A stretch of DNA of 64,000 bases from an uncultured Planctomycetota bacterium (GTDB taxonomy: Bacteria > Planctomycetota > Planctomycetia > Isosphaerales > Isosphaeraceae): assembly GCA_963823665.1 (NCBI GenBank), contig CAWGMQ010000004.1:2464001-2528000 (forward strand), given 5' to 3'. A model generated the notes under the pieces. That model did not search any database and was not told where the DNA came from. It was given only the letters and a program-made list of their open reading frames with translations. The number at the start of each line of letters is the position of its first letter. Positions within the stretch are counted from its first letter, which is position 1. Both the position numbers and the translations under genes were made by a program. Shown here one piece after another: positions 1 through 64,000 of the stretch.

Positions 1-140
1 TAGCGCCAATCGCGGCCCGCCACGGAACCCAGGCGCACGTCGATATTATGGTCAATCGAAACGCCTTCGAACGCCGCAATGGTCAACCGGCGGAGGGCGG
101 GACGATCGGTCACTTGCAACGGGCGTATGTGGATGGCCAT
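1..140 (-). CDS. GNAT-family N-acetyltransferase, N-terminal part (runs off the window edge)
   Basis: Hand translation MAIHIRPLQVTDRPALRRLTIAAFEGVSIDHNID resembles the GNAT N-terminal IRP..D pattern; not in the ORF track. Confidence 0.6.
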   Translation of the reverse strand, partial: MAIHIRPLQVTDRPALRRLTIAAFEGVSIDHNIDVRLGSVAGRDWR

Positions 141-270
141 GAGAACGCATCGTACGCACGGGAGCGGCGGGGCGGAAAGGGGTCATCGGCCGTGATCAGA
201 GGGAAGACTTCTCGGCCGGCTGGAATTGCCCCGAACAGAAAGCGGGCCAATAGCCAGGGGATTCGGACCC

Positions 271-771
271 ATGGTACACTCAGAGCTGCCGGCTGATGCG
301 CCAATCGCTATGCGGAGCTGTACCGTGAGTGCACGACTTGAAGCAAATTTCACATACTCTTGCCCGCACTGCCGGGTCGAGCTCGAGGCCCCTGCCGGAG
401 GCTGGGACGGCTGGGTGCGCTGTCCTTCGTGTGCACGCGTATTCCTGCCGCCGGAGCCAGACAGGCTGCCGCGCAGTGTGCGCGCGAGTGCGGCCTCCAG
501 GCCTAATGGTGACACTCAGCCTGGAGACGGCACCACGGCGGGCACCGCCCTGGTCGAGCCTGCCGGCGTTTTTACAAGCCGGATGGCCCACACGAGCGGC
601 GCACGGTTGGTGTTCACCACTGGGTTCGTGCTCTGCCTGTTCCTCTCCTTGATCTTTTTTCTCGACTTCCAGCCCGGCAAGCTGGCGATTTTCGGGGCGC
701 TCACAATCGGCTTCTTTCTACTCTTGCTGCGGACTCCCCGGAAGCGATTGCCGCCGGTCGGGTCGAATTGA
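271..771 (+). CDS. Zn-ribbon protein with C-terminal TM hairpin
   Basis: CPHC...CPSC pair and two hydrophobic C-terminal helices; start uncertain. Confidence 0.7.
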   Translation: MVHSELPADAPIAMRSCTVSARLEANFTYSCPHCRVELEAPAGGWDGWVRCPSCARVFLPPEPDRLPRSVRASAASRPNGDTQPGDGTTAGTALVEPAGVFTSRMAHTSGARLVFTTGFVLCLFLSLIFFLDFQPGKLAIFGALTIGFFLLLLRTPRKRLPPVGSN

Positions 772-897
772 AGACACCTTGCACTGGCCAGTCCGAAATG
801 ATTCAATCCCACCTTGTGTTCATTGATCGAGCTTCGTCAGCGCACCGATCACGCTGCCTGGGCGAAGGGATTCTGTAGTCTTCGAGGAATGACCATC

Positions 898-1368
898 ATG
901 TCTTTGACGAAACACTTGGGGATGCGCACATCCACGGGTCTCTCCACGCTGCTTGCGGCCTTCGCTCTGGCTGGTCTGGGACTCCTGGCGGGCACCACAT
1001 CCCAGGCGCTCGGCGATGACAAGCCGCAGTCCGAGCTTCTGAAGCCTTTCCAGGGAACCTGGGCCACCGACGGCGAAGGCATCGACGCCAAGTGGACGTT
1101 CGACGGCGAGAAGATCAAAGCGACCGTCAACGGAACCGACTATTCTTGCAAGGTGAAGGTCGACACGGAGGCGAAGCCCAACCCCACGATGGACTTGTCG
1201 ATCGAAGACGGCCCGGAAGAAGCGAAGGGCAAGACCTCAAAGGTGATCTACAAGCTCGATGGCGAAAAGCTCACTCTCTGCGTCTCCGTTCCCGGCAAAG
1301 ACCGGCCCAAGGAGTTTGCTCAGGTCGAGGATGAATCGTACCTCTTCGTCCTGAAGAAGCAGAAGTAA
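898..1368 (+). CDS. Secreted TIGR03067-domain protein
   Basis: Signal peptide, then FQGTW...GKTSKVIYKLDGEKLTLCV..PGKDRPKEF. Confidence 0.85.
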   Translation: MSLTKHLGMRTSTGLSTLLAAFALAGLGLLAGTTSQALGDDKPQSELLKPFQGTWATDGEGIDAKWTFDGEKIKATVNGTDYSCKVKVDTEAKPNPTMDLSIEDGPEEAKGKTSKVIYKLDGEKLTLCVSVPGKDRPKEFAQVEDESYLFVLKKQK

Positions 1369-1456
1369 ACTGCCGCTCGAGATCAATCGACCGAAACTGG
1401 GCCATTCCGGGCTCTAACAGGGACGATATTGCCCGGACTGGCCCCAGCGCACAGGG

Positions 1457-3128
1457 TCATGACGGTGGTTTACGAGCCCGCCGGAAGATCTGAACGTCAC
1501 CCGTTTGCTGCTCCAAGTCGAACCAGCGCTTGGTGATCGCCTCGAGCTCTGGATCGCTTTTCCAGAACAGGACCACATCGACCGACCTGGCGTGGCTGCT
1601 CAGGAGCTCTTCCCAATCGCGCGAGCCGGGCGGCTTTGACCGCTTTGTCGTTCGGGTCGTCGTGAATCGAGATCAACTCCAGCTTGCCGGAATCGGGCCG
1701 CTCGATCTCCGGGCGGAACTGCACCGGGAAGTAATAGTGCCGGGCTTCGTAGTTGTTCCAGACCACGTTCCCGGTATCGACACCGAGCCAGTTTTCGGCG
1801 TGGAGCAGCGGATTGGCGCGAAAGCGGCCTCTTGAGCTTACGAGTAACGTGATGATTCTCTGGTCCCGGCCGACGAGGTTGCCGGCGCGGATCAGCTTGC
1901 CGGCGGTGGCGTCGGAATAGAGTGCGTAGTCCCAGACAATCGCCGCCTGGAGCGTGACCGCGAGGGTGATTGCCGCGAACACACAGCGTCCTGGCCAGCG
2001 GGATAAGTCTGCGTCAAAAACCGGCACCAAAGCAATGAAGCCGAGGAGCAGCGCCCGCTGAGGGAGGAATTCTCCGTGGGCGGGGCCGAATGAGTCAGGG
2101 CCGACGATTCCTCCGAGTAGAAGCAAGGCGGCCAGAACCATCCAGCCCTGGCGGTCATCTACTGATTTCTGCGTTTGGATCGGTTCTTGAGCGGCTGGGG
2201 CATCCGCCCGGTGCCTTTGCCTGGGGGTTTCTCTGCCGGTCATTCGAGCGTACCACCAGAGCACGAGGGCCACGGAGAGCCAGACGGCGGGAGCGAAGAT
2301 CGCAAAGGCGCGGCTCACCCGGCTTGTGAACGGCAAGCCCTCCTTCACGGCGAGCGTTATGGGATCGACCCAGCCCAGGCGCGCACCCCACAGGTTTTCC
2401 CATACCGGCTGAATTGGCGCGCTGCGCGTGGCTGCTTGCAAATAGAGGTAGCCGAGGATGAGAAGCGGCGCGAAGCTGATGGATGTTCGCAACAAGCGGG
2501 CGGTCCGGTATCTCCAGGGTTGTGTGCAGCCGTCCTGCAGCGGGCCCGCTACTGCCAGAACGATCAATCCCACCACGGTGAGCCCCAGACTGACCAGGTG
2601 GCAGAAGTATCCCAGGCAGAGTAGAAGCGCCAGCACTCCCATTCGACCGAACGAAAGCCGGTAGCGGCCCTGCCACCAGACGCCGAGGGTGATCGGGAAC
2701 AGGCAGCTTCCGATCAAGAAGCTGGTGAAGCCCAGCAGCCACGCCATGTTCATGGCGAGCAACGCAGAGAAAAGCGCTGCCAGGACCAGGCCCTTGCTCC
2801 CGCAGACGCGCCACCGGAGCCAGAGTGTGGCTGCTGCGAGACCGGCCAAGGTGATAGTGGTCATGATGCGATCGGCGATCCATGCCGGAAACTGCGTGAG
2901 GAGCCCGGCGAGCAGCAGGTGCCCTGCCCAGTTCGGGATCGGCTTCCACGCGATGGTGTAGACCAACCGGGAAGGAGATTCGGGGTCAAACGACTGGGCG
3001 AGGACCTGGGCGTTGTAGACGTGCGCTGGCCCATCCTGGGTCACGAACCAGGGCACAGCCCAGATCGCCGATAAGGGAACCGCCAGCGCCAAGGCCAGTG
3101 CCAGGAACCCAGGACAGCTCGCACGCAT
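1457..3128 (-). CDS. Multi-TM membrane protein, possibly GT-C glycosyltransferase-like; frameshift near 1625
   Basis: QDGPAHVYNA motif after the first TM and many TMs; C-terminus continues in another frame (DWEELLSSHARSVDVVLFWK...). Confidence 0.6.
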
Positions 3129-3242
3129 TTCGCGACTATAATCCATGAGTTGTCGAAGGAGGAGACGTATTGCGTCCAATCAGTCCGGGGCGCATGCTAA
3201 AAACCGTGAATCCAACCGCCGCCTCTCGAATTGAAGCACATC

Positions 3243-3944
3243 ATGAGCAACCTCACGATCGAAGTTTGGGACGCCACCGGAAACAAAAAGCAGTTGGTCG
3301 AGCTGCCGGCCGACGCACCGGTCAACCGCGTTATCGCGGTTCTCGTCGAGAAGATGAACCTTCCGAGGTACAGCCCAGACGGACAGTTGATGAGTTATAA
3401 ATTCCACCACAAGGCCAGCGGACGGCAGTTGCTCGACGACCAGACGCTTGCGTCGGCAGATATTCACAACGGCGATGTGTTGCGACTGCAACCGGAAATC
3501 ACGGCAGGCGGTGAAGAAGAGTCTTCGAGAGAGTCGGCGGTCGAGTCGCCACAAGAAGTGAAGGCGTGCCCGTTCTGTGGAGAATGGATCCTGGCCGTTG
3601 CGCGGAAATGCCGCTACTGCGACGAGTATCTCGACCCCGAGCTGCGGCGATCGGCCAGATCTGCTCCCGATGGTCTGGACCGGTTTGTGATTCCGCAGGG
3701 CCGGCCGGCCTCTGCCATCGCGAGCGGGTATCTCGGGCTCTTGTCGCTTTTTCCGTTCATTGGGTTCCCACTCGGAATCGGGGCGCTGATCACGGGCGTG
3801 GTTGCGCTCAAGACGCTGCGTGAGAATCCTCACCTTATCGGCCGGGGAAGGGCCTGGTTCGGACTGATCGTGGGGACCATCGGCACACTCTTCAGTGCGT
3901 TCATGATCGTGGTCATGGTGATCGTCGGCGTCACGAAGCGCTGA
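3243..3944 (+). CDS. Ubiquitin-like (YukD/EsaB-type beta-grasp) domain ending ...PEITAGG, fused to Zn-ribbon and DUF4190-like TM domain
   Basis: 90-aa Ubl (LLDDQTLASADIHNGDVLRL) with Gly89-Gly90 at 3507-3512, then CPFC..CRYC and two TMs with GRGRAWFG. Confidence 0.85.
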   Translation: MSNLTIEVWDATGNKKQLVELPADAPVNRVIAVLVEKMNLPRYSPDGQLMSYKFHHKASGRQLLDDQTLASADIHNGDVLRLQPEITAGGEEESSRESAVESPQEVKACPFCGEWILAVARKCRYCDEYLDPELRRSARSAPDGLDRFVIPQGRPASAIASGYLGLLSLFPFIGFPLGIGALITGVVALKTLRENPHLIGRGRAWFGLIVGTIGTLFSAFMIVVMVIVGVTKR

Positions 3945-4019
3945 GCGTGCTCGAAACGAATCCTGGACGAATACTCGGACAACGGGGCACAGTCCGGACC
4001 AGTCGGAAGGACAACGGCG

Positions 4020-5269
4020 TTGAGCGACGTGATCCGGTTGAGCGGCGATGTCCAGGGCGACCTTGACCGCTTCGCGAGGTTCCGGTTGATCAGTTGGTGG
4101 GACCAGGAGCGACTGGCCGCGGCCAAGGTGGTTGTGATCGGCGCGGGGCGCTGGGCAATGAGATCGTCAAGAACCTGGCTCTGCTGGGAGTAGGCCATGT
4201 TTTCGTGGCTGACCGCGATCGGATCGAGCACTCGAACCTATCGCGGTCGATCCTGTTCCGTGAATCGGACTGCGGCCGGCCGAAAGCCCAAGTGGCCGCG
4301 GAGCGGGCTGCAGAGGTTTACCCGTCGATCAAGGTACAGCCCTTTCTGGGAAACATAGTGCACGATCTGGGGGTTGGCATTTACCGCTGGGCCGATGTGA
4401 TTCTGGGAGGACTTGACAATCGCGAAGCCCGGGTCGCGATCAACCACGCGAGCGCCCGGGCGGGGAAGGTCTGGATCGACGGTGCGATCGAGCGTTTAGA
4501 TGGGGTCGCTCGCGTGTTTGACCCGGCGACCGGGCCTTGCTACGAGTGCACGATGGGTGTGAATGACTGGAAGATGCTCGAGGCCCGGCGAAGCTGTGCC
4601 CTGCTCTCTCGAGGGGAAATGGAGCAGGGCAAAGTGCCGACTACCCCCACCACCGCCTCGATTATTGCGGGCATCCAGGTGCAGGAAGCGGTCAAGTATT
4701 TGCACGGGCTCGAGACGATCTCAGGCCAGGGCTTCATTTTCGACGGGACATTTCATCAGAGCTACGTGGTGAGCTACACCCGCAAGGCCGACTGCCCGGC
4801 GCACGACGCCGATCAGCCGGTCGAGCCGCTTTCGCAGAAGGTTGCGTCGACCCGAGTAGGCGATTTGCTCGAGCGAGCGCGGTCGGATCTGGGGAGTGAA
4901 GCGATCATCGAACTGGGGCGGGACCTGCTCCGGTCGCTCCATTGCCCGGCTTGCCGTGAAGACGAGACCGTGTTTGCCTCCCTGGGAAAAATCACGGAAG
5001 CGCGCGGCCGCTGCCCGCGCTGCGGGGAGCCGCGAACTCCTTCCATGTTTCACTCGGTCGACGGCCGCGATTCCGATCTCCTGGAAAAGACCCTGGGCGA
5101 GATCGGCATTCCAGCGTGGGATGTTGTCCACGGCCGTGCCGGGATGGAGCAGCGATTCTACGAGTTTCAAGGCGATTCATCGCTTGTGCTGGGCGTTCTT
5201 GATCATCACCCTCGCTCGAAAGCGACGAGCGGTCCGGACCATCCCGCGATAACAGGTGCGACCTCATGA
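4020..5269 (+). CDS. E1-like ThiF/MoeB/UBA activating enzyme; frameshift in G-run at ~4146
   Basis: DRFARFRLISWWDQERLAAAKVVVIGAG joins ALGNEIVKNLALLGVG; DRIEHSNLSR, DNREAR, PCYEC, candidate catalytic Cys in RRSCALL, C-terminal CPAC/CPRC. Confidence 0.9.
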
Positions 5270-6454
5270 CGGACGAGCGTCCTCAGCCGGAAGAGCTCAC
5301 CGACGTTCGCGTGCTGGCACGCGAGAAACTAACGCATGAAGCATTTCCCGGCGGCCGCAATGAAGGCCTTCGGGTCTTCTTCACGCCGCGGGTGCACGAG
5401 GCGCTCTGGCAGCACGCCGTGTTGGACACGAGCGTCGAGATCTGCGGGGTTCTGGTGGGCACCTGGCATCGCGACGACGCGGGGCCGTTTGTGAAGATCG
5501 TGGAATCGATCCGTGGAGAGGGGGCGGAAACCCGGTTTGCCGAGGTGACGTTCACGCACCAGACCTGGGCCAAGATCAACGCCGAGATGGACACCAAGTT
5601 TTCCAAGCTATCGATCGTCGGCTGGTATCACACGCACCCGGACTTCGGGATTTTCCTGTCGGACCGCGATCGTTTCATCCACGAGCACTTTTTCTCCGGC
5701 CCCGGCCAGGTCGCGCATGTGATCGACCCGATCCGGAAAACCGAAGGGGTCTTCATCTGGCGTGGGGGCAAGCCGAGCCCATGCGAGCATTTCTGGGTCG
5801 GAGACCGAATTCTGGTCGAATCTCCGGGGGGATTTGAACAGTCAAGCGAACTGGAGGCCGGCGGGCGCTCGCATGCGGCGGCAATGCCTGGGCGGGTAGC
5901 CGCCCCGCCGCAGGGGGCAGCGCAGTGCGGCAGCGCCCTCGGGAACGATGCGCGAGTTGTTCCCGGGGCCCGGGCGGTTGATTGCGTACGCGATCGTCTT
6001 TATCCTGGGCTATCTTCTGGCTAGTATACTCTCGGCATGGGAACATCAACGCTTCGTGGAGAGTGTGCTGGCCAGCAACGGGTATATGGCCGTGCTCAGG
6101 CTAGGGCTCGCCGATGAGCTTGACGGGCTTCGCGGCGATCTGGCCGGGATGGTTCGTCCGCTCGAGGCACTGGGATCGAAGACCGACAAGCCGGAGGAGC
6201 AACTCGCCGAGATCCGTGCACAGGTCGTGACGGCACTGCGGCGGACGGATGCAATCAAAGCCCGGTATGGAAACACGTCGGCCGAGGACGACATGCTCAA
6301 ACGCATGCTCCGCGACCTCCGCGACCGCCTGATGGCCCAGCAGCAGCTTCGTTTGCCCGAGATCCCGAATCCAGAAACGTCGCCGCCAAAGGACCGGGCA
6401 AAAGACGACGGCAAAGCGGAGGCTTCCAAGGAAACCGCGACTCCCAAGTCCTGA
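5266..6454 (+). CDS. JAB/MPN+ (Mov34) metallopeptidase, probably with C-terminal TM and coiled coil (frameshift ~5915), or two overlapping genes
   Basis: EICGVLVG...GWYHTHPDFGIFLSDRD JAMM motif; overlapping ORF 5948-6454 has a TM and a helical region. Confidence 0.85.
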
Positions 6455-6516
6455 CGAGCAGAACAGCGCCGGGAAACCTCCACTGTCTGAATGCACTGAC
6501 CTACAGGGTTTGGCTC

Positions 6517-7584
6517 ATGTCGACGTCGAGCTCGCGCGAACCGATTCGCCTCACGGCGGATGACCTATTCTCACCCAAGGTCGAAGCCTTCCTTGACGAG
6601 CAGGCTGCGCTCAACCGGGCGCTGCCGGAAACGTCGCCTCAGCCGTTCATTGTTCGGGTCTTGTACTCGAGCTATTTCTATCTGAGCCTGGCGAGTGGGC
6701 TGGGGGCTTTCCTGGGCTGGCTCGTTCTCGAGCCGTTCCTCGATGACAAGCACATGGGGTGGGCCGGGTTTCTTCTGTTTCCAACTGTTGCTGCCTCGAT
6801 CGGAATGTTCCTGGGCGCAGCGGAGGGAATCATGTGCCGCAACGCCCAGCGGGCGGCGATCTGTGCGGCGGTCGGTCTGGGTGTGGGGTTTGTGGGCGGC
6901 ATCGTGTCGGTTTTTCTTGCCACCATCATGTTCACGATCACGTCGGTGATCTCGCTGGCACTCTCAAAGAAACAGCCTCAACCAGGGGAGCTGCCGACGG
7001 GCATGGGATTCCTCGTCTTCATGATGGGGAGGGCCTCGGCGTGGGCGCTCGCAGCGGTTCCGGCCGGCATTGGCCAGGGGATCGCGCTACGTGAACCAAA
7101 GGTGCTGCTCAACGGTCTGCTCGGAGGCGTTCTGGGTGGCCTGCTCGGCGGGATGGCTTTCGACCCGATTTACTTGATGTTCACGTCAAAGGACGGTGAG
7201 GCCTCGCTCAGCCGGGGCATCGGGTTGACCCTGATCGGCCTGATGGTCGGGCTGTTTGTGGGGATGGTCGAGCAATGGACCAAGTCGGCGTGGCTGCTCA
7301 TGAAAGCAGGACCGCTCGCCGGTAAGCAATTCGTTCTGTTCCGCAACCCGACGGTTCTGGGCAGCGCACCCAAGGCGGATGTTTACCTTTTCAAGGACGG
7401 GGCCATCGAGCCGCGACACGCACTGATCCACGATCGCGGCGGCCGTTTCGAAATCGAGGACATGAACACGGCGGACGGAACGTATGTCAACGGCCTGCCG
7501 GTATCCAGGCAGATCCTCAAATCCGGCGATCAGATCGTGCTGGGCAAGACCGTACTCGAGTTTGCACTCAAGGAATCGCGCTAG
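6517..7584 (+). CDS. Multi-TM membrane protein with C-terminal FHA domain
   Basis: Gly-rich TMs, then VLGSAPKADV...IEPRHALI...DMNTADGTYVNG...LKSGDQIVLG. Confidence 0.85.
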   Translation: MSTSSSREPIRLTADDLFSPKVEAFLDEQAALNRALPETSPQPFIVRVLYSSYFYLSLASGLGAFLGWLVLEPFLDDKHMGWAGFLLFPTVAASIGMFLGAAEGIMCRNAQRAAICAAVGLGVGFVGGIVSVFLATIMFTITSVISLALSKKQPQPGELPTGMGFLVFMMGRASAWALAAVPAGIGQGIALREPKVLLNGLLGGVLGGLLGGMAFDPIYLMFTSKDGEASLSRGIGLTLIGLMVGLFVGMVEQWTKSAWLLMKAGPLAGKQFVLFRNPTVLGSAPKADVYLFKDGAIEPRHALIHDRGGRFEIEDMNTADGTYVNGLPVSRQILKSGDQIVLGKTVLEFALKESR

Positions 7585-7604
7585 CGTTAATTGTGGAGGG
7601 TCTT

Positions 7605-8183
7605 ATGGCCATTTCCTTTCAGTGTCCTCAATGTGGGAAGAAGCTCAAGGCACCAGACAATGCCGCGGGCAAGTCGTCGAGCTGTCCGGGCTGCGGCAAT
7701 AAGGTGACGTGCCCGGAGCCGGTCTATGACGCCGAAGTCGTCGAGATGGAGATGGCGCCGGATAAACCGAAAGGGTTTGATCCATTCGCAGACATGGACG
7801 ACGACAAACCCTACAAGGTTGCCGGTACCCCACCGCCTACGGAGTCGGCTGATGACGGTCGCCGCCCCTGCCCGATGTGCGGTGAGATGATCGTCGCGAC
7901 GGCTGCCAAATGCCGGTACTGCGGCGAGGTGTTCGACCCGACCCTGAAGAAATCGAAGTCCAAGAAGAAGAAGAAAAGGCACAGTCCGGAAGATGAAGAA
8001 CTTTCTGGTAGCGAAATTGCCGTCGCCATACTTTGCTCAGGCATCGGCTGCATCGCCGGCATCGTCTGGATGATACAGGGAAAACCCAAGGGATTGAAGA
8101 TGGTCGGAATTTCGATCGGCATGGTCATCGTATGGAACATTATCAATGTGGTTATCCGATTTACGTTGTTGAACCAAAACTGA
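7605..8183 (+). CDS. Double Zn-ribbon membrane protein with poly-Lys tract
   Basis: CPQC..CPGC, CPMC..CRYC, KKSKSKKKKKR and C-terminal TMs; GGAGG RBS. Confidence 0.8.
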   Translation: MAISFQCPQCGKKLKAPDNAAGKSSSCPGCGNKVTCPEPVYDAEVVEMEMAPDKPKGFDPFADMDDDKPYKVAGTPPPTESADDGRRPCPMCGEMIVATAAKCRYCGEVFDPTLKKSKSKKKKKRHSPEDEELSGSEIAVAILCSGIGCIAGIVWMIQGKPKGLKMVGISIGMVIVWNIINVVIRFTLLNQN

Positions 8184-8202
8184 GTGGGAGCGTCGTCGGC
8201 CG

Positions 8203-8928
8203 ATGCCTGCCATTGTTTCCTGTAACTGCGGTGCCCGAATCAAGGTGCCTGAAGGAGCGCGGCCGGATGCCATGCTTCGGTGCCCGCGCTGCAAGGCCGA
8301 GATTGTGCTGGCCGGCGAGGGCCGGATCGTCACCGCGAAACTGGCCGATCCCGCGACGATGGGAGGAATCTGCGCGGTATGTCAGTCGGCCGTGAGCCCT
8401 GGGGAGGCCGTGCTGGCTTGCCCCAGTTGCGACCAGTTGCATCATCGCGAGTGCTGGAACGAAGTGGGCGGGTGTGCAACGTACGGCTGCGAGAATGCGC
8501 CGGCAACGGAAAAAGCGGCCGCGTTCGAGGCACCACGGACTGCATGGGGTGAAACCAAGAAGTGCCCCGCCTGCGGCGAGACGATCAAATCGATTGCTCT
8601 GCGCTGCCGTTACTGCGGCACCGATTTCGACACGGTTGATCCCCTCACGCTCAAGGACCTTAAAAAGCAGGTTGTGGGCGAGGAACGGCTGCAGACGACA
8701 AAAACGCTGGTGATCCTGTTTTTCGTGCTCAGTGTGCTGGGCTGCCCAGCCCCGATCGTGGTGGTTGCCGCCTCCTGCTACGTGCTGCTCAAGCACAAGA
8801 CCGTTGCCAAGGCCGGGCCGGCCTATCTGGTCATGGGCTATTCCGCGATCGCGATCTCCGCTTTATATTCGATATTATTCTTGTTGTTCTTTATCGGCTC
8901 ACAGATGGGAACAGCTCGCGCCCCGTAG
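8203..8928 (+). CDS. Prokaryotic RING-finger (E3-like) protein with Zn-ribbons and C-terminal TMs
   Basis: CAVC-x12-CPSC-x3-HHRECW...GGCATYGC, matching Prok-RING family 1. Confidence 0.85.
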   Translation: MPAIVSCNCGARIKVPEGARPDAMLRCPRCKAEIVLAGEGRIVTAKLADPATMGGICAVCQSAVSPGEAVLACPSCDQLHHRECWNEVGGCATYGCENAPATEKAAAFEAPRTAWGETKKCPACGETIKSIALRCRYCGTDFDTVDPLTLKDLKKQVVGEERLQTTKTLVILFFVLSVLGCPAPIVVVAASCYVLLKHKTVAKAGPAYLVMGYSAIAISALYSILFLLFFIGSQMGTARAP

Positions 8929-9013
8929 GCGACGGGCTCGAGCGACGGGCCAGGGGCATCAAATCGTTACAACCTTGCCCGAGCGGGAGCCAGACCGTAA
9001 GGAGATCATTCCG

Positions 9014-10387
9014 TTGGACGCGGCAGGCGCGAGGTCATTGATCGCTTGTCCACGCGAGGTGGGCGCGGAGTGCCCTCACTGCGCGGCCGACGTCGTGCTG
9101 GGCGACCCGATCATGGTCTGCCAGGCGTGTGGGACGGTTCACCATCGGGCATGCTGGCGGGTTCATGATCGGTGCGGGGCCTATGCATGCGCGCCCGGGC
9201 GGCGTGACTCACCCGAGCCACGGCACTCCGACGCGGTTTTGACGATCACCCAAGCCGAGATCGAGCGCGCGGTGCCGCTGGCTCCCGCGATTCGTCCCAT
9301 GTTCGGCGCCCAGAGTCCAGGTGGCGGGGCGTTTCCGCCCCCGGTGCCGACCCGCGCGGGCTGGAACGGCCTGGCGATTGCTTCGTTCATCTGTGCTCTC
9401 GCGGGCATTCCGCTTTTTGGACTCATCACCGGGATGGTCGCGGTTGTGCTGGCCGTCATTGCGCTCGGCGCGATCCGGGCCAGCTCACAGCGCGGGCTGG
9501 GGCTGGCGCTCGGAGGCCTGTTGCTCGGTTTGGTGGACGTGGTGGGGTGGATTGCGCTCATTGTGATGCTGCTGCCTGGGTTTTTTAGTCGCGAACTGCC
9601 GGCGGACCTGCACTTTTCGGAGGCACCGCCGGATCTTTCCGCGATCCGGGAGCTTGCGCCGCCGCTCCAGCGCGCGATGAGAGCCAATGTGCTGATCGAG
9701 CGGCACACCGGGATTGCCGCGCTGGGCGGTAAGGCTGTCGGCTCGGGAGTGATCTTGCAACTGAGCGACGGCGAAGCCCTGATCGTCACGAACCGGCATG
9801 TCGTCGATGACGAATTCCCTGCGTCGCACAACGATGCCGCTCAAGCCGACCATCTCACCCGGCTCGGCAAGATGTCGGTCACGTTGCTGGACCAGCCGAA
9901 ACTTGAAGGCCAAGTCGTCTGGCTTGCTCCCGGGCAAATCGACCTGGCGATGATCCGCGTTCGCTGCAGTCCGTCCGGTCAGGCGAGGGATGCTGCGTGG
10001 GAGCGAGGCCGGCCCATGAAGGTGGGGGAGACGGTTTTCGCGATCGGCAATCCCTATCAGCTCGGCTGGACGCACACGCAGGGTGTGATTTCACAGATGC
10101 GCTCCCAGGATTTCGACTTGCATCGCGTGCGGGTGATCCAGATGCAGGCGGCGATCAACCCCGGCAACAGCGGTGGGGGTCTTTACGACAGCGACGGCTA
10201 TTTGCTCGGCATCAATACGTGGACAGCCGACAAGAGCGTGAGTGAAGGAATCGGCTTTGCGATTGCGCTCGACAGCCTGCTCGAGCTGGCCCCGCCGCCG
10301 CTTGCGCCGCGGCCGGAGAAACCAACGGCGGCACCGGCGGAGAAAACCCCCTCCAAGACAGCTCACACCAAGAGAAGCGCGCCATGA
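9014..10387 (+). CDS. RING finger - DUF4190-like TM - trypsin-like (S1C) serine protease fusion
   Basis: CPHC..CQACGTVHHRACW..CGAYAC; TMs; triad motifs TNRHVV, IDLAMI, INPGNSGG; TTG start after AAGGAG. Confidence 0.85.
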   Translation: MDAAGARSLIACPREVGAECPHCAADVVLGDPIMVCQACGTVHHRACWRVHDRCGAYACAPGRRDSPEPRHSDAVLTITQAEIERAVPLAPAIRPMFGAQSPGGGAFPPPVPTRAGWNGLAIASFICALAGIPLFGLITGMVAVVLAVIALGAIRASSQRGLGLALGGLLLGLVDVVGWIALIVMLLPGFFSRELPADLHFSEAPPDLSAIRELAPPLQRAMRANVLIERHTGIAALGGKAVGSGVILQLSDGEALIVTNRHVVDDEFPASHNDAAQADHLTRLGKMSVTLLDQPKLEGQVVWLAPGQIDLAMIRVRCSPSGQARDAAWERGRPMKVGETVFAIGNPYQLGWTHTQGVISQMRSQDFDLHRVRVIQMQAAINPGNSGGGLYDSDGYLLGINTWTADKSVSEGIGFAIALDSLLELAPPPLAPRPEKPTAAPAEKTPSKTAHTKRSAP

Positions 10388-11136
10388 GCACGGTCCGCCT
10401 GCGACGGCTGCACGCCGATTACGAGAAGATCCAGGAATACATCAAGGGGCATCCAAGGCTCCAGTTGATTCAGGTCGATGGGTCGCCGCCGGAGCGCTAT
10501 CAACTCGAGTATCGGATTCGCGGATTGCGCCAGACGGCCGACGAGCTGTCGATCGTGAAGAGCCACATGGTGGAAGTTTCGCTGCCGGTTAGCTATCCGC
10601 GGCTGCCGCCGCAATGCCGGATGCTCACGCCGATCTTCCATCCTAACATAGCACCCCATGCGATCTGCATCGGCGACCACTGGAGCCCAGGAGAGCCGCT
10701 GTGGTCGATCGTGGCGCGAATCGGCGAGATGATCGCCTACCAGAGCTACAACACCAAGAGCCCCTTGAACGGCGAGGCCGCACGATGGGTCGACCAGCAT
10801 GTGGATGAGCTGCCACTCGACCCAGTAAGCATGATGCCCGACGACGCGATGGCCTCCAGTGCCGGCGCGCCAGCTTCACGGCCGGCGGCAGCCACTTCAG
10901 CGACAAATTCACCGCGGCCGTCTGCCCAGGTCAGGCCAACGCCGGGCGTGCCGCCAACCTCACGGCCGGTGGAAAGTCACACGCGACCAGAGGCCTCACC
11001 TCCGCCGGTGCCATCACCGGTCGGCAGTGAATTCGCCTGCCCGCAATGTGGGGCCTTATTGAAGTTGAAACCGGAGCTGGCCGGGAAGCAAGTGCGATGC
11101 CTTCGTTGCAAGACGGTGTTTCGGATTCCGCTCTGA
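10384..11136 (+). CDS. Ubiquitin-conjugating enzyme E2 (UBC fold) with Pro-rich linker and C-terminal Zn-ribbon
   Basis: RLRRL..DY, YPRLPP, TPIFHPNIAPHAIC (HPN and catalytic Cys), W.P, SPLNGEAA; CPQC..CLRC. Confidence 0.9.
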   Translation: MSTVRLRRLHADYEKIQEYIKGHPRLQLIQVDGSPPERYQLEYRIRGLRQTADELSIVKSHMVEVSLPVSYPRLPPQCRMLTPIFHPNIAPHAICIGDHWSPGEPLWSIVARIGEMIAYQSYNTKSPLNGEAARWVDQHVDELPLDPVSMMPDDAMASSAGAPASRPAAATSATNSPRPSAQVRPTPGVPPTSRPVESHTRPEASPPPVPSPVGSEFACPQCGALLKLKPELAGKQVRCLRCKTVFRIPL

Positions 11137-11192
11137 TAAGCGAGCTTCCTCTGGAAGAGGAAGACGATGCGCCGGCGCGCGCCCGGCGCCGG

Positions 11193-11609
11193 ATGAAACG
11201 CCACCGCGAGGTGCTGCTGATCTCATGCGCTGTCTGGCTTCTGGCTTTCTCGCTGCATGAGCTTCCCGACGGGCGCGTCGCGGTGCGCGGATTACCGCAA
11301 TTTCCGTTACCTCAGACATGCATGTCGCGGGCGATTTTTGGCCTGCGGTGCCCGGGCTGCGGGCTGACGCGATCGATCATTCATCTGGCACACGGTGACT
11401 GGCGGGCTTCGTGGCATGACCACCGGCTGGGCGGTCTGCTCGGGATCGTGATCGCGCTCCAGATCCCTTACCGGCTTTACGCGCTACGGAGACCTGAGCA
11501 AGAGGTGCTGCCCTCGCGCTGGCAGGCTGCGATGGGATATGCGCTGATTGGTCTTCTCTTGGCGAACTGGCTGTTGGATGTGGCGGCGGGGCGGTTGCGG
11601 TCGCCATAA
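11193..11609 (+). CDS. DUF2752 membrane protein
   Basis: C...FGLRCPGCGLTRS motif with TMs; start may lie further upstream. Confidence 0.75.
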   Translation: MKRHREVLLISCAVWLLAFSLHELPDGRVAVRGLPQFPLPQTCMSRAIFGLRCPGCGLTRSIIHLAHGDWRASWHDHRLGGLLGIVIALQIPYRLYALRRPEQEVLPSRWQAAMGYALIGLLLANWLLDVAAGRLRSP

Positions 11610-11663
11610 TGTCGGCCTCTTGACTGGTGTGGGCAGTTTCGAGGCGACCAGGGAGAATATGCG

Positions 11664-13220
11664 ATGCCCAGCGTCGATTCTGTGCCGGAGCCAAATCCCT
11701 TGCGAGAAGGATTGCCCCGGACGCGGGTGTCTGAGCCCTGCGTAATTGTCCTCTTCGGTGCGACCGGCGACCTGGCCCATCGCAAGCTCGTGCCGGCACT
11801 CTTTCAGCTTGCCCGAGGTGGGAATCTTCCATCCGAATGCGCGGTGATCGGATTCGCGCGTCGTCCCTGGACGGACAACGATTTACGAGCCGAGTACGAA
11901 AAAACGCTGTCGAAAGAAGGCGGTTCCGACTTTTCCGAGGTCTGGTCGCAATTCGCCAACCGCATCATTTTCTCCCCCGGCACATTCGATGACCCGGCCT
12001 CATTCCGAACCTTGAAGGAGACTCTCGCACGCGTCGACCGGACGCACGGAACCGCCGGGAACCGGGTCTACTACCTGGCCGTATCACCTGAGTTTTTTGC
12101 GCCGATCATCGCGAACCTGGGCGAGGCGGGGCTGATTTATCCCTCTCAGCAGGAGACGCCGTGGAGCCGGGTGGTCATCGAGAAGCCGTTCGGCCGCGAT
12201 CTCGAAAGCGCCCGTGACTTGAACAAGGCCGTGTCGGCCGTTCTGGATGAAAGCCAGGTCTACCGCATCGACCATTATCTCGGTAAGGAAACCGTTCAGA
12301 ACATCCTGGCGCTGCGATTCGGCAACAGCATTTTCGAGCCGGTCTGGAACCGGCGGCACGTGGCCTCGGTGCAGGTCACTGTTGCCGAGGAGGTGGGCAT
12401 GGCCGGGGGCCGGGGGGCCTATTACGATACGGCCGGGGCCCTGCGCGACATGGTCCAGAACCACATGATGCAGCTTCTCTGCCTGGTGGCGATGGAGCCG
12501 CCGGTTGATCTCTCGGCCGATGCCGTTCGCAATGAGAAAGTGAAGGTGCTGCAAGCGCTCCCACGGTGGAACGCTGCGGATGTGGTTCGCAACGTGGTAC
12601 GAGCGCAGTACCTGAAGGGCTCGATCCAGGGAGCCGAGGTTCCCGGTTATCTCGAGGAAAAAGGAGTCGCTCCGGGTTCCAGGACCGACACGTATGTTGC
12701 GATCCGGCTGGAGCTGAATACCTGGCGGTGGGCGGGGGTTCCCTTTTTTCTTCGCACCGGGAAACGGCTGCCCAAGCGGGCGACGGAGATCGCCATCCAG
12801 TTCAATCGGCCGCCGACCGAGCTTTTTGAGGTCGACCCGCGGCGGGGCCCGGGCGGCACCAATCAGCTTGTGCTGCGGATTCAGCCGAACGAGGGGGCAA
12901 GTTTGACCTTTGAGGCCAAGGTGCCCGGCTCGCGCCGGCGTTTGCAGGAAGTGCGGATGGATTTCCGATATGGGACCGCATTTGCCCTCCCGCCTCCCGA
13001 GGCTTACGAACGGTTGCTGCTGGACGCGATGCTGGGTGATCCCACGCTCTATACACGAACCGACGAGGTGGAGAGTGCCTGGCGATTCGCATCGGCCATT
13101 TTAAATGCTTGGAATCAGGCCGATGCTCCGCCGCCGGTTTCCTATACGGCGGGAAGCTGGGGGCCGGAGGAGGCGGATGCCTTGATTGCGGCGGATAGAG
13201 GTCGCTGGCGCTGGTTGTGA
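11664..13220 (+). CDS. zwf: Glucose-6-phosphate 1-dehydrogenase
   Basis: FGATGDLA, EKPFG, RIDHYLGKE, RDMVQNH, AYERLL. Confidence 0.97.
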   Translation: MPSVDSVPEPNPLREGLPRTRVSEPCVIVLFGATGDLAHRKLVPALFQLARGGNLPSECAVIGFARRPWTDNDLRAEYEKTLSKEGGSDFSEVWSQFANRIIFSPGTFDDPASFRTLKETLARVDRTHGTAGNRVYYLAVSPEFFAPIIANLGEAGLIYPSQQETPWSRVVIEKPFGRDLESARDLNKAVSAVLDESQVYRIDHYLGKETVQNILALRFGNSIFEPVWNRRHVASVQVTVAEEVGMAGGRGAYYDTAGALRDMVQNHMMQLLCLVAMEPPVDLSADAVRNEKVKVLQALPRWNAADVVRNVVRAQYLKGSIQGAEVPGYLEEKGVAPGSRTDTYVAIRLELNTWRWAGVPFFLRTGKRLPKRATEIAIQFNRPPTELFEVDPRRGPGGTNQLVLRIQPNEGASLTFEAKVPGSRRRLQEVRMDFRYGTAFALPPPEAYERLLLDAMLGDPTLYTRTDEVESAWRFASAILNAWNQADAPPPVSYTAGSWGPEEADALIAADRGRWRWL

Positions 13221-13232
13221 TTGACGGCCGTG

Positions 13233-14102
13233 TTACGGCCAGGATGACTCGATGCCGAGCTCGTGGAGCACGCGAGCTGACCGTCGCGATGCGAGGGCCG
13301 CGCGGATCGGCTTGGCGGGCCAGAGGAGCTTCCAGGTCATCAGGATGGCACCCCGCCATGTCGGACGATAAACACGGGCGTCTTCATCCAGATAGTAGTA
13401 ACCGCTCTCGGCAAACTTGGCCGTTTCCTTGAGATGTGAGTTGCGCAGGAAATCGATGGGATCATTGATCGGAATATTGACCCGGCTTGCACCATTTCCA
13501 AAGTGCGTGATGCACGCGTTATGGATCTCGTAAAGCCGACGCGGGTTGCCGATCCACGGAACGGCGAGCGAGCCCTCGTGAACACGGATTCTGGGAGTCA
13601 ACGGGCGCGTTTTGTTGTTTGCGGTTACCAGCGTGAGCCCGTCGTCGAAGTCGGTGAAGAAGGCTAGCGATGATTCTTTCACCGTGCGCACGCCTCCCGC
13701 CGTCAAGAACACCGACCAGAGCTTCGCGTACTGGCGTGATTGCCGATTCTCGAAGAGTGTGACGTGAACCCCGCCATTGGGCACTGAGTCCGAAAGGCGA
13801 AAATGGTCCCGGTTTGTGAAGCCCAGCGTCTCCAGTTGGGGCGAGATCGCCGCGACGCTCTCGGTCACAGGCCGAGGTGTTTGTTCAGATTGCAGATCGA
13901 ATGGCTCGTAATTCGGATCGGCGGTGGTCCAGTGTGTCTGTTTCAGTTTGAACGGAGACACAATCCACGGAACGCCGACTGCCAAAGCGAGCAGGAGAAG
14001 CAACGGCGAGAAGTCGAAGCTTCGCGGGCGGCAAAGCCAAAGGAGAATCGCGGCGACGAAGACGAGCCACATCAGCCGGCCAATCGTCTGTGGTTTTGAC
14101 AT
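13233..14102 (-). CDS. Hypothetical protein with N-terminal TMs, between zwf and opcA
   Basis: ~290-aa ORF with planctomycete-like N-terminus (QTIGRLMWLVFVAA). Confidence 0.7.
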   Translation of the reverse strand: MSKPQTIGRLMWLVFVAAILLWLCRPRSFDFSPLLLLLALAVGVPWIVSPFKLKQTHWTTADPNYEPFDLQSEQTPRPVTESVAAISPQLETLGFTNRDHFRLSDSVPNGGVHVTLFENRQSRQYAKLWSVFLTAGGVRTVKESSLAFFTDFDDGLTLVTANNKTRPLTPRIRVHEGSLAVPWIGNPRRLYEIHNACITHFGNGASRVNIPINDPIDFLRNSHLKETAKFAESGYYYLDEDARVYRPTWRGAILMTWKLLWPAKPIRAALASRRSARVLHELGIESSWP

Positions 14103-14264
14103 CACACCGCCCTGCCCTGCATTGCCGGTCTGGCTTGAAGTGAAGACTTTTCGCGGACGCCGGTTGGACCCTTAGCTCGGAGCCGAACGGACTGCTATGC
14201 TACGAGGAACGGAATCGAGACTCAACGCGTTCGCTCTGATCCCGATCGATTGGAGTTTTGGTTC

Positions 14265-15440
14265 ATGACCGATGCAACCACCGCACCACTGATTGACGGC
14301 CTGGGAATTCCGGTTGAGCTTCGCAACGTCGAGGCTGAGCTTGCCAGGCTGTGGGGGCCGGCGGCGCTCGAGCTGAGCGGATCGGAGCAGGAGAGCGCGC
14401 ACGTTACACGCGTGGTGCTGGCCAACCTCGTGCTCGAGTGTCTGGACCAGGACGTGCAGGCGCTCGAACCTGTGCTGGCAATGGTCGTGGAACGGTTTCC
14501 ATGCCGGACGATCGTGCTCTGCAAGTCGGACGACCCTGCTCGAAAGGTCACGGCCCAGATCTCGGCGCTGTGTCATTTGCCATCGCCGGGGCAACCACAA
14601 GTTTGCTCCGAGCAGATCGTGCTGCGTGCAGGACCGAACGCGATCGATCTTCTTCCTGGGGCCGTGCGGTCGCTGCTGGAGGCTGACCTACCACATGTGC
14701 TTTGGTGGACGAGCGATCCCAGGAAGCATCCAGCGCTGTTGCACGACCTTGCTCAAGCCTGCTCGCGGCTGATCCTGGACCTGAGCGATCGCTGCACGGA
14801 TGCCGAAGCGCTGCGGGCGGGACTCGATGAATCTCACGGCAGTTCCAGTCACGATAGCGTGTGGTTTGGTCTCACCCGTTGGCGCGAGCTGGTCGCGCAG
14901 TTCTTCGATCGTCCTGGTCATGACGAAAAGCTGGCGACGATTGAGTCGGTGGTTGTCGAGGCTGTTGCGCCCGATCCAACGTGCCCGACACGCCTGGCCG
15001 TCTGGCTGGTGGCGTGGCTGGCGGGGCAGCTTCGGTGGAAACCGCAAGGCCACCCTGAACGCCGGCCGGGTGCCGATTCTACTTGTGAGCTCTCTGCCCG
15101 CTTTAATGGTGCACGAGGCGAGGTGTCTGTTCGGATTGTGACGCGTGCGATCCCTGCGGGATGCCCGGCAGCACCGCAGATAGCGGCGGTGACCATCAAG
15201 ACGAAACCGCTTGCTGGAGATGCCAGCTCAGCGGAGACCGATCGACTCGTACGGCCGTGGCCGGGCTCGCCGGCTGTGCTGGTCGAGACCGAAGCAGGTG
15301 GACTGGGCCGATTGCCACGTGGGGTTGATGCCCCCGAGCTTGATGTGGCGCACCGGATTGCGGCGGCACTCGAATCGTCGCGCATTGATGAGCCTTTTCG
15401 GAAGGCGGTTCCTGTTGCAGTCTGGCTGCTGGGATCGTGA
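14265..15440 (+). CDS. opcA: G6PDH assembly protein OpcA
   Basis: VEAELARLW, ANLV, PCRTI, VCSEQIVL, SLLEADLPHVLWW, WRELVAQFFD; near zwf. Confidence 0.9.
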   Translation: MTDATTAPLIDGLGIPVELRNVEAELARLWGPAALELSGSEQESAHVTRVVLANLVLECLDQDVQALEPVLAMVVERFPCRTIVLCKSDDPARKVTAQISALCHLPSPGQPQVCSEQIVLRAGPNAIDLLPGAVRSLLEADLPHVLWWTSDPRKHPALLHDLAQACSRLILDLSDRCTDAEALRAGLDESHGSSSHDSVWFGLTRWRELVAQFFDRPGHDEKLATIESVVVEAVAPDPTCPTRLAVWLVAWLAGQLRWKPQGHPERRPGADSTCELSARFNGARGEVSVRIVTRAIPAGCPAAPQIAAVTIKTKPLAGDASSAETDRLVRPWPGSPAVLVETEAGGLGRLPRGVDAPELDVAHRIAAALESSRIDEPFRKAVPVAVWLLGS

Positions 15441-16297
15441 TTCTTCCGGTTCCAGGGAGGTGGGACAACGACGACATGGCAATCGACCGTGATGCGATCA
15501 TCCTCTCATTGACAGCCTGGCGAGGCCGGCACCTCCGCAAGGCGTGGCGCCCCATTATTCTCCTGGACGGGTATCTCACTCAGACCGTCCGTGCTCAATT
15601 CGGTGGAATCCCCCTCCTATCACACGGTGAATCTTGGCCCCGTTGCTCTGAGTGCCAGTGGCCCATGCAGTCGATGCTTCAGTTCGACCTCGCGCGATTG
15701 CCCAGCGGTTTGTTCCCGCTGTCTGAAGGCTACCTGCAATACTTTCAGTGCTCCAGGTACGGCACCTGCGAAGTGTCGCAACAGGAAGACTGGCAGCCAT
15801 TCGGACGGGGCAAGCTGGTGAGGGTTCTCGAAGGTAGCGATCTCCAGACTTCTGCGATCCCCGACGCCCTGAAGCCTTTTCCACTGCTTCAGATCGCACG
15901 CTGGGAACCTTGCTGGGACCTGCCGGGCACGGCGGAGCACGAGCGGCTGGGGCTGGAGTATCGCTACGAGTTTTCGACAGGGATTACGCGCACCACGGTA
16001 GCCTGGCAAGAGGGCGGCGTGATGCCCGGCGAGCCGCTTGTTGAAGATAATCGTAATCCCGGAATTGCGGAGGCCATCGCTGAGGCTGCGAGCGGAGACA
16101 AACTCGGGGGATGGCCGCGGTGGGTGCAGTCTGTGGAATACCCCGCCTGTCCCGAGTGCGGCGCTGAGATGACGTATCTGCTCCAACTCGACTACTGGGA
16201 TCACCTGCCGATCGATCTGGGTGACTACGGTACTGGACAAATGTTCTACTGCGCAGAGCACCCGAGGAGGCTTACTTTCACTTTTCAGTGTAGCTGA
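15437..16297 (+). CDS. DUF1963 (YwqG-like) protein
   Basis: FGGIP...WPRCSEC, GDKLGGWPRWVQ.VEYP.CPECG..M.YLLQLD, FQCS end. Confidence 0.8.
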   Translation: MILPVPGRWDNDDMAIDRDAIILSLTAWRGRHLRKAWRPIILLDGYLTQTVRAQFGGIPLLSHGESWPRCSECQWPMQSMLQFDLARLPSGLFPLSEGYLQYFQCSRYGTCEVSQQEDWQPFGRGKLVRVLEGSDLQTSAIPDALKPFPLLQIARWEPCWDLPGTAEHERLGLEYRYEFSTGITRTTVAWQEGGVMPGEPLVEDNRNPGIAEAIAEAASGDKLGGWPRWVQSVEYPACPECGAEMTYLLQLDYWDHLPIDLGDYGTGQMFYCAEHPRRLTFTFQCS

Positions 16298-16614
16298 AAT
16301 TCGGCTTGACCGAGCTCTAGATCGCAGCTTTGCCGCGGGAAGTCTTCGCTACTTATGCTTCAAGTTCTCAACGGCCGAGCGCAACCTCTGCCCCATCGGA
16401 ATGGAAGAACACAAAACGCTTCGATGACGGCACAGAGTGTAACGATGCCCGATGCTGCGCGACCCAATTCCACCGAGCCACAACCCACCAGACCCGAGTG
16501 GCGCACCGCGAACTCCCACCCGTTCACGGCCGTCACTCAAGCCGGTGTTTTTTTCCATCGATCAAATTATCAAAGAGCGAAAGACCCAACGAACAACTGA
16601 CAACATACAGACGC

Positions 16615-18351
16615 TCATTTCGCCTGTGCCCGCCCCTTCTCCTTCTTCCTGAGTCGGCGCTCCCGCCTCGACCCTCCGCCTCCCTCCCGATTTCCGCTTC
16701 GAACGGCGTCCCTTAGCCCAATCCCCGGCCTTAACAGATTCGCCGCATGACGCATCGCATCGCTCAGGCCCTCATCAAACCGCACAGATCGCACCACCAG
16801 ACCTTCTTTGCGCACCACTTTTTCTTCCACGTCGCCGTCTTCACGGCCAACCGCGACAGCCTCGGAAATCACCTTGGGTTCGTTTCGCAGCGAGTCCCTG
16901 TCGCCATCCGTTATCCCTTCGACCGCACAACTTGCATCCTTGGGTTCGTTTCGCAAAACCGAGTGCGCTCTGTCGCTGAACTTGCCGTGTGAATCAGTCG
17001 CGAAAACCGCGCTGGGTTCGTTTCGCACCGAGCCCCCGGCATCCTCCGTTCTCCCTTCATTCGCACGACTTACGTCCTTGGGTTCGTTTCGCAAAACTGC
17101 TGCTACACCCATCCCGGCAGCCTCATCGCTCCTCTGCTCAACCGCCAGCGATTGCTCTTCCGTATCCGCACAACCCGTCGCCTCGTCATAATCGTTCGAA
17201 CCGGCGCGAGCGTCTTGTTCATGAACATGATCATCAGGCTGATGATCATGTTCATCGGGTTGAAGCCAATCCGCCGACGGCGCCAGAGATTCGTATCTAT
17301 ATCCCCAGCCGAGCGTCGGTCGTTGCTCGACCAGATTCTTTAGCTCGTTCTCCTTCCGGTGCAGCGATCGCTGCCAGGCGAACTCATAACGCGTCATGAG
17401 CAGGCCTTCGTGGCTCAAATCGACCTTGGCGAGATTGGGCGCCAGCTCGGCCCTGAGCTCGGCCCGCATCTGATGTTCTTGCGCCTTTTCTTCGAGTCTC
17501 TCAACCTCTAAGCGAACGACCCCGATCAAGTGCTGCCGCGCCGTTTCTCGGTCCATCGCCGGCTTCAGACCGATGAGCTGCTGATATTGGTTCTCGAGCA
17601 CCGGCAGATCATTCGCCGAGACAACCTCATTCCACAACTCGCCGACCATGCTTCCCGCCGTCGGATCGAGCGTCTGGCACGCTTGGAACAAGAGTGTCAG
17701 ATCGTCATTGAGATAGGCACCCATGGGGTGAATCCCCAGGAGCCGGCGCGCACGAAATCGCTCCGAGCTGTTCCATCCCTCGCCTCTTTCCAGCGGCGCA
17801 AGAAGCGCATCCCACTCGATAAGCAGCCAGTTGACCCCGAGCGGGTTCAACTCTAAACTGCCGAGCACGTGTGCCGGACGCTGTTCCCCCACGGCGTTGA
17901 CTTTCCCCCTGCACGCTTTGCCCGCCTCCGCATCCGGCAGTTCACCACCCGGGAGCGCGGTGAGCCGCCCATTTGGTGCGCGAAAAAGCTCCTCCGACAG
18001 CTCGGTCCTCTCGTTTTCCAGCCGTTGCTGCTCGTCGGCGTGGCCCATCGCGGCTCTCTCTCGCAGCCGCGACCACTGCGCTTCACGGCAGCGCTTGAGC
18101 TGCCAGGAATAATAAACCGCCTCCTGCGTGAGGATAACCTCATACGAGTTTTGCGGTTTGAAATGCTCGAAGAACGCCATCGTCCGCTCGTTGAACGCCG
18201 CAGGCTTCTCTTCTGAAAGCAATACTAGTTTCGCTGTGCAAGCATGCTTCACGGCGTTGTATTTCGAACGATTCTTACCCTCGATGGTCCGAGGTCCAGT
18301 GCTATGTTTGGCATTCTGTTGATTCCGTTTCATTTGTGCGGTAGTCGTCAT
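16615..18351 (-). CDS. Uncharacterised protein with N-terminal STGPRT.EGK..S..NA.KH motif and C-terminal RNEP repeats
   Basis: 578-aa ORF; NQQNAKHSTGPRTIEGKNRSKYNAVKH; four (L/V)RNEP units. Confidence 0.8.
   Translation of the reverse strand: MTTTAQMKRNQQNAKHSTGPRTIEGKNRSKYNAVKHACTAKLVLLSEEKPAAFNERTMAFFEHFKPQNSYEVILTQEAVYYSWQLKRCREAQWSRLRERAAMGHADEQQRLENERTELSEELFRAPNGRLTALPGGELPDAEAGKACRGKVNAVGEQRPAHVLGSLELNPLGVNWLLIEWDALLAPLERGEGWNSSERFRARRLLGIHPMGAYLNDDLTLLFQACQTLDPTAGSMVGELWNEVVSANDLPVLENQYQQLIGLKPAMDRETARQHLIGVVRLEVERLEEKAQEHQMRAELRAELAPNLAKVDLSHEGLLMTRYEFAWQRSLHRKENELKNLVEQRPTLGWGYRYESLAPSADWLQPDEHDHQPDDHVHEQDARAGSNDYDEATGCADTEEQSLAVEQRSDEAAGMGVAAVLRNEPKDVSRANEGRTEDAGGSVRNEPSAVFATDSHGKFSDRAHSVLRNEPKDASCAVEGITDGDRDSLRNEPKVISEAVAVGREDGDVEEKVVRKEGLVVRSVRFDEGLSDAMRHAANLLRPGIGLRDAVRSGNREGGGGSRRERRLRKKEKGRAQAK
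16874..17093. repeat. Four copies of (T/C)TGGGTTCGTTTCGCA spaced 66, 72 and 66 bp
   Basis: Copies start at 16874, 16940, 17012 and 17078. Confidence 0.9.
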
Positions 18352-18596
18352 CTTGCGCTCCGTTCGTTTCTAGGAAATTCACCAATTCTCGTGGAATTCT
18401 TCTGCTAGCTCTCCTATGGGCTTCGAACGCGGCTGTCGCGTCCCGACCAGCAGAACCTGCTTTAATAAGACTGTACGGCGAAATTGCCTCTTCGCAACTC
18501 TCTACGCCGATTTCGTGCTTTCATGAATTGATAAAATCGTGTAAATCGGATCGATCGTCAAAACCGTAAGCGGTCTTAAACCGAATCGAGCCGAGC

Positions 18597-18962
18597 TTGG
18601 AAAGCGGGGAAGTGCTGCAGACTTTCGCACCTGGATTCTCGCGTGATCGCACAGCGGGCGTCGTCGGACTAATCGCAAACGACGGCCAACACGGCGCGGG
18701 GGCAGGATATTACCTCCAGTACGCAGACCGATCCGAGGTCGGTGAAGGAGAGATAGCGCAACTCGACCTGATGGAAGAGATCGAGCAGCGGGTCCAGGAC
18801 CGGAAGTCCAAGACCGCGACCCAGCCGTTCGACCCACGCAACGATATGGGAACGGACTTGACTACGCTCTACGAAGAGGAGGCGAAGGGATTGAAAATGC
18901 GGAACAAGGTCCCCTTTCACCCCATACCCTTGGTCGTGTACCAGCCTGTAACGAGCAAATGA
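18597..18962 (+). CDS. Hypothetical protein or gene fragment
   Basis: Protein-like composition, weak start, no recognised motif. Confidence 0.35.
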   Translation: MESGEVLQTFAPGFSRDRTAGVVGLIANDGQHGAGAGYYLQYADRSEVGEGEIAQLDLMEEIEQRVQDRKSKTATQPFDPRNDMGTDLTTLYEEEAKGLKMRNKVPFHPIPLVVYQPVTSK

Positions 18963-19031
18963 TGTTACTGCCAGCCGATTGAGCAGAGGGTGCTCCGTCA
19001 ATCCCCATTGAACGCGACTTATTTCTGGAAT

Positions 19032-19295
19032 TGGAGGCGCCGGGAAAACAGAACCGCGCCCCTCGCAAGCGCAACTCTTTCCGATAAAAGGGCCTGCGGT
19101 ACGAGAAGTGGAGGCGGCGGGAATTGCACCCGCGTCTCGAAATACACAAGTCACTACGCCGCATAGTACTTGCGGCGATTCACCTCCCCCCTGTCTGCAT
19201 ACTGCCTGCACTGATTTCGGCCTACGCGAGCTTGTCGCGTGCTGGCACATGTTGGCGGCGGATGTCAGGCAGAAAATTGTGAGAATCGCACGCGT
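19032..19295. repeat. Cassette-boundary element A (tmRNA 3'-end-like core and conserved short peptide)
   Basis: Degenerate site at 19032, GTGGAGGCGGCGGGAATTGCACCCGCGTC at 19108-19136, then LRELVACWHMLAADVRQKIVRIAR. Confidence 0.8.
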
Positions 19296-19493
19296 CCAGC
19301 GGGCCATCTCCCGGGCTGGCGAGTATGACGATGGTGATGTTCGGTGTTCACGACGGGAAGTCGCCCCAGCCGGGACTCTTCGGGAGTCGTCGGGCTACGA
19401 GATCGCTCGGGTTGAGAAAGTCGATGAAAGCCAGGCTACGACCTGAGCTACTAAATTGAAAATACGTCTGACCCCCAGGAAGGTCGGGCTCTG

Positions 19494-22400
19494 TCACGTC
19501 GATAGAGTGGGCCGCCGACGAACCAGTTCAGCAAATCGACGGCGCTCTGGATGCAGCACGCCAATCCGCACCGCACTCCCAGCCGCTGACTTGGTCGATG
19601 AGCTCCTCGAGACAGATACCTGCGCCCGGGTCGACGTTTGTGCTCTCGCCATCGCCGGCCCCTGCCGGATGGCAGCAGCCGTGTCGGAGACCCGCGCGAG
19701 CGTTACCGGCGGCGGGCCGATCGGCAGTCCTGGCGAGAACGGATAGCGCTGGATCTCGAACGGCGGGTCCTTCATTGTGACCAGCACGTCTCCGAATTGA
19801 CCCAGACCGTAAACCGAGTAGCCCAGGTAGGCCCGCCCGGTGCCGTGTTTGCCTTGCTTGACGGTGCCGGTAAGAACCGTATGATGCCGCACCTCGCCGA
19901 CCAGCACCAGCCGCTGGCCCTGGCCTGACTCGGTGAGCAGGTCTTCAACGTAACCGCCATGCTCCACGCCGAAGCTGACCTTGTTTCCCCCGGCATCCTT
20001 GTAACTCAGATGTTTGCCCTGGGCGAAGAGCGCCCTGAAATTGGTGCCCGGGTGGCCCGCTCCCAGGCCGGCGAGCAGGTTGCCGCCGACGTCCGTGACT
20101 CCGCCCGCGGTGCCCTTGATCAGCAGGCTGTAAAACACATTCGACAACAGCGGCTGCATAGGAACCAGCGTCACTGTCCAGTTCACCGGATTATAAGCAG
20201 GCGCATAGAGAGCCTGTTGCGGACCCGTCGCGCTGAACGTTCCCTGGTGGCCCACGAGCGCCACTGCAAAGTTGGCCGGGTTGGTCGCGGTGGCCGCTGC
20301 AAGCGGCTCGCTGAAGCTCAGGATGAGGCTCGTGATCGTTTTCGCCGTGCCGGTCCATTGCACGGCCGTGACAGTGGGCGAGTTGGTGTTCGGGTTGAGG
20401 TCTTTGATCGTCAGGATCGCGCTGCTAAGTGCGCCCAGAAGCGCGCCATCCCCCGGACCGGCGAGCGCCAGGCCGACTGTCTCGTCGTGGCTGTCGTATG
20501 GATCGTCCAGCACCGGGACTGAAACGGTCTCCTGCGCGACGCCCGCCGGGAAGACGACCGTCTCCGCGGTCGGCGTGTAATCGAGGCCGGCAGTCGCAGT
20601 CATCGGCACCGTCGTGAAATTGACGGAGACCTGCCCAAGCTGGCCATCCGACCTGACGACCTCAATGTCGGCGAACCCCGCGTTGTCGTCAACCTCGTAG
20701 TTGGGCGCACTGAACTGCAAATCGCCCGGCCGGTCAGTGACGGTCGACGTCACTGTTGCAGTCGCCTGGCTCGGCGTTCCGTTAAATTCGTTGGCGGTGA
20801 CGCTCATCGTGGAAGTGAGCTCACCGATCGCTGCTTGCTGGGGCGTGACCACGATGGTGACGTTCACACTTGCCCCGACCGCCAGGCTGCCGATGTCGGC
20901 CCGCAGGTCTGGTCCCGATTGATTCACCGGCCCGCTGACACCCGATGAGCCCGGCTGCAAAACCCAGTTCCCCGACACAAAATCGACATCAGAGGCCAGT
21001 GGGAAAGCGAGAGTCACTCCGGTGGCCGGCGACGGACCGTTGTTGGTGATGACCGCTCTGTAGGTCAGCTCGTCAGCGAATTCGACGGGATCTGGCGACG
21101 CTGTGAATTGAGTAATCGCGAGGTCGGCCATGGGAAGGATCGGCGTCGAGACCATCGCGGTGTTGGAGCTTGCGTTGAACTCGTTGGTCGTGACGACCGC
21201 CATGTTGACGATTGGCGAGTCGGCCACTGCCGATTCAGTCGAAACGACGGTGATCGTCAGTATTGCTGAGGTATTGATGGTCAAGGTGCCGAATGTCGCG
21301 GTCACCTGTCCGTTTTGAATCGACGCGTTCAGCCCGGCCACCGACGTGGTGGCTATCACGTTCGAGGTTATGTCCGGCGGCAGCGTATCGGTCACGATGA
21401 CCCCGGTGGCAATTGAAGGGCCGCTGTTCTTTGCAGTGATCGTGTACGTCAGATTCTTGCCGACGTAATTCGGGCCGGGCGGGCCCGTCATTTGAAGCCC
21501 GACGCCGGTCACTGCCGTGACCGTGGTCTCCACCGAGGCCGAATTGTCAGGGTTGTCATTCGACGGAGAGCTGATGGATGCGCTATTGGTTATTGTGCCC
21601 GTGCCGCTCCCCGCGGCGGCCGCGGTCGGCGTCACGACGATGGTGATGGTGGCCGTGGCGCTCGCCGGCAGGTTGGCGAGCGGCATCGTGAGAATACCGC
21701 CCGATGGAGTCGCGCCGCCCGTGGCCGACACGAAGGACACGTTTGCCGGCAGCTCGTCGGTCACGACCGCGGCCGGGTCGGCCGACGGCCCGCTGTTGGT
21801 CGCCTTAATCGTGTAGGTCAGATTACTGCCCGCGCCGACCGAATCGGGGTTGCCCGACATCGTGATCGAAAGGTCGGTCACCGGGGCCACCGGCACCGAG
21901 TTCATCACGGTGTTCGGGTTCGGGTTGTACTCGTTGTCGGTCACGGTCACGCTGTCGACGAGCGGCGAGTCGGATACCGCGGCAAGCGTGGGCACGACCG
22001 TGATGGTCATGCTGACACTGTCGCTCTGGTCAAGCTCGCCGAAGCTTGCGTTGACCTGGCCGCCGGATACGCTCGCCGTCACCCCCGACACCGACGTGGT
22101 GGCGATCACGTCAGAGGTGATGTCTGCCGGCAGCGCATCGGTCAAGACCACGCCGGTCGCGTTCGACGGACCGTCGTTGGTGGCCGTGACGGTAAAGGTC
22201 AGGTTCTGCCCGACCTGGGCCAGGGTCGGAACCGCGCTTAACTGCAAGCCGATGGCGGTCACCTCGAAGACCATCGTGGTCGTCGAGGCCGAATTGTCCA
22301 GGTTGGCGTTGTACATCCCGGTGATGACCGCGCTGTTTGTGATCGTGCCGGTTCCGGAGCCGGCCGCCGCCGCGGTGGGCGACACGACGATGGTGACGGT

Positions 22401-25400
22401 CGTGGTGTCGTTGGCCGCCAGCGTGCCGAGGGGCAAGGTCAGCACGTCACCGGACGGAGTCACGCCGTTTGTGGCCGACACAAAGGTCACATTTGCAGGC
22501 AGCGTGTCGGTCACGACCGCGTCCGGGTCGGGCGACGGGCCGCTGTTGGTCGCCTGAATTGTGTACGTCAGCTCGCTGCCGGCGCCGACCGGGTCGGGCG
22601 TGCCCGACATCGTGATCGAGAGGTTGCTCACCGGCACGGGCTGAACCGTCGTCATCACCGGGGGCGGCGTGTTGTTGCTCGGGTCAGGATCGTACGTGCT
22701 GCTGGAAACCGTCGCGCTGTCGCTGATCTGGGGGATCGACGAGGTGTCGGTCTCGACCGTGATCGAAACGGTCGCGGTCGCGCCCGCGGCCAGCGTGCCC
22801 AGGTCGGCCGTGACCTGGCCGCCGGAAATGGTCGCCGTCACACCCGGCACCGACGTGGTTACCGTCACGTTCGACGTGATGTTCTGCGGTAGCGTGTCGG
22901 TCACGTCGACGTCGGCCGCGTCCGACGGGCCGGCGTTGGTCGCCGTTAACAAGTATGTGACAGTATTACCGGCGATCACGGCGTCCGGGCTTCCGCTCAA
23001 GGTCAGGCCAAGGTCGGCAGAGGGATCCACCAGGGTCGTCACTGAGTCGGTGCTGTTGCCCGGGTTCGGATCAAAGTCAGCACTCGTGACGCTCGCCATG
23101 TCAGTGATTTGTGGGATGGCGCTATCCGTCGGAACGACGGTGATGGTGAGCGTGGCGAAGGTGTTACCCCTCATCGTGCCGAAATCGGCGGTCACCACGT
23201 CGCCGTCGATGCTGGGCGTCACGTTTGGATCCGACGCGACTGCTGTCACGTTCGAGCTGATGCTCTGCGGCAGCGTGTCCGTCACGTTCACACCGGTGGC
23301 ACCTTCTGACCCGATATCCGTGACCGTCACGGTGTACGTCAAAGTGCCGCCGACATAGACTGAGGGAGTCGGCGAGGCGGTGACCTGTACGGCGACGTCG
23401 GCACTCGGCACCGCAACGATGTCCTGCGAAAACTCGGACGTATTGCCCAGGGGGTCGGTCGCGGTGGCCGAGATCACCCAGCCGGCCGGCGTGGGGGTGT
23501 TCAGCACGGTGTCGAAGCTCGCGTTGTAGTCGGCCCCGGTCGTAACGGTCGTGCTGCCGAGGTACTTCTGGCCCTGGCCGTATCCCGAAGGGTCGGCGGT
23601 GGCACTTGCAAAAAACTGCACGAGATAGGTCGTGCTGGCCGAGGCGTTCAAGGTGCCGATGACCTCGGTCGTCGTTGCCGTATACGCCGCCTGGGTCAGA
23701 ACCGGATAGTTCTGGAAATCGTTGTTTTGAGGGAGTGTGAATCCTTGTTCGTCGAGATGGTTCGGAGTTGGTCCGCCAGGCCCCGGTGGGGCACCTAACA
23801 GGGAGATCCCCAGGCTGCCGTTGTCGTAGATCGAGTTCGAGAGGAAGGAATTGTGATCGTTGTTGGAAACGACCACGATCCCTTGGTTCACGTTGTTGGT
23901 GATCACGTTGCCGGCCCCTTGGGCTGTGCCGCCGATCGTGATGTTGCTTGCCACGAGATCCACGCCGTTACTCTTATTGCCGAGGTCGTCGCCAGCCGAG
24001 TCGGTGCCGATATAGTTGCCCAGAACGACCAATCCATCGGCCTCGCCGGAGTACTCAGCGATTCCGTCTTGGTCGTTGGCCGAGATCACGTTCGCCGCGC
24101 TTGCGACCGTGCCGCCGACCGTGCTATCGCCCGGGACACTGATGCCGCTGCCCACGTTCGGCAGTGGATTCCTACCGGTGACGTCCACCCCAATCAGGTT
24201 GCCTTCCATCAGCTCGCCCACCGTCTTACCCGTTAGGCTATCGATCCCGGTTCCGTTGTTGCCCGAGATCACGTTTCCCGCGCCGCTGACGGTCCCCCCG
24301 ACAGTCGCATACGACGCACCGAAAAACTGAACGCCGGAATAGTTGCCAAGCGCGATCTTGCCGGTCACATCGGTGCCGCAGTAGTTGCCTTCGACGAGAT
24401 CGCCGATGCCGTTGCCCAGCGCGACGCCCGATTCAACATTGCCCGAGACGATATTTCGTGCCGCCGCCGCCGTGCCGCCGATCGTAATGTCGTCGGCACC
24501 ATCCAGCAAGACACCGTTAATGCCGTTGCCGAGGATGCTCGTAGCTCCCGTCGCAAGGCCGATGATGTTGCCCTCGATCAGCCCCCCCGTATCGTAGGTC
24601 GGGGCGGCAAACCGCCCCAGGTTGATGCCGTTCTGCAAATTGCCGGAGATCAGATTGGCCGAGCCTTTCACGGTCCCCCCGATCGTCATCCCGGTTGCAC
24701 CTAAGGCCTGGATTCCGTCCTGGACGTTCGGCACTGCCGCGGTGCCCGCCAGATTCGTGCCGATCGTGCTCGACTGAATGACTGTGTTGCTTGTCCCCGG
24801 GTCGAGCAGGACGCCGCAGATGGAGTTGCCAGAAATCAGGTCGCCGGTGATCGTCGTGCCCGTCACCCCGCCCAGATGGATTCCATTCAAGGTGTTGGGA
24901 ATCGCGACGGTCCCAGTGGAGTCGGTGCCGATCAGGTTATTCGCGATCAGATTGGTCGAAGAGGGCCCGTTGACCTGCTGAATCAGGATCCCTTCGCCGG
25001 TGTTGCCCGAGATCACGTTGCCGCTGATCGTGTTCTGCGATGCATCATCCAGCAGCAACCCGTCTTGCCCGTTGCCCAGCGCAGCGCTCCCGCTCGCTTT
25101 GATTCCGATGTAATTCCCTTCGACCAGATTGCTGTCGGTTGCCTGGGCATCGCCGATCGCGATTCCCTCATTCGTATTGCCCGAAATGACGTTCCGCGCA
25201 GCGGCGGTCGAGCCCCCGATCGTATTGCTGGCTGACCCAAAGATCTCGATGCCCACCCCGTTGGCCTTGGCGTTCGCACCGTCGGCTGTCCCGACGTAAC
25301 AGCCCTGGATCACGTCGTTTCCGCTGCCGGTCACCAGAATCCCCACGCCCGGACAGCCGGAGACGGCCAGGCCTTGAATCGTGCTCGATGCCGCCGCGTC

Positions 25401-25769
25401 CCAGAAGATCCAGCCCGACGCCGGCACGCTCGAGCCGTTGATCGATATCAGCGGCACTCCCGAGTAACCGCTCTGACTCGTGCCGTCAATGTTCACCGAG
25501 TCGGTGATCTGAGGTAACGATGAGCCCAGCGTGATCGTGTGAACCCCAGTTCCGGAGATCGCGAAATCGATGGTGTCAGGGGTCGAGTCGCCGTTGACCT
25601 GGTTGATCGCCCACCGTAGCGAGCCCATGTTCGAATCGTCGTTTGTATCCGTCACCGTGTAAGTCGAAAGCAGCTCGCGAGGCTCGAGCCACTCCACGCG
25701 GAACCGGTTCTTCCGCGCGGCAACGGCGCGCTTTCCGAGACGGCGAGTCACGTTAGATGCCTTGGTCAT
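19494..25769 (-). CDS. Giant secreted/surface protein: LEPR-XLL, beta-helix repeats, seven DUF11 Ig-like repeats, Calx-beta
   Basis: EWLEPRELLS; repeated NVISGN/GNYIG; (A/T)DL.I..S..P...G..LTYT...N.GPS units; GDLQFSAPNYEV. Confidence 0.9.
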   Translation of the reverse strand: MTKASNVTRRLGKRAVAARKNRFRVEWLEPRELLSTYTVTDTNDDSNMGSLRWAINQVNGDSTPDTIDFAISGTGVHTITLGSSLPQITDSVNIDGTSQSGYSGVPLISINGSSVPASGWIFWDAAASSTIQGLAVSGCPGVGILVTGSGNDVIQGCYVGTADGANAKANGVGIEIFGSASNTIGGSTAAARNVISGNTNEGIAIGDAQATDSNLVEGNYIGIKASGSAALGNGQDGLLLDDASQNTISGNVISGNTGEGILIQQVNGPSSTNLIANNLIGTDSTGTVAIPNTLNGIHLGGVTGTTITGDLISGNSICGVLLDPGTSNTVIQSSTIGTNLAGTAAVPNVQDGIQALGATGMTIGGTVKGSANLISGNLQNGINLGRFAAPTYDTGGLIEGNIIGLATGATSILGNGINGVLLDGADDITIGGTAAAARNIVSGNVESGVALGNGIGDLVEGNYCGTDVTGKIALGNYSGVQFFGASYATVGGTVSGAGNVISGNNGTGIDSLTGKTVGELMEGNLIGVDVTGRNPLPNVGSGISVPGDSTVGGTVASAANVISANDQDGIAEYSGEADGLVVLGNYIGTDSAGDDLGNKSNGVDLVASNITIGGTAQGAGNVITNNVNQGIVVVSNNDHNSFLSNSIYDNGSLGISLLGAPPGPGGPTPNHLDEQGFTLPQNNDFQNYPVLTQAAYTATTTEVIGTLNASASTTYLVQFFASATADPSGYGQGQKYLGSTTVTTGADYNASFDTVLNTPTPAGWVISATATDPLGNTSEFSQDIVAVPSADVAVQVTASPTPSVYVGGTLTYTVTVTDIGSEGATGVNVTDTLPQSISSNVTAVASDPNVTPSIDGDVVTADFGTMRGNTFATLTITVVPTDSAIPQITDMASVTSADFDPNPGNSTDSVTTLVDPSADLGLTLSGSPDAVIAGNTVTYLLTATNAGPSDAADVDVTDTLPQNITSNVTVTTSVPGVTATISGGQVTADLGTLAAGATATVSITVETDTSSIPQISDSATVSSSTYDPDPSNNTPPPVMTTVQPVPVSNLSITMSGTPDPVGAGSELTYTIQATNSGPSPDPDAVVTDTLPANVTFVSATNGVTPSGDVLTLPLGTLAANDTTTVTIVVSPTAAAAGSGTGTITNSAVITGMYNANLDNSASTTTMVFEVTAIGLQLSAVPTLAQVGQNLTFTVTATNDGPSNATGVVLTDALPADITSDVIATTSVSGVTASVSGGQVNASFGELDQSDSVSMTITVVPTLAAVSDSPLVDSVTVTDNEYNPNPNTVMNSVPVAPVTDLSITMSGNPDSVGAGSNLTYTIKATNSGPSADPAAVVTDELPANVSFVSATGGATPSGGILTMPLANLPASATATITIVVTPTAAAAGSGTGTITNSASISSPSNDNPDNSASVETTVTAVTGVGLQMTGPPGPNYVGKNLTYTITAKNSGPSIATGVIVTDTLPPDITSNVIATTSVAGLNASIQNGQVTATFGTLTINTSAILTITVVSTESAVADSPIVNMAVVTTNEFNASSNTAMVSTPILPMADLAITQFTASPDPVEFADELTYRAVITNNGPSPATGVTLAFPLASDVDFVSGNWVLQPGSSGVSGPVNQSGPDLRADIGSLAVGASVNVTIVVTPQQAAIGELTSTMSVTANEFNGTPSQATATVTSTVTDRPGDLQFSAPNYEVDDNAGFADIEVVRSDGQLGQVSVNFTTVPMTATAGLDYTPTAETVVFPAGVAQETVSVPVLDDPYDSHDETVGLALAGPGDGALLGALSSAILTIKDLNPNTNSPTVTAVQWTGTAKTITSLILSFSEPLAAATATNPANFAVALVGHQGTFSATGPQQALYAPAYNPVNWTVTLVPMQPLLSNVFYSLLIKGTAGGVTDVGGNLLAGLGAGHPGTNFRALFAQGKHLSYKDAGGNKVSFGVEHGGYVEDLLTESGQGQRLVLVGEVRHHTVLTGTVKQGKHGTGRAYLGYSVYGLGQFGDVLVTMKDPPFEIQRYPFSPGLPIGPPPVTLARVSDTAAAIRQGPAMARAQTSTRAQVSVSRSSSTKSAAGSAVRIGVLHPERRRFAELVRRRPTLST

Positions 25770-26057
25770 GGCATTTCCTCGTGTTGACAATCCACACGAT
25801 GCAATAATCAAGTCTCGCGCAACGAGAATCTGACACCTCGCTATGGTATAGGCGCCGCCATCACCGCATTCAGGGCGCTGCCGTTTGCGATTCTTTGCCA
25901 ATGAAGTCCGGATCGGCGAGATTCCCTCGCCTCCGACAAACGTCGAACGACCAGCGATCGATGCCCATTGAAATTATCGAAGGGACATGCCTGCGTGAAG
26001 TGATTGATGCCGGGCATAGGCAGCCGCGTTCGAGTCTGGGCCGATTCCCGCGTTTTG

Positions 26058-26669
26058 TCACACGAAGTCGAGGTACTCCAGCAGCGTCCACACGAGGCCG
26101 ATCAGGATCCAGCACGCGCCGACGATTCGGCCCGTGAAGTCGATCCAATCAACCGACCTCCGCCACCGGTCGCTGAAAATTTGAACACCCCAGACGGCTG
26201 CCACGGCCAGACCGACGTACATGAAGACCTCATTGGCAAGGTACTTCTGCGCCCAGAGATCCGCGGTCTTGGTCTGCATCGGCCGGGCAACTCTCGCAAG
26301 GTTCGTGGCCACCAAAAGCACCGGGATGGTCCAGCAGAACCCTAACAGCGCGGCCAGGCAGGCCGCCATCCCGGGCTGGCGCCAGATTCGCCGCCAACTT
26401 GGCCGCGGCGCCCGCATCCTCAGCACGACGAGCAACAGCGTCCAGGGCCCGACCACCGGCAACAGTATGGACGTGATGGCCGATACCGTGCCGATGACGT
26501 CCCTCGTGGACCAGGATTGTATGTCTGGAACTCCCAAATCAGTGATCCATATCCAGCCCATGAATAAATTGCGGTGAAACAGCTCGAATGATCCCAGCCC
26601 GATCGCCGCCGAGCCGACCAGCAGGATGGTGTCGAGCAAGGTCATGGGCTTCGGAGGGAAGGGCGGCAT
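26058..26669 (-). CDS. Hypothetical membrane protein
   Basis: Several TMs; RMRAPRPSWRRIWRQPG.AAC and DWIDFTGR motifs. Confidence 0.75.
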   Translation of the reverse strand: MPPFPPKPMTLLDTILLVGSAAIGLGSFELFHRNLFMGWIWITDLGVPDIQSWSTRDVIGTVSAITSILLPVVGPWTLLLVVLRMRAPRPSWRRIWRQPGMAACLAALLGFCWTIPVLLVATNLARVARPMQTKTADLWAQKYLANEVFMYVGLAVAAVWGVQIFSDRWRRSVDWIDFTGRIVGACWILIGLVWTLLEYLDFV

Positions 26670-26679
26670 GATCGTCTCC

Positions 26680-26964
26680 CTACTTCGAGTCAGCTTTAGC
26701 TCGCTCACCGTCCGCTCGCACCGGTCCGGGCGGCAGGTTCTCTGTCAGATATCGAGTCATCAGCTCGCGGAGGTGCGGCGTCGTATTGTGGCCTTCGTAA
26801 ATCCCGTGCGACCGATTGGGGTATGCCATCATCGTGAACGGTTAGTTGTACCGGATCAGCTTATTGATCAAGGCTTCGGTTCCCTGGTAATGGCAGTTGT
26901 CGTCTCCCGTTCCATGGATCAAGAGCAGGTTTCCTTTGAGCTGATTGGCAAAGTTGACCGGCGA
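26680..26964 (-). pseudogene. C-terminal fragment of S9 (dipeptidyl peptidase IV-like) peptidase with in-frame stop
   Basis: SPVNFANQLKGNLLLIHGTGDDNCHYQGTEALINKLIRYN*PFTMMAYPNRSHGIYEG. Confidence 0.8.
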
Positions 26965-27095
26965 TCTACCGGCCCGTCTACACGGGCAGCGGCACGATCA
27001 CCCTCGAGTCATCTCTGGGAGGCTTTCACGTCCTGGAGCTCGATCACGAGGCATGGATCCTCGAGCGCGGTGCCTACTGGGCGGCTATACCCTCG
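26965..27095 (+). pseudogene. Internal gene fragment, AIM24-family-like
   Basis: IYRPVYTGSGTITLESSLGGFHVLELDHEAWILERGAYWA; no start codon. Confidence 0.55.
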
Positions 27096-27133
27096 CTTTC
27101 CGAGTAGTTCGACCTTCGCCGAAAGCGCGTAAA

Positions 27134-27406
27134 CGCGGGAAATATACCCGCGTCCCGTTCGACATAAAACGTTTTGTATCAGATACTTATGTTGTCCAAA
27201 GTAACGGCGGCGGGAATTGCACCCGCGTCTCATATGACGCAACTACTGATTCGCTATACAGTTACAGAAAGTGCCCATTGGGCTGGTCGGAACATGGCCG
27301 GGAGGACAAGGCACTCCGTGAGCTTGTCGCCGTTTGGCATGGCCTGACGCCGGAGGTCAGGCACACGATCATGGAATTAGCGCGGTCTTGCCGACCAACT
27401 AAGTGA
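27134..27406. repeat. Cassette-boundary element B
   Basis: GCGGG-AAATATA-CCCGC at 27135, GGCGGCGGGAATTGCACCCGCGTC at 27206-27229, then ALRELVAVWHGLTPEVRHTIMELAR. Confidence 0.85.
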
Positions 27407-27642
27407 GTGAGTGAATAGCTCGTGCTGCGACCGCCGGCCGCACCCTCTTGCGAGGCCCGGATTTTGAGTCAGGTACTTCTGCCAAACACGTGGTATTGGA
27501 AACACGTTGGGGTGATACTTAAAGGCTTTATGTTCAAGGTGGTTACGATGTCGCCCTGACGCAGGCGCATCGCAGTGGCGTCGCTCTGATATTAAGTTGG
27601 CTGTTTGAGACGCTCCTCACCGGGCTCCAGAGAATACGAATG

Positions 27643-30125
27643 TCACTTGGAGTCGCGAGTTCGTTGCGCCGGTGCTTGCCCGGATGCCAGACCGACGATC
27701 TTGTCCTGGAGACCCGCGACTTTCATTCGCGCGGCCGTGTTCCGGGGGTCGAGATGTAACGCGGTAGAGGCCGCGACCAGCGCGTTTCGCGTCGCCGCTT
27801 CGATGGTGGGAAAGTCGTTGACTTTCCAGGCGTTTTTCGCTTCCTGCTCGAAGGCTTCGGACAGCACCACGTGGAACGCCGCTTCGTTGGGATCTCTTCG
27901 TGCCAGCATCTTCCCGAAGGCTAAGAGAGATGCGGCGGTCCAGCGCGCATCGTCCAGGCGGCCAGCCTTTCGTTGCTCGAAGGCCCGATCGACAGCAATG
28001 CCGCACACCTGCATCTGCCGCGGCGGGAAGCAAGGCGGGGTAAACACCCAGCGCCTCACATCTTGAATCGAGCGCCAGGACGACCGCACGGGCGTGGACG
28101 TCCGGGTCCAGGCGCCCCTGCGGTTTGCCGGTGGACTTCGGGTCGGACGGATACGGCTGGATGTCGCGGGCAATCCACACCGCCAGTCTTTCTGCCAGCC
28201 GTTCGCGGGAGCCGTCTATCTGCCGGAAATCTCTCCATCGCGGCGCGGATCTTCGCGCTCGCGCTTTGATCGGGGGCCACGCTCACTCGCGCGAGCGCGG
28301 CGAGGAGTCCGATCGCAGGATCGGCCCCGGCACGCTCGCTCAACCGCTCGAGCATGCCGATGTGCGACTCCAGCAACCTCCGCCGCGATTCGTCTTGGCC
28401 CCGACGACCGAACAGCCCGGCGATCGATTCGTCGCACTTCGTCGATCGAAAGGATAACCTGCAAGTTTTGCGGTTCGTGGGCCAAGTCTTCCAGCGCATT
28501 CTCAGCGCGCTGGAGCCAGACCAGCGCCTCGTCGTATCGCTGCTGGTCCTCGGCGGCCCACGCGAGATCGATGAGACTACGCGCGTACGCCTGCTCGACA
28601 TCCGGGTCAAGGGCGCCGCTCCTCCGCTCCTCCAAAAGCTCCATGGCGTCCATGAGCAACTTGCGTGATTCGGCGTATTTACCCCGACGCCAGAAGTCCT
28701 TTGCCAGCTCACGTTCAAGGCCGCAGATCGCAACGAGGTTCGATGCGGCGACCCCTCGATCCTGTCGCAGTTTCGCCGTGAGATCGCGTACGACGCGCGA
28801 AGATTCGACGAGTCGTTCATACGCGAGCATTTGCGGCGCTTCCACGGTCGATGCCAGCAAGCCGACGAGATCGCGAACCGCTCCGGACGTGGCCTTGTCG
28901 CTCTCGATGGCACGGGCCAGGGCATTCTCGGCCCGCGACGCCGCGCTCGGTCTCGGAATGGCGCCAGAGTGTGAGCAAGCCCACGAGGCTCGACGCCACG
29001 GTGAGCGCGAGGACGGCCAGGAGCGAAGCGACCGCCGGCCGGCGCCGGCACCATCGACCGGCGTGTTCGAGCTTCGAGACCGGACGCGCCCGGATCGGAA
29101 ACCCATCAAGCCAGCGCTTCAGGTCGTCGGCGAGCGCCTCGGCCGAGGCGTACCGGCGCCGCGGGTCCTTTCGCAGGCAGGTCAGAGCGATCGTTTCGAG
29201 GTCACGCGGCAGGCCGGGCACCAGCGTCCTGGGCGGCGCGGGCTCGCGGGTGCGCACCAGGTCGAGCGTCTCGATCACCGACGCGGCCTGGAACGGAGGA
29301 CGCCCCGTCAAGAGGCTGTACAGGGTTGCCCCGAGGGCATAGACGTCGGATCGGGGACCGATCGTCGGCGCGGTCGCCGGCAATCTGTTCCGGAGCCATG
29401 AACGAAGGGGTACCCCGCACTCCGATCAGACCGGTGGCCGTCGCGCCCGGGTCGTCGCCCGCCCGGGCGATCCCGAAGTCCGCGAGCATCGGGGTGACCT
29501 GGTCCCATGGACCGTCGGCCGGGCCGTCGAGCAAGATGTTCGAGGGCTTGATGTCGAGGTGCAACATCCCGGCCTTGTGGATCTGGTCGACGGCCTGCGC
29601 GACCGCCACCATCAGCTCGACCGCGACACGTTCCGGCAAAGGGCCGGTGATGCGTTCCGCCAGGCTTCCTCCCGTGATCAGGTCGAGGACGAGGTAGAGA
29701 CAGCCGTCTTGTTCGCCCGCTTCGTGGAGCTGGACGACGTTGCGATGGCGAACTCGTCCGATCGCCCGGGCCTCGCGAAGCCAGCGCCGGCGATCCTCGG
29801 CCCCGATCCCAACGCTCGCGCTCACGACCTTGACGGCCACGCGACGGTCCAGTTGCGGCTGCCACGCCTGATAGACGACCCCCATTCCCCCTCGCCCAAT
29901 CTCGCGCTCGATCACGAAACCGGGGATCGTGGGAGGTTGTTCCGGCGGCGGCAGCCGTTCGGGCCCATGAATTTCGCACTCCGACGATTCAGCGGCCAAC
30001 CGTTCCAGGATGTCCTGGCAGGCGGAGCACGTCTCGACGTGGGCTTCCATCGCGGCATAGCGCGGACCGCTCAACCTGGCGTTTGCGAACTGGCCGATCG
30101 TCTCGGGTGAGGGGCATGAGGACAT
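27643..30125 (-). CDS. Ser/Thr protein kinase with N-terminal zinc anti-sigma-like motif, TM and helical/TPR-like C-terminus; about four frameshifts
   Basis: HVETCSAC; GRGGMGVVY, VAVK, HLDIKPSN, DFGIAR, GTPSFMAPEQ; continues SDVYALGATLY in ORF 28817-29383, then ORFs 28216-29109 and 27643-28173. Confidence 0.85.
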
Positions 30126-30184
30126 GGGGCTCCCCGACGGCAGCGTAAAGGTTCAATCGATCTCGCGGATCGTCCGACTCTGGC

Positions 30185-30799
30185 TCATCGCCTCCGTTCG
30201 GCCAACAGCCGTCGCCCCTCTTCGCGGAGCATCCGGCCGACACGCTTATTGGCGGTGAACGCGGCGCAGTATGAGATGCCCGCGGCGTCTGAGGCCTCAC
30301 GGACAGATTGTCCCAGGACGGCGATCCCCCAGAAAACCTGCCACGTCCGTTCCTCAACCCGTCGCCGCACGCCGTCCTGAACCTCCTCCGCCAGTCGGAG
30401 CAGAAGCGGGCGTTCCGATGCCGCGCCTTCCTCGGCGTCGAAACATAGAGCGGCGTCCTGCCAGAGCGACGCGGCCGCGCGAACCTCCAGCGTTCGCACG
30501 GCGTCGGCCTTCTTCTTCCGCAGCAAATCGATCGCCCGCGACTGGCACAACCGGCGCAGCCAACCGCGAAACGTCATGCCCGGGTCGTACCGGAAGGATC
30601 GCATTCGCCGCGCCAGATCGATCCAGACGCGCTGGCAAAGTTCTTCGGTGGTCTCGGCGTCGAGCCGGTATCGACTGGAAGCGGACCGGATCACCGGATC
30701 ATAACGCGTGACGAAATCGACCCACGCTTCGTGGTCGCGCCAGTCACCCAGACGGTTCAGAAGAGTCGGATTGGTCGTGCCCGCATCGCCGCGGATCAT
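30185..30799 (-). CDS. ECF sigma-70 factor (kinase-associated type)
   Basis: TTNPTLLNRLGDWRDHEAWVDFVTRY..., FRYDP..TFRGWLRR; adjacent to the kinase. Confidence 0.9.
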   Translation of the reverse strand: MIRGDAGTTNPTLLNRLGDWRDHEAWVDFVTRYDPVIRSASSRYRLDAETTEELCQRVWIDLARRMRSFRYDPGMTFRGWLRRLCQSRAIDLLRKKKADAVRTLEVRAAASLWQDAALCFDAEEGAASERPLLLRLAEEVQDGVRRRVEERTWQVFWGIAVLGQSVREASDAAGISYCAAFTANKRVGRMLREEGRRLLAERRR

Positions 30800-31038
30800 C
30801 GATGAAACCTCGGGTCTGGGTTGTCCAGCCGCACACAATCGCGAGGTGCCGTGATAATACCCTTCGTACTACTCTGTGCAGGGGCTCGGTCCGTCTCATT
30901 GTACCGGGCATGCCAGCACCCAAGCCACTAGCTAACGCCAGAGACCGGCTGAACCAGTACACGGAAACGGACCGCCGCCAACGCGTGTCCTTTTCTTTCA
31001 ACGCGTGTCCTATTCTGTTAATCGGAGAGGTTTTGACC

Positions 31039-31806
31039 ATGAAGCGAACGTGCCGAATCCTTCTGTCCCTCACTTTGTTTTCCATCATTCCGGCCGTGAG
31101 AGCCGGAAATGTTGCCGATCTGAGCGCCGATTGGAGCGACTCAAACAACCCCAATACTGCGACATTCGGCACCTGGTCCTACCGGCAAGGCTCATCCCTA
31201 TTGCCTGAGGTTCCGAATTGGACTGCGAACGGCACGGTCGGCTTCACGGTGACTCAACCCGCTTGGGCTCCCAGCAACACCGGCGGAGATTTTCTCCCGG
31301 GCGAATTCAAGGCGAGGAGTGTGCCAACCGGCGCTGGGTACGATTGGCAGGTCGGCGACGTCGTCGTCCACACGACCGATTCGGGGAATGGGGACTCGAA
31401 TGGCCCGGCCAACTTCCTCTGGACCAGTCCAAACATGGGGACTGTCAACATCTCCGGTAGCGTGTGGGAGGCGGCAACCCTTTCCGGCCGAGATAATTCT
31501 TGGTCGCTGCTCGTGAATGGCATCGTCGTCTCCAGCGGCGCCAGTATTGACGGCCACGATCGCGCGAATCCGTTCCTTTTTGGCGATGGCACCGGCGGTA
31601 CCGCGGCCTTGACACAAAACGTCGCTGCCGGTTCAACCATCGATCTCCAGATCACTAAGACCACCACTTTTGGGTTCTTCGTGGGGGCGAACTTTACCAT
31701 CACAGAATCCTCCGCAGTCCCCGAACCCAGTAGCCTCGTCCTTGGCGGGCTCGCGGTCTCGGCCCTCGCGATTACTGCCTTGGCCCGACGGATTGGGAAG
31801 ATCTAA
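31039..31806 (+). CDS. PEP-CTERM sorting-domain protein
   Basis: Signal peptide; C-terminal AVPEPSSLVL, TM and basic tail. Confidence 0.9.
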   Translation: MKRTCRILLSLTLFSIIPAVRAGNVADLSADWSDSNNPNTATFGTWSYRQGSSLLPEVPNWTANGTVGFTVTQPAWAPSNTGGDFLPGEFKARSVPTGAGYDWQVGDVVVHTTDSGNGDSNGPANFLWTSPNMGTVNISGSVWEAATLSGRDNSWSLLVNGIVVSSGASIDGHDRANPFLFGDGTGGTAALTQNVAAGSTIDLQITKTTTFGFFVGANFTITESSAVPEPSSLVLGGLAVSALAITALARRIGKI

Positions 31807-32207
31807 CGAGGCTCTGCCTCAGACCGACGGGATGTAACCAAAGATGGCTCCGGTCGTGCCTAAGACGGGGTATTCTCGAAAGCATCCCCAAATCGAACCG
31901 CGTAGCGGTTAACTCGGGCCGGGTTGCCGATGCGCGTCCGTGCATGGAGGGTCCTCGGCAGTGCGGCGCTGGGCTGGAGGAAGCTGGCCCTTGTCGAGCT
32001 GGGCTGCTGTCGAGCAAGTCGGACGAAACTGAGCGCTGTCCGGCTTCGTCGGCATCAAGAATCTACCGTCGTCGGATATTGGCCGGGAGTTCGGTGGCGA
32101 TACCCGCGAATTGGGACCGTCGTCGAATCAGCGCCGGTCTGAGAGTAACGACTCAAGTTATTCTTAAGGAGATGTTTACGATCAACTCTCGCAGTTCGAG
32201 ATTCTCA

Positions 32208-32473
32208 AGGCGGCGGGTTACTTACCCGCGTCTGTATTAGACGTAAACAATTGAAATAAAATGAGTTACAACACAAGAAGTGGAGGCGGCGGGAATTGCA
32301 CCCGCGGCCCAATTTCCACAATTCTCTGTGCCACTTGTGGTTATGAAATGCGACCACAGGGCTGGCCGGAGCATGGCCGGGAGTACGAGGCACTCCGCGA
32401 GCTGGTCGCAAACTGGCACCGCCTGACGGCTTCTGTCAGAACTGCCATCCTGGATCTGGCGCGTCCCTGCTGA
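32208..32473. repeat. Cassette-boundary element C
   Basis: GCGGG-TTACTTA-CCCGC at 32213, GTGGAGGCGGCGGGAATTGCACCCGCG at 32280, then ALRELVANWHRLTASVRTAILDLAR. Confidence 0.85.
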
Positions 32474-32722
32474 CGGTCCGCGGAACGACGACTGCTCGGA
32501 GTTGACCGGCGCATTGCTTTTTCGCGTCGCGCCGCGGGGTGGGTACACATCCCCAAGGCGATCAAGCGGTTGGTGCACGTTCACGAGACCTGGACATGCA
32601 GGACGGGCGGGCCAGGGCGGGAAGCAACTGGGTGCACGGAAAAGCCAAGAATCGGATTCCAAGAAGTGAACCTGGAAAAGTAAAATAACAGGCGACTCTT
32701 CGAGTATCGGGAGGGGACGGCG

Positions 32723-32935
32723 ATGAATGACTTGACCTCGGAATCCCTTGCCAAACGAGTCGCGGCTTTGGAGAAGGAAATGGCGACGAAGCGGCTCGAC
32801 CAATCTCGCAAGGATTGGCGCAAGGTCGTCGGCATGTTCCGCGACAGCGAATTCATGCGCAAAGTCGACGAGGAATGCCTGCGCGTCCGTGAGGCCGAAC
32901 GGGAGGCGGCGCGGCGCGGAGAATTGGCCGAATGA
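32723..32935 (+). CDS. Putative antitoxin (VapB-like)
   Basis: 70 aa, LAKRVAALEKE...KDWRKVVGMF; ATGA overlap with a PIN gene. Confidence 0.7.
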   Translation: MNDLTSESLAKRVAALEKEMATKRLDQSRKDWRKVVGMFRDSEFMRKVDEECLRVREAEREAARRGELAE

Positions 32936-33057
32936 TTCTCCTTGACACGGACCATAAAACGCTCTTGAAATACCCGGACAGTGAACGTGGCCGGCGCATG
33001 ATTGATCGACTCAACGCGGTGTCGGCTTCCGAGGTCATCGGTGTGGCAATTAATTGA
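32932..33057 (+). pseudogene. Truncated VapC/PIN toxin (41 aa)
   Basis: MILLDTDH..LLKYPDSERG..., stops just before the end of csx3. Confidence 0.75.
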
Positions 33058-33088
33058 AAATAGGTCTGAACCCGGGAATTCCTGGTAA

Positions 33089-33376
33089 CTAGGTCTGTCG
33101 GGGACGGAAATCGATATCAATCACCTGGCCTTCGCGCCAATTAGGGTGGTGCGATGCGACGACGACAGCACCGAGCCGGGGGTCAAAAACGGCAATCGCT
33201 CCGGCCGGCGATCCGTGCAGGCGGTGAAATGCCATGCCGTAACGCCAGACAGGGGCGCGGCCTTCGATGACAACCATTACCCCACGGGGAATCTCCGGCA
33301 GGGGCGGCAGCGGTTCGGCGGGAGTGATTGGCTGATTGACGCCGATGGAGTAGAACACGAGATCGTTCATGGTCAC
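33089..33376 (-). CDS. csx3: CRISPR ring nuclease Crn3/Csx3
   Basis: VVIEGRAPVWRYG..HRLH....IAVFDPRLGAVVVASH. Confidence 0.9.
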   Translation of the reverse strand: MTMNDLVFYSIGVNQPITPAEPLPPLPEIPRGVMVVIEGRAPVWRYGMAFHRLHGSPAGAIAVFDPRLGAVVVASHHPNWREGQVIDIDFRPRQT

Positions 33377-33382
33377 CGCCTG

Positions 33383-34552
33383 CTACGATTTGGGTCCATC
33401 CAGAATAACCTCGCGAACCGTTTCGGCGTCGTCCGCACGCAAGGCCAGCTCGCGTATCTGATCGCCGATCAAGATTCGGCACTGGTAGATGTCGGCTCGC
33501 ACCTGGAGTGATTCCTTCACCTTGTCCTCCTTGCCAAGCAAATTCGTTGCGGTCGTCGCCAGAAACGATCGGACCCGCAAGGCACGGAACTGGCGAGTGA
33601 CCGCTTCGATCTTGTAAAGGATATCCGCACCGGGATCATGGTCTTGTGATCCGGACTTGCATTCGATCATCGACAATCCGTGATTATGCATGAACGCCAC
33701 GTCGAAGTCGTTACCCGATGGGTCGCCGCATCGACCGACTTCCAAGCCGAGTCGGACGTCCCAAATTCCGAGCGAGTCAGAATGCCTCACCAGAAGAGTC
33801 CAGAAGAACACCTCCAACCAACCGCCTGTGAGGAATTCGACCTCATACTTGGTCAGTTTTCTGGTCGGCACGCCGTCGAGCCAGATCTTTCGAAGTTCGT
33901 CTTTCGCTTCACCTGGAAAACGAAACTTCTCCGCTGATAACTCGACGCCCTTTTCGCGTGCTTTTCGTCGCTCGTCATCGTTGAGTGACAGAATCTCGCG
34001 ATCGGTTGCGTGTTGCGCCAGGAGTTCGGCGGAGCGTGCCCCCTCAACCGCACGCCGTTCCGCCTCTGCCATCTTGTCGTCGGCTTTCCTCGACTCGAAG
34101 CCGTAACCCGCGAGGAACTCCTTGATCGAAAGCCTGTGGCTGCACTCTTGCGTTTCGCCGCTCTCGATGTCGATCAGAGATGCGGGCCGCACCACATTGG
34201 TATAGATCAAGTTGCCGCCAAGGGCCTTGAAAAACTCGTGGGTCGCGATGCTCATGGGCTTGGTGCCGCCAGTGAGATTGGCAATCCATTCAGCGGAGGG
34301 GAACTTGCCGTAGGCTCGCTGCAATGCCTGCCGCACAGCGGTGAGGTTGTCCTCGGCGGCGAGCGGCTCGATATGGTGTCGCGAGCCATAATCCAGATCG
34401 CCGTGTTTGAGCGCCTTCAAAAAATGGCTTGCCACTTCACGCTTCTTCATGTGATCCGACTCGAGCAATACGAGTTGATCAGGCTTGTAGTGATGCACCG
34501 AGAGCAGGTTCGGCACGTGCTGGTCGGAAAGGAGGCAGAATAGAACCTTCAT
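33383..34552 (-). CDS. CARF plus DUF1887 PD-(D/E)xK nuclease (Card1/Can2 family)
   Basis: LLSDQHVPNL, ANLTGGTKPMS (CARF), GGWLE, NDFDVAF...MIECKSG. True start is MKVLFC at 34552; the ORF-track extension overlaps cmr6. Confidence 0.9.
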   Translation of the reverse strand: MKVLFCLLSDQHVPNLLSVHHYKPDQLVLLESDHMKKREVASHFLKALKHGDLDYGSRHHIEPLAAEDNLTAVRQALQRAYGKFPSAEWIANLTGGTKPMSIATHEFFKALGGNLIYTNVVRPASLIDIESGETQECSHRLSIKEFLAGYGFESRKADDKMAEAERRAVEGARSAELLAQHATDREILSLNDDERRKAREKGVELSAEKFRFPGEAKDELRKIWLDGVPTRKLTKYEVEFLTGGWLEVFFWTLLVRHSDSLGIWDVRLGLEVGRCGDPSGNDFDVAFMHNHGLSMIECKSGSQDHDPGADILYKIEAVTRQFRALRVRSFLATTATNLLGKEDKVKESLQVRADIYQCRILIGDQIRELALRADDAETVREVILDGPKS

Positions 34553-34563
34553 CGATTGTCCCA

Positions 34564-35595
34564 CTACTTCTTTGATGGCTGTGGCCACTTGTACTGCGGC
34601 CTTTTTGGCTCGTCGACATGAACCAAGACATCCACGATGGCGCCAGGGATCGTGTCGATGCCCGAGGTCGGGGTGCCAACTGTGAGAGATCCTAGAGCAC
34701 GTCCCGGCTCGATATCCTGAACCTCGAAGCCGCCCTTGGGCCGTGAGGCGATGATCCGCACCTTGGCCTTTGCTCCGGAGGCTCGCTTCTTCGGCGGCGG
34801 CGGTGGAGGCGGGGGCGGAGGAAGGATGAGCCGCCCATAGCCACTTGTCGTCTTTCCGCCAATTCCCCACGCATCGAGAGCGTCGCACAGGAGCGAGAGA
34901 GCCAATTCCGACCAATTCTTGGCCTTGTTGCTCGTGGGCCCATGCCAGGACACGGCGACGCGAAACTCCCCCGTCACCGATAAGAACGGGATCGGGATCG
35001 GACTGTCGAAATCGGTCGGTGCGACGGAACCGTCCAGCCATTTCGGGTGGTGAGGCGTCATCACGTCCAATCTCAATGGCTCCGGTGACTTGGGCGTCAG
35101 CCACGCGTCGTGGAAGGTAATGCAGCCACTGTCGTCGGTCATGCCGAAGAGCAGTCGGTGATACATTCCTCCTTTCTTGAACTTTTCCTCCGTTGGCCCC
35201 CAGACCTGATCGCAATAGTGGGTCGCCAGGCCCTTGAGCGCCGAACCGGGTATGATCGGCATCCCGTAGGTGTGATGGAGACGGATGCCGGTTTCGATAA
35301 TGTTTTCCGAACCGAGGCCGACGATGAGGCGGCCCTGAGTTGTGAGGTCAATCGGCGCGGGATCCTTCGGAAGAAACGCCGACCAGCGGGTGAACGCGGC
35401 CTCGTAGAGGCCAATGAGATCACCGTCGCTCGCGGACTTGATCGCGGCATCGAGTATCTGTCGCTTGTGTTCGGGCTTTCCCTGATCGCCCGCGGCCGAT
35501 TCGTGCAGATATCGCTGGAGTAACAGTCCCGGATGCGAATCGTATTTGCCACGGTTTGGCATCAACGGGAGGAGCTGGTCGCGGATGGCGTTCAA
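34564..35595 (-). CDS. cmr6: Type III-B RAMP Cmr6 with poly-Pro linker and extra C-terminal domain
   Basis: RLIVGLG, HHTYGMPIIPGSALKG, LDVMTPHH, GIGGKTTSGYG. Confidence 0.92.
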   Translation of the reverse strand: MNAIRDQLLPLMPNRGKYDSHPGLLLQRYLHESAAGDQGKPEHKRQILDAAIKSASDGDLIGLYEAAFTRWSAFLPKDPAPIDLTTQGRLIVGLGSENIIETGIRLHHTYGMPIIPGSALKGLATHYCDQVWGPTEEKFKKGGMYHRLLFGMTDDSGCITFHDAWLTPKSPEPLRLDVMTPHHPKWLDGSVAPTDFDSPIPIPFLSVTGEFRVAVSWHGPTSNKAKNWSELALSLLCDALDAWGIGGKTTSGYGRLILPPPPPPPPPPKKRASGAKAKVRIIASRPKGGFEVQDIEPGRALGSLTVGTPTSGIDTIPGAIVDVLVHVDEPKRPQYKWPQPSKK

Positions 35596-35981
35596 GATTC
35601 GCCCTCCGTCGTATCGTCCGGCGTCGCGGCCTCTACGTATCTCTTCAGCCAGCTCGCGGCGTTGATGGCATCTCGGCTGAGGCGAAGGTAGCCTGTCAAC
35701 TGTTGTGTCCGCGCGTGCTGGTCGAGCGAGTCTTGTCCGGTCATCTCGGAATGATCGGCTGCCCTCAGAACCTCTGTCAAATCGGCGATATAGTTCGCCT
35801 GCTTTTTGGCCCGCGCAAACGCCACCGCCTGGGCCAGGCCGCAAGTGTGGATCAGAGCCGGAAACTTCTTGGCGAAACTGACATACTCCTTATCTGGATT
35901 CTTCCGCCCGCTGTTGGTGTGCAAGGCGATTCTCGCATAGGCGGCTTGCGCGAGCTTCTGACTTCGAGTGTGAACGCTCAT
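35592..35981 (-). CDS. cmr5: Type III-B small subunit Cmr5
   Basis: KFPALIHTCGLAQAVAF, WLKRYVEA. Confidence 0.92.
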   Translation of the reverse strand: MSVHTRSQKLAQAAYARIALHTNSGRKNPDKEYVSFAKKFPALIHTCGLAQAVAFARAKKQANYIADLTEVLRAADHSEMTGQDSLDQHARTQQLTGYLRLSRDAINAASWLKRYVEAATPDDTTEGES

Positions 35982-36874
35982 GCCTGCGCCTCCGTGAAGA
36001 CGCAGCGGACTTGCCCGCGGCCGACGGTCGCTTTGCCGCCGATCTGGAGCGTGAGCGGGTCTTTGGCGAACCGATCGAGCAGCCCTGTCGGAGTGATGTC
36101 TTCGCCGTCACGCCCGAAAACCCGATCGCATTGGACGACGCCGGATAGGATTGTCTCGGCCGGTATCGATTCCTCGGTCCACAATGCCCCTTTCGCCACG
36201 ACTTTCAACTCGTCGTCGATCCTCACGCGCGTATGCACCTCGGTCCCGGTCTCGCAGAGGAAGTCGAAAGCGCTGTCAGGCAGCACGACGAACCGCCTCT
36301 TGAATTGCTCTTGCCAGGCGCTGTCGTCGGGGAATACCCAGGCGGCGATTTTCGCGGCCCACGCCGTCGCGATCGGACATGGTCTTGCATCGAAATCCAG
36401 GTCTTCAAGATAGACACGCTTCTCTTCCGTGAGCGCTGTCTTCGTGTTGCCCTCGTCGAAATGGTGGGCGTTCGTGTCTGCCAGACTCGAAGGGGCCTCG
36501 GGGAGATCAGGCACGCCGGCCAGGTCGAGCGTCCGCCTCAGCGTGTGCAAGCACAGCGCTGACGTGGTCCAGGCGAAGGTGCCGCGGAAGCTCCGAACCG
36601 GCAGACAGACAAGATGCGCATCCGTTGGGATCAGCGCACCGGAGTTCGCTGATTCGCCTTCCTGATCGGCGCGGCCGAAAGCCTGCTGGACGTTCGCCAG
36701 TTTCTGTTGAACAGCCCAATCGCGCCAGACCCCCTTGAACGACGATCCCCGGATGATCGGCCAGCCTGTCACGCCGTCGCGGTCGATCGGAAGGTCGATG
36801 TACCCAACGCCCCGGCCGATCCCGGCATGGGTGGGACTGAGGGCATGAAGCCAGTAAATCCGCGTACCCATCAT
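35978..36874 (-). CDS. cmr4: Type III-B RAMP Cmr4 (target RNase)
   Basis: SPTHAGIG...IDLPIDRD (catalytic Asp position), GSSFKG, GALWTEE, QIGGKATVGRG. Confidence 0.95.
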   Translation of the reverse strand: MMGTRIYWLHALSPTHAGIGRGVGYIDLPIDRDGVTGWPIIRGSSFKGVWRDWAVQQKLANVQQAFGRADQEGESANSGALIPTDAHLVCLPVRSFRGTFAWTTSALCLHTLRRTLDLAGVPDLPEAPSSLADTNAHHFDEGNTKTALTEEKRVYLEDLDFDARPCPIATAWAAKIAAWVFPDDSAWQEQFKRRFVVLPDSAFDFLCETGTEVHTRVRIDDELKVVAKGALWTEESIPAETILSGVVQCDRVFGRDGEDITPTGLLDRFAKDPLTLQIGGKATVGRGQVRCVFTEAQA

Positions 36875-36900
36875 GATAAGTTCCCGTGATGTACTCGTGC

Positions 36901-38133
36901 CTACCAGGTTCCCCAAAGGGATAGTCCGAAGCCGTCGCGGCAGTCGTGAGGTGCGTCGCTAACAGGCTTTAGCCAGCCGTTAGTGGCCAGGATGCGCGAA
37001 TCACCATCGACTTTCTCGAAGAAGTAAACGCCGCCGGCCGGCACCATTCCGCGAATCGCTTTTGGGCCAGGTCGATCCTGAGGAACGACGCGGCGGCGGC
37101 CGTCTTCCTCGGCGTGCGGTGCATAAGCCCAGCCGGAAACCGCACGCCAGCGCGCAATGCAGACACCCACCAGCTTAAGCGTCGGCCCATCGCCCAGCGG
37201 CTTGCCGATCAGCGTGGTTCCGTCCAACCAGCCTGGCCGCCAGCCGTGCTCGAAGATGGCCGGCGTGGCAAGCACCATGCGAATTCTGCTCGCGTTTTGA
37301 AGCGCCGATTTAACGGTTTCTGAGCACTTCCAGACGGCCACTGAATCGTCGCGTTGCCAGTGAACAAGGCGTCGCTCGCCGCCCAGCGGGTGCCAGGTGC
37401 TGAGTTTGTCCACGTGCTGGAACGCTCGCTCCGCGATCGTTACCCGAGCCGAAAGCGTAATCTCGGCGAACCGGTCGCCCAATGGGAGTTTCTGGTCATC
37501 CGACTTCACGCCATGCCGAGGCAACTGTGCCACGTTCAATCCTGCCGTGGAGAAGATTTGGCCTTCCGCGGCCGCTCCCCTGTCAGCGTCGAGACAGACG
37601 TGATCGCGGATTTCTTGGAGCCCGGCATTGAGGAATTCCCGATCGAATGCCACCGGCTCGCCAACAAGCCATTTGGCAATCTCTCGGGCCGGCCACCACG
37701 CTGGAATTGGCTTCGGCTTGAAATCTTCCTCGGCTTGATCTTCAGTGAGCATTACGGGGTGTAGGCGCAAACCGTCGGGGAAGTCGCACCCGGTGAAACT
37801 CGGTTGCGGGGTCAGACGATGTACTGCCTTGACCGCCCTGCCGTCCTCGGTCGGCTCGGCGACGGCGTCGCTCGGCGCGGGCAGATACAACTCCTGGCCG
37901 ACCCTCGGAAACAGGCCGGCCACCTCAACGCGAAGCACGTCGAGCGGCGTGTTTCTCGTGAAATCGAGCGCCGCATTCGCCTTCACGAGCGCCGTGCGGA
38001 AGGACCCGGCTACTACAGACGGCAATGGCCAGCTAAGGCCGCGCATGCGGTTGCCCTGGCCGATTCCAAAAGGACGCCCATCGCGCGCGATGATCGGGTC
38101 GTGGGCCGTCAGTTGCAATGTGGTGACGCTCAT
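36901..38133 (-). CDS. cmr3: Type III-B Cmr3
   Basis: DPIIARDGRPF, PLPSVVAG, LGGERR, TPAIF..GWRP, VPAGGVYF, GFG. Confidence 0.93.
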   Translation of the reverse strand: MSVTTLQLTAHDPIIARDGRPFGIGQGNRMRGLSWPLPSVVAGSFRTALVKANAALDFTRNTPLDVLRVEVAGLFPRVGQELYLPAPSDAVAEPTEDGRAVKAVHRLTPQPSFTGCDFPDGLRLHPVMLTEDQAEEDFKPKPIPAWWPAREIAKWLVGEPVAFDREFLNAGLQEIRDHVCLDADRGAAAEGQIFSTAGLNVAQLPRHGVKSDDQKLPLGDRFAEITLSARVTIAERAFQHVDKLSTWHPLGGERRLVHWQRDDSVAVWKCSETVKSALQNASRIRMVLATPAIFEHGWRPGWLDGTTLIGKPLGDGPTLKLVGVCIARWRAVSGWAYAPHAEEDGRRRVVPQDRPGPKAIRGMVPAGGVYFFEKVDGDSRILATNGWLKPVSDAPHDCRDGFGLSLWGTW

Positions 38134-39851
38134 GTCGCCGCCTCCAAAACGGGAGGCGGAAGCTCTCCCGCTTGCCGCAAGGCCGCGTCAATCTGACGGG
38201 CAACGAGCAGTTCCTCCGCCAAACCCAACAGCTTCGCCGAATTCATCTCATTGAGATAGCCGTCAAGTGCCTGCCGCACCGTATCGACCCCGCGCGACTG
38301 CTTTTTGGCGATCAACCGAATCAAGTCCATCCTGATCGCACTATCCGCGTGCTGTTGCCACGGTTCGTACAGTCTGGCCATGGTGCGCAATTCGTAAGGC
38401 AGCTTCGTGGGAATGATGCCCTTGTTCATCAACTCGGCGAACTTGGCCAATCGCACATCAGGATTGTCGCTCCACCGGCCCCGCATGCGAATCGGCGCGC
38501 CGCCGCGCTTATGTAAGTGCACGGCCAATCCATCGCGATCGGGCTCCTTGGCCGCTTTTTCAGCCGCTCGCCCGTAGCCGAGAAGGTCTTCCAGGTTCTC
38601 CATGAAGTGGCCGATCGCGATGCCAACGGAGAGAGTTGGAGGCGTCCCTTCCTCGTTCTTGTAATGGTTCAACGATTCGCCGAATTTATCGTATAGTTCT
38701 CTCGCGCATTGCAGGCACTTGTCCACGGGCAGGAACGCCAGCACGTCGTCGCCGCCGGCGTAGACGAGCACACCATTGTGGTCGTTGACGATTTTCTTCG
38801 CTTCGTCCGCGAACCCGGCCAGGGCCATGGAGAACTCGCGATGCTTTTCTGGTGAGCTCAAAGCGGAAATGGCGGCTCCCATCTTGTCGCCATCGGCCAC
38901 GAGGATGGCGAGATAGGGATTGGGGTCGCCACCAGCGTCCATCAGAGCCTCGGCGATTTCATTGAGATCTGTGTCGCGCAGCCCGAGTTCTTTTTTCAAA
39001 TCGGCGTGCCGATCCTTGTAGATGATCGAGCCTTCATATGGGAAATACTGATACTTTTCTTCCTGGACAGTGTTCAGTCCTTTGGACACGAGCTTTTGAC
39101 ACGCATTCTTCAATCGCGCGAGTTTGTCGCGATCCCGGGTTTGAACGCCTTGCAGCCATGTCTCGGCCGCGACTCGGGCGACCGAGGAATATCGTGGATT
39201 GCTTTGCCCTTGTTCTTTGCCGAGCCGCTTCGTAACCCCAACGACGTCAAGTTGTTCGCCGGGTGAGAGTCGAAGCTTCCTGGGCCAGTGGTCACGGTAG
39301 GTCTCTCGCGATTCTCCTGGCTTCGGTCCGACGAGCACAGTTGGGCGTTGCCCATCGAGCGACGACTTGGGGAGCCCAGCGTCATTGAAGCCAGGCTGCT
39401 TGAAATCGCGGCAGTTCTTCCGGCCAGCCAGCAAACGCATCAGTGTTTTGCGATCCTTGGAGTAGCTGCCCGACCCTTTGACCCACGCCGCATAGAACTC
39501 GATAACGTCATCTACCTGATCGCTCCAGATCTCGGGACGAATCACACCAGGCGTCTCTTGCCGGGCCTCCTCGGCGAACATGCGCCAGCATTGCTGGGCT
39601 GATTGCTTGGCCGCCGCGGCCACGTCCTTGGGTTCACCGGTGGGCAACTCGCCCACGACGACGTTGGCAATGCTCCCGGCATGCGACGACGCGGGAAAGA
39701 TCAATCGGCCGTCCCCCTGCTCGACCCTTTTCGCCACGGCCCGGCTAATCTCCGAGAGCAGATACGAGCCGAACCACAGATCGCGCGTCCGCCGCGCCGC
39801 CGCGATAAATTCCTGCACCGGGCCGACGGAGATCGCAATAAGGTGGCTCAT
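38130..39851 (-). CDS. cas10: Cas10/Cmr2, HD-less, with intact palm motifs
   Basis: GPVQEFIAAARRTRDLWFGSYLLS; ADGDKMG; YAGGDD. Confidence 0.95.
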   Translation of the reverse strand: MSHLIAISVGPVQEFIAAARRTRDLWFGSYLLSEISRAVAKRVEQGDGRLIFPASSHAGSIANVVVGELPTGEPKDVAAAAKQSAQQCWRMFAEEARQETPGVIRPEIWSDQVDDVIEFYAAWVKGSGSYSKDRKTLMRLLAGRKNCRDFKQPGFNDAGLPKSSLDGQRPTVLVGPKPGESRETYRDHWPRKLRLSPGEQLDVVGVTKRLGKEQGQSNPRYSSVARVAAETWLQGVQTRDRDKLARLKNACQKLVSKGLNTVQEEKYQYFPYEGSIIYKDRHADLKKELGLRDTDLNEIAEALMDAGGDPNPYLAILVADGDKMGAAISALSSPEKHREFSMALAGFADEAKKIVNDHNGVLVYAGGDDVLAFLPVDKCLQCARELYDKFGESLNHYKNEEGTPPTLSVGIAIGHFMENLEDLLGYGRAAEKAAKEPDRDGLAVHLHKRGGAPIRMRGRWSDNPDVRLAKFAELMNKGIIPTKLPYELRTMARLYEPWQQHADSAIRMDLIRLIAKKQSRGVDTVRQALDGYLNEMNSAKLLGLAEELLVARQIDAALRQAGELPPPVLEAAT

Positions 39852-41167
39852 CGGGGAACCTCAGAGAAACCTTCGTTTCGGGCAAACGCGAGAAACGCTT
39901 CGAGTGCTGAGCCATTGGGCGATCCGGCGAGTGGTGAATTTGGATAACTCGCCAACGTCGGGGCACTGATCGTTGCTGATGGCGGGACGGGAAGCGATTT
40001 GTCCCCGCGTCGTAGATCGACTCCACTTAACAATTCTGTCTTCAAACGCAAAATGAGCGGGATTGCGTTGCCGTCCTGCAAGACCAACGGCTTAAGAATC
40101 AGTGGACTCGCCATCCGTTCGCGTTTCTCGTCGTCGGGGCCCGCGGAGGGGTAGAGAACTGTGTCTTGCGGTTCTCCCTGTCCTTGGAAGTGAAATACGA
40201 TCGGCAAACCGAGCTCCGCGCGGGGGAACGCGTCATCGGGAATCTGCGAAACTCGAGCGTGTTGAGCCGAACGCTGGCCCGTGATCCGACGAATCGTCTC
40301 AGGCTCGGGATACCGTGATCGCCCCGGTCGGTTTGGCTGTTGTCCAGGATTGCGAGCGAACCCACCCCCTTGCCGGAAGTGCTTGAATCGTCCCATCAGC
40401 GAATCCCAAACCTGGATCGGATCACCGGCTGGTTCCGTTCTTCGGACTAGCGTCCACTCGCCAATTGTCGGCCATTCGCGGCCTTCTATCCGATGAGATG
40501 TGAATTGATTCAACTGTTCCGCGAAGTGGCCGTGATCGCGTGGAGCAAGTTCCTTGCAAAGAATCGCCCCGCAACCGCGGCGAGTCCGGGCGCCCAGGCC
40601 GCCGAAGTTGAGCCATGCCCAGAGCGCCGGCTCGACTTGCGGCCAAAGATCGTTTGGGCAGTGCAGGCTCAGGCGGAAGCTCGCCTTGCGTATGCAGGCG
40701 GCGGGCACGACCTCGATCTGTTCCCGTCCCTTTGCCAGTTGCCCCTGAAATGGGAACAAAGCGTAGGAAAGAGACGGCCGGTTGAACGGCTCGATCCAGG
40801 TTGGCGTTGATTTATATTTATGCGTTGTGCTGTCAACCTCGAACCTGGCACACGGCTCCGGTTTGCCAACCTGCAGATTCTCCACGAGCACCCGCACCCG
40901 GCTCGCTCGCTCGGTAGAGCCCCAGATTTTCGATTGGTTGGCCCGCAGTTCCTGCCGCGTCGCATACCGCGCCCCGACGGTCGCTCGCCACCAGAACTGC
41001 AATTGACCCCGAATCGCCGTGGGCCGAAGGGGAAAGCTCTGGTCAGTGACGCGCGTCTCGACGCCGCCCCCGAACATCGGCGTTATCAATTTGATGTCAA
41101 AGCTGCGCCCGCCGTCGACCGTGGGCTTCTTCCAGTCAATCGGAACGTCTGGTATCTCTCGCGGCAC
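39848..41167 (-). CDS. cmr1: Type III-B RAMP Cmr1
   Basis: LITPMFGGG, IRGQLQFWWRA, FGGLGARTRRGCG, LGLPIVFHF, RMASPL; GTG start after GGAGG. Confidence 0.93.
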   Translation of the reverse strand: MPREIPDVPIDWKKPTVDGGRSFDIKLITPMFGGGVETRVTDQSFPLRPTAIRGQLQFWWRATVGARYATRQELRANQSKIWGSTERASRVRVLVENLQVGKPEPCARFEVDSTTHKYKSTPTWIEPFNRPSLSYALFPFQGQLAKGREQIEVVPAACIRKASFRLSLHCPNDLWPQVEPALWAWLNFGGLGARTRRGCGAILCKELAPRDHGHFAEQLNQFTSHRIEGREWPTIGEWTLVRRTEPAGDPIQVWDSLMGRFKHFRQGGGFARNPGQQPNRPGRSRYPEPETIRRITGQRSAQHARVSQIPDDAFPRAELGLPIVFHFQGQGEPQDTVLYPSAGPDDEKRERMASPLILKPLVLQDGNAIPLILRLKTELLSGVDLRRGDKSLPVPPSATISAPTLASYPNSPLAGSPNGSALEAFLAFARNEGFSEVPR

Positions 41168-41718
41168 GCGTAGTCCCTCCGCTGCAACCTCGTCGTGGGC
41201 GGTGAACAAGGGCTCCGGTCAAATGCGGGACGGAGGCATTGAGCTAGGTGACGGCGCGGCCGCAGCGCTACGCGCGGACCACACTGCGAACCTGTCCGTC
41301 TTCTCCGGAACCGGAATAGATCAGAAACATTGTAGCCATGCAGGGTTCGAGCGAATATCCAGTGGATTGAATTTGAACCGGGCAACTTCGGCCGCGAAGG
41401 GGAGTTGCGACCAGCACCGCAAAGAACCCTGTCCGGCGTTCCCGGCATTCGAACCATGAACGTGAACAGAAGGAACTTGATTTCGAGCAGAAAAGCTCAC
41501 AGCCATTTCCGGCGATGGGCCTTCATCGAAATCTAGTCGGGGCGAGAGAACGGCTATCGAACTTCTTATCGCCGGAGTCCTGGGCAGGGAAGCCGGGCCG
41601 CGGCGTGTTCTTATCCGAGAATCAGATGACGATCGAGCGTGACGATTAATCCCAGACTCCGCAGGCTCGGTGGGCTTTGGGCCCGGAAGAGTCTGCATGC
41701 TCCCCGGCAGGGTGAGCC

Positions 41719-42201
41719 TCATCGCTCGGACCGCTTGACCTTGCGAGTCGCTGCCGCCTTGCGACCAGCGGCTTGCCGCTTCTTGGTTTGGACGGCCTTC
41801 GCCGCGGCTGCCCGCCGCTCGCGAGTGGCCGCCGCCTTGACTGCCGCCTCGCTTCGGCGGCCGCCGAGTTTGATGAGGGTGAACGGCTCTTCGCCCATGC
41901 CCTCCTCCGCACCCTTAATCCACAACTGGACCTTGGACCGTTCTTTCCAGTCCTGGGCTTCGATCACCTCGATGAAGCCGTCGATGTCGAAGTTCTTGAA
42001 ACCGCCCCCGTAAAGGTTGGCGTCCATCCCGTATCCCGCGCCTTCCTCGTAGGTCGGGCCGATCAGGCTGACCAACCGGCAGGGCGACAGCCAAGTGTTG
42101 ATCCGCTCCATCGGCTCGCACGTGTCCCGGGCCTCATCCTCGCCGTCCTCCCACAGCTCCTCATTGTCAAAGGAGATCATGACGTTCCACACGAAGCCCA
42201 T
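41719..42201 (-). CDS. Hypothetical acidic protein with Lys/Ala/Arg-rich basic tail
   Basis: 160 aa; tail AAVKAAATRERRAAAAKAVQTKKRQAAGRKAAATRK. Confidence 0.75.
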   Translation of the reverse strand: MGFVWNVMISFDNEELWEDGEDEARDTCEPMERINTWLSPCRLVSLIGPTYEEGAGYGMDANLYGGGFKNFDIDGFIEVIEAQDWKERSKVQLWIKGAEEGMGEEPFTLIKLGGRRSEAAVKAAATRERRAAAAKAVQTKKRQAAGRKAAATRKVKRSER

Positions 42202-42220
42202 CGGTCACACTCCTTCATAT

Positions 42221-42597
42221 CAAGCGGTTCCACTTGCATCGTCGGGATCGTGCTCGCGGATGCGGCCCACTCCAACGATCCACAATTTTCCCTTCACCGA
42301 GCCCGTTTTCAGGTGTGCGATCACGCTCTACAATCTCGCCCGAATCGGCGAGTGCACCGCTTTCGGAGGACGCACAACGACAATACCTTCGGAATCTTCA
42401 GGTGGAAAGCCGAGCGAGTTCGAAAGATCCAGATCGACCGTCACCACGGTTCGACCGACCGCTTTGCAGGTGTCTTAGATCGCTTCGTCCGTGCTTCCCG
42501 CCAGACCTTCGGCGATTACCGTAGCCTCGTCGAAGCCCTCCTTGAGCAGTTCCGGCACGAGCCGCACATCGAAGTTTTCATCGAGTTTCAGCTTCAG
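42221..42597 (-). pseudogene. DUF5615 PIN-like toxin pseudogene with two in-frame stops
   Basis: KLKLDENF...GLAGSTDEAI*DTCKAVGRTVVTVDLD...GIVVVR...RL*SV. Confidence 0.85.
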
Positions 42598-42847
42598 GCT
42601 GACACCGGTTCCGTAAGGATCGGAAAGATTCGTTCGCGTGACATCTCCGCGGCAAAAGCTAATGCCGCTCGAATGTCCTCGGGCCTGAGTTGTGGATAGC
42701 AGCAAGCAATTCAGCCTACGGGATGCCTTCCGCGAGATTGTCGACAACCAGTGACACCCATATTCGCGTGCCCCGGATCACGGGCCGGCCAAAGCAGACA
42801 CCCGGATCAATCGAAATTCGCGTGAGAAGTTCGTTGCGGTCGTTCAT
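42594..42847 (-). pseudogene. DUF433 antitoxin pseudogene (stop and frameshift)
   Basis: RISIDPGVCFGRPVIRGTRIWV...EGIP*AELL / YPQLRPEDIRAALAFAAE. Confidence 0.85.
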
Positions 42848-43162
42848 GGTCGATAGGCCCGAGCTGATAATCGCCGTCCAATTCGGGAAATGGACTTCTT
42901 GGTTCAGCGTCGATCCGAGCATCTTATCCCATGATACTATGCCCATGAAAGTTCACCGCCGTGGGAACTCGGAATAGTCGAAACGGGCGGCGGGATTTGA
43001 ACAGCGCAAATGCACCGCCCGCCGTCAGGTTGCGTCGAACTTGGCGTGCTGCAATAAGGCCGACCAGGATGAGCTGAACTGAATTGAACCAGATCGAGTT
43101 GCTGGATTATCCAAGGAATAGGCCCACCGCCATTCCCAGCGAAGGGCTTTCGCGATAATCAA

Positions 43163-43205
43163 GTCTGGGGCGGCGGGATTCAACCCACGACCTCACGCAC
43201 CAGAC
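43163..43205 (-). other. Degenerate tRNA(Pro)-like 3' half (att-site remnant)
   Basis: Minus strand reads AGGTC-GTGGG-TTGAAT-CCCGC-CGCCCCAG: variable loop, T-arm and acceptor 3' strand; no 5' half. Confidence 0.5.
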
Positions 43206-43272
43206 CCGAGCGGATCGTTCCAGAGTTGCGGCACGCTCGCTGACGATCGCAAGGTTGCTGGTCTCTGCGACG

Positions 43273-43381
43273 CCCAGACGACGGGAAGTGGGCGCTTATC
43301 GGGCGCGATCACCTCCTCCTTTCCGGCTCCGACCGCAGGCACGATCCCAGACGACGGGAAGTGGCGCTTATCGGGCGCGAT
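43273..43381. repeat. Two 36-37 bp direct repeats separated by a 36-bp spacer
   Basis: CCCAGACGACGGGAAGTGG(G)CGCTTATCGGGCGCGAT at 43273-43309 and 43346-43381. Confidence 0.9.
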
Positions 43382-43571
43382 AGCCAAAGCTCAGCGCTCG
43401 TCCGCCGCATCAGCTTCGAAGAGCGGTGACGGGCCGGGTATAGGCCGGGACTCCAGACGCGAGGCGGGTCCATCACAACATGCCTTGGCTCAGAGTTGTT
43501 CCGTTAGCAATCCCTTTAACTTGTTTTTGGCGAAATATTTACGGCAAATGTCCGCAGATTGATACACTCAA

Positions 43572-43696
43572 GGGCGGCGGGTAAATAACCCGCGTCCCTC
43601 GGCGAGAATGAAATGACGCAAACTCAATGACGAAAATCACTTGCGAACTATCGCAAGTGCCTTCAAGTGGAGGCGGCGGGAATTGCACCCGCATCC
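43572..43696. repeat. Cassette-boundary element D (no downstream peptide)
   Basis: GCGGG-TAAATAA-CCCGC at 43577 and GTGGAGGCGGCGGGAATTGCACCCGC at 43667. Confidence 0.85.
43633..43659 (-). terminator. Probable intrinsic terminator hairpin downstream of nikR
   Basis: Perfect 9-bp stem CACTTGCGA-acta-TCGCAAGTG followed by ATTTT on the minus strand. Confidence 0.5.
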
Positions 43697-43762
43697 TGCA
43701 TTCCGCTTTTTAAGAATGGCGGCTGTGCGGGACTCTCTCTCTCGCCCAAACCACGAAAGCCG

Positions 43763-44275
43763 TTAGTTTCCGCGGCGACGCGCTGGCTTATGGGCGTGGG
43801 AATGATGGTGGTGGCCGTGGTCGTGATCATGATCATGCGGATGTTCTTGCCCGGCCTCACCGTTCGCGGCAGGTATGGGCTTGGCCGATGCAAGCACGAG
43901 GCGGCCGGTTTCGACGCCTTTGGTGCCGATCAGATCGTCGGCCAAGCTGCGAACCTCCCGCGCGGGGCCGCGCAGGAGAATCACTTCCAGGCAGCGACGC
44001 GCGTCGAGATGGACGTGGGTTGTTGTCACGACCTGGTCGAGATGGTGGTGCTGGAGGTCGGTCAAGCGCTGCGAGATTTTCGAGGCGTGGTGGTCGTAGA
44101 TCAAGGTGACGACCCCCATCGCTTCGCTTTCGTCGTTCGTGATCACCTCTTCGAGCAAGGCGCCCCGCATCAAGCCGCGGACCGCTTCACTGCGGTTGGG
44201 ATGTCGATGAAGCTCGCGATACTGATCAAATTTCTGGAGTAACTCTCCGCCGATCGCCACGCTGAAGCGAACCAT
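43763..44275 (-). CDS. nikR: Nickel-responsive regulator NikR with His-rich tail
   Basis: RFSVAI..ELL.KFD, NRSEAVR, YDHH, THVHLD..RCLEV. Confidence 0.93.
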   Translation of the reverse strand: MVRFSVAIGGELLQKFDQYRELHRHPNRSEAVRGLMRGALLEEVITNDESEAMGVVTLIYDHHASKISQRLTDLQHHHLDQVVTTTHVHLDARRCLEVILLRGPAREVRSLADDLIGTKGVETGRLVLASAKPIPAANGEAGQEHPHDHDHDHGHHHHSHAHKPARRRGN

Positions 44276-44377
44276 GGGGTCTTTCACGGGGCGTTCTCCT
44301 GTGCGCGGCACGGCCGGATGAACCGAGACCGACCGACGACAAAGAGCGGCTGGTTCTCGTGGCTGAATGTGATGGTG

Positions 44378-45541
44378 TCAGCTTGCCTTGGGGACCTCGA
44401 CCCAAGCACCGTCTTGTTTGGCGCTGGCGACGGCGGCTTCGATGAAGGCCATCCCGGCGACACCATCGGCAATGCCCGGGTGTGGGAACGGTTTGGGCAC
44501 CGACTCGCCGCGGCCTGATCGGATCGTCCATTCGAGCGTCCGGTGCAGGTTGGCGAGCGCTTCGTGGATGCCTTCTGGGTGCCCGGAAGGCATGCGCAGA
44601 TAGGGTTTCACCGAGCCGGGGAAATAGCCGTATTCGGCTCCCTGCCGGTAAACGCGAACCGGCTGCCCGGCGGCATAGTGCTTGAGCACGGTGTGATCGG
44701 TGATTGACCACTCGAGCGTGCCCGAGGTGCCGATCACGCGGAAGCCGTTGTCGTTCTGGGCTCCGATCGTGATCTGGGAAGCCGTTATGGTGGCAATGAC
44801 CCCATTGTTCAGCTCGGCCAGAACGGTGAAGTCATCATCGAGCGCACGGCCCGGGACAAATGACTTGAGCCGTGCCCGCAGTTTCACGGCCGACAGCCCG
44901 GCGACGAACCGGATGAATTCGTAGGCGTGGGTTCCGATATCGCCGCCGCAGCCGGAGCTGCCCGCCTTGGCGGGATCAACTCTCCAGGCCGCCTGCTTCT
45001 GGTTTTCGGCTTCGAGCTTCGACGCCAGCCAACCCTGAGGATACCAGGCTTCGACCTTGCGCAGCTCGCCGATATCGCCGTTATGCACGAGCTCGCGTGC
45101 GAGCATCACCATGGCGAAGCCGGTGTAGGTGTAGGCGACGACAAACGGAGTGTTCTTGGAGCGAACCGTTGCATGCAGCCGCCGTGCCTCGTCCAGCGTC
45201 GTTGTGAGCGGCTTCTCGCAGAGCACACCGATTCCTGCAGCGGCCGCGGCGTCGGCGGGGCCGAAGTGGGCATCATTTGGTGTGACAATCGTCACGTAGT
45301 CGATGCGCTCGGACTCGGGGAGTGCCTTTTCCGACTTGATCATGGTTTCCCAGTCGGGATAGCCTCGGGCCATGAACATGCCGCGCGCGGCGGCAATCGA
45401 CTCATCCGGCTTGGTGCGCAGTGCGCCTGCCGTCAGCTCGGCTGAATTATCCAGCAGAATCGCCCGGCGGTGTGGCGCCCCGAAGAAATTTGACGGACCG
45501 CCTCCTCCGACCATTCCCACGCGTAATTTACGCTCACTCAT
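44378..45541 (-). CDS. Gfo/Idh/MocA oxidoreductase
   Basis: LRVGMVGGG, IVTPN..H, CEKP, GDIGTHA. Confidence 0.92.
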   Translation of the reverse strand: MSERKLRVGMVGGGGPSNFFGAPHRRAILLDNSAELTAGALRTKPDESIAAARGMFMARGYPDWETMIKSEKALPESERIDYVTIVTPNDAHFGPADAAAAAGIGVLCEKPLTTTLDEARRLHATVRSKNTPFVVAYTYTGFAMVMLARELVHNGDIGELRKVEAWYPQGWLASKLEAENQKQAAWRVDPAKAGSSGCGGDIGTHAYEFIRFVAGLSAVKLRARLKSFVPGRALDDDFTVLAELNNGVIATITASQITIGAQNDNGFRVIGTSGTLEWSITDHTVLKHYAAGQPVRVYRQGAEYGYFPGSVKPYLRMPSGHPEGIHEALANLHRTLEWTIRSGRGESVPKPFPHPGIADGVAGMAFIEAAVASAKQDGAWVEVPKAS

Positions 45542-45618
45542 CGTGTCGTCTCCCGGTGATCAAGGAACAGGATTCGACACTATAGCGGAGCGACCGGTCA
45601 TGGCAAGGGGCGAGCCGG

Positions 45619-46371
45619 TCATTCGTCCCGCTGCGCGGCCATCTTCATCAAGAGACGAAGGATCTCGAGATACAGCCAGACGAGGGTGACCATCAGTCCG
45701 AAGGCACCGTACCATTCCATGTATTTGGGCGCACTGGTGGCGGAAGCCTTCTCGATGAAATCGAAGTCGAGCAGCAGGTTGAACGCCGCCAGACCGACGA
45801 CGAACAGGCTGAAGATGATGCCGAACCTTGTGGCGCTGAAGATCAGCGGCACGCCGACGTGGAAGAAGCTGAGCAACATTGCAATCACATAAAACAGGCA
45901 GAGGGCGGAGGTGGCCATCACGATGCCCATCTTGAGCTTGTCGGTCACCCGGATGATTCGCGTTGCGTAGAGGAACAGCATGATGAAGAGCACGCCGCAG
46001 GTCAGGGTGACGGCCTGAAGCGCGATGCCGCCGCCGTACATCCGCTCCACGACTTGCGAGATGGCGCCGAGCAAGACTCCCTCGAGTGCGGCGTAAAGCG
46101 GGGCGGTCCACGGTGCCACCGTGGGCTTGAACATCGTGATCATCGCCACGATGAATCCGCCGATGCCGGCACCGGCGAGCAAACCGTAGCCGAGCGTTTG
46201 ACCCGCGGCGGCCGTCCACGCGAATGCGCCTGTTCCCAGCATGATCGCCAGCAGTACGAACGTCTTGGCGACCGTTCCCTGAACGGTCATGGTCGTGCTT
46301 GCCGGCTCGCCGTAAACTTGCTCATAGCCGGGAAATAGGTTGCGGGAAAATGCAGGGTTACTCGTTGCCAC
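45619..46371 (-). CDS. Bax inhibitor-1/YccA-family membrane protein
   Basis: TSNPAF, PLYAALEG, LLLDFDFIE, EWYGAFGLMVTLVWLYLEILR. Confidence 0.9.
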   Translation of the reverse strand: MATSNPAFSRNLFPGYEQVYGEPASTTMTVQGTVAKTFVLLAIMLGTGAFAWTAAAGQTLGYGLLAGAGIGGFIVAMITMFKPTVAPWTAPLYAALEGVLLGAISQVVERMYGGGIALQAVTLTCGVLFIMLFLYATRIIRVTDKLKMGIVMATSALCLFYVIAMLLSFFHVGVPLIFSATRFGIIFSLFVVGLAAFNLLLDFDFIEKASATSAPKYMEWYGAFGLMVTLVWLYLEILRLLMKMAAQRDE

Positions 46372-46667
46372 AGTCGAATCTCCAGACATCAAACTCGGCC
46401 CGACGCCCAGAACGCGCGCTCGGCGCCCTGCTTGCAGTCGAACGCTCAGTCTACCTCGTCTAGTGTGTATTCTTAGCCATGCGACCGTTTTTGACAACAA
46501 GAAGATGGCGACTGGCCGAAGGATCGACGGAGCACGGAGCGTCGTGACGGCAATTCCAGCCTGGCGACGGCGCTCGCTTCGATCGGTGGTAAAACCGAAG
46601 CCGCCGCCGTATCGTGGACCAAACGAACTCCAGTTCGTCACGCACGGGAAGCCGGCCGGAACAAGCT

Positions 46668-49316
46668 ATGCCTGCGCAGCTCGTCGCTATCGTCTTCACC
46701 GACCTCGTTCAATCGACGGCTCTCAAGTCGCTCTTGCCGGGTAGTGACGTTGACGAGCGTAACCAGTCGTATGTGAGGACGATCGAGGAGCCCCATCGGC
46801 AACGGATCGAGGGTGATCTTCTTGCTGTGGGCGGCCGCATCGTCAAGAACACGGGTGACGGATTTCTGCTGGTGTTTACCCAGGCGGCGCAGGCGGCACG
46901 CTGGTCGATCGGATTGATGCGCAGCCATCTCGAGCGGCCGATCCCGACACCGCTCGGCGCACTTGAGCTCAAGATTGGTCTGCACGTCGGCGCACCCTTA
47001 CCCAATCCTCATGATCCAGACGACTATATCGGCCAGGAGATTGACTTCGCCGCCCGGCTCTGCGCGGGAGCAGCTCGAGGCCAGTTGCTGATTTCCGAGG
47101 CCGCCGCCGCCTTGATCCGCTCGGCGGAGCTCACGGGAGTGAAGGTCCACGGGCACGGCGGGCGCGAGCTGAAAGGCATCGGAATTGTGCCGGTGTTCGA
47201 GCTGCTCGAAGACGGTCAAAATCCCAAGCCGCCAGCTTCGCCAGCCTTGTCAGCCCTGGCGCCGGGGAACTTGCCATCGGCACACGCAAATTTCGTGGGC
47301 CGGGCAGACCTGCTTGCAAGGGTGCGCGGTTACTTGCGCGACGGCGGAGTGACGGCACTGAAGGGCGAGGGCGGCATGGGTAAGACCGCGCTGGCCGTCA
47401 AGGCAGCACGTGATGCGATGACCGCGGGCGAATTACCGGGCGGGGTTGCGTGGATCAACGCCGAACTTGAACCCAGCCTCGATGAATGCCTGCGCCAGGC
47501 AATGCGCGTCTTTTTCGGTGAGCGGACGGAGCAGGAGCCGATTGAGGTCTGTGCCGCCAGGATTTCCGAACATCTTGATCGTATGGATGCTCTGCTCCTG
47601 CTCGATAACTTCGAGACGGTCGTGCACAACCAGGAGCTGGTTCGCTGGCTGGCTGGCCTGCCGCCCAACGCGAGGATCCTGATCACAACCAGGGAAATTC
47701 CGCTTGGACTGATGGGCCGGGTGGTTGCAGTCGAGGAGCTGAGCGAAGGGGAAGCCCGAACGCTTTTCATGGAGCGAGCTGCACGGAGAGGGGCCATTAC
47801 CGCCGGACAAGAATCCGTGGTTCACATGATCTGTAGAGCGGTCGGCTGCCAGCCGCTGGCGATCGAGCTACTGGCTGCGCGAGCTGCGCTGGCACCATTG
47901 AGCAGGTTACTCGAGCGGGTCTTGAAAAGCCCGGGTGTCATCGATGCAAAACAGGACCCGACTCGACCGGACCGGCACCGGAGTGCCATCGCGTGCATCG
48001 AGCTATCGTTCAAGGCTTTAAGTGTCGGGGCGAATGATCTTCTGCGGCGAGTGAGTATCTTCCCCGCGGGTGCAAGCGGAGCGATCATCACGGCCGTCAT
48101 GGCTTCAATAGATTGGGACGATGCCGCCGAAGAGCTGGTGGCGGCGTCGGTGTGGCGATTGTCGGGCCGTCGTTACACGATGCATCCACTGGTGCGGCAG
48201 GTTGCTCTGGAAGAGCTGGGACAGAACCGCGCTGAGATCGAGCACGGCGCGGCGCTGGCTGTGACAAAGTTCATCTGTCTGCGCAATTCCCAGGCGCCGG
48301 CTCGCCAGGAGCTGACTCCCGCGCTCAAGTCGGCGATCGACTGGGTTGAGGCCGAGCTGCCCAATCTCTCCTCCGTGGCAGAATTCGCTTTCGCCGCCCG
48401 TGAATGGGAATGTGTCTTGAACCTCACGACGGCGATCTTCAATTTCTTCCAGGTGCGCGGGCACTGGACCGAGGCCGAGCCGCTTTACGCACAGGCGCTC
48501 GAAGCGGCTCGCCGCTCCGGCAACCGAACCGGCGAGGCGCGCGCGCTGAACTTCCTGGGGCTTATCTATCGCCAGCAAGGGCGCTGGGCCGAGGCAGAGA
48601 CCGCTCATCGAAACAGCCTGGCGATCTGGCAAGAGATCGGCGAGAAGCGCGGACTTGGCCACACGCTCAAACATCTTGGGCGGATCGTTCAACTTCGCCG
48701 GCGGTATGGCGAGTCAGCCCTGCTCTGCGAGCAGGCACTCGAGCTGCTGCGCGAAGTCGCCGACGCCCTCGGCGAGGCCAAGGCTCTTGCGTATCTTGGC
48801 AACGTCTACCGGTTCGACGGCCGCTATGAGGAGGCCACGAAGGTCTACCAGCAGGCACTGGAGATCAGCCGCGCGATCGGTGATCGGTATGACGAAGGCG
48901 AAATCCTGCGCCGTTTGGGGCAGATTCATCACGGGCAGGGGCATCACGATCAGGCCAAAGAGGATTTTCAACAAAGCCTCACCATCTGGCGAAGCTTTGA
49001 TGACCGGTACAATGAAGCTGTGATCCTTGACAACCTCGGCGCTCTTTTCCGGGACATGGCTCGATTCAGCGAGGCAGAGGCCATGCTCGAGCAAAGCCTC
49101 GCTGAGTTCCGGCAGTGCGGCGATCGGCGCAAACAGGGCGTGACACTCTTGAACCTGGCCAAACTGAATGCTGCCCGGGGAGATCGCGCGGCCGCGCTGG
49201 ATCTCGGGACTGGAGCCGTCGCCATCTTCGAGCAAACCGAAGATTCGTGGTTGCTCGAGCGTGCGCGTGAAATGCTCGACGATCTCAAGAGCAAAGATTC
49301 ACTTTCAAGACCCTGA
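46668..49316 (+). CDS. Class III nucleotidyl cyclase - STAND/NB-ARC NTPase - TPR protein
   Basis: FTDLVQST, KNTGDGF, IGLHVG, DFAARL; GEGGMGKT, LLLLDNFE, PLAIEL, MHPLVR; TPR repeats. Confidence 0.9.
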   Translation: MPAQLVAIVFTDLVQSTALKSLLPGSDVDERNQSYVRTIEEPHRQRIEGDLLAVGGRIVKNTGDGFLLVFTQAAQAARWSIGLMRSHLERPIPTPLGALELKIGLHVGAPLPNPHDPDDYIGQEIDFAARLCAGAARGQLLISEAAAALIRSAELTGVKVHGHGGRELKGIGIVPVFELLEDGQNPKPPASPALSALAPGNLPSAHANFVGRADLLARVRGYLRDGGVTALKGEGGMGKTALAVKAARDAMTAGELPGGVAWINAELEPSLDECLRQAMRVFFGERTEQEPIEVCAARISEHLDRMDALLLLDNFETVVHNQELVRWLAGLPPNARILITTREIPLGLMGRVVAVEELSEGEARTLFMERAARRGAITAGQESVVHMICRAVGCQPLAIELLAARAALAPLSRLLERVLKSPGVIDAKQDPTRPDRHRSAIACIELSFKALSVGANDLLRRVSIFPAGASGAIITAVMASIDWDDAAEELVAASVWRLSGRRYTMHPLVRQVALEELGQNRAEIEHGAALAVTKFICLRNSQAPARQELTPALKSAIDWVEAELPNLSSVAEFAFAAREWECVLNLTTAIFNFFQVRGHWTEAEPLYAQALEAARRSGNRTGEARALNFLGLIYRQQGRWAEAETAHRNSLAIWQEIGEKRGLGHTLKHLGRIVQLRRRYGESALLCEQALELLREVADALGEAKALAYLGNVYRFDGRYEEATKVYQQALEISRAIGDRYDEGEILRRLGQIHHGQGHHDQAKEDFQQSLTIWRSFDDRYNEAVILDNLGALFRDMARFSEAEAMLEQSLAEFRQCGDRRKQGVTLLNLAKLNAARGDRAAALDLGTGAVAIFEQTEDSWLLERAREMLDDLKSKDSLSRP

Positions 49317-49355
49317 ACCCCGGGATCCTCGACTCTCAACCGGAAGGACGATGAC

Positions 49356-51169
49356 GTGCGACTGGGACCAGGGCCGGTTTTTGCATACGAATGGCTGACG
49401 ACCACCCGCCGATGGCAGCTTTACGCGCTGCGTGCGTTCTTTCTCGGGTTCGTGCTCGTGGGGATGATCTTCACCTGGCAGGCGGGCCCCGCTGGTCGCA
49501 ATTCCGGCCAGAACGTGTCGATTCAGTCGCTGGCGTCGTATGGCCAGATGCTTTTCTTCACGATCGTGACAATCGAGCTCAGCCTGGTGCTTCTGGCAGC
49601 GCCAGCCGCCACGGCCGGGGCGGTTTGCCTCGACAAGGCACGGGGCACACTGGACCACATGCTGGCGACGGATCTCTCCAACGGCGAAATCGTGCTGGGC
49701 AAGCTCGGAGTGCGGCTGATTCCCGTGCTGGGGTTGATTGTCTGCCTGTTGCCGCTATCAGCGCTTACGGGCTTGCTGGGGGGCATCGATCCGCTGGCGC
49801 TTTTCGGCTCATTCCTCACGTCGGTTGCCTGCGCCGTGCTGGGCTGCTCGCTGGCCATGGCTCTTTCGGTTTGGGGTCGAAAGACGCACGAAGTGTTGAT
49901 GGTCACCTATCTCCTGATCATTGTATGGCTGAGCAGCCCGGTCCTGGTCATGATCCTGGCGTTCACTCTGGGTGCCGCGCGGCCTTCTTCCGTGCCACAG
50001 TACGTTCGCGATTGGGTGGAGCTTGCCAATCCGTACGTCCTGGTCTATCTGCCGTATACCAGACCGGGTAGGGCCGGCGTGTTGACCTTTGTCGGGTTCG
50101 CGGCTTGCTGTTTTGTTGTGTCCGGGTTGCTGGCCGTGCCTGTCGGCGTACCGCGTTCGAGCCGTCGCGCTCGAAGCAGGCTGGGCGGGCATCGATCCCG
50201 CGGCGCAACAGATTCGCAGGCGCTTTCTCGCGGCCGGCGTGGCTGCCGCAGCTGCCTGGTCCATCGCTCGACGGCAACCCGGTGCTCTGGCGCGAGTGGC
50301 AGCGTTTCAGGCCTTCGCGATTACTACGGGTGGCGTGGTTCTTGTATACCGCACTGGGGCTAATCTGGGTGGTGATCGCGCTGCGATCCACAGGCAACAC
50401 TTTCATGCAGGGCGAGGTTGTCGCCCTCATGGCGACTTTTCAGGTTGCGGTCGGATTGCTTCTCATGAGTGTCAATGCCGCGACCAGCCTTGCCGAAGAG
50501 CGCGTTCGCGGAAGCCTCGACATTCTTCTTTCGACACCGCTGTCGACGTTTTCCATACTCGTGGGCAAGTGGTGGGGTGCTTTCCGGCTGGCTCCCCACG
50601 TGATTCTCTGGCCTGCGATTCTCGGGGGAATACTACTCTGGGATCATGGGAGCTGGTTCGGGTACTTCCTACTCATCGGGCTGATGTTGGCCTACTGCAT
50701 GGTGATCGCCAGTCTCGGTCTGGCGCTGGCGACCTGGATCAGCCGATTGGGCCGCGCCGTTGCGAGCTGCGTCGGGATCGTCGTTGGTTTTTCAGTCGGA
50801 TGGCTGATCCTGGTCGTTACGATGACCACGCGTGACTTCGTGGGAATTCCGCTCGTTATGGGCAGCCCGCTCTATGGCACACTTGCGGGCATGAGCGGAG
50901 TGGTCGCAGGCCTGCACGGACCGATCGGACCCCAAGCTCGGTATGTATTCGTTGGTGCGATGATCTGGATCGTGCTCCACGGTGGTGCGGCCGCCTTTTT
51001 GTTCGGCGCGACAATCGCGACGTTTGACCAGTGCATGGGACGGATCGCCGAAACCAGCGAGCCTCATCATGCTCCGAGATCCGCCAAGAAGTGGGTGCCG
51101 GAGATCGAGCCGGGCCTGGATGATGTTCCGTTGAGTGAGGCAGATTTCCGGCCGATCGATCGAGCATAG
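49356..51169 (+). CDS. ABC-2-type permease with two modules; frameshift ~50135
   Basis: GPGPVFAYEW, DKARGTLDHMLAT.LS..EIVLGK, EERVRGSLDILLSTPL. Confidence 0.85.
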
Positions 51170-51207
51170 CGCTCGTTTGAGGAGGTTTGGCTCCGTCCGA
51201 GGCAGAC

Positions 51208-51765
51208 CTACTCGAAGAACCGTCCAACGCGGATGCGGAAATCGTTCAGGATGCCGGGAAGGGTCAGGTCTTCCTCTTTGCCGAGTCTCTTCGGCGAGTC
51301 TTCGGCGCTGAAAACGTGTGCAATTTGAGGTTCCGGATCGAGCTCGATTACGAGCAGGACACCAGCATTCAGGTATTCCGATACTTTCTCGAGGATGTCA
51401 GGCCAACGATCGTTCTCGGAGCGAACCTCGACGACGAGCTCCGGCGGTTCTGGGCCATATCCGGCCGGCAACGGGCCCTTGGGGAGGCGTGCGTAGCTGT
51501 AATAGGCAATATCGGCTCCGCGCACGGTGTCAGGATCGCGCTCGACGATCACACCGGAATCGTTGCTCAACACGCGGCCAAGCTCATGCGTGTCGACGAA
51601 GTTGCCGAAGATTCGATCGGCCCTGCCACAGACATAACCGTGCCTTCGATCGGGCACCGACATAGCCACGATTCTCCCGCGCACCAACTCTTCGGGATAA
51701 CCAGGGTCAGGCCGCTGGCCAAACTGCTCAGCGGTGATCAGTTCGAGCATCTCGGCGGTTGCCAT
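51208..51765 (-). CDS. Uma2-family endonuclease
   Basis: ELVRGRIV, DPDTVRGADIAY, PELVVEVRS, YLNAGV. Confidence 0.9.
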   Translation of the reverse strand: MATAEMLELITAEQFGQRPDPGYPEELVRGRIVAMSVPDRRHGYVCGRADRIFGNFVDTHELGRVLSNDSGVIVERDPDTVRGADIAYYSYARLPKGPLPAGYGPEPPELVVEVRSENDRWPDILEKVSEYLNAGVLLVIELDPEPQIAHVFSAEDSPKRLGKEEDLTLPGILNDFRIRVGRFFE

Positions 51766-51920
51766 TGCGCACCTCCCTCGCGGTTGAGTAGCTATTATCA
51801 CCGATCCCTGGCTTCTGCTCCATCCCGACTTTAGGGCGTAATTCTGCTTGGGCGTGTACCGCAGGTGCTACCATTCGAGATCGCCGCGGGCGGCAACGGA
51901 GTGTGCCTGCTACAACAGAT

Positions 51921-52703
51921 TCAAGATGGGCGAGAGCGGGCCAATTCTTCAGCCCAGACGCGATCAGACGCCCCGAGAGGAAGAGGCAACGGAGCTTGAT
52001 AGTCGATCGAGCGATCGTAACGACTGCGCTTGTAGACGGTGGCGAAGATTGGCGCCAGATCGAGCAGGATGTCTGGGTCGGGCAGGACGAGCGGGATCGG
52101 GATCGTGGGTAGAGGATCGCGAATCGACCACGAATAGACGTCTGCACGCGGCCGTTGCTCCGCGCGTGAAACGAAGGCAAAGTAGTCGCCGGGCGGAAGC
52201 GGCCGTGCCATCGGAAGCCGGCGGCCTCCCAGCAACAGATCCACCTCGACGAGGTGGATGGACCGCGCGATCAGCGAAACGCGCTTTTGAAGGTATTCCT
52301 CGTAACCATGCCCTGATTTGTTGGTCGGGGAAAGCAATTCAAGAATCGCAACGGGAACCCAATCCGGCTTCCGGCGGATTTCGATCCATCGATTTTTGAC
52401 TTCCTCGACAATGGTGGTCACCAAATCGATCGACTGAGGCTCAACAGTCGCCGTACCCGGTGACACACGACTGGCCGAGACCGGACGGCCTGTGCGCGAG
52501 ATCGCGACATCGGGATACCGAAACTGGGTGGAATCTTGAGGGTATTCCAGAATGTGGAATTCTTCCTCAATCCGAGCGATGTATCCGTCTGGAAGGCTTT
52601 CCGAAAGCTGGTCGGCACATGCATTGAGCAGACGCGAATGGAAATCGCGCCAATCGCCCGAGATTTCGAGATAAGGATCCATGCCGGGAAATGGACTGGT
52701 CAT
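51921..52703 (-). CDS. DUF4058-family protein
   Basis: SPFPGMDPYLE..WRDFH, ELLSPTNK, HLVEVDLL. Confidence 0.9.
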   Translation of the reverse strand: MTSPFPGMDPYLEISGDWRDFHSRLLNACADQLSESLPDGYIARIEEEFHILEYPQDSTQFRYPDVAISRTGRPVSASRVSPGTATVEPQSIDLVTTIVEEVKNRWIEIRRKPDWVPVAILELLSPTNKSGHGYEEYLQKRVSLIARSIHLVEVDLLLGGRRLPMARPLPPGDYFAFVSRAEQRPRADVYSWSIRDPLPTIPIPLVLPDPDILLDLAPIFATVYKRSRYDRSIDYQAPLPLPLGASDRVWAEELARSRPS

Positions 52704-52784
52704 CGAGATGCCCTCGGCCAAGAAGCCATGCCGTTTATTGAATTGTATCAGCTATCATTTCCCCAGGCTCCGGCAAAATGTCGC

Positions 52785-54492
52785 CTATCGTGGAGCTAGC
52801 CGCGGCCAGGCGATTTCGACTCCCTGGGCAACGAGTGAAGCTTGAAAGGCCGCGAGTTTCGGTGTGTTTCGAACGGAACGGGGCATCTGGCAGTGCTCCA
52901 AGCAAAAGGCCGCGAGTGCCCCGGCGGCCTCGCCGATTCCCCATTCGACGGGATGAAGCCGAAAGCAACCGTTCGTGATGTGGGTCGTGCCCAGATTCTT
53001 ACACGCCGGCAGCAAGTTCTCGACTCGCCGCGGGATCAATGCACCGAGGGGAATCTGGAACGGCAGCGAGCTGATGTCGATGTAGTTGTCACCGCCGGTG
53101 CTCGGGTGCAGGTCGATGCGATAGCTTCCGACTCCGACGCTGTCAGCGAATACCTCGGCGGAAGCATCCTGTGTTTTGAGAAGCCGGCGTCGCACCTCGG
53201 TGCCAACGTGCTGTTCCGTGACGGTGAATTCCGCGCGAATCCGCCGGGACTCGCGGATATAGGGAGCCTTGGCCAGACCGTCGGTGCTTCCCACGAGGTC
53301 TCCACGCAGCCGCAGCCCCGGGTAGCCAGCCTTTCCGTCGGGACGTGGACATTCGGTTTGGAGCCAGTACAGAACCGAGAGACTCAACTGCTTGGCTCGG
53401 GCGACGTGCTGGGTTGCCTGTGCGTGTGTAACTGCTTTGCCAACCAGCGGGCCGAGCCAGTAATCGTTCTGTGGCCAGTTGATCAGCGAGATCCCGGAGC
53501 TGCCCGGGTAAGCGCCGGGCTGGAAGTTCGAGGGATCGACAATTCGTCGGTAGACCCAGAGTCCCTTGCCGGTGCCTCGGGGATCAAACCCGCGGCTTGC
53601 GGACTTGAGCGTGACCGGATCGCTGTAATTCAAGTCGAGCAGTCGACCGGGCCAGGCGTGTTTGAGCGCGGGGACGAACTCGCGCCAGAAGGGGTACTCA
53701 GCCGGGCGCTCGATCGTGTGGTCCTGCCCATCGAGATAATCCACGGCGAAACAGCAGGTGAATGACTGTTGATTGTCGGGTTTTGCTTGAGCCGGCGCAT
53801 GAGGCTCGCCATGCTCAGCTTGCGCCTCGGCGCCGGTCACGAATTCGCGCTCCGGTCAATGGCAGAAGATCGCCGAGCTCGGTGGCGTCGAGGAAATAAG
53901 GCGCGTGCAGCATGCGCTCGGCGAGAGTCGCTCGATCGCGAACCGTAACAGACTGCACCCGGTCTCCTTGCATGGCTGCTGAGATCGGCTCATGTTCGAG
54001 AAGGATCAACAGTTTGCGGCTGGAAGCAAATGGCGCAAGGAGGGCGGCCAACGCTACAAGGGCGGCCCGCGGCTCGTGGCAAAGCGCGGAAACGGCCCCG
54101 TTGCCGGGATTGAGACGCTCCAGCGCTCGAGCTTCTGCGGTCAAGGGGTAATGACGTCGATAATGCGCGCGAATTTCGTGCCGCAGCCTGCGATAGGAAG
54201 CCGAGGCTCCGAATCGCTCGATCCAGGGGTGTTCATCGGGGGGCACCGCCTGTGAGGTGAGCTGGCCACCAATCCAGTCAGTCGATTCGGTGAGGACTGC
54301 GGTCCGGCCGCTTCGCAGGATTGCAAGGGCAGCCGCACACCCGCCGAGGCCGCCCCCGACAATCACAACATCGGCGGCAACCTCGTGCGGACTGCTACTC
54401 GATGCCATTCGCGCCCGGGCTATCGGGGAAAGTGCTCGCAACAGGGCGGCGAGCCCGTAAGCACTTGTGGAGACAAACTGCCGGCGTCGCAT
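52785..54492 (-). CDS. FAD-dependent oxidoreductase with Tat-like signal; frameshift ~53845
   Basis: MRRRQFV; VVIVGGGLGG, WIGGQLTSQ, DATELGDL; PYIRESRRI, PFQIPLGALIP, RLHPVEW. Confidence 0.88.
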
Positions 54493-54553
54493 GATCTGGC
54501 CCCCTTGGCACAATGTGTCGCAAGGCTGATAATTGACCACCGATAAATCCGTT

Positions 54554-54636
54554 GGCCTCGTGGCGGAATGGCAGACGCGTCGGTCTTAGGAGCCGGTGTC
54601 CGTAAGGACGTGGGAGTTCGAGTCTCCCCGAGGCCA
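54554..54636 (+). tRNA. tRNA-Leu (anticodon TAG)
   Basis: Acceptor GGCCTCG/CGAGGCC, D-arm, anticodon loop CT-TAG-GA, long variable arm, T-arm GGGAG-TTCGAGT-CTCCC; CCA not encoded. Confidence 0.95.
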
Positions 54637-55052
54637 CTCGAGGAACGCCGTATGGCGACACTGGTCGTCCAGCTCATATGGCTCAACTATAGGAATTCAT
54701 TTGACACCAGTCATCGCCGCGGTAGTATAAAGATCAGGATAGTCCTGCCCCGCGTCGTCCCAGTCGAGACGCATTGGCTCGGGTTGGCGCCGATCTGTCG
54801 GCCCCCCAAGAGCGCGACGAAATCCTACCGTGTTGCCCATCGATTCCGGACGGTCTTCTGACCGCTTTACGACAGCTTCACGGACGAGTTTGCCTGCTTC
54901 AGCATGCAAGGCCCCGCTTCGGCCTTGAGGGAAGTGCGTTCCTGCGGTCGGGGCGGAAACTCGACGGCAACTGGTTCCTCATGCGATAATCGTGCTGGCC
55001 AGCGGCTGGGGCGACTCAGAGAGATTTGACCGGAAAAATCGGTGGCGTCATC

Positions 55053-55396
55053 ATGATCGGCTTGCGGGAACTGATGCTGGTGGCGGTCGGTCGTGCTGGT
55101 CCTCTATGGACGGTCCGGCGTTCTCAAGAGCCGCCAGTTCCAGACGATCTGGCCCTGGATTTCGCCCCAGCGGCGCACTGGCCAAACCGGCGAGTTCAAT
55201 GCCCGCTTCACGAACGGAAGCCATCGGCGTCTACGGAGCGAGGTCGATCCTGCGAAGAAGGAAAACACTGCGTTTCTTTCTGCAGGGGAATCGCCTGTAC
55301 TGGTTCTTGACGATTCTGGCCGCGACCGCCGTGGCTACGGCGATCCTCGGCCGGATGATGATTGCAAGCGGGACCGGCCCAGGGCTTACCCACTGA
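55053..55396 (+). CDS. Small membrane protein with TatA-like N-terminus; two probable frameshifts
   Basis: MIGLRELMLVA / VLVLYGRSG...WPWISP / FFLQGNRLYWFLTILAA, spread over three frames. Confidence 0.5.
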
Positions 55397-55484
55397 CCAA
55401 AATCACGACAACGCGGACCAGATCGATTCGAGCGTGTCGCTCATCTGGTCGCAGCGCAATCACTTTGACCCGAGGAGATTTTCC

Positions 55485-55697
55485 ATGCTGCCTTTTGCGT
55501 TTTTCCTTCCATCGCTCGGCGGCACCGAGTTGATCATCGTCGCCCTGGTGTGCCTGCTGATCTTCGGAAACCGCTTGCCGAGCGTCATGCGCTCGCTGGG
55601 CAAGAGTGTGACCGAGTTCAAGAAAGGTGTTTCCGGGATCGAGGAGGATATCGAACAGGCGGTGACCGCCGACAAGAAAACTCCGCCGGGCGCTTGA
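55485..55697 (+). CDS. tatA: Tat translocase TatA/E subunit
   Basis: GGTELIIV...LLIFGNRLPSVMRSLGKSVTEFKKG. Confidence 0.9.
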   Translation: MLPFAFFLPSLGGTELIIVALVCLLIFGNRLPSVMRSLGKSVTEFKKGVSGIEEDIEQAVTADKKTPPGA

Positions 55698-55772
55698 GCC
55701 GAAACGGAGATGCTCGCCCGGCTGCAGTCGTTTTGCACCCATTCTCATCGAAGTTCAATTGGAGCGTTCGGA

Positions 55773-56105
55773 ATGTTTCCCAATGTTGGTCCGCTCGAGA
55801 TGATGATGCTTCTGGGCATTGCCGTCCTTCTCTTCGGGAAACGCCTTCCCGAGGTGGGGCGGTCGCTCGGCAAGGGAATCATCGAGTTCAAGAAAGGACT
55901 GAGTGGGGCGGTTGATGAGCTCGATATATCGGGCACTGGGCGATCTTCATGGAACCGAGGCTCGACGTCAACGCGATCCCCAGAGCCAGTGCGTGGGGAA
56001 TCGACTTACACGGACCAGTCTGTTCCCAAGTTCGAGCTGCCGGGAACACCGTCATCGTCCGCTCAGCCACCGGAGATGGAGTATCAGGCTGCGCCGCGCG
56101 ATTGA
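55773..56105 (+). CDS. tatA: Tat translocase TatA/B-family subunit
   Basis: GPLEMM...LLFGKRLPEVGRSLGKGIIEFKKG with a long tail. Confidence 0.85.
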   Translation: MFPNVGPLEMMMLLGIAVLLFGKRLPEVGRSLGKGIIEFKKGLSGAVDELDISGTGRSSWNRGSTSTRSPEPVRGESTYTDQSVPKFELPGTPSSSAQPPEMEYQAAPRD

Positions 56106-56141
56106 CACCGCCATGAATCGTGCCGAACGTGAGCCGTGGCG

Positions 56142-56681
56142 ATGATCGAGGACCAATTGATCGAGCTCGTCGAGGCTCCCCTCGAGCAGGTGGGCTCGAA
56201 GTTCCACGGCGGCGAGGAGTTTCGGGATCCACCGCTTGACGTCTTGCGCTACTACCGGCGCATGGTTCGAGTGGGCCGGACTCCGTTGCTCGGCAGAGCG
56301 CAGAGCGTGGTGCTCCTGGCTCGGCAGCCGGTCGATATCGAAGGGACTCGCCCATCGTATGAACGATTCCTGACGCGAATGGCGATGGCCGTCAATGGAC
56401 GATTTCCGCCTTGGCGAGGGCTCTCGATCGGCCTCTACAGCCTCGTGCTGACGCCCGAGCCGATCGTGCCGGGCGATGACGAGATGCTGCGCGCGGTGCT
56501 GGCCCTCAAACTTCGACGGATGCGCGTGGTGCCTCTGGGGTTATATCGAATCAACCTGGGGCAGGAAGCGCTCTCGCTGGCAATGCAGAGCGATCCCACT
56601 GGCGCCTTCACGGAAGGTGGAATTCTGGCCGAGCTTCTCTGCGAGCGTTTTCGCCGGTTCGTGCCGCTAATCGAGGTCTAA
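56142..56681 (+). CDS. Hypothetical protein
   Basis: ~180-aa ORF co-oriented with the tat genes. Confidence 0.7.
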   Translation: MIEDQLIELVEAPLEQVGSKFHGGEEFRDPPLDVLRYYRRMVRVGRTPLLGRAQSVVLLARQPVDIEGTRPSYERFLTRMAMAVNGRFPPWRGLSIGLYSLVLTPEPIVPGDDEMLRAVLALKLRRMRVVPLGLYRINLGQEALSLAMQSDPTGAFTEGGILAELLCERFRRFVPLIEV

Positions 56682-57350
56682 GGCTGGGGCTTGAGGTGCC
56701 GATTTGCCGGCCACTTTTGAGGAGGCCGCTGGAGGCGGCGCCAGCGCGCGAAAAACCAAATGCGCGGGGAGGTAGAAAACGATGGGGAAGCCGACGATCA
56801 TGATTGACAACCAGAGCCAGGGAGGCATGACGGTCTGCGGCTTCTCGTAGGTCAAGCCGTGCACGTAATTGATGTTCACAGCCAGGTCAGGGTTCTCAGC
56901 AGGGGCAGGCGGCTTCGGGGCCAGAAAGAACGAGACGAGCAGAATCACGGTGCTGGCAAGCGTCCAGCCGGCGAAGGCGCGCCGGTCGTAGCCGAGCCGC
57001 CAGAGAGCCCAGATCAGCACAAACGGCAGCCAACCGTGAAATGAAGAAAGGGCCCGGACGAAGACCGGGATCTTGGGGTCAAACATGTAGCTGGTCATGC
57101 CTGTGATTCGTGCGCCGATCAAGAGATCGGCCACCCAGAGCGCCTGAGGCACGGTGATTCCGACGGCGGCCATACTCAGGAGCAGCGGACTTTCGAGCCA
57201 GAACGCACCCAGACCGACCAGGAGCGCGACGTCGCAGAAGAACAAGAAATTCCACGCCGAGTAGGTCTTCCAGTAGTAGGGCACGAGCACAGCGACGAAG
57301 AGGGTGTACGCCAGCTTGACCGCCAAGGGGATCAAATGCTTGTCCGACAT
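56667..57350 (-). CDS. Membrane protein
   Basis: KLAYTLFVAVLVPYYW, NFLFFCDVAL, LSSFHGWLP, NINYV. Confidence 0.8.
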   Translation of the reverse strand: MSDKHLIPLAVKLAYTLFVAVLVPYYWKTYSAWNFLFFCDVALLVGLGAFWLESPLLLSMAAVGITVPQALWVADLLIGARITGMTSYMFDPKIPVFVRALSSFHGWLPFVLIWALWRLGYDRRAFAGWTLASTVILLVSFFLAPKPPAPAENPDLAVNINYVHGLTYEKPQTVMPPWLWLSIMIVGFPIVFYLPAHLVFRALAPPPAASSKVAGKSAPQAPALDLD

Positions 57351-57636
57351 CAAGCTGTCTCCTTCTCATTCCAGGGGCTCGAGCGGTTGGCTCCGACAGC
57401 AACCGACCGGCGACGGTGCTCGATCGAATGATCTTCCAAGTCTAAGATGCCCAAAGCGTTTGAAAGTTTGCCAGGTGGTTTTCAATTCCGGGCGGAATTC
57501 CGCCGCTCCCGGCGGCAAAACGGTCCTGGAACTTGAATCCAGCACGCAAGTGATCTTGCCTTCGATGCGATTCCAACTAAGATGTGGCCCTCAACATACA
57601 GCGGAGAGCCGGATTCAGTCTTGCACGGAGGCAGAC

Positions 57637-58840
57637 ATGCCGGGGCGACATCGCACGGGTCGTAGAGTTGCGGGCATCTTGGTGGTTGCCGTGCTGGTCA
57701 CGGGCGCCGCGATCGCAATCAAATACGTGGTCTCTCATGCGGGACGTTCCGGCGCGGGCGGCGCGAACACGTCGTCTTCAGCCGTCAATGAAAACAGCCC
57801 TCAGGCTGACCTGAACACAGCGCTCACAAACGGCGATGCGCGGGCGATTGCGCTCATCGAAGCGCACGCCACGCCCACGCCCAAAGTACCACAGACGTCC
57901 TATACCGACGGAGAGGCCGAGGAGTGGATCACAACGCTGACTGCGCTGCGGGCCAATTACCGGAAGCTGACCGAAGCTGATCGGGTGAGCGCAATCACGG
58001 CGGCTTGCCGCATTTTCGATCGGTTTGCAGTCGAGCCGGCGCCTGCTCGCTGGGTCGAGGCCCTCAAGCCGCTTCACGACCTGCTGTCTGCCAGCTTGAA
58101 CGAGGCGCATGCCGCAGCCGCGGTACGCAGCCCTGAAGGAGATTAGCCGATTCTGGGTCTGGATACCGGGGCGCTCGCTCACTCCCTTCGAAGAACAGAC
58201 ACTGGCCGAGTGGAAGGGTGGGCTGTACGTACCGGTTGTCCATTGCCTTGCCAGCCGTGACGTCCCCACCCGGATCGCGACGGTCAGTTGCCTGGGTGCG
58301 CTGCCGATTGATAACGCGGCCGACGCTGCCGTGGCGTACATCGATGACCCGATTGCCGACGTCAGACGGCAAACGATCAGCTCATTCGCGCAACGTGGCT
58401 TGATTCTGACCGATGACATGCTGCTCAAGCACCTGCACGACGAAGATGCAGTCGTTCGCGACATGGCCAACCTGGTCTTGAAAACGCGTGGACTCCCTCA
58501 GGAGCTGATCGGGCTGGGCGGCTTGATGTACAGCCCGAGAGCCGATCAGCGCGTCTCGGTGATCACACTTCTGAAGGGCCGGACCGACATCGACGTGGTA
58601 ACCTGGCTGATCCAGCTCTCGAGAGATCCGGTCGAAACGGTGCGGATCAGTGCGCTCGCGGCACTGGCGGCGCACGACACGCCTGTGGTGCAGAAACGCC
58701 TGGCGGAGATGGCACGCAGCGACGCCTCGGAAGCCGTGCGCCAGGCTGCCAGGAAGCTCTCGCCAACAACCGCCGACGAGACGACGGCTGCCTTACCCCC
58801 CCTGCCGGGCTCGGCGAATTTGAATCCGAAGGCGAATTGA
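57637..58840 (+). CDS. HEAT-repeat protein with N-terminal TM; frameshift ~58110
   Basis: DPIADVRR, DEDAVVR, DPVETVR, DASEAVR repeats. Confidence 0.8.
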
Positions 58841-58912
58841 GCAGGTGGTAGTCATTGGAACTCTCCTGTTGATCCGGTGGATGCGCCTCGTCCAAGGCCG
58901 TGGCGACTGGTG

Positions 58913-60229
58913 TCAGCGAGTTGCGGCCACGTGCGCTCTACTTTGGGTGCGGTGGGCGCGGATGCTATCGGGAAACAGCAGCTCCTGATCGAGCGAGCCG
59001 TCTTCCAGGAATGGCATCGGCAGATAGTCGGTCTCGAGGGTCAGATGGGGATGGGCACTTACCTCGTCTGCGAGGGGGGCCGAGACCCAGAGCGATTTGA
59101 GCTCGAGGGTGTTGGGGATCACCACGACGCGCGCCTGCGCCGGGTCAATTCGCCAGCAGGTTTCGAGCGCGGTTTCGATGACCTCGCGGTCTGACGCCAG
59201 CGTGATCGGGATTCGTGCTCGCTCGAGGCAGCATGACGTGATCACGTTGATACGGAATGACTCGGGGTCGAGCTTGGACACGAGGCGCTCGGTCGTCAGG
59301 TCGGCGAAGCCGACGCCGACGATGTTGCCGTGGCTTTCCTCGGAGACATCGAGCACGGCGAGGCGAGTGATCAAGGGGCGGTCGAAGTCGGGCTGGGTCT
59401 CGATCAAAAGGCGGCCGATGACGTTTGGGTCCATCCCCGCGCCGGAATAGTTCTTGCCGAGCTCGCCGACGACCAAGACGTCGATCTGGTCGAACGGCAA
59501 TCGCCCCATCAAGCTTCTGGCCCGGTCGAGCAGCACCGGCTCGGTTTCAAAAATCGTCTCGGGCTCGAGCGCCGCGATCTCGGCGGGCCTATCCTCGGCG
59601 TTCTCGACAATGGCCAGACCGAGCGCAAAGCGGGTGTTCTTGACCAGGAACCGGCCGACGGCCGGCAAGACCTCGCGCAAGCCTCGAACACCGAGCTTAT
59701 GCACCTGGCTGGCACCGTCGCGCTTGCCCAGGCCGATGACCATCATCTTGATCACGCCCGACTCGTGCGTCGAATGAAAGTCGGTGTGGGGCTTAACCCT
59801 GTTCAAGAGCACGATGCCGTCGGCCTGATACGCATTCTTGTCGAAATAGATGGGAAGTCCGACGGGGTTTGTGCCGAGCACGACGGTTTCCATGTCGGTC
59901 TTGACCGGCACTCCCATCGCCGCGGCCGTGACACCGTACCCGGCCAGAAGCTCTCGTTGGCCGGCCGCGGTCGCGCCGCCATGGCTACCCATCGCGGCGA
60001 CGATGAACGGCTGATAGCCCATCTCGCGGAGGGTGTCGACGGTTGTTTTCGCAATGCCGGCAATTCCGTTGACCCCGCGGCTCCCAACGCCAACGGCGAT
60101 CGTGCCGCCCCTCTTGACCCGCTCGGCCAGCTTGCTCGACTGAATCAACCGGCGAACCGTTCCCGGCACGTCTTCAAGCCGGGGTTGTGGAATCGATTGG
60201 CGAACCCGTGCCAGTGGCGGAAGAATCAT
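58913..60229 (-). CDS. Lactate racemase LarA-like (DUF2088/DUF362) protein
   Basis: GSRG, AMGSHGGAT..GQ, NRVKPHTDF, GKNYSGAGMDPNVIGR. Confidence 0.85.
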   Translation of the reverse strand: MILPPLARVRQSIPQPRLEDVPGTVRRLIQSSKLAERVKRGGTIAVGVGSRGVNGIAGIAKTTVDTLREMGYQPFIVAAMGSHGGATAAGQRELLAGYGVTAAAMGVPVKTDMETVVLGTNPVGLPIYFDKNAYQADGIVLLNRVKPHTDFHSTHESGVIKMMVIGLGKRDGASQVHKLGVRGLREVLPAVGRFLVKNTRFALGLAIVENAEDRPAEIAALEPETIFETEPVLLDRARSLMGRLPFDQIDVLVVGELGKNYSGAGMDPNVIGRLLIETQPDFDRPLITRLAVLDVSEESHGNIVGVGFADLTTERLVSKLDPESFRINVITSCCLERARIPITLASDREVIETALETCWRIDPAQARVVVIPNTLELKSLWVSAPLADEVSAHPHLTLETDYLPMPFLEDGSLDQELLFPDSIRAHRTQSRAHVAATR

Positions 60230-60294
60230 GCGAGTCTACCTGCGTTTCCGGATGAGATGGACGCCCGCAAAAGCTTGCCGGAGCGTACCGGGAA

Positions 60295-60765
60295 TCACCA
60301 GCCGTAAACGGATCGCGGCCCGAGGTACGGGGCGTAAACTCCCACCGGCGGTGGCGCGACTCCATTGACCGGCACGCCCGGATTATATCCCAGCCGAAAC
60401 GTTCGATACGAGAATGAAGAGGGTGGATAGTAGTAAGACGCGCCATAGACGTAACCCGGTGCGACGTAGCCCGGCCGCCACAGGCCGACACCGTACCGCC
60501 CCGGCAAGATCCCGTACGGGGGATAATTCGAGCCGTAGGAAGGCCCCGGATAGGCCGAGAAGACGGTGTACGTCTGCGGCATGCCGTAGCTGGCGAAGCC
60601 GTAACTCATCCCGTAATTTCCAGGCGCGCCCAGGTAGTCGCTGACGCGGTAAGACGGCGAGTAGCCATCCCCCACCTGAGCCTTCGCGTCTGGCAGTGCG
60701 ATCCCAAACTGAACGATTCCAACGAAAACCGCCGCGGGCCAGAATCGCTTCGTGATGCAACGCAT
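60295..60765 (-). CDS. Secreted Tyr/Gly/Pro-rich low-complexity protein
   Basis: Signal peptide (AKA-Q), then many YG/GY motifs. Confidence 0.7.
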   Translation of the reverse strand: MRCITKRFWPAAVFVGIVQFGIALPDAKAQVGDGYSPSYRVSDYLGAPGNYGMSYGFASYGMPQTYTVFSAYPGPSYGSNYPPYGILPGRYGVGLWRPGYVAPGYVYGASYYYPPSSFSYRTFRLGYNPGVPVNGVAPPPVGVYAPYLGPRSVYGW

Positions 60766-60788
60766 GGATCTTTTCCTTGTTCTCGGAC

Positions 60789-61263
60789 TCAGTAGCCAAG
60801 CGACATCCCATGGTACATCATACCGCAGTCCATGGTGCCGTACGGCCCTCGGCCGTATCCGCCCCCATAATTTTCGTAGCGCAAGGCCGGCGAGTAAAGT
60901 ATGACACCGCTTGCGCCAGGCCATTCGAGCGAACCGGTGGGAAGCTGGTAGCCGACCTGTGCGGTGCGCGTGGCCGGGCCGGAACGGCTCGGCCTGGCGC
61001 GGGCGGGGCGATGTTACACGCACAGACGACACACGAATTGGAGTTCGGTGAACCAATCCAAAGCGATCGAGCATTACGGTACCAGCCATCGGCGTTTGCA
61101 TCATTTCGAGCCCAAAACCGCCGTAAGGCTCGAAGTGAGCGAGTGATTTACCATAAAGGGATGCATCCGGTCCGTGGGGCGGATCGGTCGTCTGCGCCTC
61201 GATTGGCACGAAGAAGCCGATCGAGAAAACCACGACGAAGCTCAAACCGACCGGGCAAATCAT
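60789..61263 (-). CDS. Secreted hypothetical protein with YG-rich end; frameshifted
   Basis: Signal peptide; C-terminus GGYGRGPYGTMDCGMMYHGMSLGY lies in another frame. Confidence 0.5.
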
Positions 61264-61394
61264 CGGTGTCAACTCCAGGTGAGCGTCTGCAAGTGGCAAT
61301 CCAGTCGAGGAAGTTCCCTCAATTCTAATCCGCGGAATCGGATACGGCTGAGAAAACTGCGGAGGAGCTGCGTCGATCGTTTTTGGATGACCAA

Positions 61395-61445
61395 AATAAA
61401 GTTTTTAATTATTCAGAAAAGCTCTTGGCTAAAACCGAAAGCAGA
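61395..61445 (+). promoter_or_regulatory. AT-rich promoter region with candidate metal-regulator (MntR/DtxR-like) sites
   Basis: Imperfect palindromes TTTTTAATTATTCAGAAAA and TTGGCTAAAACCGAAA upstream of mntH. Confidence 0.3.
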
Positions 61446-61572
61446 GTTATAAGTGGAATGGCAGGAATGCAGTGCGAAGTGTTGGCGACATTTCGATGGA
61501 CGTGGGGGCTGACGGGCATCCGCTCACGGGCAGCTTCCTTATTTGCTCCGCGAAGCGGTTGCATTTGCGAGA

Positions 61573-63606
61573 ATGACGATGGGGTTGGCGGGGGGGATTG
61601 GCGCGGAGCGGCGCTCACTCGAGGAAGTGCACGGGTCGATCGCGATCCCGTCGGATCGCGGGTCCGGGCGCCGATTACGCCGGTTCTTTGCCTTTTTGGG
61701 CCCGGCCTATCTGGTCAGCGTCGGGTACATGGACCCCGGAAACTGGGCGACTGACCTGCAAGGCGGCGCACGGTTCGGCTATGCGCTCATCTGGGTTCTG
61801 CTCATGTCGAACCTGATGGCGATCCTGCTGCAAACGCTGGCGGCCCGACTAGGGGTCGTGACGGGGCACGATCTGGCGCAGGCTTGTCGTGCCGAGTATT
61901 CGAGATGGGTCAACGCCGTACTGTGGGTGCTGGCAGAGGTGGCGATTGCAGCATGCGACCTGGCCGAGATCCTGGGAACGGTGATCGCGCTCAAGCTCCT
62001 GTTTGGCATTCCGCTCTTGTGGGGTTGTCTGCCGACTGCGTTCGACACATTTTTGCTGCTTTATTTGCAGCGCTGGGGAATGCGGCGAGTCGAGGCCGTG
62101 ATCCTGGCGCTGGTTGCGACAATCGGTGTGTGTTTTGCGATCCAGCTCTTTCTGGCCAAGCCCGATGTCGTCGGGGTGTTCTCGGGGCTGCGGCCAAGCC
62201 TGCCACCGGGCTCGTTGTACATCGCGATCGGCATACTTGGCGCTACGGTGATGCCGCACAATTTGTATTTGCACTCGGCGCTGGTGCAGACCCGTCGGAT
62301 CGGGACCGACGCGAAGAGCAAGTCATCGGCGTGCCGGTACTATCTGCTCGACTCGGCCCTGGCTCTCAACGTCGCGTTCTTCGTGAACGCGGCGATCCTG
62401 ATTGTGAGTGCGGCGGTGTTTGGGCGGCGGGAAATGGATGTCGCGAGCATCGAAGAAGCACACAAGCTTCTGCCGACGTTTCTCGGCCAGGCCGCGCCGC
62501 TCTTGTTCGGCGTTGCACTCTTGTGCGCCGGCCAGAGCTCGACGCTCACCGGAACGCTTGCGGGACAGATCGTGATGGAGGGGTATCTGAGCTTGCGGAT
62601 GGCGCCCTGGCTACGCCGCTTGATCACGCGGCTGATTGCCCTGTTGCCAGCGGTCGTGGTGATTGCCCTTGCGGGTGAACACGCGACCCAACGGCTCTTG
62701 ATCTTGAGCCAGGTCATCTTGAGCTTGCAGCTCTCGTTCGCGGTGATTCCGCTCATTCACTTCACGTCAAGTCGGCGGAACATGGGTCAATTTGCGACGC
62801 CATTGTGGGGACAGGTGCTGGCCTGGTGTGCGGCGGCGATCATTGTCGGCCTCAATGGGAAGCTGGTCCTCGACCAGGTTGGCGAATGGGTGGAGGCTCT
62901 GTCATCGAGCAGTAGCCGTATTGGGCCGATTCCGGTGTACTGGCCTGGCGCGGTGGGATTGTACGGGACGGTTGGCGCAGCGTTTCTGCTGCTCGTCTGG
63001 GTGACGATCAAGCCGTTTGTGCGGCCGTCCGCAGCGTGGCTGCCGAAGCCGGCCGTGAAGCTCAACTGGACGCAGTTGCTCCGGCCACGTCGCCTCGCGC
63101 GAATTGGCGTCGCGCTCGAGCACAACGCGAATGACGCGGAGATTCTGAATCGAGCACTGGGGCTAGCGCAGAGCCAGTCGGAGCCGCCGGAGCTTTTGCT
63201 GTTACACGTTGTCGACACGGCGATGACCCGGGTGCTTGGCCCGGAGACAGCGGACCGCGAGTCGGATGCCGACGAGCGATACCTGGCTGACGTCGTCGAC
63301 GCGCTGCGCGATCGCGGCTACCGCGCTCGCCCGGTTCTATTACATGGACCCAACCCCGCGGAAGAGCTGGTGACGCATCTGCGCAACGATCCGGTCGATC
63401 TGCTGGTCGTTGGCTCGCACGGCCATGGCATGGTTCGCGACTTGCTGCTGGGGCAGACGGTCGATCGGGTGCGGCACCGGCTTGAAGTACCGATGCTGAT
63501 CGCGCGGCCGGATCGGGAGGGCTCGGCGGCGGTACAATCGTCGCCTGAACAGGGGCAGGACGCAGTTGCTCCGGCCGGCGACACGAGGACTACAGTGGGC
63601 TCGTGA
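61573..63606 (+). CDS. mntH: Nramp divalent metal transporter with C-terminal USP domain
   Basis: GYMDPGNW, GATVMPHNLYLHS, GQSST.TGT.AGQ; USP motif LLVVGSHGHG. Confidence 0.95.
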   Translation: MTMGLAGGIGAERRSLEEVHGSIAIPSDRGSGRRLRRFFAFLGPAYLVSVGYMDPGNWATDLQGGARFGYALIWVLLMSNLMAILLQTLAARLGVVTGHDLAQACRAEYSRWVNAVLWVLAEVAIAACDLAEILGTVIALKLLFGIPLLWGCLPTAFDTFLLLYLQRWGMRRVEAVILALVATIGVCFAIQLFLAKPDVVGVFSGLRPSLPPGSLYIAIGILGATVMPHNLYLHSALVQTRRIGTDAKSKSSACRYYLLDSALALNVAFFVNAAILIVSAAVFGRREMDVASIEEAHKLLPTFLGQAAPLLFGVALLCAGQSSTLTGTLAGQIVMEGYLSLRMAPWLRRLITRLIALLPAVVVIALAGEHATQRLLILSQVILSLQLSFAVIPLIHFTSSRRNMGQFATPLWGQVLAWCAAAIIVGLNGKLVLDQVGEWVEALSSSSSRIGPIPVYWPGAVGLYGTVGAAFLLLVWVTIKPFVRPSAAWLPKPAVKLNWTQLLRPRRLARIGVALEHNANDAEILNRALGLAQSQSEPPELLLLHVVDTAMTRVLGPETADRESDADERYLADVVDALRDRGYRARPVLLHGPNPAEELVTHLRNDPVDLLVVGSHGHGMVRDLLLGQTVDRVRHRLEVPMLIARPDREGSAAVQSSPEQGQDAVAPAGDTRTTVGS

Positions 63607-63631
63607 CGGTTTCGCAGAATTTCCACGGGCT

Positions 63632-64000
63632 TCAACAAGGGCCGCCGAACACGAAGAGCCGGTCGTCGACCAGATCAGCCAGGCGAGGAGCCGCCGCGTC
63701 CTTGGGGGAGAGGCGGACGTCCTTGCGGGGCCAGTCGATGCCGATCGACGGGTCGTTCCAGACGATGCATCCCTCGGACTTCGGGTCATAGAGCGCGGTG
63801 CACTTGTAGTGGAAGACCGCGCACTGACCGGTGACCAGGAACCCGTGGGCGAAGCCCTTCGGGAATATAGAGCTGGCGTCCGTTCTCGAACGAGAGGGTC
63901 ATCCCGATCCATTTACCGAACGTCGGCGATCCCTTGCGGATATCCACCACCACGTCGAATACTTCACCGCGGAGGACGCTTGCGAGCTTCCCCTGGGCGC
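63632..64000 (-). CDS. rfbC: dTDP-4-dehydrorhamnose 3,5-epimerase, 3' part; frameshift ~63860
   Basis: QGKL..VLRGEVFDVVVDIRKGSPTFGKW...GFAHGF...YKCT..Y....EG.I.WNDP.IGIDWP...LSPKD. Confidence 0.92.

Follow-up and report, generated by a model that had tools for sequence, protein, structure and literature searches.

The window analysed here is a stretch of 64,000 nucleotides, of which positions 3243 to 11609 hold nine genes in one orientation (plus strand). In order, they encode a YukD-type ubiquitin-like protein (Ubl), an E1, a JAB peptidase, a membrane protein with an FHA domain (TM-FHA), a zinc-ribbon-TM protein, RING protein 1, RING protein 2 with a trypsin domain, an E2, and a DUF2752 protein. 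The tight packing described in an earlier note on this DNA was borne out, with ATGA overlaps at 5266-5269 (E1/JAB) and 10384-10387 (protease/E2). The features are listed below.

3243 to 3509, plus strand: Ubl domain, YukD family, 89 amino acids (aa), predicted mature end ...LQPEITAG (Gly89) (Pfam, model, 80 of 80 relatives)
3510 to 3944, plus strand: in-frame Ubl precursor tail with linker, zinc ribbon and DUF4190 TM helices (Pfam, hydropathy)
4020 to 5269, plus strand: E1 with ThiF/UBA fold, C3H zinc site and an RRSC stretch holding the candidate catalytic Cys, plus an extra C-terminal domain that bears another zinc ribbon (Pfam, alignment)
5266 to 6454, plus strand: JAB/JAMM peptidase with TM helix and coiled C-terminal part (Pfam, hydropathy, alignment)
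6517 to 7584, plus strand: multi-pass membrane protein ending in an FHA-fold domain without the pThr-binding residues (Pfam, hydropathy, alignment)
6544 to 6567, plus strand: IRLTADDL motif, N-terminal in the TM-FHA protein
7605 to 8183, plus strand: accessory gene, two zinc ribbons and C-terminal TM helices (Pfam, hydropathy)
8203 to 8928, plus strand: RING protein 1 (candidate E3) with zinc ribbon, Prok-RING_1, zinc ribbon and TM helices (Pfam, alignment, model)
9014 to 10387, plus strand: RING protein 2 with Prok-RING_1, DUF4190 TM helices and a trypsin-like protease (Pfam, hydropathy)
9239 to 9262, plus strand: LTITQAEI motif in RING protein 2
10384 to 11136, plus strand: E2 with UBC fold, HPN86-88, Cys95, Pro/Ala-rich linker and C-terminal zinc ribbon (Pfam, alignment)
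11167 to 11609, plus strand: DUF2752 membrane protein with a CPGCGLTRS motif (Pfam)

Pfam searches returned YukD (5e-11) and DUF4190 for the Ubl gene, ThiF (2.5e-46) for E1, JAB (6.6e-12), FHA (1.5e-13), Trypsin_2 for RING protein 2 (5.7e-19), UQ_con for E2 (3.2e-11) and DUF2752 for the last gene (4.5e-17). Both RING genes, as had been claimed, scored above the Pfam cut-off for Prok-RING_1 (5.5e-10 and 1.3e-9; 39.5 and 38.3 bits against 29.1). E1, E2 and the N-terminal JAB ORF showed no hydropathy peaks, and all other products did; the statement that every component except E1 and E2 has TM helices therefore holds for most of the kit but not for that ORF, nor for the mature Ubl, which is predicted to be soluble.

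Pfam and synteny place Ubl, E1, E2, JAB and Prok-RING all in one gene neighbourhood. Whether gene order is conserved in relatives had been raised as a check, and the core order is retained in 32 of the 49 Planctomycetota loci with at least 9 kb downstream, while E1 lies no more than 1.2 kb from Ubl in 72 of 74 loci; the neighbourhood is thus not due to chance. Contigs of a gut Clostridia type carry the same kit in a rearranged order.

The Ubl is modelled as a beta-grasp ubiquitin fold (pLDDT 81.5), with ubiquitin, SUMO and NEDD8 as the best fold matches (E 2e-4 to 1e-3). The earlier note had described a Ubl with GG, and this did not survive the comparison: the domain ends in PEITAG, with a single Gly after Ala, in 80 of 80 relatives, followed by a stop (9 of 80) or by any tail, and a second Gly follows Gly89 in 14 of 80 only. 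The GG of the present ORF is internal, at residues 89-90 of 233 aa. The tails beyond PEITAG measure 0 to 422 aa, and the position after the Gly is taken by any of nine residues or by a stop, so that Gly89 would be the functional end, which calls for a cutter; because the tag ends in Ala-Gly rather than GG, with a tail behind it, JAB must mature the tag. Of 74 Clostridia-type loci, 73 show the same pattern: 17 have a stop, 36 a short tail, 17 a zinc-ribbon tail and 3 some other long tail. In the present operon the tail forms a zinc-ribbon/TM anchor, and elsewhere it is a lipoprotein; the zinc-ribbon/TM tail is fused to Ubl in L054, L060, L064, L065 and P0005, and 13 other loci encode it as a gene of its own. 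A public-run contig is identical over 3477-3928, and dN/dS is 0.009 for the Ubl domain and 0.12 for the tail. JAB would thereby remove the membrane anchor from the Ubl, leaving the TM helices in the precursor only. JAB maturation after Gly has been demonstrated for BubAB (PMC11601596) and for the Caldiarchaeum pro-ubiquitin (PMC5654768).

The JAB motif HxH-x7-S-xx-D, described earlier as intact, is conserved in relatives. As assembled, however, JAB consists of two ORFs (5266-6024 and 5948-6454), the domain being severed from the TM/coiled-coil half by a 1-nt indel near 5918; the closest relative encodes it in a single ORF of 391 aa. E1, with an inferred TTG start, has a 1-nt indel after 4144, within the GxGxxG codons, so that the P-loop is split over two frames. 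The operon is therefore complete, as had been stated, for the family but not in this assembly. The candidate catalytic Cys and the zinc sites claimed for E1 are conserved, and its P-loop is broken in this copy: G41, G43, G46, C174, C177 and C193 (L054 numbering) are invariant in 33 of 33 aligned relatives, and C193 is what we take to be the catalytic Cys from its position in UBA2/UBA3. The best PDB sequence matches of this E1 are UBA7, UBA1 and UBA3, ahead of ThiF and MoeB. It has a single adenylation domain (about 416 aa) and a conserved extra C-terminal domain of ∼130 aa, for which sequence searches gave zinc-ribbon matches only and no ubiquitin-fold (UFD) identity.

The E2 has the HPN and Cys that had been noted; all 36 sequences keep both HPN and Cys95, and in the PDB it is eukaryotic E2s that match it best by sequence. 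RING protein 1 has eight invariant ligands in a C4HC3 arrangement (C57 C60 C73 C76 H81 C84 C91 C96). The RING model best matched the RNF12 RING (Z 6.0, rmsd 3.0, 64 aligned), in a tie with a C1 domain (Z 5.5); Foldseek gave no match to it at E<=0.001, and weak fold matches include the HRD1, gp78 and RNF13 RINGs (Z 3.8-4.6). The PF14446 (Prok-RING_1) description, as we understand it, already cites TM helices. A complex model of E2 with the ZnR-RING scored 0.71 against 0.00 for the best of 3 controls, above a threshold that 116 of 157 solved pairs and 2 of 215 mismatched ones attain. Its runs agree in at least 98% of contacts, with partner pLDDT at least 62, and the contacts involve E2 residues 2-15, 72-73 and 99-105 and RING residues 57-62 and 81-100, the invariant R8 touching Q61. 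The modelled RING uses the canonical E2 face (helix 1 / L4 / L7), although the model may owe its pass to likeness to solved E2-RING pairs. RING protein 2 (TTG start inferred; ORF open from 8732) has an H/D/S triad in its trypsin domain and no PDZ hit. This domain probably lies outside the membrane.

The FHA domain had been proposed to provide a phospho-input, and this finds no support in the alignment. Compared with GarA/OdhI, where the criteria are the Arg after Gly, the Ser of SxxH and the Asn of NGT, all three pThr-binding positions differ, with S in place of R, E in place of S and D in place of N. None of 57 orthologues has the Arg or the Ser, and a consensus of 45 Clostridia-type domains likewise carries other residues there. 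E2 and TM-FHA form a single ORF in 43 of the 44 Clostridia-type loci containing both. Judged from sequence, TM-FHA would be a membrane scaffold with no phospho-input. The zinc-ribbon/TM accessory gene is present in ∼1-4 copies among relatives. DUF2752, found in 30 of the 49 loci with at least 9 kb downstream, starts either at 11167 (out of frame through a 1-nt indel near 11182) or at the in-frame ATG 11193, and the indel touches this start only.

Prok-RING_1 tri-ligase operons were predicted in 2011 by Burroughs, Iyer and Aravind, as cited in PMC4197634, PMC3417536, PMC7159879 and PMC10557695, so the caveat that RING-containing bacterial versions had already been predicted was right. The present operon, in a Planctomycete, unites the five components of that class (E1, E2, JAB, Prok-RING_1, YukD-like Ubl); carriers of such uncharacterised operons, as listed in PMC4197634, are Planctomycetes, Actinobacteria and Acidobacteria. 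The class is thus a 2011 prediction; in the present copy, the tag is made as a membrane-tethered precursor. Our literature search found no experimental study of the RING-containing class and, with the 2011 prediction known through citing papers, no description of a tag ending in Ala-Gly, of a precursor tethered by TM helices or fused to a lipoprotein, of a degenerate FHA or of E2 fused to TM-FHA.

Like the Caldiarchaeum subterraneum and eukaryotic Ub-E1-E2-RING-Rpn11 cascade, as set out in PMC5654768, the operon combines a pro-Ubl predicted to be matured by JAMM, a Cys E1 and an HPN/Cys E2; the RING sits on the canonical E2 face in the model, and the Ubl model matches CsUb (6fnn/6fj7) among others. 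Unlike that cascade (Gly-Gly, RING-H2), it has an Ala-Gly end, a C4HC3 RING, membrane-anchored RINGs and JAB, an extra trypsin domain and TM-FHA and zinc-ribbon/TM genes, and we found no proteasome link. It would share with Bil (BilABCD), Bub and type II CBASS Cap2/Cap3 the Ubl/E1/E2/JAB chemistry in which JAB bares a terminal Gly; those systems work without an E3, whereas here there are two RINGs and a mostly membrane-bound kit, and RING-containing operons are called uncharacterised (PMC10557695, PMC11601596). Bil (IAD-AAD-CYS E1, CEHH E2, no E3) was rejected because of the single adenylation domain, UQ_con E2 and two RINGs, with a BilD match of only 1e-5 over a short stretch; Bub (Tyr/Ser oxyesters, E1/E2 without catalytic Cys, DUF6527 protease) because both Cys are invariant and there is no DUF6527 hit; and type II CBASS (Cap2 E1-E2 fusion with a CD-NTase) because E1 and E2 are separate, with no nucleotidyltransferase among the operon hits. 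ERAD membrane ligases and PA-TM-RING E3s (Hrd1, gp78, RNF13), with Ubc6 and Ubc7-Cue1, resemble the kit in outline, by analogy only, in having a TM-anchored RING and a membrane-held E2, and differ in that no retrotranslocation ATPase or proteasome is linked here. Genome G000 (92% complete) contains no Pup ligase and one PF00227 match only, so there is no obvious degradation route for tagged proteins.

From the observed gene content, motifs, synteny, selection and folds, and from the modelled E2-RING contact, we infer the following chemistry, topology, substrates and role. The membrane-anchored JAB would cut the precursor after Gly89, releasing a soluble Ala-Gly Ubl and a membrane zinc-ribbon/TM protein. 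Soluble E1 would adenylate Gly89, form a thioester on the RRSC cysteine and hand the Ubl to E2 Cys95. The TM-FHA scaffold would keep E2 at the membrane, where it would bind the two TM-anchored C4HC3 RINGs; these would direct it onto lysines of membrane substrates, with the zinc-ribbon/TM accessory proteins selecting which substrates are tagged. Membrane-localised Ubl-E1-E2-RING-JAB conjugation up to this point, proposed in the earlier note and supported by motifs, synteny, purifying selection and the passing E2-RING model, is very probable whatever its role. The trypsin domain at the outer face would then cut the outer part of the substrate, or would itself be switched by tagging, and JAB would take the tag off.

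As to role, we tentatively favour a reversible membrane-bound ligase cascade marking the cell's own membrane proteins, for envelope quality control or envelope-stress signalling, a reading that falls a little short of an even call. A household role is favoured by the extreme conservation of the tag (dN/dS 0.009), by the lack of conserved defence or mobile genes among neighbours of the Planctomycetota loci (the flank here is zwf/opcA), by E1 matches of a paralogous kit in 33 of 36 family genomes, and by the protease's best NCBIfam matches, DegP/DegS/HtrA, all well under cut-off.

The same chemistry could instead serve defence, with the membrane complex sensing phage entry or phage membrane proteins and tagging them or triggering the protease, which we regard as possible if doubtful. 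Defence or a mobile element fits better than a household role with the patchy spread (type A, that of this operon, in 16 of 400 phylum genomes; any-type Ubl matches in 3 of 7 g48 genomes, within one genus) and with the neighbours of 74 Clostridia-type loci, where HTH (26), IrrE/Peptidase_M78 (24) and integrase (18) genes recur, one member of each family being named and many loci being close kin. Integrative elements, however, normally carry HTH with IrrE as their regulators, too. The accessory zinc-ribbon/TM genes and outside cargo vary rapidly among loci; Bil and type II CBASS act against phages, the same is suspected of Bub (PMC10557695, PMC11601596), and CapH+CapP pairs lie beside 31% of Bub operons (PMC11601596). 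Against this, PADLOC gave weak domain matches to E1, JAB and protease (best 4.8e-10) and none to Ubl, E2, RINGs or FHA, and the tag appears far more conserved than usual arms-race genes.

It is conceivable, though rather unlikely, that in a membrane-embedded E1-E2-RING pathway of this kind the tag has a second use, capping the N-termini of membrane and secreted proteins until it is removed, as in the ubiquitin-fusion precursors of eukaryotes, while the phospho-blind FHA scaffold holds the E2. JAB cleavage would then supply the tag and free a zinc-ribbon/TM protein or expose a lipoprotein signal peptide, and the outside protease would complete an ERAD-like disposal or signalling step. If true, a free-living bacterium would have a RING E3 of its own, and the pathway would offer a model for pre-eukaryotic ubiquitination at membranes.

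That the family is functional and this genome's copy a recent pseudogene, with real frameshifts, is improbable. Two essential genes are broken as assembled, no identical-strain contig spans either site (nearest end at 4130, 4142, 5896), and a second kit in the same genome (L042) could substitute. Yet all three breaks sit in G runs or CG/C repeats, the contig of a relative carries the extra G at 4144, and in the closest relative single bases break the frame at other places (FHA start, protease). Among 22 loci sharing one isolate-name prefix, 12 show frame switches, against 0 of 58 others (grouped by eye), and dN/dS is 0.08 in E1 and 0.20-0.22 in the two halves of JAB, a both-lineage average that still allows a very recent break. 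The one-base frameshifts are probably assembly errors.

Like YukD/EsaB of type VIIb secretion, the operon pairs a Ubl of the same Pfam family with FHA at the membrane, and in PMC12637312 YukD acts non-covalently in a secretion machine, touching the YukB FHA domains of the T7SSb core. That our Ubl is likewise not ligated, being an assembly factor on the non-phospho FHA scaffold or a thiocarboxylate carrier, is highly improbable given the invariant terminal Gly, E1 Cys and E2 Cys95, an E2 that sulfur transfer has no place for, E1 scores (C-terminal 369 aa) far under the ThiF (98.6 vs 275), MoeB (88.6 vs 449) and UbaA (77.6 vs 450) cut-offs, which also led us to reject a ThiS/MoaD/SAMP system, the absence of EssC/YukB ATPase, WXG100 or other secretion components from the operon, and of sulfur or cofactor biosynthesis enzymes from its Pfam hits and recurrent neighbours.

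Whether a complete E1-E2-RING cascade operates in bacteria on proteins of the cell itself, and at the membrane, is now testable, with the predicted cut site, catalytic residues and modelled E2-RING interface specified. Because of the Ala-Gly end, the di-Gly remnant proteomics proposed earlier would miss conjugates. The present copy is a poor bench template owing to its assembly breaks; the cultured strain Lacipirellula limnantheis I41 (L125) carries a copy free of frame switches.

All nine genes of the operon (3243..11609) lie on the plus strand at the positions first noted, in the order Ubl, E1, JAB, TM-FHA, zinc-ribbon-TM, RING 1, RING 2 with trypsin, E2 and DUF2752, and the ATGA overlaps are present at E1/JAB and protease/E2. 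Pfam assigns every part (YukD and DUF4190, ThiF, JAB, FHA, zinc ribbons, two Prok-RING_1, UQ_con and DUF2752) and places the trypsin domain on one of the two Prok-RING_1 proteins. The earlier note gave transmembrane (TM) helices to every product except E1 and E2, which holds for the others apart from the N-terminal JAB ORF, also without a TM-like stretch by simple hydropathy. The host genome, G000, comprises 16.46 Mb in 12 contigs. A promoter scan found none, with 1.6 expected, and the 12 terminator-like sites found by scanning (6.6 expected) are all within genes.

An alignment search of GTDB with the Ubl gave 171 confirmed relatives, and the best 80 of these, 79 from Planctomycetota groups and 1 from Riflebacteria, were analyzed; all counts that follow include kin, whose loci are not independent. 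E1 starts within 1.2 kb after the Ubl in 72 of the 74 loci with enough flanking sequence. Where at least 9 kb of downstream sequence is available (49 loci), E1 is found in 48, JAB in 47, FHA in 45, RING in 36, protease in 35, E2 in 33 and DUF2752 in 30, and the core order is present in 32/49. Among the other 17, rearrangement or truncation accounts for some, and several carry extra accessory genes, which may place the end of the operon beyond the sequence available. An evenly drawn set of 400 further genomes from the phylum gave a Ubl match in 33, of the type of the window operon (E<1e-37) in 16. E1 matches occur in 33/36 genomes of the family, 8 of them of the window type (55 to 91% identity) and the remainder an ∼40% paralogue from a shorter kit with the order RING-Ubl-E2-E1-JAB. 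G000 has such a kit too, at ∼2.70 Mb of contig C4 (L042:5763-11388), consisting of TM/Prok-RING_1, Ubl, E2, E1 and a JAB with TM and coiled regions; its Ubl ends in VVAG plus 3 aa, and E1s of its type occur in most family genomes. A second group of 74 loci, called Clostridia-type from two source labels, has the reshuffled order [RING]-Ubl-E1-E2::TM-FHA-protease-JAB-RING-JAB. At two of its loci (L137:6503-8971 and L164:7931-8668), integrase, HTH and IrrE/Peptidase_M78 genes lie immediately upstream; the IrrE/Peptidase_M78 product has a Cys-rich end and a TM-like stretch.

The Ubl model has a ubiquitin fold (pLDDT 81.5; 28 structure matches at E≤0.001), and its best matches are ubiquitin, SUMO, BilA and Caldiarchaeum Ub. 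The earlier reading of a Ubl ending in GG had to be given up, as the predicted mature end is Ala-Gly in all relatives. PEITAG is present in 80/80, while the next residue varies (A 16, S 16, only 14 with G, R 10, stop 9, T 4, V 4, L 3, Q 2, N 1 and I 1) and the tails beyond it range from 0 to 422 aa; this combination identifies Gly89 as the predicted functional end, the second Gly of the window's GG being incidental. Two Ubl paralogues have VAG followed by a stop.

The window's own tail, 144 aa with a zinc ribbon and a DUF4190 TM region, is fused in 4/80 loci, whereas in 13 it is encoded by a gene of its own directly after the Ubl. We rejected an assembly artifact as the origin of this fusion given a public-run contig, possibly of the same sample, that is identical across the Ubl/tail junction (3477-3928), and an independent 233-aa Ubl-TM fusion (P0005) that stands for a cluster of 6. 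An internal GTG near 3558 could provide a separate start for the tail. BubAB and Caldiarchaeum pro-ubiquitin are both shown to be cleaved behind their terminal Gly by a JAB-type enzyme, according to passages in PMC11601596 and PMC5654768, respectively, and PMC7159879 proposes that in a related tri-ligase system JAB frees a Ubl from a larger protein. In the Clostridia-type group, the 73 tails parsed after AG are absent in 17, short in 36, zinc-ribbon in 17 and otherwise long in 3. Read by eye, a lipoprotein-like signal directly follows AG in 5/24 proteins taken from the 150 matches listed and in loci L191 and L205; in these (P0085, P0086, P0088, P0089, P0090, L191 and L205) unrelated outside domains come next, mostly with no Met in between. 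At L058 (10001 onward) and L036 (3913 onward) and in P0002, the Ubl is continuous in frame with E1 (422-aa tail), which may reflect either an assembly indel or a genuine Ubl-E1 precursor. Related Ubls are also seen in other architectures: a Ubl-E2 fusion, CHAT-Ubl-Hint-Ubl, tandem Ubls and Ubls before an unrelated domain (P0134, P0140, P0112 and P0141).

In 33 aligned E1s the P-loop glycines, C174/C177/C259/H262, C193 and the second zinc ribbon are invariant (numbering of the related locus L054), and a profile search ranks UBA7, UBA1, UBA3, UBA6 and UBA2 ahead of ThiF and MoeB; searches for a UFD in the E1 C-terminal domain returned zinc-ribbon matches only, with Atlas scores below 0.8. HPN and Cys95 are invariant in 36 E2s, the closest matches to the E2 are eukaryotic E2s (1e-8), and the catalytic motifs are conserved in 66 JAB and 37 trypsin orthologues. 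RING 1 has eight invariant ligands in a C4HC3 arrangement, the pattern described for prokaryotic RINGs in a passage of PMC11354881. Its model (pLDDT 83) fits the RNF12 RING (Z 6.0, rmsd 3.0, 64 aligned) and a C1 domain (Z 5.5) about equally well, the former being the top match, and Foldseek with this model gave no matches at E≤0.001. A complex model of E2 and RING 1 scored 0.71, against 0.00 for the top of three controls, and the reference mark for this score is reached by 116/157 solved versus 2/215 mismatched pairs. At least 98% of contacts agree between runs, with a partner pLDDT of at least 62, and the interface joins E2 residues 2-15, 72-73 and 99-105 to RING residues 57-62 and 81-100, the zinc ribbon lying outside it. 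These E2 residues form the usual RING-binding face of E2s, and the model may therefore pass by likeness to solved pairs. It tips the RING/C1 tie toward an E3 and supports E2 binding without proving it.

The earlier note also proposed a phospho-input through the FHA domain, which the residues argue against. Compared with its nearest solved relatives, GarA and OdhI, GRHP is replaced by GSSP, SRRH by EPRH and LNGT by ADGT, and the pThr Arg and Ser are absent from 57/57 orthologues and likewise from the Clostridia-type consensus; the replacement surface is near-invariant. E2 and TM-FHA are a single protein in 43/44 Clostridia-type loci that have both, and we read TM-FHA as a putative membrane scaffold of E2. 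Two cytoplasmic linkers of operon proteins carry a short motif:

6544-6567, plus strand, IRLTADDL
9239-9262, plus strand, LTITQAEI

With a regular expression picked after examples had been seen, the motif (hydrophobic-x-hydrophobic-T/S-x-x-D/E-L) occurs at the N terminus of 22/57 FHA proteins (4.3 in shuffles; 30/59 by locus), in 29/42 protease-bearing ORFs (2.6 in shuffles), mainly in the linker, and in 41/45 Clostridial E2-FHA linkers (4.9 in shuffles). The motif could serve as a docking strand. According to a passage in PMC12637312, FHA domains are bound by YukD in type VIIb secretion, which makes Ubl-FHA binding in the window operon a lead by analogy.

The operon is real and is a variant of a predicted kind, the Prok-RING_1 class. 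As noted earlier, RING-type bacterial operons had been predicted: a passage of PMC4197634, citing Burroughs 2011, places uncharacterized operons related to the Caldiarchaeum one in Actinobacteria, Planctomycetes and Acidobacteria. Excerpts of PMC10557695 call RING-containing operons rare and uncharacterized, and those of PMC3417536 propose them as mobile, restriction-modification-like elements; PMC11601603 and PMC4678705 contributed citations alone. No experimental study of RING-type operons was found in the CC-licensed PMC and bioRxiv literature. Membership in Bil, Bub and CBASS was rejected in each case. The kit would work like the eukaryotic and Caldiarchaeum cascades but differs in that its tag lacks a di-Gly end. 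Features that may be new are an Ala-Gly precursor carrying membrane or lipoprotein cargo, the fusion of E2 to TM-FHA and the modeled E2-RING contact.

In the mechanism we propose, JAB would mature the tag, E1 and then E2 would hold it as thioesters, the TM-anchored RINGs would ligate it onto membrane proteins and JAB would reverse the tagging, a scheme that as a whole we hold with high confidence. The trypsin-like protease probably faces outward, given three TM helices after the cytoplasmic RING in the window and an N-terminal hydrophobic leader plus C-terminal TM in the Clostridial protease. For the cellular role, we tentatively favor envelope quality control or signaling, at slightly less than even chances and ranked slightly above defense. 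Anti-phage defense is a real possibility, at somewhat over one chance in three, in view of the patchy spread, the precedent and the HTH/IrrE/integrase neighbors at Clostridia-type loci; the very conserved tag, household flanks and lack of defense neighbors, together with the near-universal family paralogue, count for the envelope role. PADLOC gave generic domain matches only on the operon, and 21 pattern matches in viral contigs included no relatives. A sulfur carrier reading was rejected, and G000 (91.9% complete) gave no match to a Pup ligase.

As assembled, E1 runs from its N terminus to GAG in one frame and from ALGNE onward in another, and JAB is split into two ORFs, one with the JAB domain and one with the TM/coiled half. 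These breaks are likely assembly errors, because the indels differ between genomes, the breaks cluster under one isolate prefix, dN/dS is low and a relative's contig carries the extra G at 4144. In an alignment with locus L034 of the same-genus genome G001 (83% identical), indels of a single base disrupt G000 at three places (after 4144, near 5918 and near 11182), and others, after 6537 and 9393, disrupt G001 instead. Frame switches in E1, the JAB domain, the FHA protein or the protease affect 12/80 related loci, all among the 22 with a common isolate-name prefix (0/58 among the remainder), and dN/dS against L054 is 0.009 to 0.22 across all 12 segments tested. In public sequencing runs, the extra G at 4144 is present in one relative's contig; the 4 of 13 runs examined contained no identical contig bridging either frameshift (E1 or JAB), no RNA runs were listed as containing the sequence and shares in DNA runs were at most 0.17. 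An upstream membrane protein without a Pfam match (1497-3179, minus strand) shifts frame near its end relative to L034, and an FAD oxidoreductase (52788-54540, minus strand) forms two ORFs instead of one, both probably through further single-base assembly errors.

Elsewhere in the window, type III-B CRISPR Cmr genes (RAMPs, Cmr2/Cas10 and Cmr3) with a CARF-Card1 nuclease lie ∼22 kb from the operon (33386-41209, minus strand). An NB-ARC and TPR protein (46614-49313, plus strand) adjoins a Bax-inhibitor-1-like gene (45622-46641), and the minus strand also encodes an ORF with a Ser/Thr kinase domain (29205-30125) and a surface protein of 2135 aa that contains DUF11 repeats, a beta-helix and Calx-beta (19497-25901).

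Follow-up and report, generated by a model that had tools for sequence, protein, structure and literature searches.

A ubiquitin-like protein fused in frame to a zinc-ribbon/DUF4190 membrane protein in a planctomycete E1-E2-RING-JAB operon: a probable processed precursor

In a 64,000-nucleotide stretch of DNA from an uncultured planctomycete of the Isosphaeraceae (hereafter the window, meaning the whole stretch at its full length), one reading frame joins the only ubiquitin-like protein (Ubl) of an operon for E1, E2, RING and JAB proteins, via an unstructured linker of about 15 residues, to a zinc-ribbon/DUF4190 membrane protein. We consider it probable that this fusion is a constitutively processed Ubl polyprotein (a pro-Ubl) that arose by stop-codon loss. 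The operon type, as well as JAB cleavage of a natural Ubl fusion (BubAB), is already in print. Our literature search found no description of a bacterial pro-Ubl with a membrane partner (Burroughs 2011 and 2012 or their supplements, or the supplements of the Bub/Bil studies, may show one), nothing relevant under DUF4190, and no experimental work on the planctomycete E1-E2-RING-JAB Ubl operon family.

The Ubl and its membrane partner share a single frame

The fusion gene spans 3243-3944 on the plus strand, with its stop codon at 3942-3944, and this region of the window translates as a single open frame of 233 residues with no internal stop. The initial annotation had cautioned that an extra base at the Ubl junction might mask a stop right after two glycines, and hence two separate genes. 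This caution does not survive comparison with other assemblies and homologs. An assembled Logan contig (X1/record 3; depth 3.4, 33 bases to the left of the predicted cut site, possibly derived from the window's own sample) spans 3477-3928 and is identical to the window, with no differing letters and no gaps, and the same-genus genome G029 aligns gap-free from 3233 to 3924. Used as a protein query, the fusion had 298 matches, of which 120 were listed; among those listed, 89, counting the window's own protein, carry the Ubl end followed by a zinc ribbon within 40 residues, and 80 of these 89 also contain the membrane motif. In the search of genome loci, the closest relatives are Planctomycetota, several of them named as Isosphaeraceae. 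One fused relative (P0071), identified by its source as Aquisphaera giovannonii OJF2_27250, lies on a 10.4 Mb contig of a closed genome.

The accompanying remark that the assembly contains many indels was correct at two places in the operon: one-base assembly gaps near 4149 (in E1) and 5918 (in JAB) break frames in the window that are whole in G029 and a second genome, G001. Both errors lie in G-runs, and the one at 5918 parts JAB from its membrane anchor. Alignment gaps at 9394 and 11183, for their part, break frames of G029 and not those of the window. With indels elsewhere and a gap-free junction, the indel caveat therefore holds for the operon and not for the join. The chance that a lost base hides a stop after the glycines is negligible: single-base errors do occur nearby, and a Gly-Gly-stop form exists in a distant locus (L056) and a Gly-stop form in another (L015), but the gap-free contig, the gap-free G029 alignment and the fused relatives all stand against it. 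The fusion of Ubl and zinc ribbon is real.

Domain architecture of the fusion protein

Within this one frame, the initial description of a Ubl continuing through an acidic linker into a zinc ribbon is confirmed. A YukD/ubiquitin-like domain (PF08817) is recovered at residues 15-82 (E 5e-11), and DUF4190 at residues 158-219 (E 9e-8, with a score under the gathering threshold). The Ubl beta-grasp occupies residues 1-89 (3243-3509) and has a predicted mature end of QPEITAG(89), as indicated by PF08817, the structural model and fold searches; in the latter, these 89 residues match ubiquitin, NEDD8, SUMO, Caldiarchaeum ubiquitin and a Bil Ubl. The acidic, Pro-rich and disordered linker (3510-3554) leads into a zinc ribbon (3558-3632; C109-x2-C112-x10-C123-x2-C126) defined by Cys conservation and by strands in the model. 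Across 70 fused proteins, C109, C112 and C126 are invariant and C123 is retained in at least 90%. The remainder is the DUF4190 membrane part (3708-3944), with three predicted hydrophobic helices at 3708-3743, 3762-3824 and 3843-3938, supported by Pfam and the model.

An AlphaFold2 model built from 70 fused relatives (mean pLDDT 77, pTM 0.35) comprises a beta-grasp domain at residues 3-86, a small zinc ribbon and hydrophobic helices at 156-167, 174-194 and 201-232. Linker residues 89-103 have pLDDT below 50 and are disordered, and at this pTM of 0.35 the Ubl does not pack on the rest of the protein. Column conservation is likewise low in the linker (0.48 vs 0.95 for the Ubl), and its counterpart in split relatives is the spacer plus the N-terminus of the separate gene. 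The two transmembrane segments first annotated are probably an undercount, given the three modelled helices and a basic loop before the third, which contains 3.7 Lys/Arg on average. Basic loops are cytoplasmic under the positive-inside rule; with both this loop and the N-terminal domains on the cytoplasmic side a hairpin is needed ahead of the loop, and hence probably three helices. In the model the first hydrophobic helix is short, and it could be re-entrant.

For the membrane part, the Atlas matches (0.92-0.93) are clusters made up of stand-alone planctomycete DUF4190 proteins. The zinc-ribbon/DUF4190 part gave no Foldseek match at E <= 0.001, and its best VIA Z (7.5) was to generic helical bundles, with its residues 1-51 barely covered. 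The CxxC-x10-CxxC spacing may resemble that of NZF ubiquitin-binding fingers, a likeness that the fold searches, which scarcely covered the ribbon, spoke neither for nor against. No NCBIfam or PADLOC family matched the fusion protein, and a promoter and terminator scan of 3000-4200 returned no sites.

The operon encodes a full set of conjugation components

The fusion gene opens a same-strand cluster whose order is kept in related operons; all the following genes lie on the plus strand. It is followed by an E1 of the ThiF family (4020-5269, TTG start; PF00899, E 2.5e-46; intact in G029 and G001) with a candidate catalytic Cys at 4595, and by a JAB/JAMM peptidase with a transmembrane helix and a helical tail (5266-6454, with the JAB domain at 5362-5805; PF01398, E 7e-12), the frame of which is interrupted in the window by an extra base near 5918 and forms a single ORF in G029 and G001. 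Next come a multi-pass membrane protein with a C-terminal FHA domain (6517-7584; PF00498, E 1.5e-13; hydrophobic segments assigned by sequence reading) and a double zinc-ribbon membrane protein (7605-8183) whose second ribbon is 56% identical to that of the fusion. Two RING proteins follow: a candidate E3 with Prok-RING_1, a zinc ribbon and a membrane segment (8203-8928; PF14446, E 5.5e-10), and a protein combining Prok-RING_1, DUF4190 and a trypsin-like protease (9011-10387, start approximate; PF14446, PF13828, PF13365). The cluster then continues with an E2 (UBC) carrying a zinc ribbon (10384-11136; PF00179, E 3e-11), with a putative catalytic Cys at 10666, and a DUF2752 membrane protein (11097-11609; PF10825, E 3e-17), which recurs after E2 in many loci and is the last gene seen in most related operons.

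The locus thus combines the hallmarks of prokaryotic E1-E2-RING-JAB operons, namely a beta-grasp Ubl with a conserved terminal Gly, same-strand E1, E2, Prok-RING_1 and JAB genes, and an intact JAMM motif. It also has those of a JAB-processed pre-protein, with a conserved boundary Gly inside a longer frame and a JAB in the operon, cleavage itself being predicted. The JAMM motif has the form E...H-x-H-x7-S-x2-D, and in the window its Glu lies at 5437 and the H-x-H-x7-S-x2-D element begins at 5629. Among 66 loci with JAB in view, the motif is present in 65 and a hydrophobic stretch behind the JAB domain in 55; this anchor is found in fused and unfused operons alike.

Outside the operon, an upstream gene (226-771) encodes a further small protein that has a zinc ribbon, hydrophobic helices at its C-terminus and weak Pfam matches only, and 19494-25901 on the minus strand encodes a repeat-rich protein of 2135 residues that is probably secreted or surface-located.

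The conserved Ubl end is Ala-Gly89

The Ubl was first annotated as ending in PEITAGG, with the two glycines at 3507-3512. The sequence is as described; Gly-Gly as a junction motif is not. Among the matches listed, G89 is kept in 87 of the 89 fused proteins and the ten residues up to it are nearly invariant, whereas the G89-G90 pair occurs in only 13 of the 89, and position 90 takes 12 different residues among the 87 fusions that have G89. By this comparison G90 is best read as the first linker residue, lying outside any conserved Gly-Gly. On the basis of G89 conservation, JAB is predicted to cut between G89 (3507-3509) and G90 (3510-3512) on the plus strand. The question of whether orthologues stop at AG or AGG has a mixed answer: of 76 unfused loci, nine stop right after G89 and 67 bear unrelated tails of 1-57 residues, while a Gly-Gly-stop is found in L056. 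We therefore rejected Gly-Gly as the cleavage motif, the conserved Ubl end being A88-G89, with unfused genes stopping after AG; no conserved C-terminal Gly-Gly of the di-glycine Ubl type was found in this comparison.

Neither the 67 unfused tails nor the 87 fusions among the matches listed ever have Pro, Asp or Glu at residue 90. For the tails, these residues occur in 0 of 67 cases at position 90 vs 68 of 416 at later positions (Fisher p 3e-5, a value overstated by the non-independence of kin). This absence agrees with the block of CsRpn11 by a Cys79Glu substitution, reported together with a helpful effect of a short linker before a folded domain in the available text of PMC6043591. A single-Gly end likewise has precedent, since the Bil Ubl is cut after Val-Ala-Gly97, where BilC also cuts a Ubl-GFP fusion, according to the accessible part of PMC10557695.

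A few fused proteins depart from this pattern. Five (P0066, P0070, P0075, P0069 and P0074) have an Arg at position 89, a diverged Ubl or both, with P0069 and P0074 combining Arg in place of G89 with a more diverged Ubl; these two count against the fused Ubl being a tag. All five are possibly decaying into uncleavable Ubl-domain membrane proteins, or reflect sequencing error.

Leu or Phe occupies residue 90 in 26 of the 87 fusions among the matches listed vs 2 of the 67 short tails. An N-terminal Leu or Phe is a classic bacterial N-degron under the N-end rule, and a cut after G89 may therefore expose an N-degron on the Leu/Phe membrane fragments, which may belong to one clade. As a general outcome we rejected this idea: the window has Gly, and most fusions small residues, at position 90.

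The fused Ubl retains the features of a conjugated tag

YukD-family matches in the genome number two, the window's Ubl and a 42% paralogue, and no second copy of the window's Ubl was found there. Identity to the window's Ubl over 89 residues is 81-89 for fused proteins and 82-85 for unfused close orthologues. Compared with L001, the Ubl is identical at 89 of 89 residues (pN 0.005, pS 0.37), and the linker drifts (pN 0.33, pS 0.74). E1 requires a free C-terminal Gly on its Ubl; unless the precursor is cut, the operon would be left without a tag. As this is the operon's sole Ubl and is so close to free orthologues, JAB cleavage after G89 is the likely route to a tag; on these sequence grounds, the operon's membrane-anchored JAB would likely yield an active tag by cutting there. 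The initial proposal of a membrane-held Ubl cut by the operon's JAB is accordingly kept, at the level of a prediction from the sole, conserved Ubl and the intact JAMM motif, with the cut moved from Gly-Gly to Ala-Gly.

The paralogue has an operon of its own (L083:6763-12388, on contig C4 of G000), which lies about 235 kb from that of the window and encodes a membrane RING protein, a Ubl ending in PEVVAG plus a three-residue tail, E2, E1 and a JAB with a membrane anchor. A weak match of about 40% in most of 121 family genomes is probably this L083-type paralogue, which would make the paralogue probably more widespread than the window's system.

Distribution and turnover of the fusion

We compiled the best 80 of 285 genome loci together with 30 family loci, of which 85 carry the Ubl after de-duplication. 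These comprise six full fusions (the window included), 12 loci with a separate zinc-ribbon/DUF4190 gene and 58 with E1 next to the Ubl, the rest being L002, L003, one Ubl fused to E1 and six others. L003 was judged a frameshifted fusion by eye, and the separate gene of L073 has no clear ATG. The zinc-ribbon/DUF4190 partner is thus dispensable at the Ubl-adjacent position in 58 loci. In L002 the Ubl match (8001-8267) is fused to the first part of the zinc ribbon only, the membrane part is deleted and E1 is next; from its sequence, this locus appears to be one of partner loss in progress.

The 26 close loci from 121 family genomes include six full fusions plus L002 and L003. Of 400 other genomes of the phylum, 23 gave a match, none extending past query residue 119, and a zinc ribbon next to the Ubl was found in 0 of the 22 parsed matches. 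On this sampling the membrane fusion appears narrow in taxonomic range, occurring in one group of soil planctomycetes. Three fused metagenome proteins (P0076, P0077 and P0092, the latter two being single sequences) group with split Pirellulales-type genes.

Fused and separate forms resemble one another closely around the junction. The split L015 has a TGA directly after G89 and 57 nucleotides to the first Cys, the same as in the window. The fused L007 keeps the separate gene's ATG and GGAG 13 codons before the first Cys, like split L011 and L015; the window has no L007-type ATG, and L010 has no in-frame internal start in its linker at all. Linker length varies little: 50 of the 89 fused proteins among the matches listed share a distance of 17 residues to the first Cys.

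In a FastTree phylogeny of four concatenated operon proteins from 77 loci, loci with a fused, a split or no partner intermingle within a single clade. For the zinc-ribbon/TM part, we built an IQ-TREE phylogeny of 45 rows (27 of 85 fused plus 18 separate; the frameshifted P0078 was dropped, P0089 was set as fused by eye, and seven 'solo' proteins came from a protein database without gene context). It implies nine state changes (7-9 in bootstraps), two of them forced by strong branches, and a single fused clade is rejected on this tree (p-AU 6.9e-9). Some of the fused and separate assignments may be assembly errors. Both stop loss and re-splitting have likely occurred; the counts alone give no direction. 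One clade is dominated by fusion (84 fused vs 20 separate rows; the query was itself a fusion, which biases this sample), and positive selection, instead of tolerance, could account for this dominance and for the narrow linker length.

A search for longer proteins (140 matches, 120 listed) recovered other forms in which EITAG leads directly into a partner. At least 16 proteins, plus P0119 and L006, join it to E1; the 16 are P0131, P0133-P0140, P0143-P0148 and P0150, and residue 90 is Ala in 15 of them among the matches listed. The Ubl-E1 fusion thus looks like a second recurring polyprotein form. In P0152, EITAG links the Ubl directly to a JAB-family domain, and this protein could process itself. 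Two Armatimonadota proteins (P0121 and P0151) have tandem Ubl domains, the last ending in EITAG, joined to TIR-domain regions; these are possibly JAB-released TIR effectors.

A proposed maturation route and competing explanations

In the route that we favor, the precursor would insert into the membrane with the Ubl, linker and zinc ribbon on the cytoplasmic side, and the membrane-anchored JAB would cut after A88-G89 as routine maturation. This cut would free the mature Ubl for transfer from E1 to E2 and conjugation with the membrane RING proteins, leaving behind the zinc-ribbon membrane protein, which would now begin at residue 90. JAB is envisaged to recognise the Ubl and to ignore nearly everything beyond G89, and for that reason loss of the Ubl stop codon would be tolerated whatever gene follows. 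Subsequent loss of the downstream start would lock in the join, giving 1:1 production of both parts beside the maturing enzyme. Cleavage of Ubl fusions, both natural and artificial, by related JABs is described in the available texts of PMC11601596, PMC10557695 and PMC6043591.

The initial annotation had instead proposed storage of the Ubl on the membrane until JAB acts as the trigger. In such a regulated store, uncut pro-Ubl would accumulate until a signal, reaching JAB by way of either its own helical tail outside the cytoplasm or the FHA membrane protein, activated the peptidase and released a burst of Ubl at the Ala-Gly site. We regard this as unlikely. It has in its favor that the operon's only Ubl is tethered, that JAB is anchored in the membrane and bears a long tail, that the FHA, RING and HtrA-like membrane proteins resemble a sensing module, and that in one clade the fusion is common and old with a linker of narrow length. 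However, six of the nine loci whose Ubl ends at G89, and hence needs no cut, adjoin E1 and JAB, close relatives L014, L015 and L016 among them, which argues against JAB gating as a conserved control point. The JAB anchor also occurs without the fusion, fused and separate states interconvert, no contact shields the cut site in the model, and characterised JABs cut precursors in vitro without an activator, as far as the accessible portions of PMC11601596, PMC10557695 and PMC6043591 describe. It is likewise doubtful, to about the same degree, that in the fused lineage the whole Ubl supply is a membrane zymogen, with the JAB tail or the FHA/HtrA-like proteins sensing envelope stress or attack. If that were so, the G89 cut would start ubiquitylation and unmask the zinc-ribbon partner in one step; the bacterium would possess a signal-gated, membrane-confined ubiquitin system and would offer a living model for ubiquitin-zinc-finger polyproteins, such as Ub-eL40, arising from an operon by stop-codon loss.

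The frame might also yield two products, an internal start making the zinc-ribbon membrane protein as well, with the fusion being mostly a disposable tail on the Ubl. The ancestral ATG and GGAG kept in fused L007 fit this idea, as does a GTG or ATG located three codons ahead of the first Cys in five of seven fused loci (the window included), a codon that is GTC in split L005, L011 and L015. But the linker of L010 offers no in-frame start, no ribosome-binding-like word accompanies the window's GTG at 3558 (the same is true of three of seven true starts checked), and this codon specifies a hydrophobic residue within a strand of the ribbon; we give this reading only a small chance. Still more improbable is that the membrane protein stays uncut, its Ubl serving as a structural domain as in the type VII secretion protein EccD. 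A Foldseek search with the whole model does rank EccD first (TM-score 0.28, rmsd about 13), P0069 and P0074 lack G89, and membrane-fused YukD-like domains are described, YukD not being conjugated (PMC1779556). The EccD match, however, runs through the Ubl fold only, the neighbors are E1, JAB, RING and E2 rather than ESX genes, and the tail as far as G89 does not vary and matches that of free modifiers exactly; without cleavage, moreover, the operon would have no tag. Against the 12-helix membrane domain and ESX locus characteristic of EccD/YukD (PMC1779556), the window presents three helices and E1, JAB, RING and E2 genes.

Comparison with known systems

The operon has the same gene set (Ubl, E1, E2, Prok-RING_1 of Pfam PF14446, and JAB) as the E1-E2-RING-JAB-Ubl operons of Planctomycetes, Actinobacteria and Acidobacteria predicted by Burroughs, Iyer and Aravind in 2011, as cited in the available texts of PMC4197634 and PMC10557695. 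The processed polyprotein that we favor is most readily compared with BubAB of Type I Bub systems, a natural Ubl-E2 fusion that BubCD cuts right after one conserved Gly (available text of PMC11601596): each is a bacterial Ubl fusion with an operon-encoded JAB, the cut here being predicted, that would free the Ubl and a second protein. As described there, BubAB has a soluble E2 partner, is fixed in all Type I operons, and belongs to a system with Ser-based chemistry, DUF6527 and no RING. In contrast, the window has a membrane zinc-ribbon/DUF4190 partner, a labile fusion, separate E1, E2 and JAB proteins and two RING proteins. The Type I Bub signature of Ubl-E2 fusion, JAB-E1 fusion and DUF6527 (PMC11601603) was not found, and Pfam returned no DUF6527 match among the 15 proteins scanned.

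In Caldiarchaeum subterraneum, an E1-E2-RING operon is accompanied by a JAMM peptidase (Rpn11) that matures pro-ubiquitin, cuts linear fusions and is sensitive to the residues following the cut and to a short linker; as the accessible parts of PMC6043591 and PMC5654768 describe, that precursor has a nine-residue soluble tail and a Gly-Gly end, and the peptidase is soluble. The window differs in its single Gly after Ala, its 144-residue membrane tail and its membrane-anchored JAB. BilABCD offers a JAB cut after Val-Ala-Gly, resembling the window's Ile-Thr-Ala-Gly, together with short, variable tails of up to nine residues and no E3 (available text of PMC10557695); its anti-phage role is shown in other work. 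The window's locus does not show the Bil arrangement of four genes (Ubl, E2, JAB and E1) with no E3 and matches to Bil profiles: it has two RING genes, and in PADLOC its E1 matches BilD weakly (E 6e-6), with no match for the Ubl or E2.

Eukaryotic Ub-eL40 and Ub-eS31, along with algal fusions of ubiquitin to an integral membrane protein, are head-to-tail arrangements released by peptidases, according to the portions available of PMC11354881 and PMC6332867. Ub-L40 chains head our PDB sequence search at non-significant E values (0.18-0.79; 0.18-0.96 for the eL40/eS31 comparison as a whole), fold searches barely covered the ribbon, and we treat the likeness to Ub-eL40/eS31 as analogy. The EAD1-Ubl-E2 polypeptides of FtsH ternary systems, for which JAB release of the Ubl is predicted in an operon with E1 and a prokaryotic RING, have a different, soluble architecture (available text of PMC7159879), and no vWA-MoxR or FtsH core was found among the annotated operon genes.

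Implications

Bacterial E1-E2-RING-JAB operons were predicted over a decade ago, and the variant described here would be one in which the Ubl is born as an integral membrane precursor. The fusion fixes the likely mature Ubl end at Ala-Gly89 and would place maturation at the membrane, alongside the anchored JAB and RING proteins. Because the fusion occurs in a cultured species (P0071), both cleavage and its regulation are directly testable. More broadly, ubiquitin-fusion genes appear here to be caught in the act of arising and coming apart within an operon, their partners being E1, JAB, TIR and membrane proteins, which would bear on the origin of eukaryote-style ubiquitin precursors.

Follow-up and report, generated by a model that had tools for sequence, protein, structure and literature searches.

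Background

Genomic islands in tandem at the tmRNA gene, ssrA, have been described in Dehalococcoides, where the units are bounded by repeats of the ssrA 3' end, the recombinase gene lies antisense and overlaps attL, meeting its stop codon only in the adjacent island or after circularisation, and 15 islands are reported to be without an integration module; in that account the recombinase, DsiB, belongs to the serine type and no repeat is more than 100 kb from ssrA (PMC3146451). Elements that have no integration or transfer genes, keep both attL and attR and accrete at one site are known as CIMEs, and are described as decayed ICEs or IMEs that are mobilised in cis (PMC5704250). Islander-type islands at tRNA and tmRNA genes are characterised by a displaced 3' gene fragment, a core centred on the T-loop, a tyrosine integrase and tandem arrays, and the Islander procedure as published requires an integrase in each member and a full gene on the same replicon (PMC4383910). 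Tycheposons, small cargo elements stacked with remnants at the ends of tRNA and tmRNA genes, encode their own integrase and often replication genes (10.1101/2020.12.28.424599). In suicidal integrases of the SSV type, integration splits the integrase reading frame and the catalytic part lies in the C-terminal piece (PMC7253208, PMC8371274), and Mx8 is named among the integrases with the att site inside the gene (PMC4383910).

The array analysed here, in a planctomycete genome, is a CIME-like tandem of ssrA islands with an added, phased second site. As far as the systems are laid out in the sources above, it has in common with the Dehalococcoides islands the tandem units between ssrA 3' repeats, the antisense recombinase gene overlapping att and the integrase-less members. 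However, the integrase is here of the tyrosine type, many stacks are found at a distance from any full ssrA, and the units without an integrase possess a conserved left end of their own, with a second core. Like CIMEs as outlined there, all three units of the window (the whole stretch of 64,000 nucleotides that was analysed) and 20 of 22 intervals that start at a second core keep both att ends and give no recombinase matches; unlike them, the units have a family-wide left arm, not an integrase remnant, that recurs across genera. As to an origin by decay, as proposed for CIMEs, the right end is island-derived and the left arm is non-coding. The T-loop-centred core, the displaced 3' fragment and the tandem arrangement are those of Islander-type islands, although the published Islander requirements would filter the units of this array out. 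They resemble tycheposons, as presented, in being small stacked cargo elements, but carry no integrase. In contrast to SSV-type integrases as reported, the catalytic domain of the putative helper family discussed below stays with the N-terminal body, and only a helical tail of about 35 amino acids is parted. The parting of a C-terminal tail makes the Mx8 integrase the closer parallel. No description of such elements was found in the open-access literature, where the supplements of papers may list comparable sites.

I consider it probable (roughly 0.7) that the array consists of three integrase-less units with the ends of tmRNA islands, which would have inserted serially, in trans, at a TGCAATT core, the second core being a phased site at which no crossover occurs.

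Organisation of the array

Four T-arm cores (core 1) lie in one orientation at junctions A (19117-19133), B (27210-27226), C (32289-32305) and D (43676-43692); all are on the minus strand with the overlap TGCAATT, and all four have the loop AATTGCA on the plus strand, as the earlier note had stated. The second cores that it described are likewise in place at 27135, 32213 and 43577, spaced 75, 76 and 99 bp from core 1, and the one of element A, at about 19040, is indeed degenerate. With nine palindromes, three pairs and four cores in the window, against a mean of 0.41 palindromes, no pairs and no cores in 150 dinucleotide shuffles, the array of four elements is confirmed as genuine and beyond chance.

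Read in the sense of the tmRNA, the left end of a unit runs from the T-loop core 1 through 18 bp, a 29-bp inverted repeat and 12 bp to core 2. Beyond core 2 follow a non-coding arm, 250-300 bp long in the two main subfamilies, and the cargo; the right end is made up of an orphan C-terminal tail of a tyrosine integrase, an inverted repeat, 11 bp and the next core 1. Three cargo units of 5.1, 8.1 and 11.4 kb are stacked in this way between the four junctions.

The stack starts at junction D, which has neither a tail nor a tmRNA body upstream and lies about 70 bp from the stop codon of nikR. D's conserved left arm (43346-43659, minus strand) is of the long type, with core 2 at 43577-43593 (TTATTTA), the inverted repeat at 43617-43645 and a 22-bp hairpin at 43638-43659, all on the minus strand. 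This hairpin, to which D's extra length had been ascribed, does contribute to it, but not alone, since both spacers are 11-12 bp longer. Two tRNA-Pro-like 3' fragments lie at the far end of the arm (42985-43240, minus strand). The cargo of unit D-C (32474-43160), which contains a type III-B CRISPR operon, comprises an antitoxin-like ORF with a truncated PIN toxin gene, csx3, a Card1-CARF nuclease, Cmr-type RAMP genes, cmr5, cmr3, cas10/cmr2 and small ORFs.

At junction C, the right arm of that unit (32317-32473, plus strand) holds the inverted repeat and an integrase tail (32393-32473, 108-bp class), and the next left arm (31910-32270, minus strand), a conserved non-coding arm of about 300 bp from the TAAGTAA subfamily, has core 2 at 32213-32229 and the inverted repeat at 32242-32270. 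The cargo of unit C-B (27407-31900) comprises a broken Ser/Thr kinase gene, an ECF sigma factor and a PEP-CTERM protein; the kinase-ECF block is found again in a unit of relative G230, with its orientation flipped relative to the ends. The right arm at junction B (27238-27406, plus strand) has an inverted repeat at about 27238-27266 and a tail at 27314-27406 (108-bp class), and the left arm (27135-27191, minus strand) has core 2 at 27135-27151 (TATATTT) and the inverted repeat at 27163-27191. The cargo of unit B-A (19330-27130) includes a 2135-aa DUF11/Calx-beta surface protein, a 216-aa ORF without a Pfam match and a peptidase-like gene fragment, a label read from the sequence only. The cargo labels of the earlier note agree with the Pfam scan. 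Many cargo genes are broken.

The right end of unit B-A is formed by the tail at 19222-19293 (plus strand, 109-bp class), in frame with the antisense core, and core 1 of junction A. An orphan left arm follows (19040-19098, minus strand), with the degenerate core 2 at 19040-19056 and a 29-bp inverted repeat at 19070-19098; no right end was found beyond it, the 20 kb that precede the window hold no core either, and synteny with the congener G001 picks up again at 18573. The tail ORFs at A, B and C were absent from the earlier note.

The window is part of contig C4 and holds no tmRNA gene, while the full tmRNA genes are on C8 and C10, so that the array is not located at a tmRNA gene. Comparison with the ssrA 3' ends, as had been suggested, shows the core to be identical to those of two extra full tmRNA genes on C10 and to depart in a single loop base from the C8 gene linked to smpB. 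A left end of the core-2 type does follow full tmRNA genes on C10 and in genomes G021 and G366, and decayed tmRNA copies stand at the head of 16 of 121 core sites. Rfam matches on C5 were read as tRNA T-arms. Of the signature of Islander-type islands, the unit ends show the tmRNA 3' fragment centred on the T-loop; no full tmRNA gene heads the array on its replicon, and in place of an integrase gene each unit has only the orphan tail. No recombinase family was detected by Pfam among 73 scanned of the window's 236 listed ORFs, and a six-frame profile search of the window for the cognate integrase family gave no match, in line with what had been noted before.

The bipartite left end

The bipartite left end is a conserved family of 75 distinct arms, and the integrase-less cassettes that it marks are spread over several related soil planctomycete genera. 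Of 22 intervals started by core 2, 20 terminate in an integrase tail 2.0-13.3 kb on; no recombinase was found among 63 scanned of their 139 listed ORFs, and none of the cognate family by the family profile. Core 1 stands beside core 2 in 29 of 30 cases examined, at 74-76 bp (23) or 98-100 bp (6), with no sign of the second site as a free-standing crossover site. All 58 arms of the 76-bp type divide as 18/29/12, and five of six long arms as 29-31/29/23, both spacers being longer by about one helical turn. This apparent conservation is inflated, because most arms were first fetched by patterns requiring both cores. With core 1 and the repeat as the sole anchors, core 2 was retained with at most three mismatches in 16 of 22 arms (some from regions initially located via the two-core pattern), versus 5 of 20000 background draws. 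The broad pattern also matched unrelated tmRNA-adjacent repeats of other phyla, and the set followed here is the peak at 75-77 bp (45 of 140 matches).

The 7-mer of core 2, thought to be different each time, is instead constrained, being mostly YAAGTWW across 60 arms (TAAGTAA in 18), and the half-sites of core 2 are more conserved than the 7-mer. Left arms fall into subfamilies of 29 and 19 arms, each across genera. The arm is not an integrase remnant. Nor does it behave as a gene, as there is no codon periodicity and only 4 of 35 and 2 of 50 deletions are multiples of three; there is almost no consensus fold to suggest a structured RNA, and a 98-aa ORF across C's arm received low Atlas scores.

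The integrase tail and a candidate helper

The distance from tail to core is 108-109 bp in 39 of 43 tails, and the reading frame from core into tail is open in 38 of 43. The 44-aa tail alone retrieved no long proteins and its fold gave only generic two-helix matches (best Z 5.8); a profile search succeeded, matching 711 protein clusters, and in two of the best 150 of these a continuous frame leads from integrase box II across the core into the tail. All 52 longer relatives carry PF00589, and in six the tail follows immediately behind the catalytic domain without an att insert (profile match 93.9%, E 1.5e-7). Members of this PF00589 integrase family are about 476 amino acids long, and the tail is their two-helix C-terminal piece. 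In the predicted model of one member (P0151) the att-encoded stretch lies in a disordered linker (373-464), followed by a folded two-helix tail. A core-encoded motif was found by pattern in 33 of the 52 homologues, of which two run on into the tail and 20 into the tmRNA antisense.

Autonomous islands carry the integrase gene at their left end in antisense orientation, with a frame that runs across the attachment core, and integration consequently parts the catalytic body from the tail; a tyrosine recombinase ORF crossing the attachment core is found in this family, not in the units of the window. Intact genes of the family overlap ssrA in the relatives G238 and G160. Left arms of the integrase type and of the core-2 type co-occur in single arrays, with right ends identical in kind. 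The tail points to this family as the likely helper, which would act on the units in trans. That the units are non-autonomous, with ends that are tmRNA-derived tyrosine-integrase sites with a 7-bp T-loop overlap, had been proposed and is borne out; for mobilisation in trans a candidate integrase family exists, but in this genome (assembly 91.9% complete) only a broken remnant, on C11 (residues 289-446), and no intact cognate integrase was found. A 565-aa ORF behind the first tmRNA gene on C10 has no PF00589 match, apparently, on four rows of which one was in a wrong frame, lacks the first catalytic Arg and, as a query, found no match in eight element-rich relatives; it remains a minor candidate because its islands have D's hairpin arm.

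According to the preferred reading, a tyrosine integrase from related islands would be supplied to the units in trans and would cleave core 1 at its T-loop overlap, in which case the mobile unit extends from core 1 to core 1 and each junction is a target for the next arrival, so that units could have been inserted one after another at the TGCAATT core. A DNA-bending or other accessory protein may bind the inverted repeat and bring core 2 into phase with core 1. The second core would be a phased binding site of the helper rather than a crossover site, tuning synapsis or directionality or competing for scarce integrase, and its divergent 7-mer would bar it from strand exchange. Left arms of autonomous islands have no core 2, so its role gains no support from the helper islands. 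The stack may have been seeded by a displaced tmRNA fragment that later eroded to the core, as in many relatives.

Cargo in related genomes

Congener G001 has no array at this locus, where 5.2 kb of unrelated genes is present, and G230 has about 0.5 kb; no exact empty site could be reconstructed from the relatives' loci. Cargo content varies among relatives, as expected from the shuffling that had been suggested. At a different locus of G001, adjoining a tail-plus-core junction, the cmr block recurs with 97.6% identity over 5342 bp, against 82-86% in flanking genes. However, this match is a mosaic, with 97.6% over the cmr block and 86% over the right end, and ends within cas10, so that homologous exchange or other transfer fits as well as whole-unit movement. 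Among the matches listed for contigs of 4 of 24 sequencing runs there was no core-to-core joint, and one joint inside homologous tails is ambiguous; one run covered the cmr genes at about 99% with no cover in the bin with D's arm. Shares were small in these runs (at most 0.20), and no RNA holder was listed.

Such units would offer very large planctomycete genomes a concrete route to gain or reshuffle kinases, ECF sigma factors, surface proteins and defence systems, the type III-B CRISPR block included, in elements overlooked by island finders that require an integrase. The analysis also names a testable pair of enzyme and site: a natural full-length integrase together with an attachment site of exact, helically phased geometry. 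For an island integrase, core 2, if functional, would be unusual as an accessory or second site.

Alternative explanations

It is possible, if doubtful, that the units are no decayed islands but a MITE-like, self-standing cassette family of soil Isosphaeraceae, with a left end evolved within the family, an active, helically phased core 2 and right ends that hand a C-terminal domain to helpers. Core 2 would then out-compete helper islands for integrase or be a second channel for swapping arms or cargo, and as right ends would restore the helper's C-terminal domain on adjacent insertion, the array would regulate its own mobility.

That core 2 is a second crossover site with an overlap of its own, and the 76-bp element a gene-capture adaptor through which the integrase joins new arms and cargo to the left end, is closer to the idea in the earlier note and appears unlikely. 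The repeat and core 2 are spaced as in the right end, where 11-12 bp likewise separate repeat and core, the 7-mer correlates with the arm subfamily beyond core 2, one and the same arm occurs with the 76-bp and with the 98-bp type, repeat segments from one arm subfamily are interspersed with those from the other (identity 0.67 and 0.63 within, 0.60 between), and the DNA directly after B's core 2 is unrelated, matching no other arm. However, no right end with a core-2-type overlap was found among the loci compared, core 1 accompanies nearly every core 2, the cargo begins only 250-400 bp past core 2, frequently at a motif of its own (25 of 70 arms), and the 52-bp segments hold little phylogenetic signal.

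Less probable still is a fossil array of independent islands decayed in place, in which core 2 is the leftover right-end duplicate of an ancestral collapsed mini-island and nothing is functional or mobile. The broken cargo genes, A's degenerate core 2, the failure to find an intact helper, the decayed tmRNA copies at core sites and the C11 remnant, proof that decay does occur, speak for it, but a left arm that is no integrase remnant, has no coding signal and is nevertheless shared by 29 and 19 arms across genera, exact spacers that shift by one helical turn, half-sites conserved above the 7-mer and near-identical cargo at separate loci speak against it.

It is very improbable that a host enzyme of the Xer or integron type recombines the bipartite element as a folded single strand, in the manner of attC or the CTX attP. 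Two palindromic cores that differ in their 7-mers and enclose an inverted repeat could in principle pair on one strand, but the cores did not pair with each other in six of six folded strands from five elements, and the folded site was rejected on this result. In addition, their non-palindromic flanks are direct rather than inverted, and the right end goes back to an island integrase that acts on double-stranded DNA.

In integron cassette arrays and pdif modules, too, repeated sites mark off exchangeable cargo, and the individual units need not carry a recombinase. The analogy, drawn in the earlier note, does not extend further: the cores, being direct repeats, each form a hairpin of their own instead of one attC-like stem of paired boxes, no PF00589 match for an integrase beside an attI was obtained in or near the window, there is no dif layout, and the units are multigene blocks (5-11 kb here, 2-13 kb overall) rather than mostly single-gene cassettes, with ends from ordinary tmRNA-targeting islands. 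A pdif/Xer site spans 28 bp, with XerC and XerD arms flanking a 6-bp centre, whereas the centre here is 7 bp, lies within a tmRNA T-arm and is flanked by near-symmetric half-sites.

Results and discussion

The four same-orientation bipartite elements of the earlier note, junctions A to D, are well founded, as three site pairs and four cores occur in the window against none in 150 shuffles. The minus strand of core 1 reads as a tmRNA T-arm plus acceptor end, and its match to the ssrA 3' ends of this genome depends on the copy: the pair at C10:360462-360829 and C10:422392-422760 is identical (loop TGCAATT), while the third full tmRNA gene, at C8:2039527-2039897 and adjoining the sole smpB, has the loop AGCAATT, a one-base difference from the overlap of the elements that might shield this copy from integration (loci L013-L015). 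Upstream sequence is similar across all three, and the same second core as in the elements lies 76 bp beyond one of the C10 genes. The array itself, on C4, is not located at a tmRNA gene.

On the side of core 1 opposite to core 2, junctions A, B and C carry a short ORF with a conserved terminal motif. Of 43 such tails, 39 lie at a distance of 108-109 bp from the core and 38 have a frame that stays open all the way from it; the 108-bp and 109-bp classes correspond to two integrase frame classes. A tail profile search matched 711 protein clusters, of which the best 150 are all at most 233 aa; two of these 150 have the tyrosine-integrase box II in frame across the antisense core, and one of them, used as query, retrieved 52 longer proteins, all PF00589 and many about 476 aa long. 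Many of these homologues run through the core into the tmRNA antisense, two reach the tail, and in six the tail directly follows the catalytic domain, without an att insert. The predicted model of P0151, a natural full-length integrase with tail, opens at the N-terminus with a small three-strand domain, followed by a helical and then the catalytic domain; after these come a disordered linker, in which the att-encoded stretch lies, and finally the two-helix tail. Intact integrase genes overlap ssrA in two other genomes (G238 and G160). For this integrase the present genome has a broken remnant, on C11, plus two distant paralogues (35-36% identity); no intact copy was found in the assembly (91.9% complete). 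The earlier note saw no integrase in the window; no recombinase turned up among the 73 of 236 window ORFs scanned, nor in a six-frame family-profile search.

A different ORF of 565-579 aa, tyrosine-recombinase-like, occurs at L024:975-2714, with a C-terminal HTH, the first catalytic Arg apparently absent and three direct repeats before it. Homologues directly follow a tmRNA gene in G394 (twice), in G022 and in G386, and such ORFs probably make up a second family of ssrA integrases, one that Pfam does not match.

The left ends form a family of their own. When species genomes were scanned, 45 of 140 matches fell into a spacing peak at 75-77 bp, with planctomycete titles among the family matches listed. 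An exact pattern is present on 22 metagenome contigs and, within the class, in 7 of 401 genomes, namely the present one, 5 of the 98 others of its taxonomic family and 1 of the 302 that lie outside that family. Among 75 distinct left arms, most of them fetched by two-core patterns, 69 have a spacing of 74-77 bp and six of 98-100 bp; a less biased search with core 2 only gave 35 hits, and 29 of the 30 examined have core 1 alongside, at 74-76 bp (23) or 98-100 bp (6). Between the cores lies a 29-bp imperfect inverted repeat, which splits the spacer 18/29/12 in 58 of 58 arms of 76 bp and 29-31/29/23 in five of the six long arms, so that each flanking spacer of the latter is longer by about one helical turn. 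The 7-mer of core 2, mostly YAAGTWW, follows the arm subfamily. There are two subfamilies: one of 29 members, which includes the arms of C and D and is conserved for about 300 bp past core 2, and one of 19, in which conservation extends for about 250 bp. Neither shows a coding signal, and a consensus RNA fold is almost lacking.

Core 2 is absent from the autonomous, integrase-type left arms. Integrase-type and core-2-type left arms occur together in the same arrays, and the right end is common to both. Of 33 core-to-core intervals in the fetched regions (three from the window), 22 begin with a core-2 arm, and the tail closes 20 of these, 2.0-13.3 kb on. In relatives, no recombinase was seen in the 63 of 139 listed ORFs scanned, and the six-frame family profile gave none either.

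The most likely reading, at a probability of 0.7, is one in which the att-spanning integrase, supplied in trans, would move each unit as a core-1-to-core-1 circle, any existing junction could serve as accretion point for an arriving unit, and core 2 is a predicted, phased integrase-binding site without crossover. That core 2 is instead a second crossover site seems unlikely: its side copies the right-end geometry and arm parts are mixed, both indirect pointers, but no right end of core-2 type was found. Slightly less probable still is a pure fossil, which would agree with the broken state of genes and with the failure to find an intact helper integrase, but not with the exact spacing. An attC-like fold is very improbable as the folding test gave it no support. 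The array is not an integron or dif array, the likeness proposed in the earlier note.

In the congener G001 the orthologous locus lacks a core and is occupied by 5.2 kb that includes two glycosyltransferase genes; in G230 opcA adjoins nikR. Over 5342 bp the cmr block recurs in G001 on a different contig (97.6% identity, flanking genes 82-86%), where it adjoins a tail-plus-core junction that leads into another arm. This match is truncated and mosaic, with 86% identity across the right end. A metagenome contig has the kinase-ECF block at 93.8% identity, and a G230 unit has it at 79.7%, there in reversed orientation with respect to the ends. The cargo thus has neither a fixed order nor a single orientation.

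As to why the stack stands away from ssrA, 121 core sites, including some outside the family, were classified as following a tail (51), a full tmRNA gene (23), a decayed partial tmRNA (16), right-arm-like sequence (5) or other sequence (26, among them D). Full tmRNA genes number three in this genome, for which bin contamination (3.5%) is a possible source of the extra ones, two in G394, one in 27 of the other 28 genomes and none in the remaining one. Given these classes and extra genes, dispersed and decaying tmRNA copies are a plausible seed of such stacks.

Among known systems the array comes closest to the Dehalococcoides tandem ssrA islands, where a serine recombinase overlaps attL (PMC3146451), an overlap of recombinase and attL common to both systems; to CIME accretion (PMC5704250); and to Islander-type T-loop islands (PMC4383910). 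It would work like a CIME stack but, having neither integrase nor linked full tmRNA gene, fails the Islander test. Integrases with att inside their gene are known from SSV types (PMC7253208; PMC8371274) and from Mx8, the latter named in PMC4383910. Searches of open-access papers gave no account of a left end that is shared across a family, lacks an integrase and has a second, phased core.

A 14-bp motif of REP-like appearance is shared by 25 of 70 arms, at the ends of left arms in relatives (e.g. L228, L207, L310). It lies mostly 225-340 bp past core 2, in some arms in more than one copy, and may mark where arm and cargo meet. Two tRNA-Pro-like 3' fragments lie at window 42985-43240; 7 of 63 arms have a similar fragment at a distance of 410-506 bp from core 1, its right half-site common with the tmRNA core. 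Other ends on the same core are a right arm without tail (L143, L200, L299, L312, L322, L329) and at least two further left arms common to more than one genome (L052, L301, L275, L302). In other phyla (L071, L078, L084, L110 and others) an inverted T-arm-like palindrome stands 80-95 bp behind the tmRNA gene, a phenomenon separate from the core-2 family.

Cargo comprises kinases, ECF sigma factors, WD40 and surface proteins, defence genes and insertion sequences. The type III-B operon (window 33089-41209) includes a Card1-CARF nuclease and csx3; a simple repeat scan found no CRISPR array with it, and Pfam matched no cas1, cas2 or cas6 within the unit. G230 and G021 have related Card1/csx3 blocks. 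An antitoxin-like ORF and a PIN toxin gene (window 32500-33052) adjoin the right end, with 88% identical copies in G012, L100 and G001; the toxin gene is truncated in the window and intact in G001. A bacterial ubiquitin-like cluster at window 4094-11136 encodes ThiF/E1, a JAB protease, FHA, RING and zinc-ribbon proteins, a trypsin-like protease and an E2-like protein.
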